In this document: piece after piece, positions 1-64,000 of the stretch | Position numbering within the stretch: the stretch's first letter is position 1 | How the letters are laid out: each line of letters starts with the position of its first letter | Assembly (NCBI GenBank): GCA_965221555.1 | Contig: OZ244895.1 | Location: 1,294,803 to 1,358,802, forward strand | Length of the DNA: 64,000 bases | From: Gammaproteobacteria bacterium | Lineage (GTDB): Bacteria; Pseudomonadota; Gammaproteobacteria; HK1 | Direction of reading: 5' to 3' | Program-made: the position numbers and the translations under genes | Notes under the pieces: model-generated | What the model saw: the letters and a program-made list of their open reading frames with translations, nothing else | Databases searched by the model: none | What the model was told of the DNA's origin: nothing

Positions 1-1
1 C

Positions 2-223
2 AGTGACATCTCGGCGTTGCGCAATGCGGGGGTCGACGAGGGTGAGATTGTCGAGGCGAACCAGATCTGCGCGAGCTTCAACTACTACGTGCGCTCTCTG
101 AACGGACTCGGGACCGTGCTCGACGAAGAGGTTGGACTCTCGCCTTCCGGGGAAGACGCGAAGTCGGCCCCTGACCAGGCGGCGGGGGCGAGCGGCGGCG
201 GGTTCGGATCCGAGCCTTCATGA
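2..223 (+). CDS. C-terminal fragment of a carboxymuconolactone-decarboxylase/AhpD-like (peroxidase-related) family protein; gene begins upstream of window
   Basis: Reading frame is open from the window edge. The C-terminal motif EANQICASFNYYVRSLNGLG is typical of CMD/AhpD-like proteins. Codon third positions are GC-rich. Confidence 0.45.
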   Translation, partial: SDISALRNAGVDEGEIVEANQICASFNYYVRSLNGLGTVLDEEVGLSPSGEDAKSAPDQAAGASGGGFGSEPS

Positions 224-312
224 GCCCGCGATCTGATGCGCGAGGCGTTCACCCGCACGGGACCGTGGACGACTCAAGTCGACGAATGCCGGCACCTGGC
301 TGAGGCGAGAGG

Positions 313-780
313 ATGATGACAGAGAGCGAAAGCGATACCGTGGTGGAGCCGGATTGGGATGCGCCGATAAAGGTGCAGCTCACCCCGGCCGCCATCATTC
401 ACGCGCTCTTTCCCAGCGCGGACGGAGTCCACACGGGCTGGGAGACTTGTGTGGACCATGCTCTGGTCACCCAGGAGACGAACGCGGTGGACAATCTGAG
501 CGGCAACCACTGCCGTCTCGCCAAGCAGGAGTACGTCGAAGACCACAGCCCCGACGTCACCTGGCACGACTGGGTGGTCGAGCTCAAGCTGGGGGAAATC
601 TACATCGCCGCCCATTGGCGCACGCAGCAGAACTCCAATCCCGCCGACTGGGACTGGTGCATGGGCGAGGCGGAAAACGCGTTCGCGAACGCCTGCGTGC
701 TCGTCGGGAAGCGTACTCGACGCGGACTGATGGTCGAGGACCCGCCCAACACGATTCCCGCCGCCCACACCCGTCACTGA
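313..780 (+). CDS. hypothetical protein (155 aa), no recognisable domain
   Basis: ORF with balanced, non Arg/Pro-rich composition, unlike the antisense junk ORFs that overlap it. It lies in the expected gap before the flavin reductase gene. Confidence 0.4.
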   Translation: MMTESESDTVVEPDWDAPIKVQLTPAAIIHALFPSADGVHTGWETCVDHALVTQETNAVDNLSGNHCRLAKQEYVEDHSPDVTWHDWVVELKLGEIYIAAHWRTQQNSNPADWDWCMGEAENAFANACVLVGKRTRRGLMVEDPPNTIPAAHTRH

Positions 781-832
781 ATCCCGGGCCAGCCCCGCCG
801 CGCGCCGATCGAACGAGGCCGCGGACTCGGGT

Positions 833-1480
833 GTGACCGCCGCCCGGTACTGGAGACAAGGCGTGTTCTATCACACGAGAGACAACGAGCACGGGCTTCC
901 GCACGACCCCTTCAAGAGCTGCGTGGTGCCGCGCTGCATCGGGTGGATTTCGAGCATCAGCGCGAAAGGGGTGGTGAATCTCGCTCCCTACAGCTTCTTC
1001 AACGCGGTGGCCACCGATCCGCCGATGGTCGCGTTCGGGAGCGGGGGCCGGCATCCTCACGGGGGCAAGGACACCATCGCCAACGTCGAAGAGACCGGCG
1101 AGTTCGTGTGCAATCTCGCGACCTTCGATCTGCGTGACGAGATGAACCTCTCGAGCGCCGCCACCACCCCCGATGTGGACGAGTTCGTCCACGCCGGGCT
1201 CGAGGCGGAGCCCTCGACGCTGGTGAGGCCGCCGAGGGTCAGGGCGGCTCCGATCCATCTGGAGTGCGTGCACTACCGGACCATCGATCTCCCCTGCCGG
1301 GATCCGGATCCGCAGGTGCGCAACGGGCTCGTCATCGGCGAGGTGATCGGAGTGCACATCAGTGACGAGGTGTTGACCCGGGGCATGGTGGACATGTCGA
1401 AGTTCCGGCCCCTCGCGCGGCTTGGATACATGGACTACTCGGTGGCGGACAACGTCTTCACGATGCGATTTCCCGACTGA
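833..1480 (+). CDS. flavin reductase-like (FMN-binding split-barrel) family protein
   Basis: Motifs GVVNLAPYSFFNAV and PPMVAFG, and a length of about 215 aa, are typical of the flavin reductase domain. Confidence 0.8.
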   Translation: MTAARYWRQGVFYHTRDNEHGLPHDPFKSCVVPRCIGWISSISAKGVVNLAPYSFFNAVATDPPMVAFGSGGRHPHGGKDTIANVEETGEFVCNLATFDLRDEMNLSSAATTPDVDEFVHAGLEAEPSTLVRPPRVRAAPIHLECVHYRTIDLPCRDPDPQVRNGLVIGEVIGVHISDEVLTRGMVDMSKFRPLARLGYMDYSVADNVFTMRFPD

Positions 1481-1543
1481 GCAGCCTTCCAGCGGCGGGC
1501 GCCACCCTTGCCCGAGTGGGTCGGCCCCGCCATCATGAGAGGC

Positions 1544-2065
1544 ATGAGCCGCGCCTTCGTCAAGGAGCCGGATGGCGATCAGGTCGTGGAGGCGCCGCCC
1601 GAGCGCCGCCACAGCGAAGCCCCCAACTACATCACGCCGGCGGGGCTTGCCGCACTGCGCGTCCGGGCGGCGGCGCTGGAAGCGGAGCGGCGCACGCTCG
1701 CCGAAGCGCCGGAGAGCCTCGGCAGCAAGGGTGATCTGCAACGGCTCGAGTCGGATCTGCGCTATCTGAACGAACGCATGCAGCGGGCCATCGTGGTCGA
1801 GCCTCCCGAGGGACCCGGCGTCGAGGTCGGCATCGGGGCCGAAGTGGAGCTCGTCGACGAGAACGACGAAACGCACCGTTTCACGATAGTCGGCGAGGAC
1901 GAGGTGGACGTGGGGGCCGGCCGGGTGAGCTGGAGCTCGCCCCTCGGCCGGGCGGTTCTGCGCCGCCAGGTCGGCGACTCGGCGATCTGGGAGCGCCCGG
2001 CGGGTGACCTCGAAGTCGAGATCGTCGCGGTGCGCTACCCGCAATCGGCTTCGACGCCTGCCTGA
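1544..2065 (+). CDS. GreA/GreB-family transcription elongation factor homolog
   Basis: N-terminal coiled-coil (NYITPAGLAALR...LEAER) followed by a C-terminal FKBP-like GreA domain (VELVDENDETHRFTIVGEDE...SPLGRAVL). The internal ATG at 1544 was chosen as start. Confidence 0.75.
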   Translation: MSRAFVKEPDGDQVVEAPPERRHSEAPNYITPAGLAALRVRAAALEAERRTLAEAPESLGSKGDLQRLESDLRYLNERMQRAIVVEPPEGPGVEVGIGAEVELVDENDETHRFTIVGEDEVDVGAGRVSWSSPLGRAVLRRQVGDSAIWERPAGDLEVEIVAVRYPQSASTPA

Positions 2066-2077
2066 GCCGCGAGGGGT

Positions 2078-3616
2078 TTGGAGGAGCGAATGATGCGGGC
2101 AAGGTCTCCCGAGTCGGTATACACCGTGGTGCGTGGGGGCCGCGTGCTCGATATCGCCACCCGCCGGGCGGAGCCGGGCGACGTGCTGATCAGAGGCGAT
2201 CGCATCGAGGCGCTGGGGCCTCCCGGCCTGTCCGCCCCGACCGGGGCGCGCTGCGTCGACGCCACGGACTGCCTGCTCATGCCGGGCCTCGTCAACGCGC
2301 ACACCCACGGGCACGGGGCGCTCAGCAAAGGCGCGGGAGACCGCTGGACGCTGGAGCTGCTGCTCAACGCCGGTCCCTGGCTGAACTCCTCGCGCACGCT
2401 GGAGCACAAGTATCTGAGCGCGCTGCAGAACGGCCTGGAGATGCTCGCCAAGGGCTGCACCGCCTGCTACGACCTCTACTTCGAGTTTCCCGTCCCGAGC
2501 CGCGAGGGGCTGGAGGCGGTGGCGCAAGGCTATCGGGACGCGGGGGTGCGCGCGGTCCTCGCGCCGATGATTGCGGACCACACCTTCTACCAGGCGATCC
2601 CCGGCCTTCTCGATGCGCTCCCCGGGCCCCTGCGCGACGCCGCGCAGAAGAGCCGTCTCGCACCCATGGAAACGACGCTCTCGACCTGTCGCGAGATTCT
2701 TCACGGCTGGAGCGTCGATCGCGATTGGGTACGTCCCGCGCTGGCGCCCACCGTGCCCTTGCACTGCTCCGACGCTTTCATCACGCGGTGCCGCGACCTC
2801 GCGAAAGAGCATGAGGTCGGGCTGCACATGCATCTCGCGGAATCGAAGATTCAGGCGGTATCAGGTATCCGCAAGTACGGTCGCACGCTGACCGCCCATC
2901 TCGACGCGCTCGACTTCCTCGGACCGCGTTTCACCGGCGCCCACTGCGTGTGGCTCGACCCCGACGACATCCGGAGGATCGCCGACCGGGGGGCCTCCAT
3001 CGCCCACAACCCGGGCAGCAACCTTCGCCTGGGCTCGGGCATTGCCGCCGCCCGCGAGATGCGCGAGGCAGGGGTCAACGTCGGGATCGGCACCGATGGA
3101 AGCAACTGCTCCGACAACCAGAACATGTTCGGGGCGATGCGCATCGCCTCGTTCGTCTCCAGGGTGCGCGAGCACGATCCCGCCCGGTGGATGAGCACCG
3201 ACGAAGTCCTCTCGATGGCCACCGCGGGCAGCGCCGCGACGCTCGGCTTCGGCGATGCGCTGGGCCGGCTCGCCCCGGGCGCGTTCGCCGACATCGTGTT
3301 CATCGATCTCGGACACGTGAATTACTGGCCGCTCAACGATCCCGTCAACCAGCTCGTGCACGTCGAGGAGGGATGCGCGGTCGAGCGGGTGATGGTGGGC
3401 GGCGAGCTGCGCTACGGTCCGGACGGATTCCGCGGTATCGATGTGGCCGAGGTGCGCCGGCGCATCGACGATTCCGTGCAGGTGCTGCGCGATACCGGCG
3501 CGGAGTTGCGGCACGGCGCCGAAGCCCTCGAGAGCATGCTCACCCGCTTCTGCGTCGGGCTCGCGCGCGAGCCCTACCACGTGCACGCGATGGCGAGCGC
3601 GGGGGAGTCGGGCTGA
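2078..3616 (+). CDS. amidohydrolase, TRZ/ATZ family (chlorohydrolase/aminohydrolase/deaminase-like)
   Basis: Metal-binding motifs PGLVNAHTHGHG, HMHLAES and GIGTDGSNCSDN, and a length of about 510 aa. Confidence 0.85.
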   Translation: MEERMMRARSPESVYTVVRGGRVLDIATRRAEPGDVLIRGDRIEALGPPGLSAPTGARCVDATDCLLMPGLVNAHTHGHGALSKGAGDRWTLELLLNAGPWLNSSRTLEHKYLSALQNGLEMLAKGCTACYDLYFEFPVPSREGLEAVAQGYRDAGVRAVLAPMIADHTFYQAIPGLLDALPGPLRDAAQKSRLAPMETTLSTCREILHGWSVDRDWVRPALAPTVPLHCSDAFITRCRDLAKEHEVGLHMHLAESKIQAVSGIRKYGRTLTAHLDALDFLGPRFTGAHCVWLDPDDIRRIADRGASIAHNPGSNLRLGSGIAAAREMREAGVNVGIGTDGSNCSDNQNMFGAMRIASFVSRVREHDPARWMSTDEVLSMATAGSAATLGFGDALGRLAPGAFADIVFIDLGHVNYWPLNDPVNQLVHVEEGCAVERVMVGGELRYGPDGFRGIDVAEVRRRIDDSVQVLRDTGAELRHGAEALESMLTRFCVGLAREPYHVHAMASAGESG

Positions 3617-3625
3617 CGAAGAGTC

Positions 3626-4861
3626 TCAGTCGGCGCCCGCGAGGCGGACCATGGCGTCGAGCAGGGTCTGGCAGCCGGCGGCGAGATCTTCGGGCGTCGC
3701 GTTCTCGATCTCGTTGTGGCTGATGCCGTCCTCGCAGGGCACGAAGATCATCCCGGTGGGGGCGACCCGCGACACGTAGCAGGCGTCGTGGCCCGCCCCG
3801 CTCACGATGTCCATGTGCGGGAAGCCGCCCGCGGCGGCCGCGTCGCGCACCGCTGTGACGCAACGCTCGTCGAAGGGGGTGGCCGGAAAGTGCCAGATCT
3901 GCTGCAAGTCGAGCAGAAGTCCCGCCTCGCGCGCAATCGAGGCGCAGGCCTCGCGCAGGTCGGCGTCCATCCGGGCGAGCGTCGCCTCATCCGGGTGGCG
4001 GAAGTCGACGGTGAAGAACACCTGTCCGGGAATGGTGTTCCGCGAGTTCGGGGACACCTGGAGCATGCCGACCGTCGCGCAGGCGTGGGGTTGGTGCTCA
4101 AGGCCGATGCGGTTGACCGCGCCCACCATGCGCGAGGCGCCGACGAGCGCGTCGCGCCGCCGCCGCATCGGAGTGGGTCCGGCGTGCGCCTCCTGTCCGG
4201 TCACCGTCACTTCGTACCAGCGCTGCCCCTGGGCGCCGGTCACGACACCGACCCTCTTCTCCTCCGCTTCCAGAATGGGACCCTGCTCGATGTGGGCCTC
4301 GATGTAGGCGCCGATTTCGAAACCACCGACGGGGTGTTCTCCCGCGTATCCGATGCGCTTGAGCTCGTCACCGAAAGTCTTGCCTTCGGTGTCGGCGCGG
4401 GAGAGCACGAAGTCGAGTTCGAAGGCGCCGCCGAAGACGCCCGAGGCCATCATCGCGGGCGCGAAACGCGAGCCTTCCTCGTTCGTCCACGCCACGACCT
4501 CGATGGGCGCCTCCGTCTCGTATCCGTAGTCGTTGAGGGTGCGCACCAGTTCCAGGCCGGCGAGCACCCCGTAGGCGCCATCGAACTTTCCGCCGGTGGG
4601 CTGGGAATCGAGATGGCTGCCCGTCATCACCGGTGGGCGCTCGGGGCTGCGGCCCTCGCGGCGCGCGAAGATGTTGCCGGCCTGGTCGACCCGCACGGTG
4701 CAGCCCGCCTCCTCGCACCAGCGCACGAAGAGGTTCCGGCCATCCCGGTCGAGATCGGTGAGGGCGAGACGGCACACCCCGCCCTTTTCGGTGGCGCCGA
4801 TCTCGGCGAGCTCCATGAGGCTCTCCCAGAGGCGGGAGCCGTCGATCTTGAGGTTGTCCAC
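3626..4861 (-). CDS. M20-family Zn-dependent hydrolase, N-carbamoyl-L-amino-acid / allantoate amidohydrolase (AmaB/HyuC/AllC-like)
   Basis: Motifs GSHLDSQPTGGKFDGAYGV, EEGSRF and ATVGMLQVSPNSRNTIPG, and about 411 aa, are typical of AmaB/AllC. Confidence 0.85.
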   Translation of the reverse strand: MDNLKIDGSRLWESLMELAEIGATEKGGVCRLALTDLDRDGRNLFVRWCEEAGCTVRVDQAGNIFARREGRSPERPPVMTGSHLDSQPTGGKFDGAYGVLAGLELVRTLNDYGYETEAPIEVVAWTNEEGSRFAPAMMASGVFGGAFELDFVLSRADTEGKTFGDELKRIGYAGEHPVGGFEIGAYIEAHIEQGPILEAEEKRVGVVTGAQGQRWYEVTVTGQEAHAGPTPMRRRRDALVGASRMVGAVNRIGLEHQPHACATVGMLQVSPNSRNTIPGQVFFTVDFRHPDEATLARMDADLREACASIAREAGLLLDLQQIWHFPATPFDERCVTAVRDAAAAGGFPHMDIVSGAGHDACYVSRVAPTGMIFVPCEDGISHNEIENATPEDLAAGCQTLLDAMVRLAGAD

Positions 4862-4926
4862 GTTCGAATCTCCTCGGGAAGGATCGGAGCGGCGAGCGAT
4901 ACGGCCGGCCGCCGGGCGGGCGGAGT

Positions 4927-5841
4927 CTATGGTACCTGCAATGTTGTGTCTCTCTTAGCCGGATGGCAGCGCCAGTCCGGTTCGCCTGGCGAGTCATCGT
5001 GGCGATATTCCGACTCCACGACGGCGAGGACGCCGTAAAGCGAATGCGCCCGCGCCGGACACGGCGCGGAGAGCACGAGTTCCGCCTCGGCCGTCGCAAG
5101 CGCCGAGGTGGTGGTGTCGAGGCTGCCGAGGCTCGGGGTGGCGAGCGTGTAGAGGTCGGCCCGGATCGCGACATCGGGCTGTTCTCGCGGCACGTGCTGC
5201 ACCACGCGGAGCCGGAGTTCGGAGCGGGAGGGATACGGACCGGGCTGGGGGAGCGAACGGTTGCCGCGGCCGTTGTCGTTTTGCAGCAGGGCGCCGCCGA
5301 GTCCGGTGTGGCGCATCCTGAATCCGGCATGGTTCTCGCGACGGACCGCGCCGTCGAGCGAGCTCCACAGAGCGGCCCGCATACGTCCTTCGCCGTAGCC
5401 GCCGAACCCGTAGCGGAGTTTCAGGGTGATGGTCAGCGGCATCGCGCCCTGCCAGTCGCCCTCGATCCGAAAGCCCTGAAGCAGGAGCGCGCTTGCCTCG
5501 CGGCCGATGTAGCCCACGTTGCGAATCGCCCCGCCGGAGGCGCCCGCGCCGAGACGAGCGCCGCCGTGATCCGCCTCCGCGGCGGAGAAGGCCGACACCA
5601 TCCCGCCCTGCGGATCGGTGAGCAGGTCCGACTCCGCGCACTCGAGCGCGGGTTCGCTGACCGAGAGCTGGAAGTGCCCGCGGCAGGTGACCCGCAGGAG
5701 ATCTTCGGCGGCGAGGGGGCCACCGCCGGCTTGCGCCAGGAGAATGAACGGTATCAGGCGCCGGGCGGCGCCTCGGCGTCGGGGGCGGCGACCTGTCGGA
5801 CTCTTCCCGTGTGCGCGGCGGCGCAGGTCCGCGTTGCCCAT
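4927..5841 (-). CDS. hypothetical exported protein (Arg-rich N-terminus followed by a hydrophobic segment); real start probably the internal ATG near 5841
   Basis: Only the downstream part of the 519-aa table ORF is non-overlapping. The ATG at about 5841 lies 18 nt after the MFS stop. Sequence is Gly/aromatic-rich (YGFGGYGEG), and there is no domain call. Confidence 0.4.
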   Translation of the reverse strand: MGNADLRRRAHGKSPTGRRPRRRGAARRLIPFILLAQAGGGPLAAEDLLRVTCRGHFQLSVSEPALECAESDLLTDPQGGMVSAFSAAEADHGGARLGAGASGGAIRNVGYIGREASALLLQGFRIEGDWQGAMPLTITLKLRYGFGGYGEGRMRAALWSSLDGAVRRENHAGFRMRHTGLGGALLQNDNGRGNRSLPQPGPYPSRSELRLRVVQHVPREQPDVAIRADLYTLATPSLGSLDTTTSALATAEAELVLSAPCPARAHSLYGVLAVVESEYRHDDSPGEPDWRCHPAKRDTTLQVP

Positions 5842-5858
5842 GAGTCCGAAGCCCGCCT

Positions 5859-7109
5859 TCACGGGGCGGATCCCGTTCCCCCGCCGCGCTGCGGGGCGCC
5901 ACGCAGCTCCGGCCATGCGAGCACCGCGATCGTGAGCGCGACGAGGCCCTCCATCGTGGTGATCGCCACCGCGCGCGGGGCGCCGAACCACTCCGCGAGC
6001 AGGCCGACGTGCAGCAGCCCGATCGGTCCCGCGCCGATGCACAGCGTGAGCACTCCCATCAGCACCGGACGCTTTTCCCTCGGGGTATGGGTGAGCAGGA
6101 TGGCGCTTTGCATCGCGGCGAATCCCGAGAAACCGAGTCCGATCACGAACATGATGCCAAGTGACAAGGCGAAGTGCGTGGAGAGACCGAAGGCCAGCAT
6201 CATCGCGAGCAGCAGGGCGGCGCCGGAAGCGTAGATGCGGGTGTAGAGCGAAGGGCGGACCATGATGGCGATCACCGAGGTGCCGGCCAGCGCGCCGAGG
6301 CCGTCCATCGAGGTCAGCACTCCGATCTCGGCGGGGCCGAGGTGGAGTCGCCCCTCTCCGATGACCGGGATCATGGACAGACAGGGGAAGGCGAAGAGGT
6401 TGAGGATCACGGTCACCGTGAGCGTCGCGGCGATGAGTCGCTGTCCTCGTACGTGTGCGAAGCCGTCGCGAAGGCTGCGCAGCCACGACTTGCCGTCGGC
6501 GACCGGCAGGCTCTTGCCCCGCTCGAGGCCGAGGACGTTGACGAGCGCGGCCGCGTACAGCACGGTGCTGATCACATAGGCGCCGGCCAGGCCCACCGCG
6601 GCGAAGAGCAGGCCCCCGGCGAGGGGACCGACGAATCGCGTGAAGTGGTGGGTCGCGGAATCGATGGCGGTTGCGTTGCCCATGCGCTCAACTCCCGCCG
6701 CGTCCGCGACCAGGGTGCGACGCACCGAGTACTCCGTGCACCAGAACACGCCGCTGAGCGCCGCGCCCGCCGCGATGTGCCACAGCGTGAGGGCGCCGGC
6801 GAGGCCGAGGGTGGCGAGAAGGGCCGCGTTGACGCACATGCCGGCGAGGGCGATGGAGAGCAGGGTGCGGCGATCGAAGCGTTCCGCGGCCACTCCCGCG
6901 AGCCCGCCGAGAAGCACCGTGGGCAGCGTGCGCGCGACCATCATCGCTGCGACCGCGAGCGCGGACCCGCTGACCTCAAGGGTATAGAGAGCGACCGACA
7001 GAACCTCCAGCCAGCGCACCGTCCAGCCGAGCCCGCCTGTCAGCCACAGGCGGCGAAAGCTCGCGTCGCGAGTCAGGCTTGAGATGCGACGGGCGCCGCT
7101 AAACGCCAT
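5859..7109 (-). CDS. MFS transporter
   Basis: About 12 predicted TM helices and an MFS-like DRRTLL/GxxxD region; 416 aa. Confidence 0.85.
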   Translation of the reverse strand: MAFSGARRISSLTRDASFRRLWLTGGLGWTVRWLEVLSVALYTLEVSGSALAVAAMMVARTLPTVLLGGLAGVAAERFDRRTLLSIALAGMCVNAALLATLGLAGALTLWHIAAGAALSGVFWCTEYSVRRTLVADAAGVERMGNATAIDSATHHFTRFVGPLAGGLLFAAVGLAGAYVISTVLYAAALVNVLGLERGKSLPVADGKSWLRSLRDGFAHVRGQRLIAATLTVTVILNLFAFPCLSMIPVIGEGRLHLGPAEIGVLTSMDGLGALAGTSVIAIMVRPSLYTRIYASGAALLLAMMLAFGLSTHFALSLGIMFVIGLGFSGFAAMQSAILLTHTPREKRPVLMGVLTLCIGAGPIGLLHVGLLAEWFGAPRAVAITTMEGLVALTIAVLAWPELRGAPQRGGGTGSAP

Positions 7110-7281
7110 GTTTCACCGATTCACCAGGAGTCTGTACGGCGTTGCCGTTGGAGCAGTGGGTCATGACCAAATAGAGTGCCGCTTCGGGCGCCGGGATGCC
7201 GTGGCAGTGGGGCGCAAGGACTCAAAAAAAAAGCGCAACGACGAAGCTCTCCGTCAGGCCTTTCGCCCGATGCCGCCGGAA

Positions 7282-8163
7282 TCATCGCGGGTCGTTCGGC
7301 GCGCGCACCGGCACGCGCAGACTGAGCTGCACCAGCAGCACCGCGGAGATCACCAGGGCGCCGCCGAACACCTGCACCGCGCCAAGGCGCTCGTGCAAGA
7401 GAAGGGCGCCGAGCGCGATCGCCCATACCGGGGCGCTGTTGTCGATGATCGCGGTGCGCAGCGGGCCGATCATCTTGACCGCGGTGAAGAGCAGGATGGT
7501 GGCGAGCACGTAGAACCCGGTCGATGTCGCAAGCAATGCCCAGCCCTGGCCGCTCCGCGGCCATTGGAGGTCCAGCAGCGTGAGCGAGGCGGCGCCCACC
7601 ACCAGCGCCGTGGTGCCGGTGAGGTAGAGCATCATGACCCAGCGATCGATACCGCGCATCGTATGTCCGCTCACCACGAGCACCGCCGCGAAGCTGGCGG
7701 CGGTGAAAGCGGCCCATGCCACTCCGCGCCAGTCTATCTGGTCTTCCGGGGCGTTAAGGGCGAGCGCCAGTCCCGCGAAGGCGGCGAGGACCGCAAGCAG
7801 GCGGTCCAGGGTGAAGGACTCGGTGCCGCGGAGCCACCCGGAGACCGCGACCATCAGCGGGTAGGTGTACATGATGAGTACCGCGAGCCCCACCGGTATG
7901 TACTGAATGGACGCCACCAGTCCATAGAGCTCTCCGCAGAAGAGCAGGCCCACCAGCACGCATTGCAGCGTGGAGCGCGGCGGCAACGCGGGCGACACGC
8001 GGCGCAGGGCCAGGATAAGCGCCACCACTCCCGCGAAGGCGAGCGCGCGCGACAGGTTGACGGCGTGCACGTTGGCGCCGTCCTCGTAGATGAGCGCGAC
8101 CAGCGTGATGCTGGTCGCGAAGGTTATCGCCGAAGCGAGGGCGACGGCGTTACCGGCTCCCAA
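7282..8163 (-). CDS. EamA/DMT-family transporter
   Basis: Ten-TM architecture with duplicated EamA-like halves; 293 aa. Confidence 0.8.
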   Translation of the reverse strand: MGAGNAVALASAITFATSITLVALIYEDGANVHAVNLSRALAFAGVVALILALRRVSPALPPRSTLQCVLVGLLFCGELYGLVASIQYIPVGLAVLIMYTYPLMVAVSGWLRGTESFTLDRLLAVLAAFAGLALALNAPEDQIDWRGVAWAAFTAASFAAVLVVSGHTMRGIDRWVMMLYLTGTTALVVGAASLTLLDLQWPRSGQGWALLATSTGFYVLATILLFTAVKMIGPLRTAIIDNSAPVWAIALGALLLHERLGAVQVFGGALVISAVLLVQLSLRVPVRAPNDPR

Positions 8164-8612
8164 GGTCTTGCCCGCCGGCTACCGGGATGCCCGGGCGAGG
8201 TCGAGTGCGCGCCGCGGGTTGCTTCCGGGAGATCCCCCGAGCCTGGCTTCGCTCCCGTCGCGCAAGAGTCCGTCGACGGTCAGCGCGTCGTGACGAATCG
8301 GTGAAGCGCGCGGGTTCAATTCGTTTCGGATCGATCGATGGTATCGGAGCTTGCGTGGTCCGCTGCGCGGGTGGCCGTGGCCAGGGCGGCCGGAGCTCTC
8401 CGGGAGGCGAAGTCTATCCTGGACGCACCGCCGCCCTGACGGTCGTTGCGAGCGCGCCAGGACGCTTGGGAGTGGGTCACAAGAAGCAACAGGCGCAAAT
8501 CGGCGAGCCGGCTCTTCGCATCCGGTGCGCGCGTTCGCCGGGATAGAATGCCGCGTCGCGGGCACCCGTCGATCCCGCGCGGGACGGAAGCCGTGCCCTC
8601 TCTTGCGATCAA

Positions 8613-9518
8613 GTGTCAGCGCCCGCCTTCGCGGTGCGAGCCCTCGTGAAGACGCTGGACGTCCTGATGGCGCTCGGCGTCGCCATCGTGTTCGGGGCCG
8701 GAGTGGTCTTCGCCAAGGCGGCCATCGACCACTTTCCGCCCATTCTTCTGATGTCGATGCGCTTCTCGATCGCGGCGATGGTGCTGCTGTGCTTCGTGCG
8801 CCCGCCCTGGCACCTGATGGGGAAGATCTTCTACGCGTCCCTGGTGGGGGCGGCGATCCAGTACAGCCTTACCTATTCCGGACTCGCCGGCCTCGACGCC
8901 TCGATCATGATCCTGGTGGTGCAGCTCGAAGTGCCCTTCGCGGCGCTGCTGGCATGGCTGGTGTTCAAGGATCCTCTCGGCTGGCGCGGCTTCGCCGGAA
9001 TGCTGATCGCCTTTGCCGGCATCGCGGTGATCTCGGGATCGCCGGACCAGCGCGGCAACCTGCTGCCCATCCTGCTGGTGGCGGGCGGCTCCTTCACCTT
9101 CGCGGTCGGCCAGATCATGATCAAGCGCATCGGACAGGTCGGCGGGCTGACGATGATCGCCTGCGTGGCGGCGATGGCCGGCCCCCAGCTTCTCGTGTCC
9201 TCGCTGATCTTCGAAGGAGGTCAGTGGGAAGCGATCGTGAGCGCTCCGCCCGTGGTGTGGTGGGCGGTGGCCTACCTCGCCCTGGTGATGACTTCGCTCG
9301 GCTATGCGATGTGGTACGACCTGCTCGGGCGGCACGACGTGACGAGAGTGATTCCCTATCTCTTGCTGGTCCCGGTCACCGGGGTGCTCGGAGGCGTCCT
9401 CTTCCTGGGCGAGCCCATGAGTCATCTGCGCTTTGCGGGCGGCGTGCTCGTGATCGCGGGCGTGGCGATCATGAACATGAGGTGGAATCCGCTGCGCCGC
9501 CGAGGCACCACGCGCTGA
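8613..9518 (+). CDS. EamA/DMT-family transporter (divergent from the other DMT gene)
   Basis: Ten TM helices with two EamA repeats; 301 aa. The exact start is uncertain. Confidence 0.8.
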   Translation: MSAPAFAVRALVKTLDVLMALGVAIVFGAGVVFAKAAIDHFPPILLMSMRFSIAAMVLLCFVRPPWHLMGKIFYASLVGAAIQYSLTYSGLAGLDASIMILVVQLEVPFAALLAWLVFKDPLGWRGFAGMLIAFAGIAVISGSPDQRGNLLPILLVAGGSFTFAVGQIMIKRIGQVGGLTMIACVAAMAGPQLLVSSLIFEGGQWEAIVSAPPVVWWAVAYLALVMTSLGYAMWYDLLGRHDVTRVIPYLLLVPVTGVLGGVLFLGEPMSHLRFAGGVLVIAGVAIMNMRWNPLRRRGTTR

Positions 9519-9739
9519 GCCTTGCGAGATCTCTCTTGAGAGGCCGGTGCGGAGTCGGTCGTGCCGTCTCTCCCGGCGCGGTCCGGATTACCTGACGACG
9601 TCGTTCCCGCGAAGTCGGAGCTCCATCGGCGGTTTGCCGAGCGCTCCGGCATCCCGAACACGGGAACGGACGATGCGCTCCGCGGCGGCGGAGGCGCTTG
9701 CGCACGGCGAAATCTGCGGGCTCTTTGTCCCGGCCGGCT

Positions 9740-10621
9740 TCACCCCTCTTCCCGGGCCCACCGCCGTTCGAAGGACCAGACCTCCTCGAAGCCCATGAGC
9801 ACGTGCATCTCGGAGAGAGTGAGTTGAGGGACGTCCGGGTCGGTGGTCGAGCCGTCGCCGCGCAGCCCCTTCATCGCCTGGCGCATGGCGCCGGCGGCGG
9901 GGAGCATGCCGATTGTGGGATGGATGGCGACGGCGAAGCCGAGGGATTCGAGCCGATTTGTGGACAGGATCGGCGTCTTTCCGCCCTCGACCATGTTGGC
10001 GAGCAGCGGTTTGTCGATGGCCTCCCCGATCCGCGCCATCTCTAGCTCGCTCTCCGGCGCCTCGATGAAGATCAGGTCGGCGCCGGCATCGGAATAGGCC
10101 CGGCCGCGTTCTATGGCCGCTTCCAGGCCCAGCTCCGTGCGCGCGTCCGTCCGGGCGACGACGAGGAAGTTCGGATCGCTACGGGCTTCGACCGCCACTT
10201 GCACTCTCTCGACCATGTCCCGGATCGGCACGACGCGTCTGCCCGGGGTATGCCCGCACTTCTTCGGAATCTCCTGATCCTCGAGCTGGATCGCGGCGCA
10301 ACCGGCTTCTTCGTAGCCCCGGACCGTGTGCCGGACGTTGAGCAGTCCGCCGAATCCGGTGTCCGCGTCGCAGATCAGCGGGGTACGGGTGCCCCCGGCG
10401 ATGGTCCGGACCCGATCCGCGAGATCGGCATAGGTGGCGAGACCAGCGTCCGGCAGCCCGAGGAGGGAGGCGGCGACGCCGTATCCCGTCATGTACAGCG
10501 CCTCGAACCCCATGCGGTCGGCGAGGCGGGCGGAGATCATGTCGTAGACGCCGGGGGCGACGACGAAGCGCCCCTCCCGGATGGCGCCGGCCAGTGCGGC
10601 GCGCTTCTCGTTCGCGTTCAT
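9740..10621 (-). CDS. isocitrate lyase/PEP mutase superfamily enzyme (2-methylisocitrate lyase / carboxyvinyl-carboxyphosphonate phosphorylmutase-like)
   Basis: PrpB-like motifs DADTGFGG, KKCGH and ARTDA. Confidence 0.85.
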   Translation of the reverse strand: MNANEKRAALAGAIREGRFVVAPGVYDMISARLADRMGFEALYMTGYGVAASLLGLPDAGLATYADLADRVRTIAGGTRTPLICDADTGFGGLLNVRHTVRGYEEAGCAAIQLEDQEIPKKCGHTPGRRVVPIRDMVERVQVAVEARSDPNFLVVARTDARTELGLEAAIERGRAYSDAGADLIFIEAPESELEMARIGEAIDKPLLANMVEGGKTPILSTNRLESLGFAVAIHPTIGMLPAAGAMRQAMKGLRGDGSTTDPDVPQLTLSEMHVLMGFEEVWSFERRWAREEG

Positions 10622-10698
10622 GGTGGTGCTCCCGTGCCGTCTTGGCCCCGTGCGCTGCTCGTGTTCGTCCCGACCGTACTGTTTCTCCGGTTCACGAA

Positions 10699-10883
10699 GC
10701 TAGCCCGCATGTTTCACCGATTTCCTACTGCGGACGCCAATATGCTCGCGTTAGCGGGGCGTACTCCCTCAAGCCGCAACGACTTCGTGTCGGCTACGCC
10801 TACAGCGTCTTTCGGTCCGTGCACCCCACTATCACGGCATCTTGGCGCCCTCGCTACGAAAATCGGTGAAACATGCGGGCTAG
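10699..10883 (+). repeat. MITE/REP-like element, copy A (185 bp), with a 24-bp perfect terminal inverted repeat
   Basis: The termini GCTAGCCCGCATGTTTCACCGATTT and AAATCGGTGAAACATGCGGGCTAG are exact reverse complements. The internal core GGACGCCAATATGCTCGC and later segments match copies at 41.5, 42.5, 51.8 and 62.7 kb. Confidence 0.85.
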
Positions 10884-10961
10884 GGCGCGCTTCGCGCGGT
10901 CGCCGCAATGTCATTCCCTCGGTCGGGGGAGTCCACCCCCGAGCGGGGGAGATGGCCAGCA

Positions 10962-12392
10962 TCAGGTGCTCGGGGCACACCGCGGCGTGGGCGCCCGGGT
11001 ATGCCAGTCGGTCGCGTTCTGGTACGCGTGACCGACTCGAAAGAGCGTCTCTTCGGCAAAGAGGGGCCCCATGAGCTGGAAAGCCGCGGGCAGGCCGTTC
11101 CCGGTGAAGCCGCAGGGCACGGTCAGGGCCGGGAGTCCCAGGTAGTTCGCGGGGCGCGTGCACCAGCTGATTCCGGCGATCGTGCTCGCCATCGCATCGC
11201 CCGCCGCGACATCCGTCTCCGCTCGGGTCGGAACCGGGAATGGCAGGACGGGGCTGTGCAGGACGTGCGCGTCGGCGAACACCGTGTCCCTGAACTCGCG
11301 CCGCGCGTCGCACCGCGCGCGCAGGGCCCTGAGGTAGCGGGCTGCCGGCAGGTGGAGGCCGGGTTCGTAGCGCTTGCGCACTTGCGCCTGGTAGTCATGC
11401 GGGCGCGCGGTGAGCCAGGGCTCGTGGAGGGCGGCGGCCTCGCAGGCGAACACGACGTTTGCGAGCTCGGTGAGGCGCCGCATGTCGGGAAGCGCGACCT
11501 CCACCGTCGCAGCCCCCGCCTCCCGGAGCACCGCGAGGCTGTCTTCCATGAGCGCGCGCACCTCGTCCGTGGCCAGATCGTAGAACCATTCCCGCGGCAC
11601 TCCGATGCGGATGCCGTCAAGCGTCTCCCCGAGCCCGGACTCGTAATCCGGGTCCGGGCGGCGGACGCTCGCGCTGTCGCACGGATCGTGCCCCGCCATC
11701 ACCTGCGTCATCCGCGCCACGTCGCGCACCGTGCGGCAGAGCGGTCCCACCGTGTCCATGGTGGGGGAGAGCTCCATGGTGCCGTGACGGCTGATCAGGC
11801 CCTCGCTCGGCTTGAGTCCCACGATGCCGCAGCAGGCCGCGGGCAGACGCACCGAGCCGCCGGTGTCGGAGCCGAGCGCCGCAAAGGCGATCCTCGCGCC
11901 TACCGCCGCCCCGGAGCCGCTCGACGACCCCCCCGGGACGTGATCCGGGCTCCAAGGATTGCGGCAGTCACCCCAGTGTTCGTTGTGGCCGGTCGGTCCG
12001 GTGGCGAACTCCGCCATGTTGAGCCCGCCGAGGGTGATCGCGCCGGCGCGCTCAAGTCGCGAGAGCGCGGTGCTGTCGTGGTCCGGCACGAAGTCGCGGA
12101 GGATCCGGGAGCCGCAGGTCGAAACCCGCCCGGCGCGGTAGAACATGTCCTTGTGCGCGATCGGCACCGCGTGCAGCGGCCCCGGCGCATTGCCACGCGC
12201 GAGCGCGGCGTCGGCTGCCGCCGCGTCCCTGAGCGCCCGCTCGGCTTCGAGCGAGATGAAACAGTTGAGCACCGGCTGCAGACGCTGCGCTCGGGCGAGG
12301 GTGGCTTCCATGACCTCGACCGCGCTCAGGTCCCGGCGGGCGAGCGCGTCCGCGAGCGCGGTCAGGCTCATCGCGAGGATTGCGTCGCTCAT
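10962..12392 (-). CDS. amidase (amidase-signature family)
   Basis: GGSSSGSGAAV/GSDTGGSVRLPA signature and the catalytic K...S...S pattern; 476 aa. Confidence 0.9.
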   Translation of the reverse strand: MSDAILAMSLTALADALARRDLSAVEVMEATLARAQRLQPVLNCFISLEAERALRDAAAADAALARGNAPGPLHAVPIAHKDMFYRAGRVSTCGSRILRDFVPDHDSTALSRLERAGAITLGGLNMAEFATGPTGHNEHWGDCRNPWSPDHVPGGSSSGSGAAVGARIAFAALGSDTGGSVRLPAACCGIVGLKPSEGLISRHGTMELSPTMDTVGPLCRTVRDVARMTQVMAGHDPCDSASVRRPDPDYESGLGETLDGIRIGVPREWFYDLATDEVRALMEDSLAVLREAGAATVEVALPDMRRLTELANVVFACEAAALHEPWLTARPHDYQAQVRKRYEPGLHLPAARYLRALRARCDARREFRDTVFADAHVLHSPVLPFPVPTRAETDVAAGDAMASTIAGISWCTRPANYLGLPALTVPCGFTGNGLPAAFQLMGPLFAEETLFRVGHAYQNATDWHTRAPTPRCAPST

Positions 12393-12525
12393 GGCGATGT
12401 CCGTCGAGCCCCCTCGGAACGGGATGGAAGCTGATGCCTTGCGCGCCCGATGCCGACTACCGGAGCGAAGTGGACGATGGCAGTATCCCTACTGGAGTGC
12501 GGCGGCACAATGAGAGGGACCCGCG

Positions 12526-12903
12526 ATGGGATACGTCCTCGCCCGGATAGAACTCTCCAACCCGAGGCGAGAGGACTCGACGCCTCTTGCCGTAACCGCG
12601 ATGGCCGATACCGGTGCGCTCATGCTGTGCATCCCCGCCAGGGTCGCCAGTCACCTCGATCTGGAGACCGAATCCATGCGGGACGTGTCGCTGGCGGATG
12701 GCAGAAGCCTGCGCGTGCCTTATGTGGGGCCGATCAGGGTCGCATACGAGAGTCGCTTCTGTTACGTCGGGGCGCTGGTGTTCGGTGACGAAGTGTTGCT
12801 GGGGGCCGTCCCCATGGAAGACATGGATCTGGTGGTCGATCCGAGCCGCGGAGAGCTCACCGTCGACCCGGCCAGCCCGGACCTTCCGCACGCCCGGGCC
12901 TGA
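12526..12903 (+). CDS. retropepsin-like (clan AA) aspartyl protease domain protein
   Basis: DTGA active-site motif (AMADTGALMLCIP) in a small single-domain protein of 125 aa. Confidence 0.65.
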   Translation: MGYVLARIELSNPRREDSTPLAVTAMADTGALMLCIPARVASHLDLETESMRDVSLADGRSLRVPYVGPIRVAYESRFCYVGALVFGDEVLLGAVPMEDMDLVVDPSRGELTVDPASPDLPHARA

Positions 12904-13126
12904 GGGACGCAAGGGCCTCTCAGGGTCTCCTTTCGAGACGGAGAGCGGTAACACCACTCAGTATCCCGTCCGCATCGCTCTGGACAATGTCGGCGAGGCA
13001 GCCCGGGGATTGAGAGATCGAGTTGTCGTTCTGTTTTTAGTGGTATCGACCGGACGGTTGGAGAAGCTTCAGAGGGTAAGGTAAGCGCGAAACTCGGCGA
13101 TGGCCGCAAACGAGAGTCTCGGCTCT

Positions 13127-15340
13127 TTACCTGAGCGCCGCGTCGGCGCAGGAGCGAAACGCTTCGTCGGTCGCCACCGCGAGCTGTGCTCCGATCGACA
13201 GCTGGCCGTTGCCGTTCGCCCGACCGATCTGTCGAACCCGGGTGCCGTTGACCGAGAGCTCGGCTTCGACTTCCACTCCGCCGCCGTTCCGATGGTGGCA
13301 TAGCACATCGAAGCTCCAGCCCTCGCCGAGACGCTCGGTGAGTCGTACCACCAGATCTTCGATGGAGGGCGCGCCGGCGGGAGCTGAGGCCGGGGGCGGG
13401 CTCACCGCCCGCCCAGTGGAGTCGAGCGCCGCGGCCGGCCGATGTAATCCCGCGCCGCTGGCATGCGACGCGTCCGGGACACCCGCCGCGAGGGCCGGCC
13501 GTGGTTCCGGGGGCGCGCTGCCGCCAGGCCGGCCGGCCGTCGAGGAGCTCGAATCCCTCCCTTCTCCTCGCTTCGGATCGGAACGCATCCGCGAGCGCAG
13601 CGCCTCGGTGGCCCGCAGGTCGATGCTCTCGGTTTCGCGCTCCACTACCACCCCGTACGCCTGCCGGGCGTGCTCCACGGTGCAGAAGTCGTCGAGCACG
13701 TCTTCGAGCACCTGCTCGGGCGGCCGCTCCAGAGGATCGCCGTAGCCGCCGCCGCAGGGGGCGTAGACCGCCATCACGTCGCCTTCGGAGACCCGCAGCC
13801 CCGCGAACTTGGCCGGCATGTCCTGGATCTCGTCCGGGCGGGCGGCGTTGTAGATCTGGAGGGCGCCACACTGTCCGGGCGCACCGCCGAAGATGCCCCA
13901 GGGCACGTCGGTGTGGCGGTCGCACTCGTGGGTGATGAAGCCGCTGGTAAGTACCCGCTGCTTCTTGACCACGCCGATGCCGCCCCGGTAGCGCCCCGCA
14001 CCCGGCATCACGTCGTCCCGGAGCTCGTAGCGGTCGCAGATCATGGGGAGGTGGATGGCGAGGTCCTCGAGCGGATTGTTCCGGGTGTTGGCCATCAGAT
14101 TGTCGATGCTGTCGGGGCCGTCCGAGGCGGGCCTCCCTCCGTACGAGCCCTCGTTCACCTCCAGGAACACCCAGTACTCGCCGCTCGGCTTGACGCCGGA
14201 GTAGGCGGCGAAGGAGAGCGTCGCGGAGCTCCCGGCGATGATGTCGTTGGGCATCACCGGTGCGAGCGCCTTGTAGATCAGGTCGATGACGCGGTTTATC
14301 TGGGAGAATCGCGCCTCCGCCGCGGCGGGAAAACTCGGGTTGAAGATCGAGCCCTTGGGCGCGATGACCTCGATGGGGCGGAACGAGCCCTGGTTGGAAG
14401 GTACGTCTATCTCGCTCGTCTGCGCATCGAGGAGCAGGGATCGGATGGCACAGAAGCAGGCAACCTTGGTCGAACCCTCGAAAGGCACGTTGAAGCCGGT
14501 CTCGACCTGGTCCGCGGAGCCGGTGAGGTCGATCTCGATCCCGTCGCCCTTCACCCGCACGCAGACCTTGATGGGCAGGCGCACTTCGCGGTTTCGGCCG
14601 TCGTCGTCCAGCCATCCCTCGGCGCGGTACTCGCCGTCAGGTATCTCGGCGATACGCTGGCGCAGGACGCGCTCGGTGTAGTCCATGAGCTGGTGAGTGG
14701 CGGAGATCACCGTCTCCTTGCCGTAGCGGTCGAGCAGCTCCCCGAAGCGGCGCACCCCGAGGCGGGCGGAGGCGATCTGAGCGTCGAGGTCATCCTGGAG
14801 CTGGCGCGAGGCCCGGCTGTTCCTGCCGATGTACTCCCACAGCCCCTCGTTGCGCACGCCCCGTTCGTAGAGCTTGGTGCCCGCGAAGAGCATGCCCTCC
14901 GCGTACACGTCCGGTATGTCGATGATGAGGCCCGGGGTCGCCGCTCCGATGTCGAGGTGGTGCGCGGTGTTGGCCGAGAAGGCGACGAGCTCGCCTTCGT
15001 GGAACACGGGGATAACAATGGCGATGTCGGGGGAATGGCTGGATCCGTGGTACGGGTGGTTGTGGATGACCACGTCGCCCTCGTTCCAGACCCCGCCTTG
15101 CAGGGTGTCGCGGATACCTTCGAGGTATCCGGGAAGCGAGCCGATGTGAAGCGGTGTCGATTCCGACTCGCACAGGGTGTTGAAGTCGGTGTCGAAGAGT
15201 CCCGCTCCGAGGTCCTGAGACTCGCGGATGATCGAGGAGAAGGACATCCGGTAGAGGATGTGTCCCATCTCCTCCGCGATGGTATCGAGCGCTCCGCTTA
15301 TCACCTGCAGGGTGATGGGGTCGAGTTCCTGTCTGGCCAT
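13127..15340 (-). CDS. hyuB: hydantoinase B/oxoprolinase (HyuB-type) subunit carrying a roughly 150-aa C-terminal extension
   Basis: HyuB family motifs DPITLQVI and HNHPYHGSSH; 737 aa versus about 580 typical. The extra C-terminal domain follows a low-complexity linker. Confidence 0.9.
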   Translation of the reverse strand: MARQELDPITLQVISGALDTIAEEMGHILYRMSFSSIIRESQDLGAGLFDTDFNTLCESESTPLHIGSLPGYLEGIRDTLQGGVWNEGDVVIHNHPYHGSSHSPDIAIVIPVFHEGELVAFSANTAHHLDIGAATPGLIIDIPDVYAEGMLFAGTKLYERGVRNEGLWEYIGRNSRASRQLQDDLDAQIASARLGVRRFGELLDRYGKETVISATHQLMDYTERVLRQRIAEIPDGEYRAEGWLDDDGRNREVRLPIKVCVRVKGDGIEIDLTGSADQVETGFNVPFEGSTKVACFCAIRSLLLDAQTSEIDVPSNQGSFRPIEVIAPKGSIFNPSFPAAAEARFSQINRVIDLIYKALAPVMPNDIIAGSSATLSFAAYSGVKPSGEYWVFLEVNEGSYGGRPASDGPDSIDNLMANTRNNPLEDLAIHLPMICDRYELRDDVMPGAGRYRGGIGVVKKQRVLTSGFITHECDRHTDVPWGIFGGAPGQCGALQIYNAARPDEIQDMPAKFAGLRVSEGDVMAVYAPCGGGYGDPLERPPEQVLEDVLDDFCTVEHARQAYGVVVERETESIDLRATEALRSRMRSDPKRGEGRDSSSSTAGRPGGSAPPEPRPALAAGVPDASHASGAGLHRPAAALDSTGRAVSPPPASAPAGAPSIEDLVVRLTERLGEGWSFDVLCHHRNGGGVEVEAELSVNGTRVRQIGRANGNGQLSIGAQLAVATDEAFRSCADAALR

Positions 15341-15359
15341 GGCGGGATCTCCCGGCGGC

Positions 15360-17435
15360 TCAGTGGCCTTGCCGAATGAACAGGTTGCCGTGTGCGCCCA
15401 CCTCGCATTGATAGCGCGGCGGCACGAGAATCGTGGAGTTGTGCTGGATGAGGAGCGCGGGCCCCGGCACCCGGTGGCCGGCCTTGAGCTTCAACCGGTC
15501 GTAGCGCGGGGTGGAAACGCTCTCGCCGTCGTCGAAGGTGGTCTCGCGCGAGTACAGGTACGCCTCCTCGATCCCGAGTCCGTTCGCCGTCGCGAGCCTG
15601 GCCACCTCGAGCGGGGTCACCTCCTCGGTGCCGATGACCCGGATCGTGATGAGCTCGACCTCGCCGTCGTCGAAGGCGTAACCGTAATCCAGGCGGTGCT
15701 GGGCGTGGAAGCTCGCGATGATCTCGCGCACCGCCGCCACCCCGACTTCGCCGGGCGGGATCTCCGCGCGCAGCTCGAAGCCCTGGCCGTGGTAGCGACA
15801 CTCCGCGATGCGCTGGTAGCGCTGGCGTTGCGGGGGTACGCCGTCGTTCTCGAGGTCGCGGCGGCACTCCGCGACCAGCTCCGCGCTCAGCGCGTCGATG
15901 CGCCGTGCGCCGTCGGCGTCCGCGCGGGTGAGCGACATGATGAGGGAACGGGCGTGTTCGTACTGCATGTCGGTTTCGAGCAGGCCCATCGCCGCGGTGA
16001 TTCCGGGCGCGACCGGAACTATGACTTCCCGGGCTGACACCGCTTCGGCGAGCGCCACCCCGTGCAGGGGGCCGGCGCCCCCGAAGGGCACGAGCGAGAA
16101 CTCGCGGGGGTCGACGCCCCGGGCGACGGAGTTGGAGCGGATGGCAAGCGCCATGTTGGAGTTGATGACCCGGATGATTCCGAGCGCGGCTTCCCGTCGC
16201 GAAAGCCGGAGCGGCTTCGCGATCTTCTCCTCGATCGCACGTTCGGCGAGCGAGGGATCGATCGGCAGGTCACCGCCGAGCAGCTTGTCCGCATCGAGGC
16301 GCCCGAGCGCGACCTGGGCGTCGGTCACCGTCGGTTCCTCGCCGCCTCTGCCGTAGCAGGCGGGTCCGGGGTCGGCGCCGGCGGAGCGGGGGCCGACGTG
16401 GAATCCGCCCGCGGAGTCGATGTGGGCGATCGAGCCGCCGCCCGCGCCGATGGTGACCAGGTCGATCATCGGGACCAGGATCGGGTGGCCGCTCACGTAG
16501 GAGTCCCGCGGGTTCATGATCTTGATGCGCCCGTCGGGAATGGTGCTGATGTCGGCCGAGGTGCCGCCGATGTCGACGGTGATGAGGTTGTCGCTACCGC
16601 AGAGCAAGCCTTCGGAGCGGCCGCCGATGACCCCGCCCGCCGGACCCGACATCAGGATGCTCACCGCCCGCTTCGAGCAGGCCTCGATGGTGGAGATGCC
16701 TCCGTTCGACTGGATGAGGCGAAGCGCCGCGCCGAAGCCGTTGTCGGCAAGCTTCTTCTGCAGCCGGTGGAGGTACACGGTGGTCTTCGGGCCGATGAAC
16801 GCGTTCATCGCCGCGGTGGAGAAGCGTTCGAACTCCCGGATGACGTTGGCGACTTCGCTGGAGCAGCATACGTACACGCCGGGCATCTCCCGCTCGACGA
16901 TGGCCCGCGCCCGGCGCTCGTGGCTGTCGTTGATGAACGAGAAGAGGAAGCCGATTACCACCGACTCCACGCCGCGCCGCTTGAATACCTCGATGGCGTC
17001 GTGCACTTCGTCCTCGGCGAGCGCAGTCTCGATGCGCCCGTCCGGCGGGAGGATCCGCTCGGTGATCGGAATCCGGTTGCGGCGCTTGACCAGAGGTCGG
17101 TTCTGCCACGGCACTTCGAAGTGGAGCGAGAAGTTGTAGGGACGCTTGTGACGGCCGATGTGGAGGATGTCGCGAAAGTTCCGGGTGGTGAGCATGCCGA
17201 CTTCGGCGCCGTTGTGCTCGATGGTGATGTTGGTGGCCACGGTGGTTCCGTGGACGATGAGGTCGATGTCGCGGGGCGCGATCCCCGCCGTGTCGCAGAG
17301 CTCGCGCAGCCCCTGGAGCACCCCTTCGGACTGGTCGTGCGGAGTGCTCGGCACCTTGTGAAAGTGCACTCCGCGCGCCGACTCCAGCACCAGGTCGGTG
17401 TTGGTGCCCCCGACATCGACGCCGACCCGGTTCAT
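15360..17435 (-). CDS. hyuA: hydantoinase A/oxoprolinase (HyuA-type) subunit
   Basis: N-terminal MNRVGVDVGGTNTDLV. The ATG at 17435 overlaps the stop of the upstream gene (ATGA). Confidence 0.9.
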   Translation of the reverse strand: MNRVGVDVGGTNTDLVLESARGVHFHKVPSTPHDQSEGVLQGLRELCDTAGIAPRDIDLIVHGTTVATNITIEHNGAEVGMLTTRNFRDILHIGRHKRPYNFSLHFEVPWQNRPLVKRRNRIPITERILPPDGRIETALAEDEVHDAIEVFKRRGVESVVIGFLFSFINDSHERRARAIVEREMPGVYVCCSSEVANVIREFERFSTAAMNAFIGPKTTVYLHRLQKKLADNGFGAALRLIQSNGGISTIEACSKRAVSILMSGPAGGVIGGRSEGLLCGSDNLITVDIGGTSADISTIPDGRIKIMNPRDSYVSGHPILVPMIDLVTIGAGGGSIAHIDSAGGFHVGPRSAGADPGPACYGRGGEEPTVTDAQVALGRLDADKLLGGDLPIDPSLAERAIEEKIAKPLRLSRREAALGIIRVINSNMALAIRSNSVARGVDPREFSLVPFGGAGPLHGVALAEAVSAREVIVPVAPGITAAMGLLETDMQYEHARSLIMSLTRADADGARRIDALSAELVAECRRDLENDGVPPQRQRYQRIAECRYHGQGFELRAEIPPGEVGVAAVREIIASFHAQHRLDYGYAFDDGEVELITIRVIGTEEVTPLEVARLATANGLGIEEAYLYSRETTFDDGESVSTPRYDRLKLKAGHRVPGPALLIQHNSTILVPPRYQCEVGAHGNLFIRQGH

Positions 17436-18130
17436 GGATCGTTGGGACTCCGGTTCTCTAGAAGCAGATCGTCGAGGTAGGAAAGCACATTGGACAGCGG
17501 CTCGACGTCGCCGAATTTGGCGTCCATGTCGAAGAGATTCCATTCCACGAGGCCGGGTCCCCGATCGCCCACGCCCTCGCGCACCACGATCGGGCGGAAG
17601 CCCTCCGCGATCGCGTCCTCGCAGGTGTTGCGAACGCAGGCCGAGCAGGTCACCCCGGTCAGCAGCACGGTATCCACGTTGGCGGCGCGCAGGAAGCCCG
17701 CGAGCCAGGTTCCGTGAAAGGCGCTCGCGCGCTTCTTGACGATCACCTGCTCGTCGGCAAGCGGCGCCACCCGCTCGTCGATCGCGACCGCGTCACTGCC
17801 GGCCTGGAGCGCTTCGGCCGGGATCTTGAGGTGCCAGAGTCCCGCATCGGAGTTCGGTCCGGTCACGACGTTGTAGGCGGTGGTGGTGTACACGATGGGG
17901 ATCCGCTTGGCGCGCGCCGCCTTCAGCAGCGCCTGCACCGCGGGAATGATGGTGTCCATGCCCTCGCAGGAGAAGGCATGACCGGGACGGGTCCAGGCGT
18001 TGGCGAGATCGATGTTGATGAGGGCGGGGCGGGCGCCGTAGCCGACCCGGCGTCTGAATCCCCGGCCCGCGTAGATGTCCGAATCCGCCGCAAAGAGCGT
18101 CTCGAGGGCGCTTTTCAGGTCTTCATTCAT
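17432..18130 (-). CDS. isochorismatase-family cysteine hydrolase (N-carbamoylsarcosine amidase-like)
   Basis: Isochorismatase fold motifs with the catalytic Cys in VTCSACVRNT; 232 aa. Its stop overlaps the hyuA start. Confidence 0.8.
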   Translation of the reverse strand: MNEDLKSALETLFAADSDIYAGRGFRRRVGYGARPALINIDLANAWTRPGHAFSCEGMDTIIPAVQALLKAARAKRIPIVYTTTAYNVVTGPNSDAGLWHLKIPAEALQAGSDAVAIDERVAPLADEQVIVKKRASAFHGTWLAGFLRAANVDTVLLTGVTCSACVRNTCEDAIAEGFRPIVVREGVGDRGPGLVEWNLFDMDAKFGDVEPLSNVLSYLDDLLLENRSPNDP

Positions 18131-18285
18131 GAAGGCCTCCCTGGCTCTGTGACCTCAAGAATCGATTGGTTGCGGCCCGGCAGGACATGGCGTCCTGCGT
18201 ACTCCCGCGGATCATCCCGGGCTTCTCGCAGTCCGGCGTTTCGATCGGGGGCCATGCTGGACGACTCTCGGGGCGCGGGCCGCGC

Positions 18286-18795
18286 TCAGGCCCGTGTCTG
18301 GACGAGCCGGGCGCACACTGCGAGCGCGGAATCGACGGCACGGCGTTCGGCGTCACGTTCGGCCGCCACCGCCCCGCCGCCGACCCCCGGCGCGCGCTCG
18401 GCGCCGAGACTGAAGGCGGTACCCCCCGCGCTGCCGCTCACTCGGGGCCTGGACCCGGAAACGGGAGCGGAGCCATACACCGTGCGGGTGATGCCGCGTG
18501 CCGGTGCGTGAACCCGGCAGCGCACCGTCAACTCGCCGCCTTCCCGAATCCGTTCCACCACCTCGTACCGCCACCCGGGTCCGAGCCTCTCGTCCAGGGC
18601 GCGCTCCGCCGAAGTGCGGGAAGGAGCTGGCGCCGCGGCGCCCTCCGTGTGCGCCGCGCCACGGGACGGCGCTTCGCTCGAGCGCCGCGAAGGGTCGACA
18701 AGGGCGCCGCCGGCGAGCGCTTCCAACTCGCGACGACCGTGCTCGAGCATGTCGTCGAACGTGGAAGCGAAGCCGCTGAGACGACTGGCGGCCAT
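18286..18795 (-). CDS. hypothetical protein homologous to the C-terminal extension of HyuB (13127..15340)
   Basis: High GC3 and operon position. The segment RLGPGWRYEVVERIREGGELTVRCRV...AERDAERRAVDSALAVCARL aligns with HyuB's ERLGEGWSFDVLCHHRNGGGVEVEAEL...ATDEAFRSCADAAL. Confidence 0.55.
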   Translation of the reverse strand: MAASRLSGFASTFDDMLEHGRRELEALAGGALVDPSRRSSEAPSRGAAHTEGAAAPAPSRTSAERALDERLGPGWRYEVVERIREGGELTVRCRVHAPARGITRTVYGSAPVSGSRPRVSGSAGGTAFSLGAERAPGVGGGAVAAERDAERRAVDSALAVCARLVQTRA

Positions 18796-18866
18796 GCTTC
18801 ACCGAGCCACGAAGTGAGGGTGCGCGCGCTCGCCCCGTGCGTGCCTGACCCGGTGCGGTTTACGCG

Positions 18867-19769
18867 TCATTGCGCGGCCTTGCCTCTGGCCTCCAGACGC
18901 CGGAAGAACAGTGACAGACTGAAGCACAGGGTGAAGTAAAGCGCCGCCGTCGTGAGCCACGCTTCGAAGATCATCCCCGTGGAGTTGGCGAGGTCGACGG
19001 TCTTCAGAGTGAGGTCCTGGACGGATATCAGGGAGATGATGGCGCTGTCCTTGATCAGCGATATGAACTGGTTGGCGAGCGGCGGCAGCACCTTGCGCAG
19101 CGCTTGGGGCATGATGATGAAACGGGTCTCGTCGAGCCAGCTCATTCCCAGCGAACGGGCCGCCTCGCGTTGTCCCCGGTTGATGGATTCGATTCCGGCG
19201 CGGACGATCTCGCCGACGAATGCGCTCTCGAAGAGCGCGAGGACGATCACGCCGGAGACAAGCGACGGGAAGCGGCGCATGTCGCCGAAGAAGAATTCCC
19301 AGACTTCGTTGTCCTCCCGCCGGGCGATCGCGTAGGCCCAGTCCTCGATGTTCAACGCCGTGATCAGTTGCTCGGACAGGAAGAAGAAGAAGATGAAGAT
19401 GACGACGAGAGGAGGAATGTTGCGCAGGAACTCCAGGTAGGTGCGGGCAAGCATCCGCACGGTGAGGTTCGTCACGGTCCGCGCGACTCCCAGGATGATG
19501 CCCAGGATGAGCGCGAGAATGCTCGCGTAGATGCTGATCCGGATCGTTGTGATCAGGCCCTGAATGAGCACGTTCGCGGTCCACCGCCCCGTCTCCTCGT
19601 CATGGAAGAAGAGGTAGTTGGGGATCTGCTCCCAACGCCAGATGTAGTTGAGCTTGCCCTCGATCTGGAGCCACACGTAGGCGAAGAAGGCGACGAGGAT
19701 CGCGACAATCAGGAAGTCGACCCAATGGAGCCGCTTCCTGAGCACTCTGAACCTGAATGCGCCGGTCAC
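18867..19769 (-). CDS. polar amino acid ABC transporter permease
   Basis: HisM/HisQ-like permease with the EAA-type loop (SLGMSWLDETRFIIMPQALRKVLPPLANQF). Confidence 0.85.
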   Translation of the reverse strand: MTGAFRFRVLRKRLHWVDFLIVAILVAFFAYVWLQIEGKLNYIWRWEQIPNYLFFHDEETGRWTANVLIQGLITTIRISIYASILALILGIILGVARTVTNLTVRMLARTYLEFLRNIPPLVVIFIFFFFLSEQLITALNIEDWAYAIARREDNEVWEFFFGDMRRFPSLVSGVIVLALFESAFVGEIVRAGIESINRGQREAARSLGMSWLDETRFIIMPQALRKVLPPLANQFISLIKDSAIISLISVQDLTLKTVDLANSTGMIFEAWLTTAALYFTLCFSLSLFFRRLEARGKAAQ

Positions 19770-19835
19770 TTCCGTCGCCTCCCTCGGGTCCGCTCTGCCC
19801 GGGCAGTCCCGGGCAGAGCGGCCACTCGCCGCTGC

Positions 19836-20669
19836 CTATTGCGTGACCTGGTCGGACCAGTCCAGGGTCTTGAACCAGTAGTCGTGGCGTTCCTGCAGCC
19901 AGCCCGTGCGCCAGGAATGCGCGATCCAGTTGTTGAAGTAGTTGAGCGCGTCGGGATCACCCTTGCGAAGCGCGAAAGCCTCGCCACGCGGGTCCCACAG
20001 CTTTTCGAATGGAACGTACAGCGTGTCGGGATAGTTTGCCGCCTCGCGGTTCGGGGTGGGTTGCGCCGCCATCGTCGCATGGGCGTTGCCGTTCAACACC
20101 TCCTGGGCCGCCGCTCTGTCCTCGTCGAACTGGAGCATCTGCGCCTTCGGGAACAGCTCCGGGATGAGCACCGCTGGCGTGGCGCCTCGGCGGGTCGCGA
20201 AGGTCACGTCCTCGCTGTTGAAGTCCTCCAGAGTGAACCCTTCCGTCATCTGCCGGTTGGCGAGTACGGTCAGGCCGGAGTAGGCGTAGGCATCGGTGAA
20301 GTTGATGGTGAGGTTGCGTTGCGCCGTGACCGACATGCCGGCGATGATGACGTCGAACTTTCCCGCGACCAGGGCGGGGATGATCCCGTCCCAGGACGTG
20401 ACGAGAAACTCGGCCTCGACCCCCATGTCCTCGGCGAGCTTTCGGCCCACGTCGGGCTCGAAGCCGATGAGTTCGCCGGTCTTGTCGCGCATCGACCACG
20501 GCACGAAGAGCGAGAGACCGATCTTGATCACCCCCCGCTTCTTGATGGTCTCGATGACGCTTTCCGATGACAGGGCCTGGCTGGCCTGTTGCGCCAGGGA
20601 AGGCGTCGCGCCCGCCAGAGCAATGACTCCGGCCAGGGTCATGCCCAGTGTTCTTCTCGATAGACTCAT
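19836..20669 (-). CDS. ABC transporter substrate-binding protein (polar amino acid/opine type) with signal peptide
   Basis: N-terminal signal peptide and SBP_bac_3-like fold (KIGLSLFVPWSM...DVIIAGMSVTAQR). Confidence 0.85.
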   Translation of the reverse strand: MSLSRRTLGMTLAGVIALAGATPSLAQQASQALSSESVIETIKKRGVIKIGLSLFVPWSMRDKTGELIGFEPDVGRKLAEDMGVEAEFLVTSWDGIIPALVAGKFDVIIAGMSVTAQRNLTINFTDAYAYSGLTVLANRQMTEGFTLEDFNSEDVTFATRRGATPAVLIPELFPKAQMLQFDEDRAAAQEVLNGNAHATMAAQPTPNREAANYPDTLYVPFEKLWDPRGEAFALRKGDPDALNYFNNWIAHSWRTGWLQERHDYWFKTLDWSDQVTQ

Positions 20670-20705
20670 GGTCTTCCTCCCGTTTTTCGATGAGACCTTC
20701 GGTCT

Positions 20706-21494
20706 CTAGCTTCTGACCGCAAAGCGTTTCTCGAGTCCCGACACGAACGTCGACAGAATCAGGGTGACGGCAAGATAGACCGCCGCCACCGTGAACCAGA
20801 TCTCGAAGCTCATGTAGGTGTCGGAAATGATGTTGCGGCCAATGGTGGTCAGCTCCGCGACCGCGATCACACTCACGATTGCGGAGCTCTTGATAAGCTG
20901 CACCGCTTCATTGGTAAGCGGGGGCAGCATGACTTTTACCGACTGCGGAAGAATGATGAAGCGGTAGCTCTGGGCGACCGACATGCCGATCGACTTGGCC
21001 GCTTCCCATTGTCCCCTCGGAACCGAATTGATTCCGGCCCGAAAGATCTCCGATATCGTCGCCGAGTGATAGACGGCGAGGCAGATGATCGCCGCGATGT
21101 ACCGATCGAATTTGAATATCGGCCCGATGACGTAGTAGATCAGGTACAGGAGGACCAGCAGCGGTATGTTCCGGACGAATTCGAGATAGACGAGGGCGAC
21201 TCCGGACCCTACGAGCAGGCCGGAGAGCCTGAGCAGGGCGATGAACAGGCCGACGATCGTCGCAAGGAGAAAGGCCTTCACCGACAGATCGATCGACTTC
21301 AGCAGTCCGAAGATGATCTCTCCCCACTGGAAGCCGTCCTCCGTGAGGTTGTAGAGGTAGTCCGGCACCCGGTACCACTGCCAGTTGTAGCCCATGGCTT
21401 CGGCGCCGGCGAGGGAAATCCTGGCGATCAGGTAGATAACGATCAGGTAGAGGAGGATGGAGAACGGCTTCGAACGGAACAGGCCCTGGAGCAT
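20706..21494 (-). CDS. polar amino acid ABC transporter permease
   Basis: Permease with the EAA loop (SIGMSVAQSYRFIILPQSVKVMLPPLTNE). The internal start MLQGLF was preferred over the 302-aa table ORF. Confidence 0.8.
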   Translation of the reverse strand: MLQGLFRSKPFSILLYLIVIYLIARISLAGAEAMGYNWQWYRVPDYLYNLTEDGFQWGEIIFGLLKSIDLSVKAFLLATIVGLFIALLRLSGLLVGSGVALVYLEFVRNIPLLVLLYLIYYVIGPIFKFDRYIAAIICLAVYHSATISEIFRAGINSVPRGQWEAAKSIGMSVAQSYRFIILPQSVKVMLPPLTNEAVQLIKSSAIVSVIAVAELTTIGRNIISDTYMSFEIWFTVAAVYLAVTLILSTFVSGLEKRFAVRS

Positions 21495-21577
21495 GCGCGA
21501 GGCCTTCTGGATCGAAGTCTTGCGGGTTCGACCGATCCCGGATCCAGACGTGTTTTCCAAGACCCTTCCCATGTCGA

Positions 21578-22320
21578 TCAGTGTTCCAGAATCTGCTCGA
21601 GGAAGGCCCGGCACCTCTTGCTCGAAGGGTTCTCGAAGAAGCGCTCCGGTGGCGCCGTCTCCACGATCCGGCCGTCTTCCATGAATACCATCTGGTCGGC
21701 GACCTTTCGGGCAAAGCCCATCTCATGGGTAACGCAGACCATGGTCATGCCGGTTCCGGCCAGCTCCACCATGACGTCCAGCACCTCGTTGATCATCTCC
21801 GGGTCCAATGCCGAGGTGGGCTCGTCGAAGAGCATGATCCTCGGTTCCATGCACAGCGATCGGGCAATCGCGACCCGTTGCTGCTGTCCTCCCGAGAGCT
21901 GTGCCGGATACTTGTCCGCCTGTTCCGGAATATGGACCCGTTCGAGATAGGTCCTTGCCCGCTCCTCGGCGTCGGCTCGGGAGACCTTTCGCACCCGGAT
22001 CGGACCTACGGTGAGATTTTCCAGCACGGTCAGATGAGGAAAGAGATTGAACTGCTGGAATACCATCCCGACCTCCATCCGGATGGCGCGGATGTTCGGG
22101 GTCTCGTCGCTGAGCTCCGTTCCGTCGACGATCAACTGCCCACCCGAATGCTCCTCCAGGCGATTGATGCATCGTATCAGCGTGGACTTGCCGGAGCCGG
22201 ATGGACCGCAGATGACGACCCGTTCGCCCGCGTTTACGGTGAGGCTCACATCGGCGAGCGCCTGAAATCCGCCAAAGAACTTGTCCAGGTTGCGGATTTC
22301 TATAATGGGTCTTGAATCGC
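21578..22320 (-). CDS. amino acid ABC transporter ATP-binding protein
   Basis: Walker A GPSGSGKST, signature LSGGQQQRV and Walker B LFDEPTSALD. GTG start inferred at about 22320. Confidence 0.9.
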
Positions 22321-22599
22321 TTGCCACCAGCCAGGCTCGGATTCCGCGAACGAGCGAAAAGAGAACCTGAACACGCCAGAACCCAGGTGTCAATGAGCGT
22401 CGAAAGGGCCGCACCGGCCGCGTGGATGGCGTGACGGATGGCGCCCGCGGACCGGACGCGAGCCGGCATTCTCTCCTCTCGCGTAGGGGGTGGGACCTGT
22501 CGCGGCCGGATTGAGGTGGCCCGGGATGCGCTGCCGGGTCCGATTCCCCCGTCTTCCCGAGGCACGTACACTTGTCGTTCAGTCTCGGGAGGACCCTGG

Positions 22600-23721
22600 A
22601 TGACCGACCACGTGAGGCCGGACGCTCCGAGCCGCATGCCGCCCATGGATCCGCGCTACCGCCGGATGGCCGAATGGCAGTGGCGCAGACAGATGATGCC
22701 GACACAGCGGGGCGCAGATCCCGAGCGCGCCGCGGGCGCCGCCGGTCCGGCCGGCGCCGCCCGCTATCGCCCGCGACCTCTCGTGCCTTCGCGGGCCTCG
22801 CCCGGCGCGGCCCGGGGGTCGTCCTCGGTGCGCCGGCACGCGGGCGGCAAGGAGATCTTCTGTGCCTTCGGGGTGGACGTGGATGCGGTGGCGGGCTGGC
22901 TCGGCTCCTACGGCGGGGAGGACTCGCCCTGCGACATCTCCCGGGGACTCTTCTCCGGCGAGGTGGGAGTACCCCGGCTGGTCGAGCTCTTCCGCCGCTT
23001 CGACATCCGCACCACCTGGTTCATTCCCGGACACTCCATAGAGACCTTTCCGGAGCAATGCCGCATGGTGGCCGATGCCGGACACGAGATCGGCATTCAT
23101 GGCTACTCCCACGAGAACCCGATCGCGATGACCCGCGAGCAGGAAACGGCGGTACTCGACAAGTGCATCGACCTCGTCGAGCGGCTCGCGGGGCGGCGGC
23201 CGACCGGCTACGTCGCCCCGTGGTGGGAGTTCAGCCCGGTCACCAACCAGTTGCTGCTGGAGCGCGGGATCAAGTACGACCACAGTCTGATGAACGACGA
23301 CTTCCATCCCTTCTACGTGCGGGTGGGAGACTCCTGGACGAAGATCGACTACTCCCGAAACGCCGACGAGTGGATGAAGCCGCTGGTGCGGGGCGAGGAG
23401 ACCGATCTCATCGACATTCCGGGCAACTGGTATCTCGACGACCTGCCGCCGATGATGTTCATCAAGTCCGCTCCGAACAGCTTCGGCTTCATCAACCCGC
23501 GCGACATCGAGGAGCTGTGGCGTGACCAGTTCGACTGGGTATACCGCGAGTACGACTACGCGGTCTTCACGATGACCATCCACCCCGACGTGTCGGGCCG
23601 CCCTCAGGTTCTGCTCATGCTGGAGCGGATCCACGAGTATCTGAGCTCCCATCCCGGAGTGCGCTTCTGCACCTTCGACGACATCGCCGACGACTTCCGG
23701 CGGCGGTGCCCGCGCCAATGA
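22600..23721 (+). CDS. polysaccharide deacetylase (NodB-fold) family hydrolase
   Basis: Motifs TWFIPGHS and [11 protein letters not shown]. The start is uncertain; the first in-frame ATG after the divergent promoter region is about 22600. Confidence 0.75.
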
Positions 23722-23722
23722 C

Positions 23723-24079
23723 ATGTGCAGCCTGTGCGGCATCCTCGCGGGCCGGAGGCACTGGACGGAGAGCTCCGCAAACCCCGAGGTGTTCGCGGGT
23801 AGGCGCCGGGCCCACACCGTGGGCCGCGAGCGCCAGCACCGTACCCGCGTCCTGAACGTCGTCCTCGCCCCCTACGGGCTCTCGGTCTCCGATTGGGCCG
23901 GGAGCCGCTACGTCCTGCGCAGCCGCACCGGTCGCAGTGCGCTCGTCGAGAATCTGAACGAGCTCTGGGCGGAGGCGGAGAAGATGCTCGGACGACCCTG
24001 CGACCCCCTCGACCCCTCGCTGATTTCCGCCTTGCCCCGCGCCCCGGATACGGGGCCGGCACTGCATGCGGGGCGATGA
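23723..24079 (+). CDS. hypothetical small basic protein translationally coupled between the deacetylase and the COG0523 GTPase
   Basis: The ATG lies 2 nt after the upstream stop and the stop overlaps the next ATG (ATGA). There is no domain call. Confidence 0.35.
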   Translation: MCSLCGILAGRRHWTESSANPEVFAGRRRAHTVGRERQHRTRVLNVVLAPYGLSVSDWAGSRYVLRSRTGRSALVENLNELWAEAEKMLGRPCDPLDPSLISALPRAPDTGPALHAGR

Positions 24080-25116
24080 GCGCCTACGCGGACCTCGTCC
24101 CGGTCAACGTTCTCACCGGCTCGCTCGGCAGCGGCAAGACGACTCTGCTGAGAGAGCTCCTGCGCGCGCCGGGTCTCCGGGACACCGCGGTGCTCGTCAA
24201 TGAGCTCGGCGAGGTCGGCATCGATCATCACCTCATCGAGCATGCCACCGAAAGCACTCTGCTCCTCGAGAACGGCTGCCTGTGCTGCGCGATGCGCGAC
24301 GACATGAAGACCTCCCTGAAGGATCTGCACTCGCGTCGAGACCGTGCGGAGGTGCCACGCTACGAGAGGGTGGTGGTCGAGACCTCGGGAGTCGCCGACC
24401 CCGCGCCCATCGCCTATACCCTGATCGCGGAGCCGGTGCTCATGCACCACTACCGGCTCGGCAACGTGGTGACGCTCGTCGACGCGGTCAATGCGCGGGC
24501 GCAGCTGGAACGATTCGAGACCTCGGTCAAGCAGGTGGCGCTTGCGGATCGGCTGGTGCTGAGCAAGGTCGACCTCGCCGATGCGGGGGAGGTGCACGCG
24601 CTGCGTTCGCGCCTTGCCGCGCTCAACCCGGGCGCCCCCCTGCTCGAATCAGGCGCCCCGGACCTCGACCCGGTCGATCTGCTCGTCGCCGATCCCTACG
24701 AGGCGGCGGCGAAGGCGGCGGATATCGAGAAGTGGCGGGGCCGACTCGCGGCCGGGGGCGACGAACGCAGCCCTCACTCCGAGACGGTCGAGGCACACTG
24801 TTTCACCTTCGACCGGGAACTGGACTGGACCGCATTCGGGATCTGGATGACGATGCTGCTGCATCGCCACGGCGACCGGGTGCTGCGAATCAAGGGCCTG
24901 CTGAACGTGTCGGGGATGCCGGGTCCGGTACTCGTCAACGGCGTGCAGCACATCGTGCATCCCCCCGCCCATCTGGACGCCTGGCCCGGGGCGGACCGGC
25001 GCTCCCACCTCGTGGTCATCCTGGACGGCCTCGGCTTCGACGCGGTGGCCCGCTCGCTCGAAGCCTTCAACGCGATCGCGAATCACTCCGGCGAAGGCGC
25101 GCCAGCCAGGGGATGA
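24077..25116 (+). CDS. CobW/COG0523 family GTPase (putative metallochaperone)
   Basis: GSLGSGKTT P-loop, the CxCC motif (GCLCCAMRD) and a C-terminal CobW_C-like region. Confidence 0.85.
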
Positions 25117-25267
25117 GGAACACCACGCAGCCGAGAAGAAAGAAAACGCTGCCGAGCAGATAGATGGGGTCTCCGTCGCGCAGGCTCGCGGCGACGAACC
25201 ACAGAGCCGAGATCACGAACAGGATCCAGCCGGCGAGGTTGAGCTTCGATTCGGTTGCCGCCTTCAT
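25067..25267 (-). CDS. possible small two-TM membrane protein (66 aa)
   Basis: Two hydrophobic helices. It overlaps the 3' end of the CobW-like gene convergently, so it is uncertain. Confidence 0.3.
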   Translation of the reverse strand: MKAATESKLNLAGWILFVISALWFVAASLRDGDPIYLLGSVFFLLGCVVFLIPWLARLRRSDSRSR

Positions 25268-25443
25268 GCTCTCGTCCTCGTATTATGCGATTGCCGGGGG
25301 TGAGCGGAGTCCCCGGCCACCGCGAGACCGGCCGCCATGTTTCACCGGATGACGAAGCGAGGGCGTGCGGATGTCGGCAACTGCGCGTTCGCGACCCCGA
25401 GCCGGTGAAGCGCGGCGCCCGCGCAAGCTCGCCGGAGCGCGCC

Positions 25444-25953
25444 TCAGGCCCCGCGGGGCGGGGGTTTGCGTGGCCGCCATCCCCGGCGAAAGGCTCGCAC
25501 GAGCTGGTGCAGCAGGTAGAAGAGGATGGCGAGGATGACGAGCAGAACGATGGAGAGCAGGCGCCGTCCGAAAGAGGCGTCGATGACCGGTCCGCCCGCA
25601 ACGAGATGCTCTCCCAACATCTCTACCGCCTGCAGGGTCGCGCCCGCCGCGAAAACCACGGCGACGAGGATCGCGATCTGCAGGGTATCGTAGACGAGGC
25701 CCTCGACGTCGAGCTCGGTGGCGGCCTTGAAGATGTTCTGGCGAAAGGACTGCCAGTGGGCGACGACGTAGGCGATTACACCGACCAGGGAGGCGAACCA
25801 GAACAGGACGTTGCCGAAGTGGACGTTGGGGATTGCGGCGCTCAGGTAATCCTGGAAAGGTTGATAGAAGTACAGAAAAATCAACAGGATGACGATCCCG
25901 ACAAGGACTGTCCAGAACCTGGCGCCCCGGCGGCGTGCTTGCGTTTCGGCCAT
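25444..25953 (-). CDS. small integral membrane protein, paralog of 39611..40078
   Basis: About 4 TM helices; shares FWTV...FGNV(L/I)FW...AGGATLQA...L motifs with the 155-aa ORF at 39.6 kb. Internal start MAETQ chosen. Confidence 0.55.
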   Translation of the reverse strand: MAETQARRRGARFWTVLVGIVILLIFLYFYQPFQDYLSAAIPNVHFGNVLFWFASLVGVIAYVVAHWQSFRQNIFKAATELDVEGLVYDTLQIAILVAVVFAAGATLQAVEMLGEHLVAGGPVIDASFGRRLLSIVLLVILAILFYLLHQLVRAFRRGWRPRKPPPRGA

Positions 25954-26107
25954 GTCGTATCTGAGGTGCGGCGGCGCGGCCGCGGGCGCCGCGCCATCTC
26001 GCTCGGAGGGGTCGAGCGGATGGTAGACTAAAGTCCTGTGTCGCGCACGGGAGCTTGGGAGGATCAGCGCGAGGCTCGGGATCGATGTCGGTGGCACCTT
26101 CACCGAC

Positions 26108-28141
26108 TTGTTGCTGCAGGACGAGCAGAGCGGCGAGATCCACCTGCGAAAGACGCCCTCCACCCCCGAGGATCAGTCCATCGGGCTGATTACCGGAACC
26201 GCCGCGCTCCTCTCCGATACCGGCACGCAAGCGCGCGACGTGCGCTCCGTGCTCCACGGCACCACGGTGTCGACCAACATCGTGCTGGAGGAAAAGGGCG
26301 CGAAGGTGGGGTTGCTCGTCACCGAGAACTTCGAGCAGCTGCTCCACCTCGCGCGCTCCCAGACGCCGGGCCCGCTTGCGGGCTGGATGATCATGAAGAA
26401 GCCCGATCCGCTTGCGGATCTGGCGCTCACCCGGGGGGTCGCGGAGCGGATCGACGCGCGCGGGCGGATCCTCCGGCCCCTCGACGAGGACGCGGCCCGC
26501 GCCGCGATCCGCGAGCTGCTGGATGCGGGCATCGAGTCGCTCACCATCTCTCTGTTGCACGCCTATGCGAACGACGTGCACGAACGGCGTCTGAAGGCGC
26601 TCGTGGAGGAGACCGGCAGCGACGTGCCGGTCTCGCTCTCCTCCGAGATCCTCCCCGAGTTCAGGGAGTACGAGCGCACGCTGGTCACGGTGATGAACGC
26701 CTACGTGCGTCCGAGCATGCGGCGATATCTGCGCAATCTCGACGACAAGCTCAAGGGGCTCAACCTGGATGCGCGGGTGCACATCGTGCGCTCCGACGGG
26801 GGGTTGATGAGCGTCGAGCGTGCGACCGAGTCGCCCGCCCACACCATGCTATCCGGACCGGCGGGGGGCGTGTCGGGCGCGGCATTCGTGGCCGGGCGCG
26901 CGGGGTACCGCAATGCGCTTGGATTCGACATGGGCGGCACTTCGACCGACGTCTCCCTGGTGCGCGACGGCGAGCCCACCATCTCGCGCCAGACCTCGCT
27001 CGGCTACTATCCGGTGAAGGTGCCCTCGGTCGAAGTCCACAGCGTCGGGGCGGGCGGCGGCTCCATCGCCCACGTCCCGATGACCGGAGCGCTGCGGGTC
27101 GGACCCCAGAGCGCGGGCGCGCGGCCCGGCCCCGCCTGTTACGGCCACGGCGGCACCCTGCCCACCGTGACCGATGCCAACGTGGTGCTCGGGCGTCTGC
27201 CCCCCCGTCTCCTGGGCGGCGAGATGGCCCTCGATCCGGCGGCCTCGGCGTCCGCGCTCGGCCCCGTCGCGCGCGCCCTCGGCCTGGACGTGCACCAGGC
27301 CGCGCAGGGCGTCCTGGATATCGTCAACGAGAACATGTTCGGAGCCCTGCGGCTGGTGACGGTGCAAAAAGGGCTCGACCCGCGCGACTTTGCGCTCGTC
27401 GCCTTCGGCGGCGCCGGACCCCTGCACGGAAACGCGCTCGCCATCCTCGCCGGGTGCTTTCCGGTCATCGTGCCCCCCACCCCCGGAGTCCTCTCCGCGC
27501 TCGGCTTCCTGTGCTCCGACGTCAAGAACGAGTTCGCCCGCACCTACATCCGTCCCATCGACGAGGCCGATCCGCAAGACGTGCGTGGCGTGCTCGAAGA
27601 CCTGGGCGAGCAGGCCCGGGGCTGGCTCCGGGACGAGGGGGTGGCGGAAGCGCAGCACTCGCTTCGTTTCGAAGCGGACCTTCGTTACCTGCGCCAGGGG
27701 TACGAGTTCCCGCTCGAGGTGGAGCCGCGCTCGCTCGCCAATGGCGGGTTTGCCGCGCTCACGGAGCGCTTCGGCCAGTCGCACGAGCAGTTGTACGGAT
27801 TCCGGCTCGACCATCCGGTGGAGCTCGTCAACCTGCGCGCGGTCGGGGCGGCGGGGGTGGTGAAGGTCGAGTTCCCGCGCTTCGAGCGCGGGGATGCCGA
27901 CTCGGCGCAGGCGGTCACGGGCGATACCCGGGTGTATTTCGAGGGCCGGCTTCTCACCGCTCTCGTCTATGAGCGCAGTGACTTGCGCGCCGGGCACGAA
28001 GTGCGCGGACCCGCGATCGTCACCCAGCGCGACTCGACCACTCTGATCCACCCCGGACACGTCGGAGAGGTCGACGAGTACTTGAACATCCTCATTCGGC
28101 CCGCGGTCGAGTCCGCGGGCGGGAGCATGCGACATGGCTGA
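26108..28141 (+). CDS. hyuA: hydantoinase A/oxoprolinase (HyuA-type), second copy; N-terminus unresolved
   Basis: HyuA family along its whole length. The conserved GIDVGGTFTD motif is encoded upstream (26078-26107) of the first ATG/GTG/TTG, and the open frame begins at 26027. Confidence 0.85.
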   Translation: MLLQDEQSGEIHLRKTPSTPEDQSIGLITGTAALLSDTGTQARDVRSVLHGTTVSTNIVLEEKGAKVGLLVTENFEQLLHLARSQTPGPLAGWMIMKKPDPLADLALTRGVAERIDARGRILRPLDEDAARAAIRELLDAGIESLTISLLHAYANDVHERRLKALVEETGSDVPVSLSSEILPEFREYERTLVTVMNAYVRPSMRRYLRNLDDKLKGLNLDARVHIVRSDGGLMSVERATESPAHTMLSGPAGGVSGAAFVAGRAGYRNALGFDMGGTSTDVSLVRDGEPTISRQTSLGYYPVKVPSVEVHSVGAGGGSIAHVPMTGALRVGPQSAGARPGPACYGHGGTLPTVTDANVVLGRLPPRLLGGEMALDPAASASALGPVARALGLDVHQAAQGVLDIVNENMFGALRLVTVQKGLDPRDFALVAFGGAGPLHGNALAILAGCFPVIVPPTPGVLSALGFLCSDVKNEFARTYIRPIDEADPQDVRGVLEDLGEQARGWLRDEGVAEAQHSLRFEADLRYLRQGYEFPLEVEPRSLANGGFAALTERFGQSHEQLYGFRLDHPVELVNLRAVGAAGVVKVEFPRFERGDADSAQAVTGDTRVYFEGRLLTALVYERSDLRAGHEVRGPAIVTQRDSTTLIHPGHVGEVDEYLNILIRPAVESAGGSMRHG

Positions 28142-30233
28142 TTTGAAACCGCCCGGCGCCGGCGTCTCCCTCGACCAGCTCCTGAAAGCCAATCGCGCCC
28201 ACTTCGATCGCATCCTCGGCGCACGACAGCGCGAAGCGAGTGAAATGGGCAACGGCCGGCCCGCCGAGTTCGAAGAAGGGACGCGGGCGGAATTGCCGCT
28301 GCCGGGTCCGGGCAACGGGGCAGAGAGCGCACCGACTCGACCCGAGGCCCTTGCCCCCCGCGGGCAGACCGCGCGGGAGCATACGCCGTCCCCCGTCCCG
28401 GGGCCGCTCCCGGGTTCCACGGCATCGGAACGCGAGACGCGCGGTGACGGCGAACTCGATCCGATCACTCTCGACCTCATCGAGAACGCGCTGCGCAACG
28501 CTCGACATGAAATGGACGCGGTGCTGTTTCGCTCCGCGATGTCGCCCGTGATTCGTGAGCAGCACGACGAGTTTCCGATGATCACCGACGCCGCGGGCCG
28601 GATGATCGTCGGCCAGTTCGGTTCCTACGTTTCCGAGATGCTGGCGGAGCAGGCATTCGACCTGGAGCCGGGCGACATCATCCTGCAGAGCGACCCCTAC
28701 CTGTGCGGAGGAGCGATCAGCCACATCAACGACTGGATGGTCCTGATCCCGATCTTCTTCGAGGGAGAGCTGGTCGGATTCAGCTCGATGTTCGGCCACA
28801 TGATGGATGTGGGCGGCCCGGTGCCGTGCAGCATGCCGACCGCGGCCACCTCCATCTTCGGGGAGGGTATCCGCATCCCGCCCATCAAGATCTACGCGCG
28901 AGGCGAGCCGAACGACGCCGCCATGAGAATTCTCATGAACAACTCGCGCACGCCCGAGATGAACTACAGCGATCTCATGGCGATCATCGCGGGCAGCCGC
29001 ACCGGCGAGCGGCGCGTCATCGAAATGTGCCGGCGTTTCGGGGTCGAGACCTACAAGAAGGCCTGCGAGGCGCTGCTGAAGCGGACCGAACGGGCGATGC
29101 GCGCGCTCATCGTCAGGAATCTCCCCGAGGAGCCGCAGTCCTTCGAGGACTATGTCGATGACGACGGGCTCGGGAACGGCCCCTTCAAGCTCAAGCTCAC
29201 GCTGTGGCGCGAGGGCGAGCATGCCTACTTCGACTGGACCGGCACCTCGCCGCAGGCGCCGGGGCCTGTCAACTTCTACCTGCACGAAGGCATGTTCAAG
29301 ATGTTCATCGGGGTGTACATGATCATGGTGTTCGACCCCCAGATCCTGTTCAACGACGGCTTCTACGACCTCATCCACGTCACCCTGCCGAAGGGCTCCC
29401 TGCTCCATCCCGACTTTCCCGCCGCGCTCGGGTCGCGCACCCACGCACTCGCCCGCCAGTTCGATGTGCTCGGTGGCGCGCTCAGCAAGAACGCGCCGGA
29501 GATGGCCACCGCGGCCGGTTACGGATCGAGTCCCCACTTCCTCTATTCGGGCGTGGATCGCGAGGGCCGCCCCTTCCAGCTCATGGAGATTCTCTACGGC
29601 GGGATTCCCGGACGGCCGATAGGCGACGGCATGGACGGACACTCGTGGTGGCCGCTCTTCGAGAACATCCCTTCGGAGTACCTGGAGAGCTACTACCCGA
29701 TGCTCATCGAGAGCTACGCGAGCCGGCCGGACACCGGCGGCGCGGGGCGGCACCGGGGCGGCAACGGGGTGGAGAAGGTCTATCGGCTGCTCGAACCGGG
29801 AGAGGTCTCGATCCACGACGACCGCCATCTCTCCCAGCCCTGGGGCATCCTCGGCGGCCAGCCGGGAGGCGTGTCCGAGAAGTGGCTGGTCCGGGCGGAC
29901 GGCTCGCGCGAACCGCTCGGCTCCAAGGTCGACAACGTACGCGTCGGCACCGGTGACCGCATCGTGTTCCGCACCGCGGGGGGCGGGGGATGGGGAGATC
30001 CGCTCGAGCGCGAGCCCGAACGGGTGCGCGCCGACGTGCACCGGCGCCTCATGAGCGCGGAGAAGGCGGAGCGCGACTACGGCGTGGTCCTCTCGGGCGA
30101 GGAGCGGGATATCGATATCGCCGCGACCGGCGCCCGGCGCGAGTCCATCCGCCGCAGTCGCGGGCCGCTGCCCACCTACGATTTCGGGGAGCGTCCCTGG
30201 GAGCGCGCCGGCCTCGACCTCGCGGCGGAGTGA
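28134..30233 (+). CDS. hyuB: hydantoinase B/oxoprolinase (HyuB-type), second copy, with a roughly 105-aa disordered N-terminal extension
   Basis: HyuB motifs after ELDPITLDLIEN. The ATG at 28134 overlaps the hyuA stop by 8 nt. The N-terminus is Pro/Gly/Glu-rich. Confidence 0.9.
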   Translation: MADLKPPGAGVSLDQLLKANRAHFDRILGARQREASEMGNGRPAEFEEGTRAELPLPGPGNGAESAPTRPEALAPRGQTAREHTPSPVPGPLPGSTASERETRGDGELDPITLDLIENALRNARHEMDAVLFRSAMSPVIREQHDEFPMITDAAGRMIVGQFGSYVSEMLAEQAFDLEPGDIILQSDPYLCGGAISHINDWMVLIPIFFEGELVGFSSMFGHMMDVGGPVPCSMPTAATSIFGEGIRIPPIKIYARGEPNDAAMRILMNNSRTPEMNYSDLMAIIAGSRTGERRVIEMCRRFGVETYKKACEALLKRTERAMRALIVRNLPEEPQSFEDYVDDDGLGNGPFKLKLTLWREGEHAYFDWTGTSPQAPGPVNFYLHEGMFKMFIGVYMIMVFDPQILFNDGFYDLIHVTLPKGSLLHPDFPAALGSRTHALARQFDVLGGALSKNAPEMATAAGYGSSPHFLYSGVDREGRPFQLMEILYGGIPGRPIGDGMDGHSWWPLFENIPSEYLESYYPMLIESYASRPDTGGAGRHRGGNGVEKVYRLLEPGEVSIHDDRHLSQPWGILGGQPGGVSEKWLVRADGSREPLGSKVDNVRVGTGDRIVFRTAGGGGWGDPLEREPERVRADVHRRLMSAEKAERDYGVVLSGEERDIDIAATGARRESIRRSRGPLPTYDFGERPWERAGLDLAAE

Positions 30234-30395
30234 GGGGACGAGAAGCCCCCGAGCCCGGCAATGCGGCGGGTCCCTCGGTCGCCGACGGAAGCGACGACCG
30301 CCGCAATTCGGGAGTCGGAGTCGACCCAAGGCGTGGCGCGGCCGCTTCCGTCGGCACGCCGATACCGCGGCGACGAGTGGGCCGAATGCAATGAG

Positions 30396-30425
30396 GCCCC
30401 GGTGCCCGGGGTTTTCTTCGCGACA
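30396..30425 (+). terminator. putative rho-independent terminator downstream of hyuB copy 2
   Basis: GC hairpin CCCCGGTGCCCGGGG followed by TTTTCTTC. Confidence 0.45.
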
Positions 30426-30596
30426 GAGCCGGGAAGTGTCCCGAACCGCGTCGTCTTCTCACTACCTCTCGGGGATGGGAGGCGGCCACTCACCCGATAG
30501 AATCATCCGGCCGACCAAGGCTTACGACGGAAGGAATCCGCTGGCTTATGATCGGTCCTGGCGAGCCCGAGACTCGACACAACGAGAGCGACGACC

Positions 30597-33404
30597 GTGG
30601 AATCCCTGATAACCCTCATCATCCTCGCGATCATCATCGTCGCGATTCTCTACATCATCTCGATCTGGGTGTACAAGCGCGCGCCCGCGAACATGGGGTT
30701 CATCCGCACCGGCTTCCTCGGCACCAAAGTGTGCCTGGGCCGGGGGGCGATGGTGCTGCCCGTGTTCCACGAGGTGACCTGGGTGTCGCTGGAGACCATC
30801 AAGCTCATCGTGAGCCGTTCCCGGGATCAGGCGGTGCTCACCTCGGACAAGATCCGCATCGACGTGATCGCGGAGCTCTACGCCCACGTCGGCCGCAGCG
30901 AAGACGAGCTGCTCGCGGCCGCGCGCAGCCTTGGCGAGCGCACCTTCGACTCGGAGAAGGTGCGTAACCTCCTCGAAGCCAAGATCGTGAGCGCGCTGCG
31001 CAGCTACGCCGCGACCAAGACCCTGAGCGAGCTGCACGAGAACCGCGAGGGCTTCGCCAGGGCGGTGCAGTCGAGCGTGGTCGAGAGCTTCCACGCCAAC
31101 GGCCTCACCCTCGAGGAGGTCACCATCGTCACCCTCGAGCAGAGCTCGAAGGAGTTCTTCGACGCGAACAACGTCTTCGACGCGGAGGGTCTCAAGGTCA
31201 TCACCGAGATCACCTCCGACGCGCGGCGCCGGGTGCACGACACCGAGAAGCGCACCACGGTCTCGATTCGTCAGAAGGACCTCGATACTCAGCTCGAACT
31301 CCTCGAGATCGAGAAGCAGGAGGCGTTCGCCCGCGCCCACCAGGACCGGGAGGTCTCCAACGAGCAGGCGCAGGAGGTGGGCAACAAGCAGATCTACGTG
31401 CTCGACCGGCGCATGGCGGTGGAGCAGAAGGAGATCGACAACGAGAAGGCGCTGGAAGTCATGCGGGCGGAGCGTGACATCAACGCCACCGAGGAGAGCC
31501 GGCGCCGGGAAGAGGCCGAGATCCGCAAGGCGCTCGAGGTCGAGAAGGTGCGACGGGATCGCGAGATCGTCCTCATCGGGAAGGCCAAGGAGGAGGAGCT
31601 CGCCAACATCGAGCGCAAGCTCAGCGAAGAGCAGGCGGAGCGCGACCGGCGCATCAAGCTGGTGGAGAAGGCGAAGGCGGAGGAACTGGCGGAGATCGCG
31701 CGCGGGCTCGCGCGCGAACAGGCGGAGAAGGACAAGGAGATCGCGCTCATCGCGAAGGAGCAGGCGCGTCAGGTCGCGGACATCGACCGGGCGACCGCGG
31801 TCATGGGCCACGAGGAGTCGGCCCGCGACGACCGGCACAAGGTATCGGAGGAGACCGCCCTCGCGGTGCGCAAGCGAAGCCTCGAGACCCGTCTCGAAGT
31901 GCTTGGGCTCGACAAGGACGAGGCGTTTGCCGAGGTCCTCCAGGAGCAGGAGGTTGCGAGCGAACGCGCGCGCGTGCTGAGCGAGCAGCAGCGTTTCATC
32001 CTGGAGCAGCGCTGGCAGGTGGAGCAGGAGGAGATCACCAAGGCGCAGGCGCTGGAGTCGGCGCAGATCCGCAAGGACGTCGCGATCATCGAGGAAAACC
32101 GCCGGCGCGAGGCGGCCGACATCCAGCGGGCGCTCGCGCGCGAGAGCGAGGAGCGCGACCGGGATATCGCCCTGGTGGCGAAGGCGGTGGAGCTGGAACG
32201 GGCCGAGGTGCAGCGCCGGCTCGCGGTCGAGGAAGAGGAGCGTGCGCGGGAGATGGTCCTCGTCGCCCGGGACGAGGCGCTCGAGTCGGCTCGGGTGAAG
32301 AAGAGCCGCGCGATCGAGGTCGAAGAGCGGGAGCGGGAGATCGCCCTGATCGGCAAGGAAGCGGAGCGCGAGCGCGCGGACATCCAGCGATTCCTCGCCC
32401 GGGAGAGCGAGGAGCGGGACCGCCAGATCGCGCTCGCCGCGAAGACTCTCGAGCTCGAGGAAGCCGAATCGCGGCGCCTGGAGATGACCGCGCATCGCGA
32501 GCAGGCGGAGCACGATGCGGAGTCCGTGCGCCGGGTGGCCGACGCTGCCCGCCGGAAGGAGATCGATCGCATCAAGGCCGAGAATCTCTCCGACACCCGC
32601 CGTATCGAGGAGGAGACCAAGGCGGAGATCGCCCGCATGCACATGCTCTCCCAGGCCGACGCGCGACGCAGCGCGGCGGAACGCGAGGCCGAGGCCACCC
32701 TCACCCGGGCTCGGGCCACCAGTGAGGCGCAACAGATCGGCGCCGAAGGCATCGAGAAGGAGGCGGGCGCGGTCGGCCGGGCCGAAGTGCACATCGAGGC
32801 GCTGCGCGTGGTCAATGCTCAGCGCCGCCTCGAGGCCGAGGCGGTCGGGATCGAGGCCAAGGCGGACGCCCTCAAGAAGTACAACGAGTCCGCCGCCTTC
32901 CTGGAGCTCGCCAAGATGCACATCGAGGCCGAGCGCGCCATCCACATCGACCAGGCGAAGGCGATGGGCACGGCGCTGACCGGCGCCCACATCCGCATGT
33001 ACGGAGGAGACGGCGGCACCGTCGACAACATACGGCAGCTCTTCACCTCCGGCTTCGGCATCGGCGAGGCGCTCGAAGGCGTCGCACAGTCGTTGCCGGA
33101 AGGACTGCGGGAGCGTTTGGCGCAAGACGGGATTCGCGGGATTTTCCGCCGCCCGGACGAGAGTCCGCTCCGGGTCCACGTGGGACGCCTCTCCGAGCTT
33201 GTGGACTCCACACTCGGCGCCGAGGCGAAGGAGATGCGATTCGCGGATGCGCTCGCCCGGCTCGGGGAGGCCACGGCCGGCGACGAGGCGGCGGGGCGTT
33301 CGCTCGCGGTGCTCGCTTCGGTGAACGAGGGCGGAGCCTTTGACGACGTGCCCTTCGAGACCGCGTGGACGCTCCTGGGGGCGCTCGCCAAGAGCGCGAA
33401 GTGA
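30597..33404 (+). CDS. flotillin-like SPFH/Band-7 protein with N-terminal TM helix and an expanded coiled-coil of about seven 29-aa repeats
   Basis: N-terminal hydrophobic helix, SPFH domain (about residues 30-230), then long Glu/Arg/Ala-rich heptad region with repeats of the form xLAxExxERDRxIxLxAK...; 935 aa. Confidence 0.85.
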   Translation: MESLITLIILAIIIVAILYIISIWVYKRAPANMGFIRTGFLGTKVCLGRGAMVLPVFHEVTWVSLETIKLIVSRSRDQAVLTSDKIRIDVIAELYAHVGRSEDELLAAARSLGERTFDSEKVRNLLEAKIVSALRSYAATKTLSELHENREGFARAVQSSVVESFHANGLTLEEVTIVTLEQSSKEFFDANNVFDAEGLKVITEITSDARRRVHDTEKRTTVSIRQKDLDTQLELLEIEKQEAFARAHQDREVSNEQAQEVGNKQIYVLDRRMAVEQKEIDNEKALEVMRAERDINATEESRRREEAEIRKALEVEKVRRDREIVLIGKAKEEELANIERKLSEEQAERDRRIKLVEKAKAEELAEIARGLAREQAEKDKEIALIAKEQARQVADIDRATAVMGHEESARDDRHKVSEETALAVRKRSLETRLEVLGLDKDEAFAEVLQEQEVASERARVLSEQQRFILEQRWQVEQEEITKAQALESAQIRKDVAIIEENRRREAADIQRALARESEERDRDIALVAKAVELERAEVQRRLAVEEEERAREMVLVARDEALESARVKKSRAIEVEEREREIALIGKEAERERADIQRFLARESEERDRQIALAAKTLELEEAESRRLEMTAHREQAEHDAESVRRVADAARRKEIDRIKAENLSDTRRIEEETKAEIARMHMLSQADARRSAAEREAEATLTRARATSEAQQIGAEGIEKEAGAVGRAEVHIEALRVVNAQRRLEAEAVGIEAKADALKKYNESAAFLELAKMHIEAERAIHIDQAKAMGTALTGAHIRMYGGDGGTVDNIRQLFTSGFGIGEALEGVAQSLPEGLRERLAQDGIRGIFRRPDESPLRVHVGRLSELVDSTLGAEAKEMRFADALARLGEATAGDEAAGRSLAVLASVNEGGAFDDVPFETAWTLLGALAKSAK

Positions 33405-33522
33405 AGGCGCGCACCCGGTATCGAGACACTGGCGACTTCCACACGGAACGAAACGCGTCCGCCGCTCGCGGGGCAGGCTCCTCGTCGACCGTGGCCCCGG
33501 ACGCCGTCAACGCTTTCCACGC

Positions 33523-34644
33523 ATGACGACCGGCGCAGCTCCGGGGTCTGAAGCGGTGGCCGATCTCGACGTCGTCCTCGTCGGCGTGAGCAAGACCTTC
33601 GATGGCGACGTGCACGCCGTCATCGACTTCAACGCGGAGATCGAGCGCGGCGAGTTCGTGGCCATGCTCGGCCCGAGCGGCTGCGGCAAGACCACCACCC
33701 TTCGCATGATCGGAGGCCTGGAAGAGGTCACGTCCGGAAAGATCTACATCGCCGGTACCGACGTGACCGACCTTCCGCCCTCGGAACGCGATACGTCCAT
33801 GATGTTCCAGAGCTTCGCGCTCTTCCCTCACCGCACCGTCCACCAGAACGTCGAGTTCAGTCTCAAGGTCAAGGGCATCGAGCGCCGGGAGAGGGATCGG
33901 CAGGTAGGCCGGATGCTCGAAATGGTGAGCCTCGACCCGCTCGCGGATCGCTATCCCCGGGATCTGAGCGGCGGTCAGCAGCAACGCGTCGCACTCGCCC
34001 GGGCGCTCATCAGCAAACCCACTCTTCTCCTTCTCGACGAGCCGCTCGGGGCGCTCGACTACAGTCTTCGCCAGCAGATGATGGTCGAGCTCAAGACGAT
34101 TCAGCGCGAGCTCGGAATCACCTTCATCATGGTGACGCACTCGCAGCAGGAGGCGATGTCGCTCGCCGACAAGGTGGTGGTCATGAGCGACGCCCTCATC
34201 CAGCAGATTGGGACCTCGCGCGAGGTCTACGAGGCGCCGCGCACCCGCTTCGTCGCCGATTTCATCGGCAACAACAATGTCTTCGAAGGGACGATCCGGT
34301 CGCGGAGCGGGTCCATCGTCTTCGTCGAGTCGAAGGACCACCTCTTCTACGTCCGCGCTCCGAACGGCGACGAGCGCGATATCCGCAACGGACGCGCCGT
34401 CCACTTCTCGGTCCGCGCCGATCTCATGCACACCGGCGCCCGCTCCGGCATGGCGAATCAGGTCGAGGTCCGGTATGTCGCGACCGAGTTTCTCGGCTCG
34501 CTCGAGACCGATGTGTTCGAGTTCTCTCCCGGCATGTACATCCATGTGGAACAGCACCGCAGCGTCTCCGACCGCGCTTACGAGGTCGGGGAACGCGAGG
34601 CGATCTGCTGGCCCGCAGAGGCCGCGGTTCTCCTGCTCGACTGA
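33523..34644 (+). CDS. ABC transporter ATP-binding protein, PotA/spermidine-putrescine type with C-terminal TOBE-like domain
   Basis: Walker A GPSGCGKTT, LSGGQQQRVALARAL and LLLDEPLGALD, plus a C-terminal regulatory domain. Confidence 0.9.
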   Translation: MTTGAAPGSEAVADLDVVLVGVSKTFDGDVHAVIDFNAEIERGEFVAMLGPSGCGKTTTLRMIGGLEEVTSGKIYIAGTDVTDLPPSERDTSMMFQSFALFPHRTVHQNVEFSLKVKGIERRERDRQVGRMLEMVSLDPLADRYPRDLSGGQQQRVALARALISKPTLLLLDEPLGALDYSLRQQMMVELKTIQRELGITFIMVTHSQQEAMSLADKVVVMSDALIQQIGTSREVYEAPRTRFVADFIGNNNVFEGTIRSRSGSIVFVESKDHLFYVRAPNGDERDIRNGRAVHFSVRADLMHTGARSGMANQVEVRYVATEFLGSLETDVFEFSPGMYIHVEQHRSVSDRAYEVGEREAICWPAEAAVLLLD

Positions 34645-34657
34645 GCGCGCGCCGGAG

Positions 34658-35488
34658 TCAGCGGGTGCGCCGGTAGAGGATGGTGTAGACGAGCAGGAAG
34701 AGCCCGATCATCAGCAGCGAGAAGAGGGTCGATGCGGTGCCCAGCGCGAAGAGCGTGGGGCGAATTCGCTGGGTCATGGACGCATTGATGTCGAGCGGCA
34801 GAGTGTTGTTCTCGCCCGCGAGCAGGGTGGTGCGGGCGAACTCGTCGTAGGAGAGCGTGAAGCCGAAGAGCCCGGCCGCCACGATTCCGGGCGTGATGAG
34901 GGGCAGGGTCACCTCCTTGAAGACGGTCCACTCGCTCGCCCCCATGTCACGGGCCGCCTCCTCCAACGCGCCGTCGAATCGGTTGAACACCGCCATCATG
35001 ACGAGAAAGCCGAAGGGCAGAGTCCACACCACGTGCACGCCGAGACCGGTCGACCACCAGGCGGGAGAGATGCCGACCTGTTTCATAAGGGTCGCCATAC
35101 CCAGGCTGAGCAGGATGCCCGGCACCATGATGCCGGTCATGATGGTGTAGAAGAGCAGGCCGGAGCCCACGAAGCGCTTGCGAAAAGCCATCGCGAACAT
35201 CGTCGAGAAGAGCGCGGTGATCACCATGACGACGAGCGCGAGCACGACGGAGCGCAGCAGCGCGCCCTTCAGGTCGCCGACGCTGGAGGGCTCCAGCAGC
35301 TTGTTCCACCAGTAGAGGCTCACGCCGCGCATGGGAAAGCTCGTTCCCCCTCTGCGCCCCTGGAAGGAGAGGATGAACATCGCGAACATCGGTCCGTAGA
35401 TGAAGAGCAGGAAGAGGACGTAGTAGCCGCTGAAGACCGACTTGATCGCCGCCTTGCGCTTTCGTTCCGCGGTCCAGCGTCGCGCCAT
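34658..35488 (-). CDS. ABC transporter permease (PotC-like)
   Basis: Six TM helices and the EAA motif (EEAARDMGASEWTVFKEVTLPL). Confidence 0.85.
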   Translation of the reverse strand: MARRWTAERKRKAAIKSVFSGYYVLFLLFIYGPMFAMFILSFQGRRGGTSFPMRGVSLYWWNKLLEPSSVGDLKGALLRSVVLALVVMVITALFSTMFAMAFRKRFVGSGLLFYTIMTGIMVPGILLSLGMATLMKQVGISPAWWSTGLGVHVVWTLPFGFLVMMAVFNRFDGALEEAARDMGASEWTVFKEVTLPLITPGIVAAGLFGFTLSYDEFARTTLLAGENNTLPLDINASMTQRIRPTLFALGTASTLFSLLMIGLFLLVYTILYRRTR

Positions 35489-35489
35489 G

Positions 35490-36500
35490 TCAGAGCTGAC
35501 TCCGGATGTCCACGAGGCGCAGGATGATCACCACCCCGATCATCATCGCGAGCATGAGCATCAGCGCGTTGACCGCCGCGAAGGGGTAGTTGGCGATCGC
35601 GTAGTAGTTGAGGATCACCGTCCCCACCGTCGAGGTCTTGCCGCCGTAGACGACGACCGCGGTCGCGAACTCCCCCATGATCATCACGAATATGAAGATC
35701 ATGCCAATCGCCACGCCGGGCAGGGAGAGCGGCACGATGATTTCGCGAAAGATCTGGAAGGCGTTGGCGCCCATGTCCCGCGCCGCCTCCAGGATGTCCT
35801 TGTCGATCTTGGCGAGCGAGAAGAAGATGGGGCCGACGCAGAGCACCACGTAGAGCTGCACCAGCGCCATCGTGTAGCCGAGCTCCGAGTAGAGCAGCAC
35901 GCTCGACGGCTTCTCGAGAATGCCGCTCCCGACGAGCATGCTGTTGAGCAGCCCCCGGCGCCCGAGCATGGGGAGCCAGGCCACCGCCCGGATCAGGTAG
36001 CTCGTCCAGAAGGGCACCATGCACAGCAGAAAGAGCGCCATCTGCCACTTGAAAGACTGGACCTGCATCGCCAGGAAATAGGCGATGGGATAGCCGAGCA
36101 GGAGACAGAAGAACATCACCGTCAGGGTGAAGCGAAAGGTCGACCACAGGGTCTTGATGAAGATGCTGGGGCCGAGGAATCGGTCCGATTCGGGATCGAA
36201 GAACCCTTCCGTCGTGAAGTACTCGCGGTAGTGGTGCAGCGTCGGGTCGGCGGTCATCCCGTGCCCGGTCGACGTCCAGAGGCTGAAGACGATGATGCTG
36301 GCGAGCGGTATGACCAGGAAGAGAAGCAGCCAGGCGACGCCGGGCGCGATCAGCCATCCGACGGGAAACCCCTCCTCGTGCCGGGCTCTCTTCTTCTCTT
36401 CCGCGACGAGTTCCGCCGGCGGCGCGGGCTGCGCGCCGATGAGGCCCCGGTGTTGTGTCTCGACGGTCCGCGCCACCGCTTCCCCCTTACCCGGACGCAC
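35490..36500 (-). CDS. ABC transporter permease (PotB-like)
   Basis: EAA motif (LEAARDMGANAFQIFREIIVPLSLPG); its stop is adjacent to the next permease start. Confidence 0.85.
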   Translation of the reverse strand: MRPGKGEAVARTVETQHRGLIGAQPAPPAELVAEEKKRARHEEGFPVGWLIAPGVAWLLLFLVIPLASIIVFSLWTSTGHGMTADPTLHHYREYFTTEGFFDPESDRFLGPSIFIKTLWSTFRFTLTVMFFCLLLGYPIAYFLAMQVQSFKWQMALFLLCMVPFWTSYLIRAVAWLPMLGRRGLLNSMLVGSGILEKPSSVLLYSELGYTMALVQLYVVLCVGPIFFSLAKIDKDILEAARDMGANAFQIFREIIVPLSLPGVAIGMIFIFVMIMGEFATAVVVYGGKTSTVGTVILNYYAIANYPFAAVNALMLMLAMMIGVVIILRLVDIRSQL

Positions 36501-36680
36501 TCGTGAGCCGGGACCCGGTCCCCGGTCGCGGGAGATGCGAGGACATGGTCATGTCCAGATGCTCGTCGATCGCCGCGCCGTCCACAATGTGATGGCGGCG
36601 GGCCGGGACACTGGCCGGATCCGAGAACGAGCAAGCGGCCGGGACCCTCGATGGCAGGGTCCCGGCGGGAAGCGTGCGTG

Positions 36681-37970
36681 TCAGGCGGCGAGGAACTCGG
36701 TCCAGCGCTTCACGAGATAGTCGTTCTCGTCCATGAGCGAATTCCACACCGCGATGTTGCTGAAGCGGTTCCAGTAGGACCCTCCGTCGCGTACCTCGCC
36801 CTGCTCGACGATGATGGTGCCGAAGGGGTCGGGCAGCTCCTTCGCGGCGGGCTTGCCCTCGTACCAGAAGTCCCACTCTTCCGGTTCGAGATGGTTCTTG
36901 ACGTTCTCGGGCACCGACATGTAATAGCCCTGCCGGGCCACGAAGGCGCCGGGCCATCCGGAGAGCCACCAGTCGATGTACTCGTAGGCCTGGTCGAGCG
37001 CCCTGCCGCTCAGCCGGGCGGAAATCGACAGGCCGCCGTGCCAACCGCGCATGCCTTCCTTGGGGAAGGCGTAGACGCAGGGTACGCCCTCGGCCTTGAT
37101 CGCGGTGACCGCTGGTGACCACATGCTCTCGAGCGCGACTTCTCCGCTCACCATGAGCGTCACCGACTGCCCGAAAGTCTCCCAGAAGGCCCGGAAGTGA
37201 CCGGCTTTCTTCTTCTCGATGAGGAAATCGATGAGGGAGTCGATCTCCTCGCGGGTCATGTTGCCCTTGTCCTTGAATGTCATGAGCCCCATCGCCTCGA
37301 CGGCGAGGGAGGCATCCATCGTTCCGATCTGGGGCACGTTGAGGAGGGCGACGCGGCCGCTGAACTCATCGCTCATGAGATCCGCCCAGCTCTCGATGGG
37401 CCGGCCGGTGTCTTCGGGGTTGTAGCCGATGGAATCCGCGTTGTGCCACCCTGGCACCATGGTGATGTAGCGTGACTCCTCCATGGTGCGCTTGCCGTTC
37501 TCGTCCACCCACAGGTGGCGGAAGGGGGCGTCGCCCTGGCCTTCTCGCGAATCCGGCGTGAGGCGGCCGGTCTTGGCGAGGTTGGTGACCTTGTCCCAGT
37601 CCTTGATCCGGTGGGTGTCGATGGGCTGCCAGACCCCCGCCGGCCACATCACGTCCATGTCGTTGTAGTAGCCTTCCGCGATCTCGTACTGGTCGTTCTG
37701 GTTCAGCATCTTGCCGAACATCGCGCCGTAGCCCAGGGCTTGACCCTTGACCTGGAAGCCCAGATCCAGGGACGCCTGCCCCTGGATCTCGTTTATCACG
37801 CTCACACCCAGGCCGACCGAACGAATGGGATCGTCGGCGCGGACGATGGCGGGGAAGGCGGTGATCGCGGCGCCGGCGGCGGCCGCCTTGGCCGAGGAGC
37901 CGACGAATTCGCGCCGGGACAATCGCTTCGGTTGCGTTCCATCCGAGTTGTGTTCATGCTCTTTGTTCAT
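36681..37970 (-). CDS. ABC transporter periplasmic substrate-binding protein (PotD/PotF-like) with Tat signal
   Basis: Twin-arginine motif SRREFVGSSAKAAAAGAA and an SBP_bac_1/PotD-like fold; 429 aa. Confidence 0.85.
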   Translation of the reverse strand: MNKEHEHNSDGTQPKRLSRREFVGSSAKAAAAGAAITAFPAIVRADDPIRSVGLGVSVINEIQGQASLDLGFQVKGQALGYGAMFGKMLNQNDQYEIAEGYYNDMDVMWPAGVWQPIDTHRIKDWDKVTNLAKTGRLTPDSREGQGDAPFRHLWVDENGKRTMEESRYITMVPGWHNADSIGYNPEDTGRPIESWADLMSDEFSGRVALLNVPQIGTMDASLAVEAMGLMTFKDKGNMTREEIDSLIDFLIEKKKAGHFRAFWETFGQSVTLMVSGEVALESMWSPAVTAIKAEGVPCVYAFPKEGMRGWHGGLSISARLSGRALDQAYEYIDWWLSGWPGAFVARQGYYMSVPENVKNHLEPEEWDFWYEGKPAAKELPDPFGTIIVEQGEVRDGGSYWNRFSNIAVWNSLMDENDYLVKRWTEFLAA

Positions 37971-38175
37971 GTTCTCGCTCCCATTGCTCTAGTGGCTTTC
38001 CACGGGTGGTCACGATCGAATGGGTGGGCCGCGTTCTTGCGCAGGCCGTTGTCGTCGCTGAATCGCCGACCGCTTCGCATGGACCTTAGCTCAAGCCTGC
38101 GGGATTTGGAATCACCGGCCGGGAGCCGGGCGGCGCGATGCGGGTGTGCGCAGTGACTCGCCGGCGCGGGCATTT

Positions 38176-39576
38176 ACGGTGAGCGTTCTCATCAAGAACG
38201 GCAGGGTCGTCACCGCGGTGGACGACTACCATGCCGACATCTACGTCGACGGCGAGACCGTGGCCCTGATCGGGAGGGAGCTTCTGATCGATGCCGATAC
38301 GGTGATCGACGCAACGGGAAAGCTGGTCGTCCCCGGCGGGGTAGACCCCCATACCCATCTCGAGCTTCCCTTCGGGGGCACGATGACCTCCGACACCTTC
38401 GAGACCGGCACCCGGGCCGCGGCCCACGGCGGCACGACCTGCATCATAGATTTCGCGGTGCAGTCGAAAGGCATGTCCACTCTCGAAGCCCTCGACATCT
38501 GGCACGCCAAGGCGGCCGGAAAGACGGCGGTGGACTACGCCTTCCACATGATCATCACCGATCTGCCGCCCCGCCGCGTAGCGGAGATGCGCCGCCTCGC
38601 CGACGAGGGCATCACGAGCTACAAGCTCTTCATGGCGTATCCCGGCGTGATGCTCTCCGATGACGGCACGATCTTTCGGGCTCTGCGCAAGTCGGGCGAA
38701 GACGGCACTCTGGTGTGCATGCACGCGGAGAACGGCATCGTCATCGACGAGCTCGTGCGCATCGCGCTCGAGCAGGGCGAGATCACTCCCCGGCAGCATG
38801 CACTGACCCGGCCCACCCGCCTCGAAGCGGAAGGCGTCCACCGCGCTCTGGCGATCGCCGAAGTGGCCCATGCTCCCATCTACATCGTCCATCTCAGTTG
38901 CTACGATGCCCTCCACGAGCTTCGCCAGGCGCAGGCGAGGGGGGTGATGGCCCACGCGGAGACCTGCCCCCAGTATCTCCTGCTCGACGTCGGCGCCTAC
39001 GACGCGCCCGGCTTCGACGGTGCGAAGTACGTGCTCACTCCGCCCTTGCGCGAAGAGTGGAACCAGGACGAGCTGTGGCGCGCGCTACGCTACAAGTCCC
39101 TCGACGTCATCTCCACCGACCACTGCCCTTTCTGCCTCAAGGAGCAGAAGGAGCTCGGCCGGAGTGATTTCAGCAAGATCCCGAACGGCGGGCCCGGAAT
39201 CGAGAACCGGATGAGTCTCATCTACCACCACGGCGTGAGCGGCGGCCGCATCGACCTCAATCGCTTCGTCGAGCTGACCTCCACCGCGGCGGCCAAGATC
39301 TTCGGACTCTTCCCGAAGAAGGGCACCATCGCGGTGGGGAGCGATGCCGACATCGTGATCTTCGACCCCGAGCGCGAGGAGACGATCAGCGTCCACAACC
39401 CGCGAACCCATCACATGAACATCGACTACTCCGCCTACGAGGGGTTCAGGGTGAAGGGGTACACCGACACGGTGCTCTCCCGCGGGAAGGTCGTCATCGA
39501 TCGCGGCGAGTACGTCGGCAGGGCCGGGGACGGGGTTTTCGTCAAACGCGGTCCCTACGGGGGCATCCACGCCTGA
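38176..39576 (+). CDS. dihydropyrimidinase / D-hydantoinase (cyclic amidohydrolase)
   Basis: Motifs PGGVDPHTHLELPF and the carboxylated-Lys region SYKLFMAY, plus HAENG and STDHCPF. GTG start inferred near 38176. Confidence 0.9.
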   Translation, partial: TVSVLIKNGRVVTAVDDYHADIYVDGETVALIGRELLIDADTVIDATGKLVVPGGVDPHTHLELPFGGTMTSDTFETGTRAAAHGGTTCIIDFAVQSKGMSTLEALDIWHAKAAGKTAVDYAFHMIITDLPPRRVAEMRRLADEGITSYKLFMAYPGVMLSDDGTIFRALRKSGEDGTLVCMHAENGIVIDELVRIALEQGEITPRQHALTRPTRLEAEGVHRALAIAEVAHAPIYIVHLSCYDALHELRQAQARGVMAHAETCPQYLLLDVGAYDAPGFDGAKYVLTPPLREEWNQDELWRALRYKSLDVISTDHCPFCLKEQKELGRSDFSKIPNGGPGIENRMSLIYHHGVSGGRIDLNRFVELTSTAAAKIFGLFPKKGTIAVGSDADIVIFDPEREETISVHNPRTHHMNIDYSAYEGFRVKGYTDTVLSRGKVVIDRGEYVGRAGDGVFVKRGPYGGIHA

Positions 39577-39610
39577 CGCCTCGGGCGTTCCGGGCGCGGG
39601 CGCCGACCCT

Positions 39611-40078
39611 TCAGGCCGCTTGGGTCTCCGTGCGGATGACCTTCAAGAGCCAGAAGATCACACAGAAGATGGCGGTGACGACGACCAGCGCGACCAGTGC
39701 TCCGAGCCGCTTGCCGAACTCCGCGTCTATCGCGTACCCCTCGTTCAGCAAGTGAACGCAGAGGATCTGGAGAGCCTGAAGGGTGGCGCCGCCGGCGAGA
39801 AGGATGGCGGTGAACGTGGAGCCGCGAAGCGAGCTCAGCACCATGGCGTCGACGCTGTGGCGTTTCGCGATGTAGACGCGATAGGCGTGCCAGTGGTAGG
39901 CGCAGAATCCGATGATGCCGACGATGAGGGCGGCCCAGAAGATCACGTTGCCAAAGCTGATGCCGTTGATGACGCGCACGAAGATCTGCTCGAAGGGCGC
40001 GGAGTAGTAGAGAAAGATCAGCACGATGATGAACAGGATGAAACCGACCACGGTCCAGAACCACTGCCATCCGCTCAT
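39611..40078 (-). CDS. small integral membrane protein, paralog of 25444..25953
   Basis: About 4 TM helices. The motifs WFWTVVGFILFIIVLIFLYY...FGNVIFWAAL...LAGGATLQALQ are shared with the other copy. Confidence 0.55.
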   Translation of the reverse strand: MSGWQWFWTVVGFILFIIVLIFLYYSAPFEQIFVRVINGISFGNVIFWAALIVGIIGFCAYHWHAYRVYIAKRHSVDAMVLSSLRGSTFTAILLAGGATLQALQILCVHLLNEGYAIDAEFGKRLGALVALVVVTAIFCVIFWLLKVIRTETQAA

Positions 40079-40421
40079 GCCGCTCTCCGCTGTGTCGTTG
40101 CGACCGGAACGCGCCGCTTCACCTTTTTGCCACCGACTTGTTCCGGCTCGCAGGGCGCCGGGACATCAAGGCCCGGCTCGCCGCCATTTCTAACCGATCG
40201 CTTCGCGGCCATCAATTGCGCGCCCGGCCCCGCCGCAACGCTCACCGCCTGACGTCTGGGTACGCGCACCGCCGGTGCGGAAAGGGTCGAATGCGAGCCG
40301 GAGTGCGCGACAGTGCGGTTGAAGTCCGCTTGCGCATCCCGATTCCCCGACCCCCCGGGCCGCTGCCGGTATCTGCGCGAATGTGCCTGACCGTGCTTCG
40401 CGCATCGCGCAAACACCGCGC

Positions 40422-41465
40422 TCAGGCGCCGCCCGGCGTGGCCACGACGAGAAAGATCACGTACAGGACCACGAAGACTGTGTCCTTGATCGCGGGAATC
40501 AGGTGCCGTTGGACGCCTCTGCGGGCGATGAGGCTGATGATCTCGATGGCGAAGAAGACCAGTCCAAGAATGAAGATTGGCCATATCGTGCTCCACCAGG
40601 AGACCTCGGCCGGCGCCTCGCTCTCGTGGAGCCAGCGCCACAGCGCCAGGAGGAGGGGCAGGAGAGCGAGGTAGCCGGTGGCGACGAGAAAGCGTCCCCG
40701 GAACTGCGTCCGGTCGAGCAGCCAGAACACCGCAAAGAAAGCCGCGATGTGGACCAGATCCCAGAAGAAGGCGCGGTAGCCCTCCCGATTGTCGAGTTGC
40801 TCGAGGTTCAGGAAACCCAGAAGCAGCGCGACGACGATGAGATCGCAGAGCAGCCACTCCCGCAACCCCTCCGCCCGGCCCTTCGGGGTCCAGCTTCGCG
40901 TCGCCTTGTCGAAGAGGAGGACGAGGGCGACCGCGAAGCTCGCCGGATACAGCACCCGAAGGACGAGAACCGCCTGCCCGGCGGGATCCAGGTACGTCCA
41001 TCCGAGAGTGAGGATCCCGAGCGCGAGCAGCAGCAAGCCGAGGAGCCGGGCGCCGGCCGGACTTCCCATCGTCGCGGACTCCGCGGCGGCGGCGGCATCC
41101 GGGGCGGCGCCGGTCTCGCTCTGTCCGACTACCCGCGCGACGAGAAACACGATGAGGAAGACCAGCGCCAGCGCGGCGGCGGCCAGCATGACTCCCAGGA
41201 ACACCCCGGACCGGACCTCCGCCCGCCAGCCCGCGCCCACACCAGACTCCGGACTCCACTGCACGGCGACGGCGAGTGCGAGCACGACCAGCACCACGAG
41301 CAGCGCGGTCGCGAGCAACACCTCGAACCACCGGGGCTTGGGAGCCCGCGCGCTCTGCATCGCTTCCCGGCCACGCTCTCGTGCGAGGTGCAGGGCCGCG
41401 ATCACCACGAGCACCGTAGCGGCGGCCGCGAGGACGACGAGCGCGACGATGGCAAGCGCGGTCAT
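40422..41465 (-). CDS. hypothetical polytopic membrane protein (about 8 TM helices)
   Basis: Consistently hydrophobic helices across 347 aa, with no domain call. An overlapping Arg-rich antisense ORF was discounted. Confidence 0.55.
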   Translation of the reverse strand: MTALAIVALVVLAAAATVLVVIAALHLARERGREAMQSARAPKPRWFEVLLATALLVVLVVLALAVAVQWSPESGVGAGWRAEVRSGVFLGVMLAAAALALVFLIVFLVARVVGQSETGAAPDAAAAAESATMGSPAGARLLGLLLLALGILTLGWTYLDPAGQAVLVLRVLYPASFAVALVLLFDKATRSWTPKGRAEGLREWLLCDLIVVALLLGFLNLEQLDNREGYRAFFWDLVHIAAFFAVFWLLDRTQFRGRFLVATGYLALLPLLLALWRWLHESEAPAEVSWWSTIWPIFILGLVFFAIEIISLIARRGVQRHLIPAIKDTVFVVLYVIFLVVATPGGA

Positions 41466-41469
41466 GCGT

Positions 41470-41745
41470 GCCGCTCCGTCAGCTTGTGTACTTCAGGGAT
41501 CTTCACGAAGGATGTCGTGATGGCAGGAAGCACGGACCGAAGGACGCACAAGGGTGAGCCGGAAACAGGCGAAGCCCCGGTGGCGAGCGGGCGAGCCAGG
41601 GATGGCTTGCCCGGGCCGGAAAGCGTCCCCCAAGGACCGCGCGGCGATTCGGGTGGCCGACACCACGTCGAAAGGGTTGGATGGGGTGCGGTCCGCAACC
41701 GCGAGCATATTGGCGTCCACAGCGAAAAATCAGTGAGATGTCGAG
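41470..41745 (-). repeat. MITE/REP-like element, copy D (long variant, about 275 bp, minus orientation), abutting the crcB stop
   Basis: The reverse complement matches copy A/C cores (GGACGCCAATATGCTCGCGGTTGCGG... and CGCCTGTTTCCGGCTC...GTCCGTGCTTCCTGCCATCAC) and shares the GGCCCGGGCAAGCCATCC insert segment with copy B. Confidence 0.8.
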
Positions 41746-42123
41746 TCAGAGCCAGCGCGTCGCCCACATGCCGGCGAGCACCGCCGCGAGACAGAGCACG
41801 TTGTTGGCCAGCACATTCGCGGCGGCGGCGCCCCATTGGCCCTGCTCGAAGAGGCGCAGTGTCTCGTAGGCATAGCTTGAGAAGGTGGTGAACGAGCCGC
41901 AGAAGCCTACCGCGATGAGCAGGCGCAGCGCGGGATCGCTCACCGCCCTTGCGCTTGCCAGGGCGAAGAAGAAGCCGAGCACCAGGCTCCCGCACACGTT
42001 GGCAATCAGGGTGCCGTGGGGCCAGGCGGGGTCAAGGTAGCGGGCGCTCAGCAGGCTCACCCCGTAGCGGGCGTTCGCACCGGCGAAGGCCCCGCCTCCC
42101 ACCAGCATCATCTCCTTAAGCAT
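41746..42123 (-). CDS. crcB: fluoride ion channel CrcB/Fluc
   Basis: 125 aa with 4 TM helices. Carries the CrcB signature GFCGSFTTFSS and the LIANVCGSLVLGFF motif. Confidence 0.9.
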   Translation of the reverse strand: MLKEMMLVGGGAFAGANARYGVSLLSARYLDPAWPHGTLIANVCGSLVLGFFFALASARAVSDPALRLLIAVGFCGSFTTFSSYAYETLRLFEQGQWGAAAANVLANNVLCLAAVLAGMWATRWL

Positions 42124-42147
42124 CGTCGCCGTCCCCCGGCCACATCC

Positions 42148-42393
42148 TCAGCGCGCCCCGCTCCAGTCACGCTTGATCCCCCGTCGCGTCCCGAGTTCGC
42201 CGCTCTCGTCCATGCAGATATCGACCCGGTAGCCGCCGCGTCGCGCCGCCGACAGGGCGCTGCGAATCCGGTCACGTGCTTGCGGAGCGGCGTTCTTCAT
42301 CTTCGCGAGACCGAGGATGGTCAGCCCGTAGTCGCCGCATTGGGGGCAGGAGACTTTGAGGTAGGGTGCATGCTGGCCTTTCCACACCCGCAC
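42148..42393 (-). CDS. small zinc-ribbon protein (81 aa, CPQCGDYG motif), hypothetical
   Basis: Cys pair CPQC with downstream Cys; the compact ORF sits immediately upstream of crcB on the same strand. Confidence 0.45.
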   Translation of the reverse strand: MRVWKGQHAPYLKVSCPQCGDYGLTILGLAKMKNAAPQARDRIRSALSAARRGGYRVDICMDESGELGTRRGIKRDWSGAR

Positions 42394-42512
42394 CGGGCCC
42401 TCGCAGACGACGCAGCGGTTTATGGTGCTTCCCCTTGAATGTGGCTCGCACCGGCGGCCGTGCCCGGAAGGCGCAACGCGGGCTGCGGTGACCGAAGGGT
42501 ACGCGATGGTGG

Positions 42513-42780
42513 CCCGCGATTTTCACCGATTTCCTGTCGCCCACGCCAATATGGTCGCGGTTGCGAGCCTTCATCCGTCGCGGCGCTTTCGACTTCGTGT
42601 TGGCTACCGGCAACGCTTGGCATTCCCGGCTTCGCTTTCCGGCCGGGCAAGCCATCCGCGGCCGGCCCGCGCGCAGGGAAGTCCGCGTCACCGGCGCTGC
42701 GTCTGTTACCAGCTCGCGGTTGCGTGTCTTTCTTGCTCGGTGCGTCAAAGCATCGCGCCATGTGGGCTCCCGATCGGCCC
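42513..42780 (+). repeat. MITE/REP-like element, copy B (long variant, right end degenerate)
   Basis: Left end CCCGCGATTTTCACCGATTTCC, core CCACGCCAATATGGTCGCGGTTGCGAGCC and GGCCGGGCAAGCCATCC segment. No clean right-hand inverted repeat. Confidence 0.75.
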
Positions 42781-42789
42781 CCCAGCCCT

Positions 42790-44346
42790 TCAGGTGGGAC
42801 TCGGGGCGCGGTCCTGCAAGGTCTTCCACGCGCGCTCGGCGAAACCGGCTCCGGCCTGTTCGTAGTAGTTGTAGGTCGTGGTGCAACCGCAGGTGAGGAG
42901 TTCGCCGGCCTCCTCGGGGTAGACGTTGGTCGCGCTCAGGAGCCCCTGGTAACCGGCGCGGCGGATCTCGGTGATCGCGAAGCGCTTCGCTTCGAGGTCG
43001 GGCACCGCCAGCAGCACCGCGTTCACGCCGTCGAGACGCAGGCGCTGCCACAGGTCCGGGTCCTCGGCATCGCCGTAGACCACGCGGCGCCCTTCGGCGA
43101 GATGCCGCTGGACCTCCGCCGGATCCGAGTCCAGGCCGACGACCCGCATCCCTCGCTCCTTGAGCAGCTCGTAGGCGCCGAGGCCGACCCGGCCCATTCC
43201 GAAGATCATGACGTCCGCCGCGCCGATGGAGAGCGGCTCGTCGTCGGGATGCCGTTGTCTACGTTCGAGGCGCGAGACGAAGGGCGAGAGCCGGACATAG
43301 ATGGTGTGCGAGGCGTGATTGAGCGGAGCCGAGATCGCGAACGAGAGTGCGACCGTGATCGCCAGGGCGACCACCCAGCTCTCGGGCAGCAGGCCGCGCG
43401 CGGCCACCGCCTGGACCACGATCAGCCCGAACTCGCTGTAGTTGGTCAGCGCGAGGCCCGCCAGCACCCCGCTGCGCGCCCGGAGCTTGAACCCGATGAG
43501 CAGGCAGTAGAACAGCAGACCCTTCAGAGGCAGCAGGGCGAGGGCGAGGAGCGCGAAGACCAGTATCTCGCCGTCGGGAAGCCCGGACATGCCGATAAGC
43601 AGAAAGAACCCGACGAGAAAGGCTTCCTTCAGTCCCCACAGCGCGTCTTGCAGCTCTTGCGCCTTCGGATGGTCCGCGAGCAGGCTGCCGAGCACCAGCG
43701 CACCGAGCTCGCCGCTCAGTCCGAGCGCTTCGAAGCCGAAACCTCCCGCGAGCGCGAGGCCCATGCCGAGCAGCAGCAGGATCTCCCCGCGCCCGGCGAC
43801 GTCGAGGAGCCGGTGGACGAGGCGACGCGCCGGGAGGAGCGCGAGCAGCGCGATGGCCCACGGCGACGGCACGGTACCCAGCGATAGCCCGATGACCGCG
43901 ATGGCGGCCAGATCCTGGATGATGAGGATCCCGATCGCGACCCGGCCGTGAAATGCGCGAAGCTCGCGTTTCTCGTCGAGCGACTTCGCCGCGACCACCG
44001 TGCTCGAGAAGCCGAGCGCGCCGGCGACGAGAAGCGCGACGACCCAGCCCGTACCGAGTCCATAGACGAGGAGAACGGCGAAAAACCCGGTGGAAAGCGC
44101 GAGATGGACGAGGGCGGTTCCCCACACTTCGGGGCGCACGATGTTGCGCAGGCGCACCTTCATTCCCACCGTGAACAACATGAGCAGCACGCCGGCATGC
44201 GCGATGGGTTCAAGCTCGTCGGGTGCGGCGAACCCACCCGCATTGAGAACGAATCCCGCCGCGAGAAAGCCGACGAGAGGCGGCATGCCAAGCGAGCGGG
44301 CGGCAAGCCCCAGGACGAACGCGCAGGCGATGAAGATCCCGGCCAT
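42790..44346 (-). CDS. monovalent cation:proton antiporter (CPA2, Kef-type) with C-terminal TrkA-N/RCK domain
   Basis: About 12 TM Na_H_Exchanger-like region plus a Rossmann RCK region (VVGLDSDPAEV...VYGDAEDPD). Confidence 0.85.
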   Translation of the reverse strand: MAGIFIACAFVLGLAARSLGMPPLVGFLAAGFVLNAGGFAAPDELEPIAHAGVLLMLFTVGMKVRLRNIVRPEVWGTALVHLALSTGFFAVLLVYGLGTGWVVALLVAGALGFSSTVVAAKSLDEKRELRAFHGRVAIGILIIQDLAAIAVIGLSLGTVPSPWAIALLALLPARRLVHRLLDVAGRGEILLLLGMGLALAGGFGFEALGLSGELGALVLGSLLADHPKAQELQDALWGLKEAFLVGFFLLIGMSGLPDGEILVFALLALALLPLKGLLFYCLLIGFKLRARSGVLAGLALTNYSEFGLIVVQAVAARGLLPESWVVALAITVALSFAISAPLNHASHTIYVRLSPFVSRLERRQRHPDDEPLSIGAADVMIFGMGRVGLGAYELLKERGMRVVGLDSDPAEVQRHLAEGRRVVYGDAEDPDLWQRLRLDGVNAVLLAVPDLEAKRFAITEIRRAGYQGLLSATNVYPEEAGELLTCGCTTTYNYYEQAGAGFAERAWKTLQDRAPSPT

Positions 44347-44495
44347 GGTCAGCCTTCAGTCGTCATGTCTCGCCAATTCACCGCCGCGAGCGCACATCCG
44401 CCGGCATGTGCGGCGTTGCGGGTGCGCCTTCGCTTCGCGGGTTGGTGAAACATGGCGGCTGACGCTCGAGCTCCGGGCGGAATGTGGTGGCGGAT

Positions 44496-46121
44496 CTAGG
44501 GGACCGGATGCGCAGCGCGCGCGCCGCGCTCGCGCAGGAACTCGTTCAGTACCCGCCCGGTGTGGGAACGGCGGGTGCGGCGGGCGACCTGGGCGGGCGA
44601 ACCGCTCGCGACGACGCGCCCGCCGCCGCCGCCGCCTTCGGGGCCGAGATCGATGACGTGGTCCGCCTCCGCGATGACGTCGAGATTGTGCTCGATGACC
44701 ACCACCGTGTTGCCGGCATCGACGAGGCGATGGAGGACTTCGACGAGCTTCGCGACATCGGCCATGTGCAGGCCGATGGTGGGCTCGTCCAGCACGTAGA
44801 GGGAGTGTCCGTCTCGTTTCGGGGCGGCTTTGCCCTTGCTGTTCCGGGTGCTCACGCGCACCGGATCCGCGGGCCGCGTCTTCGCGAGCTCGGTGACGAG
44901 CTTGATGCGCTGCGCTTCGCCGCCGCTCAGGGTGGGACTCGGCTGGCCGAGGCAGAGGTAGCCGAGCCCGACATCCTGCAGGAGGCGAAGCGAGTGGTGC
45001 ACGGAGCGGTGCGCGGCGAAGAACTCGACCGCCTGGTCCACGTTCATCGCGAGGATGTCGGCAATGCTCCGATCGCGGAAGGATACCGACAGGGTCTCGG
45101 GATTGAAGCGGGCTCCCCCGCAGGCGTCGCAGGCGACCCTCACGTCGGGGAGGAAGCTCATCGCGATGCGGCGCATCCCCTGTCCTTCGCAGACCCCGCA
45201 TCGTCCCTCGCTCACATTGAACGAGAAACGTCCCGGCCCGTAGCCCCGAATGCGACTCTCGGTGGTTTCGGCGAAGAGGCGCCGAATGTGATCCATCACC
45301 CCGACGTAGGTGGCGGGGCAGGAGCGGGGTGTCTTTCCGATCGGGGTCTGGTCGACTTCCAGTACTCGCGAGACCCCTTCCCACCCGCTGAGCTCCCGGC
45401 ATCCCCGCAGGGGCGGGAGACGGCTTCCCCGGCGCCGGCGGGCGCCCAGGCGCCGGGCGAGGTTGTCGAGGAGCACCGCGCGCACCAGGGAGCTCTTCCC
45501 GCTGCCGCTCACTCCGGTCACGCAGGTCATCCGTGCGAGCGGAAAGCGCACGGTCAGGCCGTCGAGGTTGTTGAGGTCGGCGCCCGCGATCTGGATCTCG
45601 CCGTTCTCTGCGTTTCCGCCGGAGCCGTTGCGCGTCCGCCTCGCGTGGCGCAGCGGTTCGGCGAGAAAGCGCCCGGTCACCGAACGCGGGTCCTCGAGCA
45701 GCTCCTCGACACTGCCCGCGGCGACCACCTGACCTCCGTTGCGGCCCGCGCCGGGCCCCAGGTCGATGACGTGCTCGGCCTGCCGGATGGTCTCCTCGTC
45801 GTGCTCCACCACGACCACCGTATTCCCCTTCTTCTCCAGGTGTCGCAGGGTATCGAGCAGCATCCGGTTGTCGCGGGTGTGCAGGCCGATGGTGGGCTCG
45901 TCGAGGATGTAGCACACGCCGCGCAGGTTGGAGCCGAGCGATGCGGCGAGGCGGATGCGCTGCGCCTCGCCCCCGCTCAGGGTCGGTGCGGCGCGGTCGA
46001 GGGTGAGGTACCCGAGTCCGACCTGGCGCAGGAAATGCAGGCGCGAGCGGAGTTCACTCTGGATGTCGCGCGCGATCGCTTCCTCTCGGGGAGAGAGCTC
46101 CACCGCATCCAGGAAGCGTTT
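44496..46121 (-). pseudogene. continuation of the same UvrA-like gene in the -1 frame (C-terminal ABC module of the second unit)
   Basis: The frame becomes UvrA-like exactly where the other frame fails: RFLDAVELSPREEAIARDIQSELRSRLHFLRQVGLGYLTLDR...LSGGEAQRIRLA...GVSGSGKSSLV...LSGGEAQRIKLV...VIEHNLDVI. A 1-nt indel in a GCAAAC run near 46119-46121 would restore a single roughly 1,890-aa ORF. Confidence 0.7.
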
Positions 46122-49100
46122 GCGTCCTCCACCGAGAGGGCGGTGAGTTCGGCGATGCTCAAGTCCTGGAAGCGAACCGCCAGTGCTTCCGGGCGCAGGC
46201 GCTCCCCGTTGCAGCTCCGGCAGACGCGGTCCTCCGCCTCCCACCACTCGTTCCACCAGCGTTCCTCGCCGGTCTGCTCCGCGTCGAAGCCCTCGAGCTC
46301 GAGCCCGGTGCCGTAGCAGCTCCCGCACCAGCCATGCTTGGAGTTGAAGGAGAACAGGCGGGGGTCCGGGTCGGGGAAGCTCCGACCGCAGCTCGGACAG
46401 GCTCGGCGGGTGGAGAAGATGCGCTCGTCGCCGCCGCGCTCGGCATCGTGGTCCTCGCATGCCAGCTTGACGAGGCCTTTCCCGAAGTCCAGGGCGCGGG
46501 CGAGCAGCTCCCGCAGCTCCGGTTCCCGGGCGGGGTCGACCTCGGTCTCGCCGGCGGAGAGTTCGATGTCGTGTTCCCGGTACCGGTCGAGTCGCGGCCA
46601 CGCATCGGTCGGCAACCACTTTCCGTCCACCCGCAAGTGGGAGAAGCCCTTGCCCGCCGCCCACTTCGCGAGGTCGGTGTAGTAGCCCTTGCGGGCCACC
46701 ACCAGTGGCGCGAGCAGCGACACCCTGCGCCCCCGATAGTCCGCGAGGATGCGCGCGAGCACCGCCTCCGGCGTCTGGGCCTCGATCGCGAGGCCGCAGT
46801 CCGGGCAGTGCCAGACCCCGAGCTTCACGAAGAGAAGGCGCAGGAAGTGGTAGAGCTCGGTGAGGGTGGCGACGGTGCTCTTGCGTCCGCCCTGGCTGGT
46901 GCGCTGCTCGATCGCCACCGTGGGCGGCACGCCGAGGATGGCGTCCGCGTCGGGACGCGACGCGGGCTGCACGAACTGTCGCGCATAGGCGTTCAGCGAT
47001 TCGAGATAGCGGCGCTGACCCTCCGCGAACAGGAGATCGAACGCGACGGTGCTCTTGCCGCTTCCGCTGACGCCGGTGATGACGGTGAAGCGGTCGCGCG
47101 GGATGTCGAGGTCGATGTTCTTGAGATTGTGCTCGCGCGCCCCGTGCACCGATATTGCGTTGTTGCGTGCGCTGCTTCGGTATGGGGCGGGGTCCTCCTC
47201 GATCCGCACCGCGTCTACCGCGGCGTGCTCCGCCGCCGCGAGCGCGGCGCCGGTATGGCTGCGGGGGCAGCGCGCGAGGTCGGCGGGCGGGCCTGCGAAG
47301 ATCAGCTCGCCACCCGCCTCTCCCCCTTCCGGTCCGAGGTCGATGACCCAGTCCGCGGCCCGGATAACGTCGAGGTTGTGTTCGATGACCACCAGAGAGT
47401 GGCCTTCGCCGACGAGGCGGCGCAGCGCCCCGAGAAGGGTGGCGATGTCGTCGAAGTGAAGCCCGGTGGTCGGCTCGTCGAGAAGGAAGAGGGTGCCCCG
47501 GTCCCGGACCGCGCCCGATTTGCGGGCTTTGGCGAGGTGCCCGGCGAGCTTGAGGCGTTGTGCCTCGCCTCCGCTCAGGGAGGGCACCGGCTGGCCGAGC
47601 CGCATGTATTCGAGACCGACCGCAAGCAGAGGTCCGAGCGCACGTTCCACTTCCGGGTGCTCGCGGAAGAAGGCGATCGCCTGCGCCGCGGTCATCGCGA
47701 GCACGTCGGCGATGGAGCAGGCCCTGCCGCCTCCGCCCCGCCCCGCATCCGGCGGCAGCAGCGTGACTTCCAGTACCTCGGGGCGGTAGCGCCGGCCGTC
47801 GCAGTCCGGGCAGCGCAGGTACACATCGCTCAGGAACTGCATTTCGATGTGCTCGAAGCCGCTGCCCCCACAGGTGGGGCAGCGCCCCTGACCCGAGTTG
47901 AAGCTGAAGGTCCCCGCGGTGTAGCCGCGCTCGACCGCGAGGGGCTCGCGCGCGAACACCTTGCGGATGGCATCCAGCGCGCCGACGTAGCTGGCGGAGT
48001 TGGAACGCGCGGTCTTGCCGATCGGGGACTGGTCGATCATCACCACGTCCTCGAGGCGCTCGTGGCCGCGGATCTCGCGGTGCGCGCCCGCCGGGTCCGA
48101 CGCCTTGCCGCCGAGCTTGCGAAGCGCGCGGTAGCAGATGTCTTCCACCAGTGTCGACTTGCCGGAGCCGCTCACCCCGGTGACGCAGACGAGGCGCCGC
48201 AACGGGATGCGCACATCGACATTCTTCAGATTGCGTTCGCTCGCGCCGAGGACTTCAAGGCAGCCGGCGTCCTGGGCGTTGTCCGGGGCGCGGTGCTCCG
48301 AGACGCGCTTCTCGTCTCGCAGGTACCGTGCGGTCAGTGATGTGCCGTGCGCGAGCAGCGCGGCCGGCGCTCCGAAGAACACCACCTCGCCGCCGCGCTC
48401 CCCCGGCCCCGGTCCGATGTCGAGGACCCGGTCGGCGGCCAGCATGACCTGCGCATCGTGCTCGACCACGAGCAGGGTGTTGCCGGCATCGCGAAGCCGG
48501 TGCAGGACCTCGACCACGCGTCGCATGTCGCGCGCGTGCAGCCCGATGCTCGGTTCGTCGAGCACGAAGAGGGCGTTGACGAGCGAGGTGCCGAGCGCGG
48601 TGGTCAGGTTGATGCGTTGCACCTCGCCTCCGCTCAGGGTGCGCGACTGACGGTCGAGGGTGAGGTAGCCGAGCCCCACGCTCACGAGATAGCGAAGTCG
48701 GGCGCGAATCTCGTCGAGGAGGAGGTCGGTGGCCTCGTCCATCGGCGCGGGAAGATGGACCGTTTCGAAGAGACGGGCGCAGGCTTCGATGGGAAGCAGC
48801 GCCACATCGTGGATGGTGAGCCCGGGCAGCTCGCGGAAACGGGCCTCGTCGAGGGTGCTGCCCACGGGTCGAAATCGGGGCGTATCGCGAAGCGCGCGCT
48901 GCGCATCGGCGGCATCGCCCAGGCGCCAGGCGAGCGCCGCCGGCTTGAGGCGGGCGCCCGCGCACTCCGGGCAGGGGTTGTAGGCCCGGTACTTCGAGAG
49001 CAGCACCCGGATGTGCATCTTGTAGCTCTTGGTCTCGAGCCAGGCGAAGAAGAGGCGCACTCCGTACCAGACGCCCTTGCGCCATTTGCCCTCGCTCTCA

Positions 49101-50170
49101 CCTTCGATCACGAAGCGGCGGTGGCGCGCCGCGAGACGCCCCCAGGGGCGGTCCGTCGGCACTTCGCGCTCGCGCGCGTAGCGCATCAGGTCGCGCTGAC
49201 AGGAGCGGTAGCTCTTGCTCTGCCAGACCTTGATCGCGCCCTCCGCGAGGCTGAGGCGCGGGTCCGGAATGACGAGGTCGTAGTCGATATCCATGGTGCG
49301 GCCGAAACCGCGACAGGTCTCGCAGGCGCCGACCGGAGAGTTGAAGGAGAAGAGGTTGGGGACCGGGTCCTCGTAGCGCTCGCCGCACTCAGGGCAGGCG
49401 AGCGCGCTCGAATAGTCCCGGGCCTCGACCGCTTCGCCGTCTGAGTCGAGGAGATGCACGCGAAGTGTCCCCTGGCCTCGCCGCAGTGCCGCCTCGAGCG
49501 CCTCGGCGATGCGCCCGCGGTTCGCGGGAGTGAGGCGCACCCGATCCTGGACGACTTCGAGGCGGTCGCGTTCCCGTCGGTGGATGCGCGCGTAACCCTG
49601 GCGGGCGAGCAGATGTTCAATCTCCCGCGGGCTGAAGTTCTCCGGCACGCGCAGGGTGAAGGTGATGGCGATGCGCGGTGGCGACTCGCCGGCGCCGAAA
49701 CGCCGGAGCAGGTCTTCGATGATGCTGTCGGGGGAGTCCCGGCGGATCGCGTCGCCGCAGCCCTGGCAGTAGAGGAGCGAGGCGCGCGCGAAGAGCAGCT
49801 TGAGGTGATCGTTCAGCTCCGTCATGGTGCCCACGGTGGAGCGCGAAGTGCGCACCGGGTTGGTCTGATCGATCGCGATGGCAGGCGGGATCCCCTCGAT
49901 GGCGTCGCAGCTCGGCCGGTCCATGCGGTCCAGAAACTGGCGCGCATAGGGAGAGAAAGTCTCCACGTAGCGGCGCTGCCCCTCCGAGTACACGGTGTCG
50001 AAGGCGAGCGAGGACTTGCCCGAACCGCTCACGCCGGTAATCACCGTCAGCTCATTGAGCGGCAGACGCAGGTCCAGGTTCTTGAGGTTGTTCTGCCGGG
50101 CGCCCCGGATGTGGATGAACCCGGGCGAGGGTCCGGCGCGGCGCGGCGCCTGCGCTCCCGGATCGTTCAT
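46119..50170 (-). CDS. UvrA-like ABC ATPase, tandem-duplicated type: complete first UvrA-like unit plus the start of a second unit, up to a frameshift
   Basis: Starts MNDPGAQAP...IHIRGARQNNLKNLDL with Walker A TGVSGSGKSSLAFDT. Two ABC modules and Zn-finger CxxC pairs are present. A second unit then begins ISVHGAREHNLKNIDLDIP...TGVSGSGKSTVAFD. The frame degenerates into junk after ...ELTALSVEDA. Confidence 0.8.
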
Positions 50171-51414
50171 CGGGAACGGGAAGGATCCGAGGTGTCGCCC
50201 CGCTCCAGCACTTCGAGGCGCAGCAGGTCGAGCAGGCTGATGGTCGCGTACTGGCGTACGCGAACGCGGTCTCCGGGCAGGTGCACCTGCTCGTGGCGGG
50301 ACCCGTTCGGGGTGGCGATGGCGAGGTGAACGGTGCCGCGCGCCTCCTCCTCCCGCGACGCGGCAAACGCATTCGCGAGCCCGATGTCCGCCGCGAAGCG
50401 GGCGCGGGCAGCCTGCGCGAGCTCGTGCACCGCGGCCGGGCCCACCACGCCGCGCGCGCCCACGGCCTTCGCCGCCTCGTCGTTGGGGATGACGAGAACG
50501 CCCGCGAGCACCTCCTCGACCCCGCGCACCGCGCACAGCCGCGCGCTCATCAGGCCACCGGTCGCGCCCTCGGCAAGCGCCAGGCGCTGGCCCCGCCCCG
50601 CGAGCATCGCGACGACGGTGGACTCCATGTTGTCGTCGTCGACCGCGAACACGATCCGGCCGAGTCGTTCGCGCAGCCGCTCCTCCTCCTGCCCAAGCAG
50701 GCGCTCGGCCGCTTCCGTGTCTTCCGCCTTGGCGGTGATGCGTACCTTGATGCCCTCGACGCCGCTCGCGAGGAAGGCGAGCGTCGGGTTGCCGATGCGG
50801 TCGAGCTGCGCGATGCGATCGGCGAGCGTCTCCGCGAGTCCGGACTCGCTCTCGCCCCAGGTGCGCAGCACCCGGCTCCTGATCACCGCGCGCAGGCCTG
50901 CGCGGCGGCGCAGGTCGGCGCGAATGGTGCCGTCGAACATCTCGCGCAGCTCGTAGGGCACTCCCGGCACCGCGTAGATCACCCGCTCGCCCACCGGGCA
51001 GACAAGCCCGGGGGCGGTGCCCGGCATCTGGTCGATGATCGCGGCGCCCGCGGGAACGTCGGCCTGGCGCAGGTTGTTCTCCGGCATTCGGCGCCCTCGG
51101 GCGGCGAAGCGCGCCCGGATACGCTCTCCGATTCCGGGGTGGCGCTCAAGCTCCACCCCCATGACCTCCGCGATCGCCTCGCGGGTGATGTCGTCCTGGG
51201 TCGGGCCGAGTCCGCCGCAGACGATCACCGCCTCGCTGCGCGAGAGCGCCAGGCGCAGGCTCGCCACGATCCGTTCGTGGTTGTCGCCGACCTTGGTCTG
51301 GAAGTGCGAGTCGATGCCGGCGAGCGCGAGCTGCTCGCCGAGCCAGGAAGAGTTCGTATCGACGATCTGACCGAGCAGCAGCTCGGTGCCGATCGCCACC
51401 ACCTCACAGCGCAT
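50167..51414 (-). CDS. cinA: CinA-family competence/damage-inducible protein (MoCF-binding N-domain plus PncC-like NMN deamidase C-domain)
   Basis: N-terminal MRCEVVAIGTELLLGQIVDTNSSWL and GGLGPTQDD, with a C-terminal CinA domain. Its stop overlaps the uvrA-like start (ATGA). Confidence 0.9.
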   Translation of the reverse strand: MRCEVVAIGTELLLGQIVDTNSSWLGEQLALAGIDSHFQTKVGDNHERIVASLRLALSRSEAVIVCGGLGPTQDDITREAIAEVMGVELERHPGIGERIRARFAARGRRMPENNLRQADVPAGAAIIDQMPGTAPGLVCPVGERVIYAVPGVPYELREMFDGTIRADLRRRAGLRAVIRSRVLRTWGESESGLAETLADRIAQLDRIGNPTLAFLASGVEGIKVRITAKAEDTEAAERLLGQEEERLRERLGRIVFAVDDDNMESTVVAMLAGRGQRLALAEGATGGLMSARLCAVRGVEEVLAGVLVIPNDEAAKAVGARGVVGPAAVHELAQAARARFAADIGLANAFAASREEEARGTVHLAIATPNGSRHEQVHLPGDRVRVRQYATISLLDLLRLEVLERGDTSDPSRSR

Positions 51415-51689
51415 CGGAATCCTGCCGGGAAAGGGCGAGTGTCCCCGAGGCTTCGCACTCTTCGCAAGCGAGGCGGGGGGGCGGCGCGACGTCGTGAGCC
51501 GCTTCCTGGACCGAGAGGCCGGCTACCGACAAGTTCACGATGCGCACGGGGGGATTGCGCAGTGGCTCGCGGACGGGCGCCCCACCGTGGAGCCGGAACG
51601 GTAGGGGCGGGGTCCCGGAGACGAGGCTGCCCTTCGTTCCCCCACCTCCTGCGTCCGTGAATGCAGGGTGGGTCCAGAAGCGGAGGATT

Positions 51690-51905
51690 CCGCTTGCCGA
51701 CAAGGCACTTTGGCCGCTGACCGAGATATCTGCCCGACACTCGTCGCGAAGGCGCCTGGATGCCGTGGTGGTGGACCGCACGGAATCGACAGACGCGCAA
51801 TGCGTAGCCGAATACTACGCCGTACGGCCTCATGCGGGAGTACGACCCGCAACCGCGAGCAGGTTGGCGTCCACCCGCCGAGAAATCGTTGAGACATCGC
51901 AGCTG
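51690..51905 (-). repeat. MITE/REP-like element, copy E (degenerate, minus orientation)
   Basis: The reverse complement contains ATGTCTCAACGATTTCTCGGCGGGTGGACGCCAACCTGCTCGCGGTTGCGGG and ATTGCGCGTCTGTCGATTCCGTGCGG...CACGGCATCCAGGCGCC, matching copies A and C. Confidence 0.7.
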
Positions 51906-51912
51906 GGCGCGC

Positions 51913-52824
51913 TCAGTCCGGCGCGTGGTGCGCGTGCCAGTGGCGCGCGATGTCGACGCGCCGGCAGATCCAGACGTCCGGGCGCTCCTGCACGTAGTCG
52001 AGAAAGCGCGCCAGCGCCGCGCTCCGTCCGGGGCGTCCCACCAGCCGGCAGTGGAGTCCGACCGACATCATCTTTGGCTGCGTTGCTCCTTCCCGGTACA
52101 GGACATCGAAGGTGTCCTTGAGGTAGGTGAAGAACTGGTCTCCGCAGTTGAAGCCTTGGGTGCTGGCAAACCGCATGTCGTTGCTGTCGAGGGTGTAGGG
52201 GATGACGAGATGAGGCTCGCCCCGCTCACTTTGCAGCCAGTAGGGAAGGTCGTCGGCATAGGAGTCGGAGTCATACAGAAACCCGCCCGCCTCCATCACC
52301 AGGCGCCGGGTGTTGGGGCTCGTGCGTCCGGTGTACCAGCCGAGCGGCCGGGCGCCGGTGCAGCGGGAATGGATGTCGATGGCCTTGCGAATGTGTTCGC
52401 GTTCTTCCTCCTCGCTCATGTGCTGGTACTCGATCCAGCGGTATCCATGACTCGCGATCTCCCAGTGCGCTTCGTTCATCGCCGCCACCGCCTCGGGGTT
52501 GCGTTCGAGCGCCATCGCCACCCCGTACACGGTCACCGGCACCGCGCGCTCGCTGAACATGCGGTGCAGACGCCAGAATCCGGCCCGGCTTCCGTACTCG
52601 TAGACTGACTCCATGTTCATGTGCCGTGCGCCCGGTAACGGGACCGCGCCCATGATCTCGGAGAGAAAGGTCTCCGACGCCGCGTCCCCGTGGAGAATGC
52701 AGTTCTCTGCGCCCTCTTCGTAGTTGATCACGAACTGCAGCGCGAGCCGCGCCTCGCCCGGCCACCGCGGATGGGGTGGATTGCGGCCGTAGCCGCACAT
52801 GTCTCTGGGGTAGGTTTCGGTCAT
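51913..52824 (-). CDS. puuE: PuuE-type allantoinase (polysaccharide deacetylase fold)
   Basis: Near-canonical PuuE N-terminus MTETYPRDMCGYG...PPHPRWPGEARLALQFVINYEEGAENCILHGDAASE. Internal ATG start chosen. Confidence 0.8.
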   Translation of the reverse strand: MTETYPRDMCGYGRNPPHPRWPGEARLALQFVINYEEGAENCILHGDAASETFLSEIMGAVPLPGARHMNMESVYEYGSRAGFWRLHRMFSERAVPVTVYGVAMALERNPEAVAAMNEAHWEIASHGYRWIEYQHMSEEEEREHIRKAIDIHSRCTGARPLGWYTGRTSPNTRRLVMEAGGFLYDSDSYADDLPYWLQSERGEPHLVIPYTLDSNDMRFASTQGFNCGDQFFTYLKDTFDVLYREGATQPKMMSVGLHCRLVGRPGRSAALARFLDYVQERPDVWICRRVDIARHWHAHHAPD

Positions 52825-52958
52825 CGGCGGGAATCCCTGCTCGGTCCGGGTGCGGTGAGCATGGTATCCGGGGCGTGCCGGCGTCGCCGGCTCGACTGCG
52901 GGGAGGCAAACGGGCATGCTCGCGCTCCCTCCGGGCGCGAAAGTGAAGAACGAGGCGG

Positions 52959-54399
52959 TATGAAGGAGCTGCTGTCCGGTCCCCCGCGGGTCGTCAACGT
53001 CGGGCTCGAGCACTTCTCGGCCGACTTGCGCACCGCCGGGGTCGAGGTGGCCGACATCGACTGGTCGCCACCCTCCGCCGCGTCATCCGCCCTTGCCCTG
53101 GCCGAGCGTCTCGAAGCCGCTTCGCCTCTCGGAGATCGTATCGATGCCGCCAACCGCGAGGCGGTGGAGCGTCTGCTTCGTGGCGACCCGGTGCTCGTCG
53201 ACGTGCGCCCGGCCGCGGAGGTGGTGCCCGGGATGCGGGATCGCCTCGTGCTCCATGCCGGACCGCCTCTGGAGTGGTCGCGGATGTGCGGTCCGATGCG
53301 CGGCGCGGCGGCGGGAGCGGCGGTACTTGAGGGATGGGCGGATGACCTCGACGCCGCCACCGCGCTCGCGGCCGAAGGCGGGCTCGATTTCGAGCCCAAT
53401 CACGATCACGATGCGGTAGGACCGATGACCGGGATCACCACGCGGAGCATGCCGGTGATGGTGGTGGAGAACCGGGCCTTCGGCAACCGCGCCTTCTGCA
53501 CCCTCAACGAGGGGCTCGGCAAGGTGATGCGCTTCGGTGGCAACGATGCGCAGGTGCGCGAGCGGCTGCGCTGGCTCGAACGGGTGCTTGGACCCGCGCT
53601 GGGTGGCGCATTGCGCCGCATCGGAGGGGTGGCGCTCAAGGGCATCGTGGCTCGGGGACTCTCGGCCGGCGACGAGATGCATCAGCGCAACGTGGCCTGC
53701 ACCGGGCTGCTCCTGCGCGCGCTTGCTCCCGCCCTGGCCCGCGAAGTCGGGGACCGGGAGACGCTCGCCACCATCCTCGCCTTCATCGCCGGCAACGATC
53801 AGTTCTTCCTCAATGTCGCGATGGCGCTCGGCAAGGCGGTGGCGGATCCGGCTCGCGGCGTGCCGGGCTCGTCGGTGGTCACCGCGATGGCGCGCAACGG
53901 CGCCGATTTCGGCATCCGCCTGTCCGGCACCGGCGAGCGCTGGTTCAGCGCGCCAGTCGAGATGCCTCGCGGCCTCTACTTCCCGGGATTCTCCGAGTCC
54001 GACGCGAACCCCGACCTGGGCGACTCCACTATCGTGGAGACGGTGGGGCTCGGCGGCTTCGCGATGGCCGCCGCCCCCGCGGTGGCGGGCTTCGTGGGCG
54101 CGGGGAGCGCGGAGCACGCGGCGGGGTTCACCGCTCGCATGTACGAGATCACTTGCGCACGCAACCCGGAATGGACGATTCCGGCGCTGGACTTCGCGGG
54201 CGTGCCTTGCGGCATCGACGCGCGACGCGTGGTGGCGAGCGGTATCGCACCCACCATCAACACCGGCATCGCACACCGCGAAGCGGGCGTGGGGCAGGTC
54301 GGGGCGGGGGTGGTGCGCGCACCGATGGACTGCTTCGTCCAGGCGCTGGCCGGTCTCGCGGAGACGTTCCCGGAGCACGCCTCGGGGGACCGCGCATGA
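52959..54399 (+). CDS. ylbE: DUF1116 protein, YlbE/AllG-like (oxamate carbamoyltransferase component)
   Basis: From memory of E. coli YlbE it is collinear along its whole length (LHAGPP, AVGPM, LNEGLGKVMRFG, QRNVA, DQFFLNVAMA, GIRLSGTGERWF, ANPDLGDSTI, INTGIAHREAGVGQVGAG). Confidence 0.8.
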
Positions 54400-56093
54400 G
54401 CGGGAGCGTGGTCGCCAACCGGGTCCGGCGCGGCTTCTATCTCGACTCGGTCGCCCTCATGCGCCTCTCGGTGTCTCTCGCCGACCGAGAGGACGTGGAA
54501 AGCGCTTCTCTGATGATCGGGACCCCGGCAAATCTCGCAGTCCTGGAAGAGGCGGGCCTGCTCACGGCGCACGGGCGCGGGGCCGGTCCCGACGACCTCG
54601 TCCTCGCGGTGCGGGCGGCGGGGCGCAACGCGAGCGAAGCGGCTCTGGATGCGGCCGCCGAAGCGCTCGAGCGCGCCGCCGCGCCGGGTGGAAGGGCGGA
54701 GCGTCGCTATCCGGGATTTCGTTCCGCCTGCGAGGCGCTGCCGGGAGCGAACCTCGCCCTCATCTCGGTCCCCGGCCCCTACGCGGCGCGGGAAGCGCAC
54801 CGCGCGTTGCGCCACGGTCTGAACGCGCTGGTGTTCAGCGACCATGTTTCCCTGGAAGACGAGGTCGCGCTCAAGCGAGAGGCGGGCCGGAGGGGTCTCC
54901 TCGTGATGGGTCCCGACTGTGGCACCGCGATCGTCGGCGGAGTGCCGATTGCCTTTGCGAACCGGGTGCGGCGCGGGGATATCGCAGTGGTCGCGGCCTC
55001 GGGAACCGGTCTGCAGGAGTTCTCGGTGCTCGTCCACCGCGGCGGTGGAGGCATCTCCCACGGCATCGGCGTCGGGGGCAGAGACCTGAGCGACGAGATC
55101 GGCGCCGCGAGCACCCTGGTCGCCCTTGACCTGCTCGACTCGGATCCGGAGACGCGGCATGTCGCCATCATCTCGAAACCCCCCGGTCGCCGCGCGGAAG
55201 CGGCGCTTCTCGCCCGCCTCGCCGAGTACTCCAAACCGGTAACGCTGTGTCTCCCGGGCCGGGACGAAGTGGCCCTTCCCGCCCGGGTCCGCCTCGCTCC
55301 CACCCTGCGCGATGCGGCCCGCCTCGCACTCGGTCACGGCGCTTGCGGGGACGATGCGGGGCCGGGAGTCCTGCCGCCATCGCGGAAGCGGACTCGGAGG
55401 CCAGTCCTCGATCCGCGTTCTTCCCGTGAAGGCCGGGATCCCGACGAGACGACGGAGCATGCGGATCTTCCCGCCGGCCCCGCGCCGGATGCCGCTCCGA
55501 ACCCTTTTCCACCTGCCCGCCCGGGACGCATCGTGGGGCTCTACTCGGGAGGCACGCTCTGCGCCGAGGCCCAGGCCATCCTGCGCCGTGCGGGAGTCGA
55601 AGCGGCATCCAACGTGCCGATTCCCGGCGTCGCCCGGGCGGCCTGTGCAGCGCCGGGCAGCGAGGCGCTTCCCGCAAACAGCTCGGGTCACCTCCTCCTC
55701 GATCTGGGCGCCGACGAGTACACCACGGGACGGCCCCATCCCATGATCGAGCCCGCGATCCGTGGGCCGGCACTCGCCCGCTCCCTCGCCGATCCCGCTA
55801 CCGCCGTGGTGCTGCTCGATGTCGTGCTGGGCACCGGCTGCCATCTCGACCCGGCCGGGGCGATCGTGCGCGCGGTCGAGTCAGCGCCCGCGAATGCTCC
55901 CGTGCTCGTGGCGTCGGTGTGCGGGACCGAACTCGATCCCCAGGATGCCACGGCGCAGCGGCGCAGTCTGGAGCGCGCTGGAGTCCTGGTGTGCGCATCG
56001 AATGCGGACGCGGTCGAGGCCGCGCTGCGCATCGCCGGCTCGTCAGCTTCCTCGCCGCGGGCTTCGGCTACTACCCTGATCCGGAGCTCCTGA
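54397..56093 (+). CDS. fdrA: FdrA/AllF-like protein (succinyl-CoA synthetase alpha-like fold)
   Basis: Recalled FdrA motifs GTPAN, ANLALISV, GLLVMGPDCGT, AASGTGLQE, GVGGRDLS, ISKPP, GLYSGGTL and YTTGRPHPMIEP. The start overlaps the ylbE-like stop. Confidence 0.8.
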
Positions 56094-56190
56094 GCCTTCG
56101 GATAGCCGCGGATGTGGCCACAAGGACTCCAGAATGACGGGGATTCGATCGGCCATGACTTCCGGGCCGAGGTTGTTACGGGATAGGCAC

Positions 56191-57420
56191 ATGGGCAAAC
56201 CCACCGACGAATTGAATCCTCCTCCGCGCCTGCTCATGGGCCCGGGTCCGGTCGAGGCCGACCCCCGGGTGCTGCGGGCGATGTCGATGCCCTTGCTCGG
56301 CCAGTTCGACCCGGTGCTTACCGGTTACATGAACGACGTGATGGCCCTCTACCGGGAGGTGTTGCGCACCGGCAACCAATGGACTTTCCTCGTGGACGGC
56401 ACCGCACGAGCCGCCATCGAGGCGGCGATGGTTTCGCTCCTCGCCCCCGGCGACCGGGTACTCGTGCCGGTCTTCGGGCGCTTCGGCCACCTGCTCTGCG
56501 AGATCGCGCAACGCTGCGGGGCCGAGGTGAGGACGATCGAGGCGCAGTGGGGCCGGGTCTTCGAACCCGAGCAGGTCATCGCCGCGCTCCGCGGGCAACG
56601 CCCGGCTCTCGTTGCGCTCGTGCACGGCGACACCTCCACCACCATGGCCCAGCCCCTGGCCGAGATCGGGGCGGCCTGCCGCGAACAGGACACGCTGCTC
56701 TACGTGGACGCGACCGCGACCGTCGGCGGCATGGACGTGCGCGTGGACGAGTGGTGCGTCGACGTGCTGAGCACCGGCCTCCAGAAGTGCCTCTCGGGAC
56801 CTCCGGGCGCGGCGCCCATCACCTTCAACGAGCGGGCGGAGGCGCGGGTGCTCTCCCGCAAGCACATCGAGCAGGGGATCCGGCCCTCCGGTTTCAAGGC
56901 GGCGACCGGGCCCGTCATCCGCTCCAACTACTTCGATCTCGCGATGTTGATGGACTACTGGAGCGAGGCACGCCTCAATCACCACACCGAAGCGACCTCG
57001 ATGCTGTATGCGGCCCGCGAGTGCGCGCGCATTCTCCTCGCGGAAGGGCTGGACGCCGCGCACGCGCGGCACGCGCGGGCGAGCCGGGCCCTCGGTGCGG
57101 GCCTGCGCGCGATGGGGCTCGAGATCTTCGGCGACCCGGCCCACAAGATGCCCAACGTGACCGGCGTCGTGATCCCCGAAGGAGTGCGCGCGGACACGGT
57201 ACGCGCGATGATGCTCGACGACTTCGGCATCGAGATCGGCACCTCCTTCGGTCCCCTCGCCGGTCGCATCTGGCGCATCGGCACCATGGGTTACGTCTGC
57301 CGCAAGCGCAGCGTGCTGCTCGGCCTGATGGCGCTCGAGACGGCGCTGCGCGCCGAGGGCTTTCGTGCGCCGCCCGGGGAGGCGGTGGACGCGGCTCTCG
57401 CCGCCTGGGAGGACGCATAG
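56191..57420 (+). CDS. class V aminotransferase (serine/alanine/ureidoglycine--glyoxylate aminotransferase family)
   Basis: Aminotransferase class V motifs LLMGPGPV and the PLP-Lys region STGLQKCLSGPPG; 410 aa. Confidence 0.85.
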   Translation: MGKPTDELNPPPRLLMGPGPVEADPRVLRAMSMPLLGQFDPVLTGYMNDVMALYREVLRTGNQWTFLVDGTARAAIEAAMVSLLAPGDRVLVPVFGRFGHLLCEIAQRCGAEVRTIEAQWGRVFEPEQVIAALRGQRPALVALVHGDTSTTMAQPLAEIGAACREQDTLLYVDATATVGGMDVRVDEWCVDVLSTGLQKCLSGPPGAAPITFNERAEARVLSRKHIEQGIRPSGFKAATGPVIRSNYFDLAMLMDYWSEARLNHHTEATSMLYAARECARILLAEGLDAAHARHARASRALGAGLRAMGLEIFGDPAHKMPNVTGVVIPEGVRADTVRAMMLDDFGIEIGTSFGPLAGRIWRIGTMGYVCRKRSVLLGLMALETALRAEGFRAPPGEAVDAALAAWEDA

Positions 57421-57540
57421 GAGGCGCCCTTCGTAGCCCGCTCCGGCCCCCGTTCCGACCAGCCCGGAAATCCCGCTGATTCTCGACCGCTTCGGGCGCG
57501 CAGATGCGCACAGGAGCGAGGGCGGGCGCGAACCGATGCG

Positions 57541-58494
57541 TCACCCGGGACGCACTTCCTCCGCGAAGCGCAGCACTTCCCGGGCCAGGCGCAGCTTGTC
57601 GGGCTCGCCATGCATCAGGGTCGCCGTCACCCGGCAGGGCACCGCAATGCGATCCGCCTCCACCGCGTCGGCCTCGTCGAGCACGTAGGCGTCGATGAGT
57701 CCGGCGTAGTGCGCGGCGATCGCCGCCGCGGCGACCGGCAGGCCCGCCTCGCGCATCATCTTGGCGGTCGGACCCTTGACCGAATCGCCTCCCACGATGG
57801 GGGAGACCGCGATTACCGGCGCGGAGGCGGCGCGCAGCGCTTCCCTCACTCCCGGCAGAGCCAGGATGGGATCGACGCTGATGAAGGGATTGGACGGGCA
57901 GATGACGATTGCGCCGGTGTCGGGGTGGACTACGTCGCGCATCCACTCTCCTTGCGGACGGGCAGCCTCGACTCCGGCGAAGCGCAAACCCCGCACCGCT
58001 GGCACGCAGCGGCGCTCGACGAACCAGCGCTGGAATTCGAGCTCCCCTTCGGGGGTTCGGACCATGGTGCGCACGGGCTGGTCGGACATCGGGAGCAGAC
58101 GAGGGGCGACGTCGAGACGGCGGCAGAAGTCGGCGGTGATCGCGCTCAAGCTCTCTCCCGCGGCGAGGCGGCGGGTGCGCTCCACGTGGGTGGCGAGATC
58201 TCCGTCGCCGAGCCGGAACCACGATTCGCCGCCCAGCCGTTCGAGCGCGGCCATGAAGCTCCAGGTCTCGCCCGCGCGGCCCCATCCGGCTTCGAGGTTG
58301 GCGAGCCCCGCCAGGGTGTACATGAGGGTGTCGAGGTCGGGCGAGATGCGAAGACCGAGGTGCTCGAAGTCGTCGCCGGTGTTGGCGACGATGACGAGTC
58401 GATCGCCTCGAACCAGTCGCGAGAGCCCGAGCGCGAGCTTCGCGCCGCCGATCCCGCCCGAGAGGGCCACCACTTTTAAACCGTGCTCCGTCAT
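57541..58494 (-). CDS. cofD: 2-phospho-L-lactate transferase CofD (F420 biosynthesis)
   Basis: N-terminal KVVALSGGIGGAKLALGL plus CofD/UPF0052 family features; 317 aa. Confidence 0.85.
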   Translation of the reverse strand: MTEHGLKVVALSGGIGGAKLALGLSRLVRGDRLVIVANTGDDFEHLGLRISPDLDTLMYTLAGLANLEAGWGRAGETWSFMAALERLGGESWFRLGDGDLATHVERTRRLAAGESLSAITADFCRRLDVAPRLLPMSDQPVRTMVRTPEGELEFQRWFVERRCVPAVRGLRFAGVEAARPQGEWMRDVVHPDTGAIVICPSNPFISVDPILALPGVREALRAASAPVIAVSPIVGGDSVKGPTAKMMREAGLPVAAAAIAAHYAGLIDAYVLDEADAVEADRIAVPCRVTATLMHGEPDKLRLAREVLRFAEEVRPG

Positions 58495-59270
58495 CGGCGA
58501 AAGAGGTCCAGCTCACGGGCGCGCAGCAACGCCTGCGCGGAGGTGGGCTCGCCCTGCCAGCGCGCGCCATGCACCACCGCGAAGGGCAGCGCCTCGTCCC
58601 CTTCGCCCATCACCAGGGCGGCGGCGGCGGCGAGCGAGTCGGCGAGTCCGGTCAGACTCACCTCCAGGGGCCGGCCGTAGAGGTCCGGCCGGCCCCGGAG
58701 ATCTTCGAGCGCGGGCAGTCCGGCACAACCGAGAGCGATCCCGACGGTTCCCGTTCGCCAGGGCCGTCCGACGCTGTCGCTCATCACGGTGGCCACGTCC
58801 ACCGCGAAGTGGCGATCGAAGACGTGCTTCAGCTCCTCGCAGACCGCGTCCGGATCCTCGGGCAGGAGGAGCACGCGCTCGCGTTCGTGCGTGTGCCGGA
58901 TGTTGGAGCGATCCACTCCGGCGTTCGCCATGACGTGGCCACTGCGGTGCTCGGCCACGATGAGATTGGGCCCGTGCGCCACCACCTCCTTGGATTCCGA
59001 GAGGATGATCTCGACGAGTCTCGGGTCCTTGCCGGTGACCTCGGCCAGCGCACGAGCCCGCGCCGAGGGAGGGTGCTCGTCGAGGTACGCGTAGCGGCCC
59101 TGCGCTTTGGAGACGATCTTCTGGGCGATCACCGCGACGTCTCCACTGCGCAGGACGATGCCGGCCCCGTCGAGTGCCGCCGGCAGGATCCCCCCAAGGT
59201 CGTCCCCCGGCTCCACCATCGGCACCCCCGGCACCGCGCGGACCCTCAGGGTGCGCGGCTTGGGGTCCAT
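58491..59270 (-). CDS. cofE: coenzyme F420-0:L-glutamate ligase CofE
   Basis: CofE-like motifs GDVAVIAQKIVSKAQGR and ANAGVDRSN; its stop overlaps the cofD start. Confidence 0.85.
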   Translation of the reverse strand: MDPKPRTLRVRAVPGVPMVEPGDDLGGILPAALDGAGIVLRSGDVAVIAQKIVSKAQGRYAYLDEHPPSARARALAEVTGKDPRLVEIILSESKEVVAHGPNLIVAEHRSGHVMANAGVDRSNIRHTHERERVLLLPEDPDAVCEELKHVFDRHFAVDVATVMSDSVGRPWRTGTVGIALGCAGLPALEDLRGRPDLYGRPLEVSLTGLADSLAAAAALVMGEGDEALPFAVVHGARWQGEPTSAQALLRARELDLFRR

Positions 59271-59303
59271 GCCGCTGCGATCACTCTCGTTTCTCGAGCC
59301 GTT

Positions 59304-61803
59304 TCACCGGAGCGGGCGCTTCGCGATCGCGTCCCGCGAGGCCTCGGGCGCGCTTCCCGGGCGCAGGAGAGGGCGCCGCTCCCGACCCCGCTCGTAGCGC
59401 CGCGCCGCGGGTGTCTTCACCACTTCGCGCAGTGCCGATGCCGCAAGCGAGGCCCGGTAACGCTCCGCGGGCGCGCTCGCGTACAGGGTGGTGCGTTGCC
59501 TCGGACTCCGGCCGATGGACCTTGCCAGCGCCTCCATGCGTTCCGGCGCCATCTCTTCGCCGTGGGAGGCCCCGGCGGCGCGGGTGATGCTCTCGTTCAT
59601 GAGGGTACCGCCGAGATCGTTCGCGCCCGCCTCGAGGCAGGTGCGGGCCCCCTCCGGACCCATCTTGACCCAGGAGGTCTGGATGTTGGTGATGTGCGGG
59701 TCGAGCGCCAGGCGCGCCACCGCGTGCATGAGCACCGCTTCGCGGAAGGTCGGCCCTCGGCGCGCCCGGCCCCTGAGGTAGAGCGGGGCTTCCATGTGCA
59801 CGAAGGCGAGCGGGACGAACTCGGTGAACCCCCCGGTACGCTCCTGCAGTGCGCGTACCCGCAGCAGATGCCGGGCCCAGCTCCGGGTGTCGTCGACGTG
59901 GCCGAACATGATCGTTGCGGTCGAGCGCAGACCGGCGCGGTGCGCCGCTTCCATGACTTCGAGCCACTGGCCGGTTCTGATCTTGTCCGGGCACAGTACG
60001 GCGCGGACCTCGTCGTCGAGGATCTCCGCCGCGGTTCCGGGCAGGGAGCCGAGCCCCGCCCGCCGGAGGCGTCCGATATAGGTATCGAGATCGAGACCCA
60101 GCGTCGCCGCCCCCTGCCACACTTCCAGCGGCGAGAAGGCATGGACGTGGATGCCGGGCGCCGCCTGTTTCACGGTGCGGCAGATGTCGAGGTAGGTCTC
60201 ACCCGTATATTCGGGATGGATGCCGCCCTGCATGCACACCTCGGTGGCGCCGCGCATCCAGGCCTCTTCGCTCCGTCTTGCGATCTCCTCGTGCGCGAGG
60301 TCGTAGGGGCGTCCCCGCAGGTTCTCGCTCAGCTTGCCCTTGGAGAACGCACAGAACCCGCACTTGAAGTAGCACACATTGGTGTAGTTGATGTTGCGGG
60401 TGACGACGTAGCTGACCTCGTCACCGTTTCGTCGCACACGCAGGGCGTCGGCGGCCTCGCACACCCGCGCGAAGTCGGGGCCGCGGGCCTCGAAGAGGCG
60501 CATGACCCTTGCCTCGTCCAGTGCCTCGCCGTCTGCGAGACGCGCCAGGATCTCCGCAACTCCGCTTTGCCGGGCCGGCATGTGATCGCGCCGTACCCAC
60601 CCGTTCGCGGGGCTGGCCGTATCGCCCGCGCTCCACGGTGTGTCGCGGACGAAGCCGGAGGCATCGATGCGGTCGAGCACCGGAGCATGAAACACGGGGT
60701 CGAGCCAGTGCGCCCGGTCCCGGCAGTATTCGGGATACACCGCGAGGCGCTCTACCAGTTCCCGGCCCGCGGCGTTGGTCTCGCGTTCGAGATCCGCGAG
60801 GTGCGGCCAGGGCGCCTCCGGGTTCACATGGTCGGGAGTGACCGGGGAGACCCCGCCCCAGTCGTTGATTCCGGCGTCGACGAGGGCGCTGAGGGCGCCG
60901 GGCCGCAGATTGGGCGGCGCCTGCACGCTCATGCTCGGTCCGAAGACCAGGCGCGCCATTGCGATGCTCCAGCAGTGCTCGTCGAGGGACGGCTCGGATG
61001 CCCCGGCCATCAGCGTGCCCGGCTTGGCCCGGAAATTCTGGACGATGATCTCCTGGATGTGGCCGTATCGCTCGTGTACCGCGCGGATCGCGAGCAGCGC
61101 CTCGACGCGCTCACGCCTCGTTTCGCCGATGCCGATGAGGATGCCGGTCGTGAAGGGCACCGCCGCCTCTCCCGCCGCGCGCAGCGTTTTCATGCGCCGC
61201 TGCCCTTCCTTGTCGGGCGAGCCGTAGTGCGGGCCACCCTTGCGGCAGAGTCGTTCCGAAAGGGACTCCACCATGATCCCGGACGAGACCGATACGCGGC
61301 GGAAACGCTCGAGAGCGTCCACGCTCATCAGCCCGGGGTTCAGGTGGGGCAGGAGGCCGGTGCGTTCGAACACCAGCCGGGCCATCGCTTCCAGGTAGGA
61401 AAGGGTGGAGTCGTAGCCGAGCCGGGCGAGTGCGTCGCGGGCGGCGCGGTAACGGTCCTCGGGGCGGTCGCCGAGGGTGAAGAGGGCCTCCTGACATCCG
61501 GCCGCGGCTCCCGCCTGCGCGATCTGAAGCACTTGCTCCGGAAGGAGATAGGGTGCGTCGAGCCGACGCGGGGTCTGCGCGAAGGTGCAGTAGTGACACA
61601 CATCGCGGCACAGCCGGGTGAGGGGGATGAACACCTTGCGGGAATAGCTCACCCGGCCGGGATGGGCGAGATCCCGCGTGGTGCGCGCCGCGCCGCTCAG
61701 AGTCTCGAGCGGGACTTGTTCCGCGAGGGTCAGGAGCCAGTCGTCCGAGAGCCGCTCTCCCTCGGCTGCGCGCGCGAGCGCGCGCTCGGTGCTGTCTCGC
61801 ATT
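59304..61803 (-). CDS. fbiC: FO synthase (fused CofG/CofH radical-SAM protein, FbiC)
   Basis: Two radical-SAM cysteine triads (CRDVCHYCTF and CYFKCGFCAF) in one roughly 830-aa polypeptide. The internal ATG MRDSTERAL was preferred to the GTG of the table ORF. Coordinates are accurate to about 2 nt. Confidence 0.85.
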
Positions 61804-61923
61804 TTCGACTTCTTCCCCGGCCCAAAAAGCTCTCGGGCTGCGGCAGAATAGGCTCTCCCGCCCGAGTGGGAGAGCACTATATCCGCCCGGACAGGAATTT
61901 CGTAGCGCGCGGGAGGGAGGCCC

Positions 61924-62616
61924 TTGGACATCAGAATCCTGGACGACGCGCCCGCGGTGGCGCGAGCGGCGGCGTGCTTCCTGGTCGAGGCGGGAGGCCG
62001 GGCGATCGCCGCCCGGGGACGCTTCTCGCTTGCCCTGAGCGGGGGTTCCACGCCCTGGCGGATGCTCCGACACCTCGAGCCGGAAGACCTTCCCTGGGAA
62101 CGGGTCGACATCTTCCAGGTCGACGAACGGGTCGCGCCCGCGGGAAGCGATGAGCGCAATCTCACTCATCTGGAGTCGAGCCTCGTCGACCGAGTGCCCA
62201 TTCCTCCGACGCGGGTAAACGCGATGCCGGTGGAAGCGGAAGACCTCGAGCGTGCGGCGAGCGATTATGCGGCGCGACTCGCCGCGCGCACCGGCGAGCC
62301 CGCGACCCTCGACGTGGTGCATCTCGGGGTGGGCGACGACGGCCATACCGCCTCGCTGGTGCCGGGCGATCCGGTGCTCGACGTCACCGGAGCCGACGTC
62401 GCGCTTGCCGTCGCGCCCTACCAGGGGCGGCGACGCATGACGCTCACCCTTCCGGCGCTCAATCGGGCGCGCACCGTGCTGTGGCTGCTCACCGGCGCGG
62501 GCAAGGCGCGGATGCTGCGCCGACTGCGCGATGGCGATGCGGGCATTCCGGCGGGCCGGGTGGCGCGTCGCCACGCGGTGGTGTTCACCGACCGCGACGC
62601 CGCCGCGCTGCTGTAG
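61924..62616 (+). CDS. pgl: 6-phosphogluconolactonase
   Basis: Glucosamine-6-P isomerase/6PGL fold motifs (LALSGGSTP, DERNLTHLES, HLGVGDDGHTASL). Confidence 0.8.
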   Translation: MDIRILDDAPAVARAAACFLVEAGGRAIAARGRFSLALSGGSTPWRMLRHLEPEDLPWERVDIFQVDERVAPAGSDERNLTHLESSLVDRVPIPPTRVNAMPVEAEDLERAASDYAARLAARTGEPATLDVVHLGVGDDGHTASLVPGDPVLDVTGADVALAVAPYQGRRRMTLTLPALNRARTVLWLLTGAGKARMLRRLRDGDAGIPAGRVARRHAVVFTDRDAAALL

Positions 62617-62674
62617 GCGAGCCAGGTCGCGGATGGATCACGAATCGCCGGGCGGTGGGCATGTCCATGGGCTG

Positions 62675-62857
62675 AACCCGAAGATTTCACCGATTTCTCA
62701 ACTCGCGGACGCCAATATGCTCGCTGTTGCGAGCCTCCCTCCCTCAAGCCGCTTCGCCTGTTTCCGGCTCGCCGTTGCGCGTCTTTCAGTCCGTGCTTCC
62801 TGCTATCACGGCATCGTGGCGCCCGAAGCGGCCGAAAATCGGTGAAATCTTCGGGTC
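62675..62857 (+). repeat. MITE/REP-like element, copy C (183 bp) with a 22-bp perfect terminal inverted repeat
   Basis: The termini ACCCGAAGATTTCACCGATTTTC and GAAAATCGGTGAAATCTTCGGGT are exact reverse complements. The interior is collinear with copy A (CGGACGCCAATATGCTCGC...TCCCTCAAGCCGC...GCGTCTTTCAGTCCGTGC...CTATCACGGCATC). Confidence 0.85.
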
Positions 62858-62879
62858 AAGGGATCGGAGGGTATGAGAC

Positions 62880-63902
62880 ATGAGTGACGAAACGAGACTC
62901 AGCCTGGAGGAGGTGCACCGGCTCGCGAGCGATGCGTTGCTCGCTTGCGGAGTGTCCCCGGACCAGGCGCGCGCCATCGCCGACAACATCCAGCGGGCGG
63001 AACGCGACGGCGCCAAGTCGCACGGCCTCTTCCGCATTCCCTTCTATGTGCGCACGCTCGATACGGGAAGGGTGATGCTGGACGCGGTGCCGGTGGTACG
63101 GGATATCGCCCCCGCGGTGGTTCAGGTGGATTCGTGCGCCGGATTCGCTCCCCTGGCCCTGGAAGTCGGCGCCGAACCCCTGATCGAGAAAGCGAAGACG
63201 CACGGAATCGCCGCGCTCGCGACCTTGAACACTTTTCATATCGGGGCCCTCTGGCCCGAGGTGGAGCGGATTGCCGAGCGCGGTCTGGTCGCCTTCGCGT
63301 TCACGAGCTCCATCTGCTTCGTGGCCCCGGCCGGCGGCGTCAGACCTCTCTACGGCACCAATCCCATGGCCTTCGCGTGGCCCAGGGAAGGCCAGCCTCC
63401 GCTCGTGTTCGACCAGTCCTCGAGCGTGAGCGCGCGCGGGGAGATCATGATCCGCAAGCGCGACGGAGAAGCGTTGCCCGAGGGCTGGGCAATCGACGCG
63501 CAGGGCCAGCCCACCACCGATCCCGACGCCGCGCTCGCCGGCGCCCAGCTTCCCTTCGGGGGCTACAAGGGAGCCGCGATCGCCATGATGGTGGAGCTGC
63601 TTGCGGGCGCGCTCATTGGCGATGTCTTCGGCTTCGAGGAGTACGCGCGCAATCCCGACGACAGTGTCGGCGGACTCGGAGGGCACTTCATGATCGCGAT
63701 CGACCCGGTGCGCTGCGTCACCCACGACGATCGCGGCGCTCAGCTCGCCCACGCGGAGAAGCTCTTTGCACGAATACTGAAGGAGGAGGGTACCCGGCTG
63801 CCCTCGCAGCGCCGCTACGTCGCCCGATCCCGCACACCCGCGCAAGGCGTGACGATCCCCAATTCTCTGCACGAAACACTGCTCAAGTACGCGAGGCGCT
63901 GA
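62880..63902 (+). CDS. Ldh_2 family malate/L-lactate-type dehydrogenase (ureidoglycolate dehydrogenase AllD-like)
   Basis: Ldh_2 fold motifs (GAKSHGLFRIPFY, FGGYKGAAIAMMVELLAG); 340 aa. Confidence 0.85.
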   Translation: MSDETRLSLEEVHRLASDALLACGVSPDQARAIADNIQRAERDGAKSHGLFRIPFYVRTLDTGRVMLDAVPVVRDIAPAVVQVDSCAGFAPLALEVGAEPLIEKAKTHGIAALATLNTFHIGALWPEVERIAERGLVAFAFTSSICFVAPAGGVRPLYGTNPMAFAWPREGQPPLVFDQSSSVSARGEIMIRKRDGEALPEGWAIDAQGQPTTDPDAALAGAQLPFGGYKGAAIAMMVELLAGALIGDVFGFEEYARNPDDSVGGLGGHFMIAIDPVRCVTHDDRGAQLAHAEKLFARILKEEGTRLPSQRRYVARSRTPAQGVTIPNSLHETLLKYARR

Positions 63903-64000
63903 CCGCGGTGTTTCGCGCCTGCCGGGGCGGAGCGCGATTGCGCTTCGCAACGGCGTGGCCGCCCGTATCTTGAGCATGTCCGCGCATGCGCGGACATGGG

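Follow-up and report, generated by a model that had tools for sequence, protein, structure and literature searches.

The 64-kb stretch of DNA analysed here (the window), from an uncultured soil gammaproteobacterium, contains several similar sequences placed between genes, and raises the question of what these repeats are, how they reached their positions, and why their two halves remain complementary within each copy while differing between copies. A preliminary description had proposed five copies with terminal inverted repeats, likened to REP/BIME or Correia-like MITEs. Our answer is that they are a family of previously undescribed, non-coding miniature transposons inserted at CTAG/CTAA sites.

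Copies of the repeat in the window

All five of the proposed copies are real; blastn and nhmmer both find each of them in its expected place, with E-values of 1e-13 to 1e-54, and the alignment displays the collinear interior common to them. Their intergenic positions and the flanking genes named for them are borne out. The canonical element is 176 bp long with ~20-bp terminal inverted repeats of the form CCCG-variable-TCACCGATTT. Copy A (10700..10883, + strand; core 10704–10879, 176 bp) is of canonical size, has CTAG at 10700–10703 and 10880–10883 and perfect terminal repeats (CCCGCATGTTTCACCGATTT), and lies between the stop of an amidase gene and the start of a PEP-mutase-like gene, both on the − strand. 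Copy E (62673..62859, + strand; core 62677–62855) represents a 179-bp subfamily and lies between pgl and an Ldh2-family gene; its terminal repeats are also perfect (CCCGAAGATTTCACCGATTT) and its flanks imperfect (TGAA / TCAA). The perfect repeats of the copies listed at 10699 and 62675 are 24 and 21 nt long if flanking bases are included, and match at 20/20 positions inside the element proper. Copy D (51717..51906, − strand; core 51721–51902, 182 bp), between the stop of a polysaccharide-deacetylase gene and cinA, has degenerate terminal repeats (9 mismatches in 20) and imperfect flanks (CCAG / TCAG in element orientation), and its true core is ~30 nt shorter than the 51690–51905 originally given.

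A longer variant with the segment GGCC(C/G)GGGCAAGCCATCC had also been recognised; it does exist, but as the pair of copies at 41470 and 42513, the copy at 51690 being of the short type. Copy B (41479..41749, − strand; core 41483–41745, 263 bp) has degenerate terminal repeats and an extra apical segment of ~85 nt in common with copy C; over its 3′ half it matches copy E at 89% identity. It has CTGA on both sides (element orientation), with the 5′ duplication overlapping the crcB stop codon (TGA). Copy C (42513..42772, 3′ end approximate, + strand) retains an intact 5′ end (CCCGCGATTTTCACCGATTT from 42513) and has GGCCGGGCAAGCCATCC in common with copy B; near 42772, where the copy adjoins the kef stop at 42790, the terminal repeat of the 3′ end is either absent or degenerate, and its nhmmer match spans HMM positions 7–148 only.

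The window also has three or four short relics. One of them, at 7099..7226 (− strand; core 7103–7226, nhmmer E = 0.003), is derived from an element's 3′ half; here the end ACGCCATGTTTCACCGATTC adjoins CTAA at 7099–7102 and ~60 nt of unrelated sequence interrupts the relic, and a 3′ terminal segment of ~45 nt (…CGCTTCGTCATCCGGTGAAACATGGCGGC) lies at 25331..25377 (− strand, nhmmer E = 0.05). A related mini-element of ~98 bp at 44362..44459 (strand unassigned), whose imperfect terminal repeats, of the 'GCCGCCATGTTTCACC' type, were taken from the sequence itself, sits within 116 bp that are missing from two relatives. A possible weak relic at 57463..57507 (− strand) corresponds to the 3′ terminal 45 nt of the copy E type with 34/45 matches and is not recovered by nhmmer. 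A sixth copy, suggested for the interval 40170–40350, is not supported: the interval has no nhmmer match at E≤1 with filters off, no terminal repeat and no fold (z = 0.09).

Element ends and target-site duplications

Each end consists of a fixed tip, CCCG, followed by approximately six freely varying bases and then the conserved inner block, which runs on into GCGGACGCCAA or TTGGCGCCC. The terminal repeats of ~20 bp have 0–2 mismatches in nine of eleven copies, and their pattern occurs seven times in the window against 0.43 occurrences expected, which excludes chance as their source. Identical 4-mers stand on both sides of the element in nine of 14 copies (CTAG six times, CTAA twice and CTGA once), and in four of the 14 the flanks are not identical, two differing at one base and two at more; copies with degenerate terminal repeats have imperfect flanks. 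In three of the nine the 4-mer is not palindromic, and because CTAA/CTAA and CTGA/CTGA are direct and not inverted repeats, the 4-mers are target-site duplications and not extensions of the stem. The base following CTA varies jointly on the two sides, so that a 2-bp TA duplication is also excluded. The window is 68% GC and CTAG and CTAA occur in it seven and three times respectively, a joint frequency of 1.6e-4 per site. Ten further copies are known only as spurious ORFs, in which the codon after Gly-Leu starts with G or A, a pattern consistent with GGG-CTA-G/A. The preliminary description had noted that the outermost bases differ between copies and yet are complementary within each; this is true of the element ends, but part of it reflects the palindromic CTAG duplication, which lies outside the element. 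The outermost GCTAG of copy A, for example, is not inverted repeat, the duplicated 4-bp target being CTAG.

The 4-bp direct duplications (CTAG, CTAA, CTGA) group these repeats with transposase-mobilised MITEs and not with REP/BIME sequences. Of the class originally suggested, MITE therefore stands, whereas REP/BIME does not, nor does Correia, given a duplication of 4-bp CTAR and not TA. As in other MITEs the cores are small (176 bp in seven copies, and 174, 179, 182, 263 and 307 bp), and the copies are dispersed in unrelated, mostly intergenic contexts. There is no conserved start codon, composition alone accounts for the one open frame, and compensatory changes predominate, and the view of the family as non-coding, intergenic mobile repeats, neither IS fragments nor a known ncRNA, is upheld. 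IS5 elements also duplicate 4 bp, with the motif YTAR (PMC5009759), into which both CTAG and CTAA fall. Duplication at CTAR marks the target choice of IS5-type DDE transposases, and the partner therefore most likely belongs to the IS5 group. The 4-bp duplication is read from the copies themselves, and from it we infer the enzyme and its IS5 family.

No transposase domain, Y1_Tnp included, is present among 49 candidate ORFs, which together span most of the window, and two ORFs tried from the 52.7–56.1 kb stretch have no Pfam match. An autonomous element with matching ends was not found in the window, near the L055 transposases, or in plasmids and viral contigs, and the plasmids and viral contigs have no match to the element itself. 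The CCCG… ends are unlike those of ISPsy2/MITEPsy1 (GGAAGGT…, PMC3189936), the sole pair compared. No Rfam 15 covariance model matches the window at its gathering score, and at E≤10 there are only chance-level matches over the elements; a search of the literature likewise gave no match to the element sequence.

We conclude that the repeats are very probably MITEs mobilised in trans, probably through an IS5-type transposase. That enzyme, encoded elsewhere in the genome, would cut CTAR (CTAG or CTAA, occasionally CTGA) with a 4-bp stagger, leaving the target duplicated on either side. CTAR is almost absent from the present 68% GC genome and contains stop codons, which would explain why surviving insertions are intergenic, often, it seems, right on the upstream gene's stop codon. 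Compensatory changes keep the pairing in lineages that are still proliferating, and resident copies decay after insertion.

A full-length hairpin and its covariation

Because one half of the element is complementary to the other, either strand forms a long rod-like hairpin, and the whole element folds as a rod with a three-way tip (copy z-scores of −6 to −13; −10.8 and −13.1 for the + and − strands of copy A). The reported complementarity within copies alongside differences between them is real, and it reaches past the termini across the whole rod. Over 11 copies, both sides have changed in 28 of 54 pairs, against 9.3 ± 2.2 in shuffles and 4–8 in slid controls. The terminal repeats have a mean of 1.7 mismatches within copies but 5.4 between copies (permutation P < 1e-5), and the most divergent copy (57–73% identity to the others) has Watson-Crick pairs at 35/43 interior and 18/21 terminal positions. 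On the strand complementary to that of the preliminary orientation, conserved G-U/G-T pairs complete the stem.

Selection on the hairpin had been proposed from this pattern. It is one possible explanation of the covariation among others. The old resident copies (41483–41745, 51721–51902 and 42513-) have lost both repeats and fold; copy B now folds no better than shuffles (z = −1.27). Any constraint must therefore act on proliferating lineages and not at each locus, and we infer that pairing is either important for propagation or restored in the course of it. The hairpin seems to have no host function at the individual loci.

Regeneration could be purely mutational, with the arms of a quasi-palindrome evolving in concert as intrastrand template switching, or heteroduplex repair of the extruded hairpin, transfers changes between arms at replication or transposition, and we consider this a possible though doubtful source of the compensatory pattern. 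The element would still be a MITE, formed by fold-back of one transposon end, and only the cause of the covariation would differ. Copy A is 70% identical to its own reverse complement over its whole length, as expected for a fold-back origin, and the repeats of young copies match perfectly even where subfamilies vary (CATG, GATG, AAGA at positions 5–8), when a transposase tolerating variation at these positions would not select for matched arms; wobble-type mismatches also have a weak strand bias by column (21 vs 14, not significant). However, eight transition-type mismatches (G-T or A-C) stay uncorrected in many copies, and five of the eight recur in most copies from different genomes, which argues against an efficient homogenisation that should have removed them. 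Moreover, pairing is lost in old resident copies instead of being kept perfect, and the terminal arms, 136 nt apart, are far from each other for template switching. If a DDE transposase acts on double-stranded ends, it is not obvious why the interior, or the variable repeat positions 5–10, should stay complementary. The rod-like fold might itself be the unit of selection. The family would then combine DDE-type CTAR duplication with REPIN-like arm co-evolution, and single-stranded folding, chiefly of the strand opposite to the preliminary orientation, would be needed for it to be mobilised, replicated or tolerated; this we think unlikely.

A structured-RNA gene or cis module with a host function (mRNA stabiliser, RNase III site or operon insulator), whose mobility is secondary, would account for the very stable folds and strong covariation, but is improbable. 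The reverse strand folds better in ten of 11 copies (alignment fold −87 vs −56 kcal/mol), because of G-U pairs, and copies inside operons (amidase/PEP mutase, nusA/infB and pgl/Ldh2) must be transcribed; RNase III cleavage of paired Correia repeats and RNase E effects of ERIC are documented (PMC10969869). Orientation with respect to flanking transcription is nevertheless mixed, with the better-folding strand in the mRNA at two of eight unambiguous sites, the element is missing at orthologous positions in relatives of 83–91% identity, and resident copies decay. A scan of copies A and E gave neither promoter-like nor terminator-like sites, no Rfam family matches, and the target duplications indicate arrival by transposition. 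Mobilisation as single-stranded DNA by a Y1/RAYT tyrosine transposase, as for REPIN-like or IS200/IS605-like hairpin elements, is the least probable of these readings, and very improbable. The hairpin arms of REPINs reportedly co-evolve (Bertels and Rainey 2011), and the two-arm co-evolution here resembles this behaviour; the wobble pairs also have a modest single-strand bias (60 vs 32 cells). Against this, Y1 transposases (IS200/IS605 and RAYT mechanisms) are not known to make 4-bp direct target duplications such as are present here, and a 176-bp unit with 20-bp repeats and a three-way tip is not a pair of 20–40-nt REP palindromes; the window, as noted, lacks a Y1_Tnp domain.

Distribution and recent amplification

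Two more copies are present on contig L032, which extends the window by 10 kb and is 100% identical to it in the overlap, and one lies exactly between nusA and infB on another contig of the same assembly. Copies in unrelated flanks are found in other uncultured Gammaproteobacteria (L003 and L024, labelled as an Ectothiorhodospiraceae MAG; L033, L035, L048, L050, L051 and L054). There are seven copies in 74 kb here versus one in ~150 kb of close relatives (seven loci, 83–91% protein identity; Poisson P ~1e-5), a difference in density that argues for a lineage-specific burst. In the DNA sampled, the lineage of the source genome has thus undergone a recent burst, to about one copy per 10 kb, and the element is nearly absent from the relatives. 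Relatives are without it in the intergenic regions orthologous to those at crcB, cinA and pgl-Ldh2; the DNA there is different or rearranged, not the same DNA minus the element.

If this density holds across the 3.85-Mb contig there would be some 350 copies making up roughly 1.5% of the genome, arisen in a burst after the split from relatives at 83–91% protein identity, and the family would offer a natural case of MITE amplification, with a date, in an uncultured soil gammaproteobacterium. Its 4-bp CTAR target logo is clean and comes from a genome nearly devoid of the site, and its diverged subfamilies keep full-length hairpin pairing through many double substitutions. In practice it lends itself to the question whether secondary structure in MITEs is under selection or is just regenerated. 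Were the fold the unit of selection, the family could show secondary structure governing MITE proliferation, and how hundreds of dsRNA-like stems are handled inside essential operons (nusA-infB). The elements also affect annotation: they break low-coverage assemblies, contig L032 ending inside one copy, and gene callers translate them as spurious 'hypothetical proteins', 19 of which are in the public protein collection.

Comparison with known systems

This kind of element is itself ordinary, and is notable mainly for its well-kept long hairpin shape. Like REPINs and REP/BIME sequences it is intergenic, very numerous and hairpin-forming, with arms that stay complementary. REP units, however, are 20–40 nt long, do not duplicate their target and are linked to a RAYT gene, whereas the present unit is 176 bp with 4-bp direct duplications. 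Correia elements have a TA duplication, an IHF site and 26-bp repeats of a Neisseria consensus; the duplication here is 4-bp CTAR and not TA. With Correia (Neisseria) and ERIC (enterobacteria) the family shares the character of abundant intergenic MITE-like repeats folding into long hairpins, but the hosts differ and there is no sequence similarity. Correia and ERIC elements are 100–160 bp, are co-transcribed with neighbouring genes, and form hairpins cleavable by RNases (PMC10969869).

As in IS5 the duplication is 4 bp at 5′-YTAR-3′ (PMC5009759), here CTAG, CTAA and once CTGA. IS5 itself, however, is autonomous, 1.2 kb long and equipped with a DDE transposase, and the present copies have neither a transposase nor IS5-like end sequence. 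MITEPsy1 of Pseudomonas syringae, an IS5-family-derived (ISPsy2) MITE mobilised in trans with a 4-bp CTAG/YTAA duplication (PMC3189936), is likewise small and non-coding, with terminal inverted repeats of ~18–20 nt. It is 100 nt long with ends GGAAGGTCTGAAAAAGCC, compared with 176 bp and dissimilar CCCG…TCACCGATTT ends here, and for MITEPsy1 the parent IS has been identified and mobility demonstrated by experiment, where we deduce mobility from the copies. Set against MITEPsy1, the present element has a conserved, covarying hairpin along its full length.

Copies of the repeat in the window

The five repeats reported in the preliminary description of the window (G+C 67.8%) form a genuine and previously undescribed MITE family, with a 176 bp unit and a CTAR target duplication. 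The copies, A (10704–10879, + strand), B (41483–41745, − strand), C (42513 to ~42772, + strand), D (51721–51902, − strand) and E (62677–62855, + strand), are mutually similar in blastn comparisons with the window and in nhmmer profile searches (E-values 1e-13 to 1e-54), and the collinear interior listed previously is visible when they are aligned; the five-copy family thus stands, with corrected copy boundaries. Gene calls agree with the flanking genes originally named at all five positions, namely amidase and PEP-mutase/isocitrate-lyase-family genes at copy A, CrcB at copy B, a Kef-type antiporter at copy C, CinA and a polysaccharide-deacetylase-family gene at copy D, and 6-phosphogluconolactonase and an Ldh2-family dehydrogenase at copy E. 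No transposase was recognised by Pfam among 49 candidate ORFs, which together span most of the window, in agreement with the earlier statement, and the two ORFs tried in the 53.1–55.8 kb stretch had no Pfam match.

There are short 3′-end relics at 7103–7226, 25331–25377, and perhaps 57463–57507. A suggested sixth copy at 40170–40350 is rejected, having no family similarity, terminal repeat or fold; we note that ~185 bp of intergenic DNA at 40235–40418 is missing from two loci of relatives (L052 and L059), does not resemble the MITE family, and lacks both a terminal repeat and a significant fold. A related mini-element of ~98 bp (~44362–44459) has imperfect terminal repeats of 'GCCGCCATGTTTCACC' flavour, and may represent a sister MITE family sharing the transposase. 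It lies between the stop of a UvrA-like gene (CTAG at 44496) and the kef start, in a 116 bp segment (44356–44471) that is missing from L052 and L059, and a 'GCCGCCATGTTTCACC'-flavour end is also found at 25331–25365.

Element ends and target duplication

When the inverted repeats are taken as the element boundaries, a length of exactly 176 bp is shared by seven copies, which come from at least four genomes; the remaining copies measure 174, 179 (two copies), 182, 263 and 307 bp. Each end consists of CCCG, about six variable bases, and then TCACCGATTT, from which the most conserved blocks, GCGGACGCCAA and TTGGCGCCC, continue and pair with each other. Insertion-sequence ends usually have a fixed tip for catalysis followed by an inner conserved block for binding, and the MITE ends share this layout.

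Identical 4-mers are present directly outside the repeats as CTAG/CTAG (six copies), CTAA/CTAA (two copies) and CTGA/CTGA (one copy). The flanks are non-identical at five copies: D, G and the long variant Q (degenerate terminal repeats), H (one repeat mismatch) and E (perfect repeats). Because CTAG is palindromic, it is uninformative as to whether the 4-mers are a target duplication or an extension of the stem; the CTAA/CTAA and CTGA/CTGA flanks are direct and not inverted, and the 4-mers are therefore target-site duplications, which rules out a stem extension. A 2 bp TA duplication within a CTAG target, as for IS630-like elements, is ruled out by the CTAA copies, where A is the fourth base on both sides and only a 4 bp duplication fits. 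Another ten copies are known only through spurious ORFs (see below), and these have a codon beginning with G or A following Gly-Leu, which fits GGG-CTA-G/A. The whole window contains only seven CTAG and three CTAA sequences, and two of the seven CTAGs flank copy A. Several duplications overlap the stop codon of the upstream gene, including the TGA of crcB and the TAA of nusA, the latter belonging to the CTAA duplication of the copy at 9996–10171 in L049, a nusA/infB contig. Such overlap would be expected were CTAR almost wholly restricted to stop codons and intergenic DNA at such high G+C.

Copies elsewhere and recent amplification

An exact scan of a genome collection with an 18-mer from the conserved core found 31 loci, 29 of which are chance matches that bear no resemblance to the family. 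Full-length copies are present in two contigs of one MAG labelled Ectothiorhodospiraceae, with flanks unrelated to those in the window, and a metagenome scan found two further copies. The contig extending the window rightward (L032) overlaps it with 100% identity and has two additional copies within 10 kb. The copies break low-coverage assemblies, one example being L032, which begins (position 1) inside copy E.

One reading frame is open in most copies, and an alignment of its translations used as a protein query recovered 19 predicted proteins (P0001–P0019) from a public protein collection. We reject this frame as a real gene, and it served to find copies through mis-called ORFs: all 19 are spurious hypothetical proteins called over other copies, with two of them fused to real domains, and their motif is LAR(I/M)(S/F)H…ADAN(L/M)LA…GRTPSSRFDVVSATPS…GE.SGL. 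Loci fetched for four of these contain a canonical copy (copy N) in a circular contig of 4.77 Mb (ERZ25072258), a 5′ half copy, an internally deleted 110 bp copy in a MAG labelled Gammaproteobacteria, and the canonical 176 bp copy in L049 (9996–10171), which is from the same assembly as L032. The last occupies precisely the space separating the nusA stop codon from infB, in an operon that is essential and usually compact. An apparent tRNA gene (7632–7700) in L049 is adjoined by a half copy.

Relatives were sampled via the window's Kef and Ldh2 proteins, giving eight loci with orthologues 83–91% identical; one locus largely duplicates another and was left out. The seven loci counted (~150 kb) contain a single copy, a 307 bp variant, whereas seven are present in 74 kb of the focal genome, a density that predicts about 14 in the relatives (Poisson P ~1e-5). 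Of the copies in the focal genome, A, F and M are 90–93% mutually identical, and the E/G and D types are 60–75% identical to these, indicating several subfamilies and a recent burst. Recent amplification of the family has thus occurred in a single lineage of uncultured soil Gammaproteobacteria. All eight loci of relatives lack the element at the orthologous positions; the intergenic regions corresponding to those at crcB, cinA and pgl-Ldh2 have different or rearranged DNA, which has diverged too far for excision footprints to be read at base level.

A covarying full-length hairpin

The most interesting feature of the family is its well-preserved and covarying full-length hairpin. Individual copies are predicted to fold as a long imperfect rod with a small three-way tip, with fold z-scores of −6 to −13 as RNA and −7 as DNA. 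An alignment of eleven short variants gives a consensus structure of 54 pairs with 92.7% of its cells paired; at 28 of these pairs, at least one sequence has changed on both sides with the pair kept. Column shuffles give 9.3 ± 2.2 such pairs (none of 500 reaches the observed number), and sliding the partner by 1–3 columns gives 4–8. The terminal helix covaries most strongly (15 of 20 pairs), with the interior helix showing covariation as well (9 of 23); the most divergent copy, 57–73% identical to the others, has Watson-Crick pairs at 35 of 43 interior and 18 of 21 terminal positions. The terminal repeats have a mean of 1.7 mismatches within copies versus 5.4 between copies (permutation P < 1e-5), and this matching holds inside a single genome, where positions 5–8 are CATG, GATG or AAGA.

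Evidently older copies lack the repeats and the fold: copy B (41483–41745) has a fold z of −1.27, copy D (51721–51902) has mismatches at 9 of 20 terminal-repeat positions, and copy C (from 42513) is missing its 3′ end. With older copies decayed and proliferating ones paired, pairing is maintained along proliferating lineages and not at each resident locus, which argues against a host function acting locus by locus. This pattern favours one or other of two readings: that pairing is a requirement for propagation, or that complementarity is regenerated during propagation by quasi-palindrome template switching. Eight transition-type mismatches are present in many copies, and five of the eight recur in most copies from different genomes, which argues against efficient and indiscriminate homogenisation. 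No consensus promoter or terminator sites were found in copies A and E, the two scanned, and such a role is rejected.

The strand complementary to the orientation used in the preliminary description folds better in ten of the eleven copies (alignment fold −87 versus −56 kcal/mol), because several conserved mismatches that are A-C on one strand are G-U on the other. Counted on the union of the structures predicted for both strands, wobble pairs favour the complementary strand by 60 versus 32 cells but by only 21 versus 14 columns, a bias resting on about six versus two shared ancestral positions. Insertion orientation relative to flanking transcription is mixed, with the better-folding strand in mRNA at two of eight unambiguous sites. 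A strand-specific RNA or single-stranded DNA form is therefore possible, and the pattern is no more than suggestive.

Neighbouring genes

Between crcB and a 347-aa gene the window has copy B (41479–41749), and the corresponding 255–354 bp in L052 (14560–14913) and L059 (16215–16469) encode a small called ORF of 68–101 aa; the arrival of copy B may have been accompanied by loss of this ORF, or this ORF may be a gain in the relatives. In the region 41746–42440, crcB has no fluoride-riboswitch match in Rfam, permissive thresholds included; directly upstream of it there is instead a small conserved ORF (81 aa in the window, 86–110 aa in relatives). A UvrA-like giant ABC protein is encoded by a single ORF of 1889–1920 aa in relatives (L052 4195–9957, L059 4289–9958) and in the window (44496–50536, − strand) by two overlapping ORFs (45977–50536 and 44496–46664), which could reflect a frameshift, a pseudogene or a sequencing error.

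A 935-aa SPFH/Band-7-domain ORF (30597–33404) contains six copies of an 87 bp (29-codon) period repeat at 31505–32478, with 62–73% identity. The repeat scan's long-range inverted repeats I3, I4, I8 and I14 are explained by two diverged, oppositely oriented hydantoinase/oxoprolinase A+B gene pairs (13127–17543, − strand; 26108–30233, + strand). An F420 biosynthesis cluster (57541–62165, − strand) adjoins pgl and encodes CofD, CofE (F420-0:gamma-glutamyl ligase) and a 953-aa radical-SAM CofG/CofH-like ORF, with further F420-related genes (CofC) just past the window in L032.

Relationship to known elements

A literature search by element sequence matched only unrelated primers and found no paper printing these sequences. 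The whole window has no Rfam match at gathering score, and permissive thresholds gave nothing meaningful for two element regions. There is no blastn match among 72,556 plasmids, and the ends have no exact match in viral contigs, where twelve 18-mer matches are due to chance and lack family similarity; we thus reject a known RNA family and a plasmid or phage origin. The earlier interpretation as a mobile, hairpin-forming, non-autonomous repeat is borne out, but its REP/BIME analogy is not: the 4 bp duplication and the unit size rule out REP/BIME/REPIN and IS200/IS605-type hairpin elements, and the duplication rules out Correia elements.

The family is probably mobilised in trans by an IS5-type transposase, and the chances that this type assignment, which we infer from the target alone, is correct are about even. 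IS5 makes a 4 bp duplication with a YTAR motif (PMC5009759), and MITEPsy1, a 100-nt derivative of the IS5-family ISPsy2, duplicates CTAG or YTAA (PMC3189936). The end sequences of ISPsy2 and MITEPsy1 are unlike those described here, whereas the 4 bp duplication of the present family matches the target signature of IS5 and MITEPsy1.

Follow-up and report, generated by a model that had tools for sequence, protein, structure and literature searches.

The 737-aa HyuB protein encoded by hyuB copy 1 ends in a domain of about 80 amino acids (module M) that recurs in a separate protein of 169 aa, here termed orf169, and that is a truncated Rad52/Rad22-type domain, of which only the alpha-beta-beta-beta-alpha core is left. 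Both genes lie in the same locus of the window, as we refer to the whole 64,000-nucleotide stretch of DNA that was analyzed. A second element, a short N-terminal helix motif (H), precedes the module in orf169 and occurs, with no module, on the HyuB protein encoded by hyuB copy 2. The best reading of these data is that H and M constitute a two-piece accessory kit specific to one branch of the ATP-dependent HyuA/HyuB hydantoinases/lactamases. More specifically, it seems on balance probable that they form an accessory or adaptor system in which a Rad52-derived protein-interaction module and a docking helix serve a HyuAB subfamily, the mechanism itself being inferred.

Domain architecture of HyuB copy 1 and orf169

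The hyuB copy 1 gene (13127-15340, minus strand) encodes, in this order, a Hydantoinase_B core, a linker and the C-terminal module. The catalytic core (C; residues 1-586, 13583..15340, minus strand) matches Pfam Hydantoinase_B at E 1.4e-156, a match confined to residues 7-536, and the closest solved enzymes, the N-methylhydantoinase 7hk5 (E 3.8e-181) and CapB (6yra), cover residues 6-584 only. The 72-aa linker (residues 587-658, 13367..13582, minus strand) is disordered, rich in Ala, Pro, Ser and Gly, and outside every family model; it is followed by the Rad52-like module (residues 659-737, 79 aa, 13130..13366, minus strand). The extra C-terminal domain claimed in the preliminary description is hence borne out: its coordinates and sequences are correct, and the core models stop before residues 587-737. 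Membership in the HyuB family is supported both by PF02538 (E 1.4e-156) and by an adjacent HyuA gene with PF05378, PF01968 and PF19278. HyuA1 and HyuB1 fit none of the named equivalogs tested (caprolactamase and acetophenone carboxylase), the NCBIfam models for CapA and CapB scoring 577 and 248 bits, respectively, against a cut-off of 1000 in both cases. Our best guess, from 7hk5 and the neighboring isochorismatase-like hydrolase, is that their activity may be N-methylhydantoinase-like.

Since a word-indexed search with an 86-aa module query gave only two short fragments, homologs were gathered with the full HyuB protein. The survey of HyuB homologs that had been proposed for the C-terminal extension finds the module on 119 of the 120 closest homologs listed, and the single exception (P0056) has a garbled C-terminus. 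In these 119 homologs the linker spans 34-101 aa, is rich in A, P, S and R, and is unconserved.

The small protein orf169 (18286..18795, minus strand) has the architecture H-M. Its helix motif (residues ~4-29, 18709..18786, minus strand; SRLSGFASTFDDMLEHGRRELEALAG) is joined by a variable, low-complexity linker (residues ~30-58, 18622..18708, minus strand) to the module (residues 59-169, 18289..18621, minus strand), in which a beta-hairpin rich in Gly and Ser is inserted after the third strand, ahead of the last helix. The AF2 model of the protein assigns pLDDT >90 to the module and <50 to residues 30-56, and the linker differs among homologs in both length and sequence. The description of the N-terminal half as disordered applies, consequently, only to residues ~30-58; residues ~4-29 are the best-conserved stretch of the family (RLSGFASAFDDMLERSRREMDALSG), with a helix predicted at residues 7-29. 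Lack of conservation of this reading frame had been named beforehand as grounds for rejecting the accessory component; the frame is in fact conserved in 39 protein clusters at 42-71% identity and in a far wider family, with a start codon that matches the start of its homologs. As judged from its sequence relatives, orf169 is a real gene. It has no match in Pfam, and exact-sequence look-ups of HyuB, orf169 and P0001 returned none. Searches of orf169 and HyuB against PHROGs and PADLOC were likewise empty, which points to no phage or defence link.

The modules of HyuB1 and orf169 align in pairwise BLASTP at E 2e-7 with 32% identity. An hhalign comparison of the HyuB C-module profile with the small-ORF module profile gives a probability of 95.5% (E 1.5e-8, 70 columns), above the 50% limit set beforehand for rejecting a shared domain, and a broader HyuB profile gives 90.7%. 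On these comparisons the homology of the two modules is confirmed, with a similarity beyond chance.

Gene neighborhood, helix motif and domain combinations

The orf169 gene and hyuB1 share a strand; orf169 is the upstream one, and an isochorismatase-like gene and hyuA separate the two. The isochorismatase-family hydrolase (17432..18130, minus strand; 232 aa) matches PF00857 at E 4.8e-31 and, among the NCBIfam models, weakly resembles RutB and BiuH. Its stop overlaps the start of hyuA copy 1 (ATGA); the latter gene (15360..17435, minus strand; Pfam Hydant_A_N, Hydantoinase_A and Hydant_A_C) encodes 691 aa from the ATG at 17435, a start set from its homologs and from this overlap. Upstream of orf169, Pfam matches identify ABC uptake genes (18867..22705, minus strand), comprising a permease (18867-19769), an SBP_bac_3 protein (19836-20669), a second permease (20706-21614) and an ATPase (within 21578-22705), all on the minus strand. 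A promoter and terminator scan from these uptake genes to hyuB1 detected no such sites.

This arrangement is widely maintained. The small gene is syntenic with the isochorismatase-like gene and, where the flank suffices, with hyuA-hyuB in 36 further loci, and the isochorismatase-family gene directly adjoins it in nearly all loci. The proposed survey of co-occurrence, covering 13 close and 24 distant loci, thus reveals a shared locus wherever the flank allows; the metagenome scan relied on a narrower small-protein alignment, the broad one being too divergent.

The same elements are also found joined in single proteins. Helix and module are fused to the HyuB N-terminus (H-M-C) in P0218, P0275, L033 and L043, which provides a Rosetta-stone link between the small protein and HyuB, and P0172 presents an M-C fusion. 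Together with the H-M (orf169), C-M (HyuB1) and H-C (HyuB2) proteins of the window, these fusions place the module at either HyuB terminus. The shuffling of H, M and C in almost every order, by means of long, unconserved and disordered linkers, suggests that orf169 is a free-standing accessory subunit. The small protein is nonetheless not obligatory, since the L014/L015 locus encodes a C-M HyuB with no small protein within 10 kb, and the H-M-C locus L043 has neither an isochorismatase-like gene nor a small protein nearby. Likewise, the loss of M alone (H-C, in the window) or of H alone (M-C, in P0172) indicates that the two may not be one functional unit.

The helix motif also heads the product of hyuB copy 2 (28134..30233, plus strand; 699 aa), in which it occupies residues ~9-31 (28158-28226, plus strand) and is separated by a linker of ~75 aa from the Hydantoinase_B core (from ~28452, plus strand; Pfam match at residues 109-623). 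An HMM search found no Rad52-like module on HyuB2. A helix HMM built from the small proteins alone matched HyuB2 at only E 0.11, and homology was settled by profile-profile comparison, in which H of the orf169 family and the N-terminal motif of type-2 HyuBs align at 96.3% (E 1.5e-9); the HyuB2 motif also aligns to residues 11-31 of P0275. Among 6225 ORFs, H is confined to small proteins and the N-termini of type-2 HyuBs. A 171-aa gene beside the second hyuAB of locus L002 was considered as a third copy of the small protein and rejected as an unrelated membrane protein.

In an alternative reading H is the key element: as a targeting peptide it would bring HyuAB, directly in HyuB2 or via orf169 in HyuB1, to a membrane SPFH/Band_7 scaffold or to the small membrane proteins encoded nearby, with the module as a mere connector. 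In its favor, H invariably opens the protein, with a disordered linker behind it, and it is present without M on HyuB2. The H-bearing type-2 hyuAB also has, in the window as in L043 and L014, genes beside it for a membrane protein of 170 aa, a Band_7 protein of 850-945 aa (30597-33404 in the window) and an ABC ATPase. The operon of orf169, however, has no Band_7 gene, and in many loci of the small protein nothing but the isochorismatase-like gene and hyuAB is seen. Membrane targeting as the key function appears unlikely. Targeting of this kind overlaps with the accessory system proposed above and does not exclude it.

Relationship of the module to Rad52

The preliminary description offered no known match for the module. 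It can now be assigned to the Rad52/Rad22 type by a chain of profiles that passes through bacterial Rad52 proteins. An exhaustive module profile search of 1.8 billion proteins yielded 651 representatives, including proteins of ~200-230 aa; five out of five sampled among the latter pass the Pfam Rad52_Rad22 cut-off (E 1e-10 to 1e-16), and such bacterial proteins (P0208, P0210 and P0279, for example) are reached by the module profile at E 1e-9 to 1e-11. Against an alignment of Rad52-type hits, five members of which were checked against PF04098 and all found above cut-off, the HyuB module reaches an hhalign probability of 99.4% (E 2e-21) and that of orf169 one of 97.6% (E 2.8e-12). The bacterial Rad52-type alignment in turn matches Rad52 structures from yeast and human at E values near 1e-6. 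With PF04098, the H-M-C fusion P0218 reaches 19.5 bits, the cut-off being 20.3. The bacterial intermediates were needed because the direct comparison with human RAD52 is not significant (hhalign of the module profile with the single human sequence, 0.1% probability). Direct PF04098 matches are likewise missing at a threshold as loose as E <= 10, whether the query is HyuB, orf169 or an isolated module; the whole of Pfam gives nothing for four isolated modules at E <= 10, and the module profile returns only noise from PDB sequences.

The module presents the Rad52 beta-beta-beta-alpha core fold, which is also that of dsRNA-binding domains, and it is not a dsRNA-binding domain either by sequence membership or by best structural match. 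Its descent from ssDNA-annealing proteins and this shared fold raise the question of whether it binds nucleic acid as Rad52 does, tethering the hydantoinase to ssDNA or RNA for autoregulation or for action on hydantoin-type oxidized bases. Part of the HyuB-type modules do carry R or K at the positions of human K152 and/or R153, where orf169 has Ala, and orf169 alone keeps the Arg of R156; those HyuB-type modules with a basic residue at K152 and/or R153 might retain some affinity for nucleic acid. The complete ssDNA groove (human R55, Y65, K152, R153 and R156) is absent, however, given that the N-terminal hairpin segment with the equivalents of R55 and Y65 is deleted and that neither module subfamily conserves the groove residues as a set. 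The modules are, in addition, near neutral or acidic (the HyuB modules have a median net charge of about -1 and a pI of about 6), and their genes belong to catabolic operons with ABC importers, amidases and isochorismatase-like hydrolases, with no DNA-repair neighbors. Taken together, these features make a Rad52-like nucleic-acid function rather improbable.

Even less can be said for a small-molecule regulatory or autoinhibitory domain, of the kind found at the C-terminus of isopropylmalate synthase, that would sense a metabolite while orf169 acts as a competing decoy. Matches to regulatory domains rank far below Rad52 and Mgm101, the sequence homology is to Rad52 proteins and not to regulatory domains, and a fixed allosteric contact fits poorly with the long, unconserved linkers and with a module that can sit at either end of HyuB. 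This reading has little probability. Hydantoin lesions of guanine do occur in DNA (PMC12623156), a circumstance that also favors a nucleic-acid role in general. It is nevertheless very improbable that the module grips single-stranded nucleic acid so that hydantoinase, adaptor and isochorismatase-like amidohydrolase would open guanidinohydantoin, spiroiminodihydantoin and 5-hydroxyhydantoin in place or on release, which, if true, would amount to an enzymatic pathway against hydantoin lesions that has so far gone unrecognized. Finally, a read-through of HyuB into non-coding GC-rich DNA, with orf169 a spurious frame of merely compositional similarity, would agree with the lower GC3 (0.77-0.79, versus 0.85-0.89 in neighboring genes) and the high second-position GC of orf169 and the HyuB linker, but is refuted to near certainty by the conservation in frame of the extension and of orf169 across dozens of genomes despite variable linkers, by the significant profile comparisons and by the confident AF2 models.

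Proposed role and comparison with known systems

The accessory or adaptor system favored here would operate as follows. The module may keep the self-association of the Rad52 core while losing the ssDNA groove, and could thereby mediate protein-protein association from a flexible tether, the module of orf169 co-assembling with that of HyuB1. The helix motif, in turn, would be a short helix that docks this assembly onto one more protein. Candidates for the latter are the core of HyuAB, the isochorismatase-like hydrolase that is always adjacent, and the membrane and Band_7 proteins beside the H-bearing HyuB2. The isochorismatase-like hydrolase probably takes the ring-opened product, and the net effect would be the scaffolding or clustering of successive enzymes of hydantoin- or lactam-type catabolism, not catalysis. 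On this model the small protein would associate physically with the enzyme and might affect its assembly or dosage. It should be noted that the N-terminal hairpin and the C-terminal helices of Rad52 contribute to ring contacts, and a truncated core devoid of these elements may not retain self-association.

The suggestion that a fused and a free copy point to an undescribed accessory component is supported by the synteny with hyuAB, by the H-M-C fusions and by the presence of the module on nearly all of the closest homologs listed. No description of a Rad52-like hydantoinase module was found in the literature searched. Annealing domains of the Rad52 type are familiar from DNA repair and from phage recombination. 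A cut-down Rad52 that has lost most of its DNA groove and is permanently tied to a metabolic enzyme family, whether by fusion at either end or as a separate small subunit, would clearly exemplify the recruitment of a recombination fold to a non-DNA role. For enzymologists, module, docking helix and small adaptor protein constitute an uncharacterized accessory system that marks a large, mostly marine or uncultured HyuAB branch, and that could bear on the expression of these enzymes, for instance for creatinine or N-methylhydantoin sensing or for lactam hydrolysis. For annotation, the analysis supplies names for two elements that at present have no Pfam or NCBIfam match.

With respect to the Rad52/Rad22 domain (PF04098; human RAD52, yeast Rad52, Mgm101 and phage Sak), the module lacks the N-terminal hairpin of R55 and Y65 as well as the C-terminal G(V/I)G(L)xLY segment and everything after it, and it is fused to or encoded beside a metabolic enzyme instead of recombination genes. 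The bacterial Rad52_Rad22 proteins of ~200-230 aa are its closest sequence relatives and have in common with it an invariant Cys in the last helix. Unlike the module, they possess a full Rad52 N-terminal domain and, at the C-terminus, a helical domain. They have matches in phage SSAP families, and nothing links them to HyuB.

Among the enzymes, the caprolactamase CapA/CapB (PDB 6YRA) and the N-methylhydantoinase (PDB 7HK5) have HyuA/HyuB cores clearly of the same family. In CapAB, an (alpha-beta)2 tetramer, the alpha subunit carries out ATP-dependent phosphorylation of the substrate and the beta subunit ring opening (PMC8453981). Both enzymes end where the HyuB core does (HyuB1 residues 582-584), and no extra domain or small subunit has been described for them. 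Acetone and acetophenone carboxylases, which are ATP-dependent enzymes of the HyuA/HyuB type, have an additional small gamma subunit that resembles orf169 in concept, as a third component. That subunit is rich in Cys and binds Zn, whereas orf169 has one Cys, no Zn motif and a different, Rad52-like fold, in agreement with the distinction drawn in the preliminary description. Lastly, some proteins, such as the cargo of bacterial microcompartments, start with a docking or encapsulation peptide that a flexible linker joins to the rest of the chain. H is likewise a short N-terminal amphipathic helix, placed before an unconserved linker and on different cargo proteins; shell or compartment genes are not found near the H-bearing genes, and the resemblance is one of analogy only.

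The hyu gene row and the module shared by HyuB1 and orf169

A compact minus-strand row comprises ABC uptake genes (ATPase, permease, SBP_bac_3 and second permease, 18867-22705), the gene of the 169-aa small protein orf169 (18286-18795), an isochorismatase-family hydrolase gene (17432-18130), hyuA and the first hyuB copy (HyuB1, 737 aa, 13127-15340). The longest hyuA ORF (727 aa, 15360-17543) is 36 codons too long and intrudes on the isochorismatase-like gene; hyuA itself begins with the ATG at 17435, and the ATGA overlap of this codon with the preceding stop suggests translational coupling. A gene of the PEP mutase/isocitrate lyase family lies near the cluster (9740-10621, minus strand), and this family recurs near the hyu clusters of the homologous loci L016 and L043.

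Residues 7-536 of HyuB1 correspond to Pfam Hydantoinase_B, and the closest solved enzymes are an N-methylhydantoinase (7hk5, E 3.8e-181) and the caprolactamase CapB (6yra), the alignments of which are restricted to residues 6-584. This catalytic core (C) is followed by an Ala/Pro/Ser/Gly-rich stretch of 72 aa and then by a terminal module (M) of 79 aa, which the preliminary description had correctly recognized as also occurring free-standing in orf169. The C-terminal end of orf169 resembles the module in BLASTP (E 2e-7), and comparison of the two module profiles yields an hhalign probability of 95.5% (E 1.5e-8), against a proposed lower limit of 50%; a broader HyuB profile yields 90.7% with the small-ORF modules. 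Since both BLASTP and profile comparisons are significant, the similarity is not due to chance.

The HyuAB core of the window is closest to the solved N-methylhydantoinase and falls below the NCBIfam caprolactamase cut-offs. N-carbamoylsarcosine amidase is one of the isochorismatase-like cysteine hydrolases, and the isochorismatase-family protein of the window shows weak similarity to RutB and BiuH. Given these HyuAB relatives and this similarity of the hydrolase, the operon is predicted, most likely, to take up and open a compound that is hydantoin-like or a cyclic amide, with subsequent hydrolysis of the carbamoyl product. CapAB has an alpha subunit for ATP-dependent phosphorylation of the substrate and a beta subunit for ring opening, assembled on a CapB dimer into an (alpha-beta)2 tetramer (PMC8453981).

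Conservation and genomic context

In codon-position GC, orf169 and the HyuB1 tail are less typical than the neighbouring genes; in spite of this, both are real elements, because they are conserved among homologues, and an artefactual origin was excluded. Homologues of orf169 in 39 clusters (42-71% identity) share its start and its C-terminal half, with a variable middle section. The module is likewise present in all but one of the 120 closest listed homologues of HyuB, which are 704-779 aa long, 68-88% identical and include Rhodospirillaceae and Arenicellales; in these 119 it follows an A/P/S/R-rich linker of 34-101 aa, and the sole module-less entry, P0056, has a garbled C-terminus. The small ORF co-occurs with hyuAB, wherever the flank suffices, across 13 related and 24 distant loci; in L014/L015 and L043, on the other hand, a module-bearing HyuB has no small protein nearby.

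In the 13 related loci (uncultured Gammaproteobacteria, Ectothiorhodospiraceae) the small gene adjoins the isochorismatase-family gene, except in L004, where AhpC-like genes take the place of the latter. Next in the row come hyuA and a hyuB of 712-765 aa, the linker of which is free to vary while the terminal module is retained. Some cluster ends are rearranged: L001 (13581-14381) carries the small, isochorismatase and hyuA genes and then a methyltransferase gene, without hyuB; in L010, a close relative, hyuB was not found within the available flank; and in L009 (13298-13543 and 15251-17491) an 85-aa hyuB fragment follows hyuA, with a complete hyuB 1.7 kb beyond, suggesting an insertion.

The distant loci were retrieved in a metagenome scan using a sub-alignment of small proteins 27-43% identical to orf169. 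The small gene comes immediately after an isochorismatase-family gene in 22 of these 24 loci, the two remaining contigs being too short to tell, and hyuA/hyuB are present wherever the flank suffices. The order isochorismatase-small-hyuA-hyuB, with a C-M HyuB, is found in L029, L038 and L041, and a divergent unit of hyuA and a hyuB with an N-terminal helix motif (H) in H-M-C order in L021, L023, L025, L026, L033, L034 and L038; L016 harbors both arrangement types side by side. A C-M HyuB with no small protein within 10 kb is encoded in L014/L015, and an H-M-C HyuB with neither isochorismatase-like gene nor small protein nearby in L043.

A truncated Rad52-type domain

AlphaFold2 models of the orf169 module (pLDDT >90) and of the HyuB1 module alone (pLDDT 95, pTM 0.85) share a fold in which three antiparallel strands lie between a first helix and a long second one. 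In structural comparisons, the HyuB module scores 9.9 with human RAD52 (79/79 residues, 1.7 A), 9.5 with Mgm101, 9.0 with yeast Rad52, at most 8.1 with dsRNA-binding domains, 7.7 with phage Sak and 7.3 with Red-beta; orf169 scores 8.3 with yeast Rad52 and 7.9 with human RAD52. The orf169 model has an additional Gly/Ser-rich hairpin ahead of the last helix, predicted between it and strand 3 (residues ~112-140, 18376-18462). This insert, which in small proteins carries the conserved motif G-x-x-G-x-x-F-S/R-L-G, is missing in HyuB-type modules and in the small proteins P0038, P0296 and P0306.

Sequence searches agree with the predicted fold. An exhaustive HMMER search of 1.84 billion representatives with a profile of both module types retrieved 651 proteins at E <= 1e-3, the best 150 of which include about 45 proteins of 190-240 aa; all five of these that were scanned exceed the Pfam Rad52_Rad22 threshold (E 1e-10 to 1e-16). 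An alignment of 21 such proteins matches the HyuB-module profile (hhalign 99.4%, E 2e-21), the orf169-module profile (97.6%, E 2.8e-12) and the solved yeast and human Rad52 (E ~1e-6). The proteins of the window fail to reach PF04098 in a Pfam scan, and comparison of the module profile with the single human RAD52 sequence by hhalign is not significant; hence, the kinship is remote, though well supported by way of the bacterial intermediates. The module, said in the preliminary description to match none of the known small extra subunits of HyuA/HyuB-type enzymes, is thus a truncated Rad52-type domain.

The modules were compared by residue with bacterial Rad52 proteins and with human RAD52, in a sequence whose numbering reproduces R55, Y65, K102, K133, K152, R153 and R156. 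They start at the helix preceding strand 1 and so lack the hairpin segment that bears the equivalents of R55 and Y65; the G(V/I)G(L)xLY segment past the last helix is missing too. Some HyuB-type modules have R/K (RS, RK, RR) at the K152 and R153 positions, where orf169 has Ala; orf169 alone retains R156, and the position of human A154 is an invariant Cys in modules and bacterial Rad52 proteins alike. HyuB modules have a median net charge of about -1, and orf169 modules one of about +2. With the hairpin segment lost, the basic positions partly kept and these charges, a canonical ssDNA-annealing groove is unlikely, judging from sequence, to survive in the modules. A rival reading, in which the module retains nucleic-acid binding, would draw on the same partly kept basic positions and has to contend with the lost segment.

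Helix motif H and the proposed accessory system

Conservation within the small-protein family is highest at the N-terminus (consensus S-S-x-F-D-x-M-L-x-x-N-R-x-x-L-D-x-L), with a predicted helix at orf169 residues 7-29. The same motif H heads the type-2 HyuB of the window (HyuB2, 28134-30233, plus strand, 699 aa) as MADLKPPGAGVSLDQLLKANRAHFDRIL, followed by a linker of ~75 aa and directly by the core, with no module. Profiles of small-protein and type-2 HyuB N-termini match each other (hhalign 96.3%, E 1.5e-9), and among the 6225 ORFs of all fetched loci H is confined to these two groups. HyuB2 is of the same type as the H-M-C fusions (54% identity to P0275), and L002 encodes a 697-aa HyuB of this H-C form. 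Since H also heads a module-less HyuB, the window encodes H-M (orf169), C-M (HyuB1) and H-C (HyuB2) forms. From other genomes, the profile search adds M-C fusions with a linker in between (P0172, P0162, P0186) and H-M-C fusions with linkers around the module (P0218, P0221, P0275; loci L021, L023, L033, L038, L043). Hence, M and H are specific to this branch of HyuB, the three pieces H, M and C are joined by long, non-conserved linkers in almost any order, and orf169 is the free-standing H-M form.

The second hyuAB copy belongs to a conserved set (25450-34644). Divergent from hyuA2, on the minus strand, lies the gene of a multi-pass membrane protein of ~170 aa (25450-25956); the set further encodes a 935-aa protein of Band_7/SPFH type (30597-33404) and an ABC ATPase (33340-34644). 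L043 has this set as well, L014 and L016 have part of it, and it may constitute a membrane-associated HyuAB system. No ATG, GTG or TTG lies between the in-frame stop at 26024-26026 and the conserved GIDVGGTFTD N-terminus of hyuA2, the first canonical start being a TTG at 26108, past this motif; GGGAGG is directly followed by ATC at 26063, and this could mean a non-canonical start or an error in the sequence. The gene of a CobW-type G3E GTPase, a putative metallochaperone, is located between the two hyu clusters (23893-25116, plus strand) and may have to do with the metal site in HyuB; cobW and a polysaccharide-deacetylase/DUF2334 gene are found just upstream of the isochorismatase/small-protein pair in L004 (7354-9840) and L016 (4041-5778). 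Two minus-strand genes (39629-40078 and 40434-41375) encode proteins without a Pfam family that are homologous (46-74% identity) to multi-pass membrane proteins of ~153 and ~350 aa, whose genes in L002, L014 and L016 have hyuAB and the genes of an amidase and an SBP as neighbours; they are therefore probably part of the same catabolic regulon, placed elsewhere here.

We propose that M would act as a tethered association domain that owes its self- or hetero-association to the ring-forming core of Rad52, that orf169 may join HyuB1 through M-M contacts, and that H might dock the assembly onto another partner, candidates being the HyuAB core, the neighbouring isochorismatase-like hydrolase and the membrane or Band_7 proteins encoded beside HyuB2. 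In one rival, membrane or SPFH targeting would be the primary role of H; in another, the module would be a ligand-sensing regulator. The identity of the module and its standing as an accessory component are very probably correct; the specific M-M contact and H-docking model is tentative, and the overall picture of Rad52-derived M and H as an accessory system of HyuAB is somewhat favored.

Full-text literature searches returned no paper naming both Rad52 and hydantoinase and nothing on a HyuB C-terminal extension, and orf169 and the module have no Pfam, NCBIfam, PHROGs or PADLOC model. The Rad52 fold family itself is already known; none of the sources searched describes its truncated form, the fusion with a metabolic enzyme, the dedicated small protein or the companion helix motif.

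Follow-up and report, generated by a model that had tools for sequence, protein, structure and literature searches.

The locus described here raises the question whether a double-uvrA gene whose reading frame shifts by a single nucleotide is broken in the organism or only in the assembly. The window, i.e. the whole 64-kb stretch of DNA analysed, derives from a contig of 3.85 Mb. A sequence-only reading had described an ATG at 50170, overlapping the stop codon of cinA, as the start of a fused gene for two tandem UvrA-like units (about 1,890 aa), with a frame change at 46119-46121. All of these elements were recovered at the same coordinates (Table 1), and insertion of one base yielded a single ORF of 1,891 aa. 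The locus is probably an intact double-uvrA gene, its apparent frameshift being a homopolymer undercall in a long-read assembly.

Table 1. Coordinates of the features of the cinA/double-uvrA locus within the window.
Feature	Position	Strand	Basis
cinA (CinA-family, NMN-deamidase-related, 415 aa)	51414..50167	minus	ORF + NCBIfam TIGR00200
ATGA overlap, cinA stop / double-uvrA start	50167..50170	minus	direct sequence reading
double-uvrA gene, UvrA-UvrA fusion	50170..44496	minus	two frames, broken at A-run 46121..46119
UvrA unit 1, aa 1-1000: two ABC ATPase modules, three Zn modules	47171..50170	minus	PDB 2r6f
Unit 1 diverged UvrB-binding-type insert, aa 139-258 (~120 aa)	49397..49756	minus	hhalign
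Unit 1 full insertion/DNA-binding domain, aa 287-399	48974..49312	minus	Pfam PF17755
UvrA unit 2 upstream of break, aa 1001-1350, including Walker A	46122..47170	minus	Pfam + PDB alignment
Unit 2 canonical UvrB-binding domain, aa 1126-1257	46400..46795	minus	UvrA_inter PF17760
A-run (AAA), frame-break site	46119..46121	minus	same-strain contig AAAA
Out-of-frame tail of upstream frame, 47 nonsense codons + stop	45977..46117	minus	translation
UvrA unit 2 downstream of break, aa 1352-1891 of repaired protein	44496..46118	minus	translation
Rhodanese gene remnant, C-terminal 41 codons, in cinA upstream spacer	51473..51595	plus	tblastn

The break was located by translation, by tblastn and by frame-aware profile analysis. 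The frame opened by the ATG encodes two UvrA-like units up to ...LSVEDA, after which only nonsense codons follow until a stop is reached at 45979..45977. The second frame reads FLDAVELSPREEAIARD... and proceeds to the stop at 44498..44496. At the junction (GCAAAC, 46123..46118), the spacing between the Ala and Phe codons is 5 nt (AACGC), where two codons would be expected. With the closest ortholog as a query, tblastn returned two HSPs, one in frame -1 and the other in frame -3, which meet at residue 1383 (46118/46121). Frames were called with a position-specific HMM, which replaced a GC3-only frame plot that was too noisy because antisense shadow frames score high as well; the switch was placed at 46116/46117. 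Among the 22 same-strand frame changes in the window, that in double-uvrA was the only one with zero gap and without a stop at the junction, the stop of the upstream frame lying 138 nt farther on. That only one frame break could be detected in 64 kb is consistent with a sporadic consensus error left in the assembly. In the source contig, public annotation splits the gene into products of 1,397 aa and 473 aa, and the C-terminal end of the former (P0124) corresponds exactly to the out-of-frame tail. As deposited, the ORF is interrupted at the A-run; in its repaired form, it matches its family over 99% of its length.

In the repaired protein, two complete UvrA units follow each other head to tail and provide four ABC ATPase sites in total. 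The protein scored 1988.6 bits against NF001503 and 1931.1 bits against TIGR00630 (UvrA equivalog cut-offs 1147 and 729.8, respectively), which places it in the UvrA superfamily. All four sets of Walker A, signature (LSGGE), Walker B and H-loop motifs are intact, and the 24 Cys positions of the Zn modules (three Cys4 per unit) were all located, those of modules 2 and 3 being invariant or nearly so in 82 homologs. Unit 1 aligned along its entire length with the UvrA structure 2r6f (E 7e-223) and matched the Pfam domain UvrA_DNA-bind (PF17755). The sequence-only reading had found no UvrB-binding insert in this unit, and the Pfam model PF17760 indeed detects none there. Nevertheless, a diverged insert flanked by CxxC pairs occupies the corresponding position and is homologous to the UvrB-binding-type domain of unit 2 (hhalign probability 97.8%). 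Unit 2 contains the canonical version of this domain (E 2.8e-24), while the insertion domain in its Zn module 2 is reduced to 31 aa; residues 305-426 of canonical UvrA are skipped in the alignment with PDB 9gxk. The 31-aa insert is present in 121/121 close homologs and measures 15-45 aa in 82 wider homologs. The part of unit 2 downstream of the break, which holds Zn module 3, the whole of ATPase module II and, from ATPase site I, the signature, Walker B and H-loop motifs, comprises about 540 codons without a stop and is 91.4% identical to the L001 ortholog, compared with 88.3% for the upstream part. The alignment with 9gxk runs straight across the junction, with the restored Lys residue fitting canonical UvrA (...EAKEFF... 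aligned with ...DAKRFL...).

Over its full length, each unit can be aligned with canonical (class I) UvrA, as represented by the Geobacillus stearothermophilus protein (2R6F) and PDB 9GXK (E 7e-223 and 1.6e-245 for the two units), and shares with it the set of two ABC ATPase and three Zn modules. Unlike canonical UvrA, the window protein joins two units in one chain, the UvrB-binding-type domain of unit 1 being diverged, ~13-15 aa shorter and missed by Pfam, and unit 2 lacking the ~115-aa insertion/DNA-binding domain. The chlamydial double UvrA (NCBIfam NF001885 / PRK00635, 1,809 profile positions) represents a curated family that is likewise of double length. As the window protein scored 1,083.3 bits against NF001885, far below the cut-off of 3,054 bits, its fusion belongs to a different lineage. 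Class II UvrA proteins (D. radiodurans UvrA2, 2VF7; Ecm16, 7SH1; DrrC), paralogs that exist besides the repair UvrA, match both units; their roles have been described (PMC9328131). Class IIa proteins have neither a UvrB-binding domain nor the first Zn finger (PMC9328131), whereas both window units retain an insert at the UvrB-binding position. Class II membership was ruled out on the basis of the PF17760 match in unit 2 and the homologous 120-aa insert in unit 1.

Tandem-fused UvrA paralogs had been described as rare (class III) in the sequence-only reading. The same fusion was found in at least 568 species-representative genomes from several phyla and is therefore not rare. The repaired ORF shares 65-89% identity over 99% of its length with more than 120 intact, full-length public proteins, among them the double-length proteins annotated as 'excinuclease ABC subunit UvrA' (P0001-P0120, ~1,830-2,020 aa) from Gammaproteobacteria, Burkholderiales, Nitrospirota, Manganitrophus, Geobacter, Spirochaetia and others, which have the same architecture and insert lengths. 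The window protein is thus an ordinary member of a widespread, already annotated family, which conserves an asymmetry in which the insertion domain is found only in unit 1 and the canonical UvrB-binding domain only in unit 2. A literature search for double, tandem or 'class III' UvrA, experimental work included, returned no paper. The ORFs of P0001-P0120 are uninterrupted, in contrast to the window copy, which is one base short. Orthologs consisting of two genes with a genuine stop and start at the break were not encountered: in 81/81 usable related loci, a single uninterrupted ORF extends over 1,750 codons or more, and the junction columns are free of gaps in all 82 aligned sequences. The L001 and L002 orthologs read GC(A/G)AACCGC at the break, in frame.

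The most direct evidence on the break comes from a second contig of the same strain (ena:ERZ26695579:ctg104556_2.63x_l, loci L083/L084; 19,276 nt, 2.63x coverage). Its alignment with window positions 50448..31175 is free of mismatches and contains four 1-nt gaps, each of them in a short one-base run. At the break, the second contig reads GCAAAACGC, in frame and encoding D-A-K-R-F-L, compared with GCAAACGC in the window; the letters at the junction are GAGGACGCAAA-CGCTTCC in the window and GAGGACGCAAAACGCTTCC in the second contig. The extra A thus gives a continuous reading frame at this position. A missing C, derived from the AAC CGC of the closest orthologs, was dropped as a candidate because the same-strain contig shows AAAA. 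At the three remaining gap sites (~50443, G-run; 49996, C/CC; 48475, CCC), it is the window that is in frame and the second contig that is broken, indicating that data of this kind produce run-length errors. Three of the discordant sites lie inside double-uvrA, one lies in the adjoining cinA and none in the 15 kb beyond; the second contig, at its very low coverage, is itself laden with errors in the same 4.3-kb stretch as the break. It may also come from a related sample, which puts its independence in doubt. An exact-pattern scan of JGI metagenomes around the break site, with either AAA or AAAA allowed, gave no match. From the in-frame AAAA allele and the intact orthologs, we infer that the window, rather than the second contig, is wrong at the break.

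The identity of the gene upstream was confirmed by the score of its product against the CinA subfamily model TIGR00200 (282.5 bits; cut-off 243) and by its match to PRK00549 (E 2.4e-102); the CinA proteins of L001 and L002 are 87% identical to it. Its TGA (50169..50167) overlaps the ATG of double-uvrA (50170..50168), and the same 4-nt overlap was called in the intact loci L001 and L002; P0001 and P0002 share the cinA-ATGA-uvrA arrangement. The tight coupling to cinA had been singled out as notable, yet cinA adjoins double-uvrA in only 4/84 loci, namely L001-L003 and L083 (the same-strain contig); the other 79 loci lack this adjacency. A conserved cinA-uvrA operon across the family was thus ruled out, the linkage being confined to the window lineage. 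A conserved-neighbour search over 82 loci revealed no partner gene, no neighbour being common to more than 16/82. The suspected SOS/LexA link likewise found no support: the region upstream of cinA (51415..51915) contains no LexA box of the gammaproteobacterial-type consensus CTGT-N8-ACAG with ≤1 mismatch, and 6 such matches were observed in the whole window compared with 12 expected by chance. Scans for sigma-70 promoters and intrinsic terminators returned zero sites, and those of the whole window for tRNAs and Rfam families zero matches. The rhodanese of L001 matched the window over aa 95-135 only (tblastn, 63% identity, E 5e-15), and the TPP-enzyme gene that neighbours the locus in L001/L002 had no tblastn match in the 64 kb. 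An opp-like operon present in L001/L002 is missing from the window lineage.

The sequence-only reading had left the choice between a pseudogene, a sequencing error in an A-run and a programmed shift. The same-strain AAAA allele favours the error. The main rival is a genuine one-base deletion, i.e. a very recent loss-of-function frameshift creating a nascent pseudogene in the dominant strain, with the AAAA allele still segregating and captured in the low-coverage contig. The AAA of the window could be what the molecules carry: the size of the source contig suggests good coverage, and at high coverage, accurate long reads seldom leave a consensus error in a 4-nt run. Moreover, the 64 kb contain no further frame break, as would be expected of an assembly that is not generally error-prone, short one-base runs are also the commonest sites of true indels, and genes have been lost next door relative to L001/L002 (rhodanese reduced to a remnant, TPP-enzyme gene and opp-like operon missing). 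Against this stand the intactness of all orthologs examined and the fact that the two contigs differ solely by run-length indels, a typical error signature. Because they are free of substitutions over 19.3 kb and the downstream codons show no secondary damage, an inactivation, if there was one, must have happened extremely recently. A true deletion is a serious but rather unlikely alternative. If all run-length differences were real, the population could harbour several independent double-uvrA frameshift alleles, generated by selection for inactivation that is still under way or by on/off switching of this DNA-repair paralog, a scenario that we regard as improbable.

Two further readings retain a functional product from the sequence as deposited. 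In the first, the complete protein would be restored by programmed -1 frameshifting of the ribosome, or by slippage during transcription, at GCA AAC, and the truncated form would be made as a regulated variant. Certain viral heptamers are known to use AAC as the A-site slip codon, and a -1 shift after it would yield D-A-N-R-F-L, the exact ortholog sequence. However, the heptamer C GCA AAC does not conform to X XXY YYZ, the P-site GCA cannot re-pair with CGC, and a run of three A is far too short for polymerase slippage. The 93 nt downstream are not unusually structured (MFE -32.3 kcal/mol compared with a shuffle mean of -33.65, z +0.38), the shift is absent from 81/81 other loci, and the same-strain contig needs none to stay in frame. 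Recoding, to which we assign a minimal probability, is thus close to refuted. Just as improbable is the production of two separate polypeptides, an N-terminal one of ~1,350 aa and a C-terminal one of ~470-535 aa, that reassemble into a functional protein. The public gene calls are split in this manner, and an in-frame GTG is located just past the break (46103), but the GGAGGA motif ~22 nt upstream of it is too far away to serve as a ribosome-binding site. In addition, the split would separate Walker A from the signature/Walker B motifs within ATPase site I of unit 2, the N-terminal product would finish in 47 nonsense residues, and no ortholog is split at this position.

In the favoured case of an undercall, the true sequence at the break would be GAC GCA AAA CGC TTC (D-A-K-R-F), one base of the four-A run having presumably been lost in the long-read assembly behind the source contig. 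The locus would then encode a functional, single-chain double UvrA, with cinA and double-uvrA co-transcribed in the window lineage and probably coupled translationally through the ATGA overlap. If the canonical UvrA dimer is a guide, the chain probably works as an asymmetric, covalently linked 'pseudo-dimer' in the sensing of DNA damage. Because only unit 2 keeps the canonical UvrB-binding domain, it would recruit UvrB at a single site.

As a discovery, the gene carries little weight, since it belongs to a large and already annotated family. Its practical value lies in the correction of the record: a probable consensus error divides a gene for a protein of 1,891 aa into two public calls, and the locus is best annotated as a single intact gene. 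Of modest additional interest is the double-UvrA family itself, which is very widespread and conserves the asymmetry between unit 1 and unit 2.

The double-uvrA gene is interrupted by a frame break, whose location rests on three independent checks (tblastn, a position-specific frame HMM and a survey of frame changes). From the ATG at 50170, the upstream frame encoded two UvrA-like units as far as ...LTALSVEDA, followed by 47 nonsense codons and a stop at 45979..45977; the second frame led from FLDAVELSPREEAIARD... to a stop codon at 44498..44496. The Ala codon GCA and the Phe codon TTC, which two codons should separate, stood only 5 nt apart (AACGC). When the closest ortholog was used as a query, tblastn returned two HSPs in different frames that met at residue 1383 (46118/46121). 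The HMM placed the switch at 46116/46117, and of the window's 22 same-strand frame changes, only this one had zero gap and no stop codon at the junction. Since the three checks agreed on the site, the single-nucleotide switch seen by the sequence-only reading at about 46119-46121 was confirmed. Insertion of one base produced a single ORF of 1,891 aa with two UvrA halves, matching the tandem fusion of roughly 1,890 aa that had been proposed. Identity to the ortholog was 91.4% downstream and 88.3% upstream of the break, with no stop in the ~540 codons 3' of it. At the junction, P0001 and P0002, the nearest of the intact orthologs (89% identity; loci L002 and L001), have GAC GC(A/G) AAC CGC TTC (D-A-N-R-F), and none of the 82 aligned sequences had a gap in the junction columns.

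A second contig of the same strain (ena:ERZ26695579:ctg104556_2.63x_l; 19,276 nt, with 2.63x coverage according to its name) was found by searching for exact copies of the Na+/H+ exchanger protein encoded next door. It aligned over its whole length to 50448..31175 with no mismatches and four single-base gaps, all of them length differences in short single-base runs (listed in the table). At the break, it carries the extra A that, according to the sequence-only reading, would point to a simple assembly error, and the aligned canonical motif EAKEFF agrees with its DAKRFL in the junction lysine. The three remaining indels, at its positions 6, 454 and 1976, all lie within 2 kb of its end and split its cinA and uvrA into gene calls of 552 and 1,296 aa; low-coverage contig ends of this data set are error-prone. 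The public gene calls for the upstream fragment, nonsense tail included (P0124, 1,397 aa), and the C-terminal fragment (P0122, 473 aa) share one contig of 3,854,272 nt, held by NCBI and ENA, on which alone ten further window proteins were found. A single contig of this size from an uncultured organism suggests a long-read assembly.

Features of the window and run-length differences between the window and the second contig
Feature	Position	Strand	Remarks
cinA	51414..50167	-	415 aa, CinA family; NCBIfam TIGR00200, 282.5 bits (cut-off 243)
Rhodanese remnant	51473-51595	+	last 41 codons, 63% identity
GCAAAC	46123..46118	-	site of frame break
125-aa ORF	12526-12903	+	aspartyl-protease-like ADTGA motif
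Run-length difference (cinA)	~50443		window GGG, second contig GGGG; in frame: window
Run-length difference	49996		window C, second contig CC; in frame: window
Run-length difference	48475		window CCC, second contig CC; in frame: window
Run-length difference	46119-46121		window AAA, second contig AAAA; in frame: second contig (D-A-K-R-F-L)

The frameshift is probably an assembly artefact, namely a consensus error at a four-A run. The two contigs differ by run-length indels alone, with no substitution in 19 kb, the pattern typical of long-read consensus error, and the second contig contains three errors of this kind itself. It is very unlikely that the AAAA is the mistake, as a random insertion would have had to land precisely on the broken site and bring the reading frame back. 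A genuine base loss that the dominant strain underwent very recently is a possible, if somewhat doubtful, origin of the AAA; it is kept alive by the fact that only one frame break is detectable in the 64-kb window and that the large source contig probably had good coverage. Programmed frameshifting, which the sequence-only reading had also considered, is close to excluded, because C GCA AAC is no slippery heptamer, the 93 nt downstream fold no better than shuffled sequences (z +0.38), the run of three A's is too short for polymerase slippage, and the shift is common to no ortholog. It is likewise unlikely that the locus encodes two separate polypeptides: the split would fall within ATPase site I of unit 2, and the closest GTG in that frame (46103) lacks a ribosome-binding site at a suitable position. 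No ortholog is split at the junction, and all 81 other usable loci read through in one frame for at least 1,750 codons, which argues against two genes with a genuine stop and start.

The gene is a real, ordinary member of a known, widespread family. The repaired protein passed both NCBIfam UvrA equivalogs (1988.6 bits, cut-off 1147; 1931.1 bits, cut-off 729.8), and each of its halves aligned over its full length with UvrA structures from the PDB (E 7e-223 and 1.6e-245). The chlamydial double-UvrA family was ruled out (1,083 bits, far under its cut-off of 3,054). Protein searches retrieved more than 120 intact relatives (1,826-2,021 aa, 65-89% identity over 99% of the query), those with names being labelled 'excinuclease ABC subunit UvrA'. 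At least 568 species-representative genomes carry a relative, so that the fusion is common, not rare as had been supposed; the matches listed include Gammaproteobacteria, Burkholderiales (many Paraburkholderia, Alcaligenes), Spirochaetia, Lentisphaeria, Verrucomicrobia and Fibrobacterota. A literature search for experimental work on double-UvrA proteins found none, the nearest being on class II UvrA paralogs such as Ecm16 and DrrC (PMC9328131).

The cinA stop overlaps the double-uvrA start as ATGA, as had been read from the sequence, and this overlap is kept in L001 and L002. CinA also lies upstream in L003 and on the same-strain contig, but within 10 kb in none of the remaining 79 loci; the linkage, earlier singled out as notable, is therefore a local operon arrangement and no property of the family. 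No neighbour gene family is conserved across the 82 loci, the commonest candidate being an ABC-F-type ATPase (16 loci, orientation mixed). The suggested search for an SOS/LexA box upstream of cinA found no CTGT-N8-ACAG match (gammaproteobacterial LexA type), and scans of 44300..52000 for sigma-70-like promoters and intrinsic terminators gave zero matches. In L001 and L002, genes for a TPP-dependent enzyme and a rhodanese separate cinA from a polysaccharide deacetylase gene; the window lacks the former and the first 94 rhodanese codons (51415-51915), pointing to a ~2-kb deletion in its lineage. Both loci also carry a four-gene opp-like ABC transporter operon (SBP_bac_5, two permeases, double ATPase) between double uvrA and the Na+/H+ exchanger gene, which in the window follows uvrA after ~150 nt (44347-44495) without this operon.

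Elsewhere in the window (G+C ~68%), the segment 20001-22000 (0.605 vs 0.64-0.72) may have been recently acquired. By frame HMM, coding potential is low over 1.2 kb (12403-13597), where a 737-aa hydantoinase B/oxoprolinase-like ORF (relatives: 722 aa) has its low-complexity C-terminal extension and where the plus-strand 125-aa ORF of the table also lies. Scans of the 64 kb for tRNA and tmRNA genes, and for Rfam families at the gathering threshold, found none.

Both units are built from a pair of ABC ATPase modules, whose Walker A, signature, Walker B and H-loop motifs are all intact, plus three Cys4 modules. Unit 1 has a complete insertion/DNA-binding domain (113 aa, PF17755 match; 108-117 aa across homologs). 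At the UvrB-binding position, where the earlier reading saw no insert, it contains 120 aa missed by PF17760; profile-profile comparison (probability 97.8%, E 1e-12, 130 columns) shows these to be a diverged homolog of the unit-2 domain with a ~15-residue deletion. Unit 2 matches PF17760 (E 2.8e-24), whereas its insertion domain has shrunk to 31 aa (121/121 close homologs; 15-45 aa in 82 wider homologs), canonical UvrA residues 305-426 having no counterpart. This asymmetry is conserved across the family: L001-L082 and the window keep the ~113-aa domain in unit 1 only (unit 2, ~31 aa), and Pfam recognises the UvrB-binding domain in unit 2 only. In about 26 of 82 aligned members (L046-L082, others), unit 1's first Zn module has had its cysteines replaced (C135 by D, C138 by T or S, C262 by S) and has probably ceased to be a zinc site; unit-2 C1125 is D in the same members.

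Canonical UvrA is a homodimer with four ATPase sites. A double-UvrA chain supplies all four by itself and retains a single insertion/DNA-binding domain and a single canonical UvrB-binding domain; by analogy, it is expected to be a covalent, asymmetric pseudo-dimer. Double UvrA would thus probably sense DNA distortion as such a pseudo-dimer and engage UvrB through unit 2 only.
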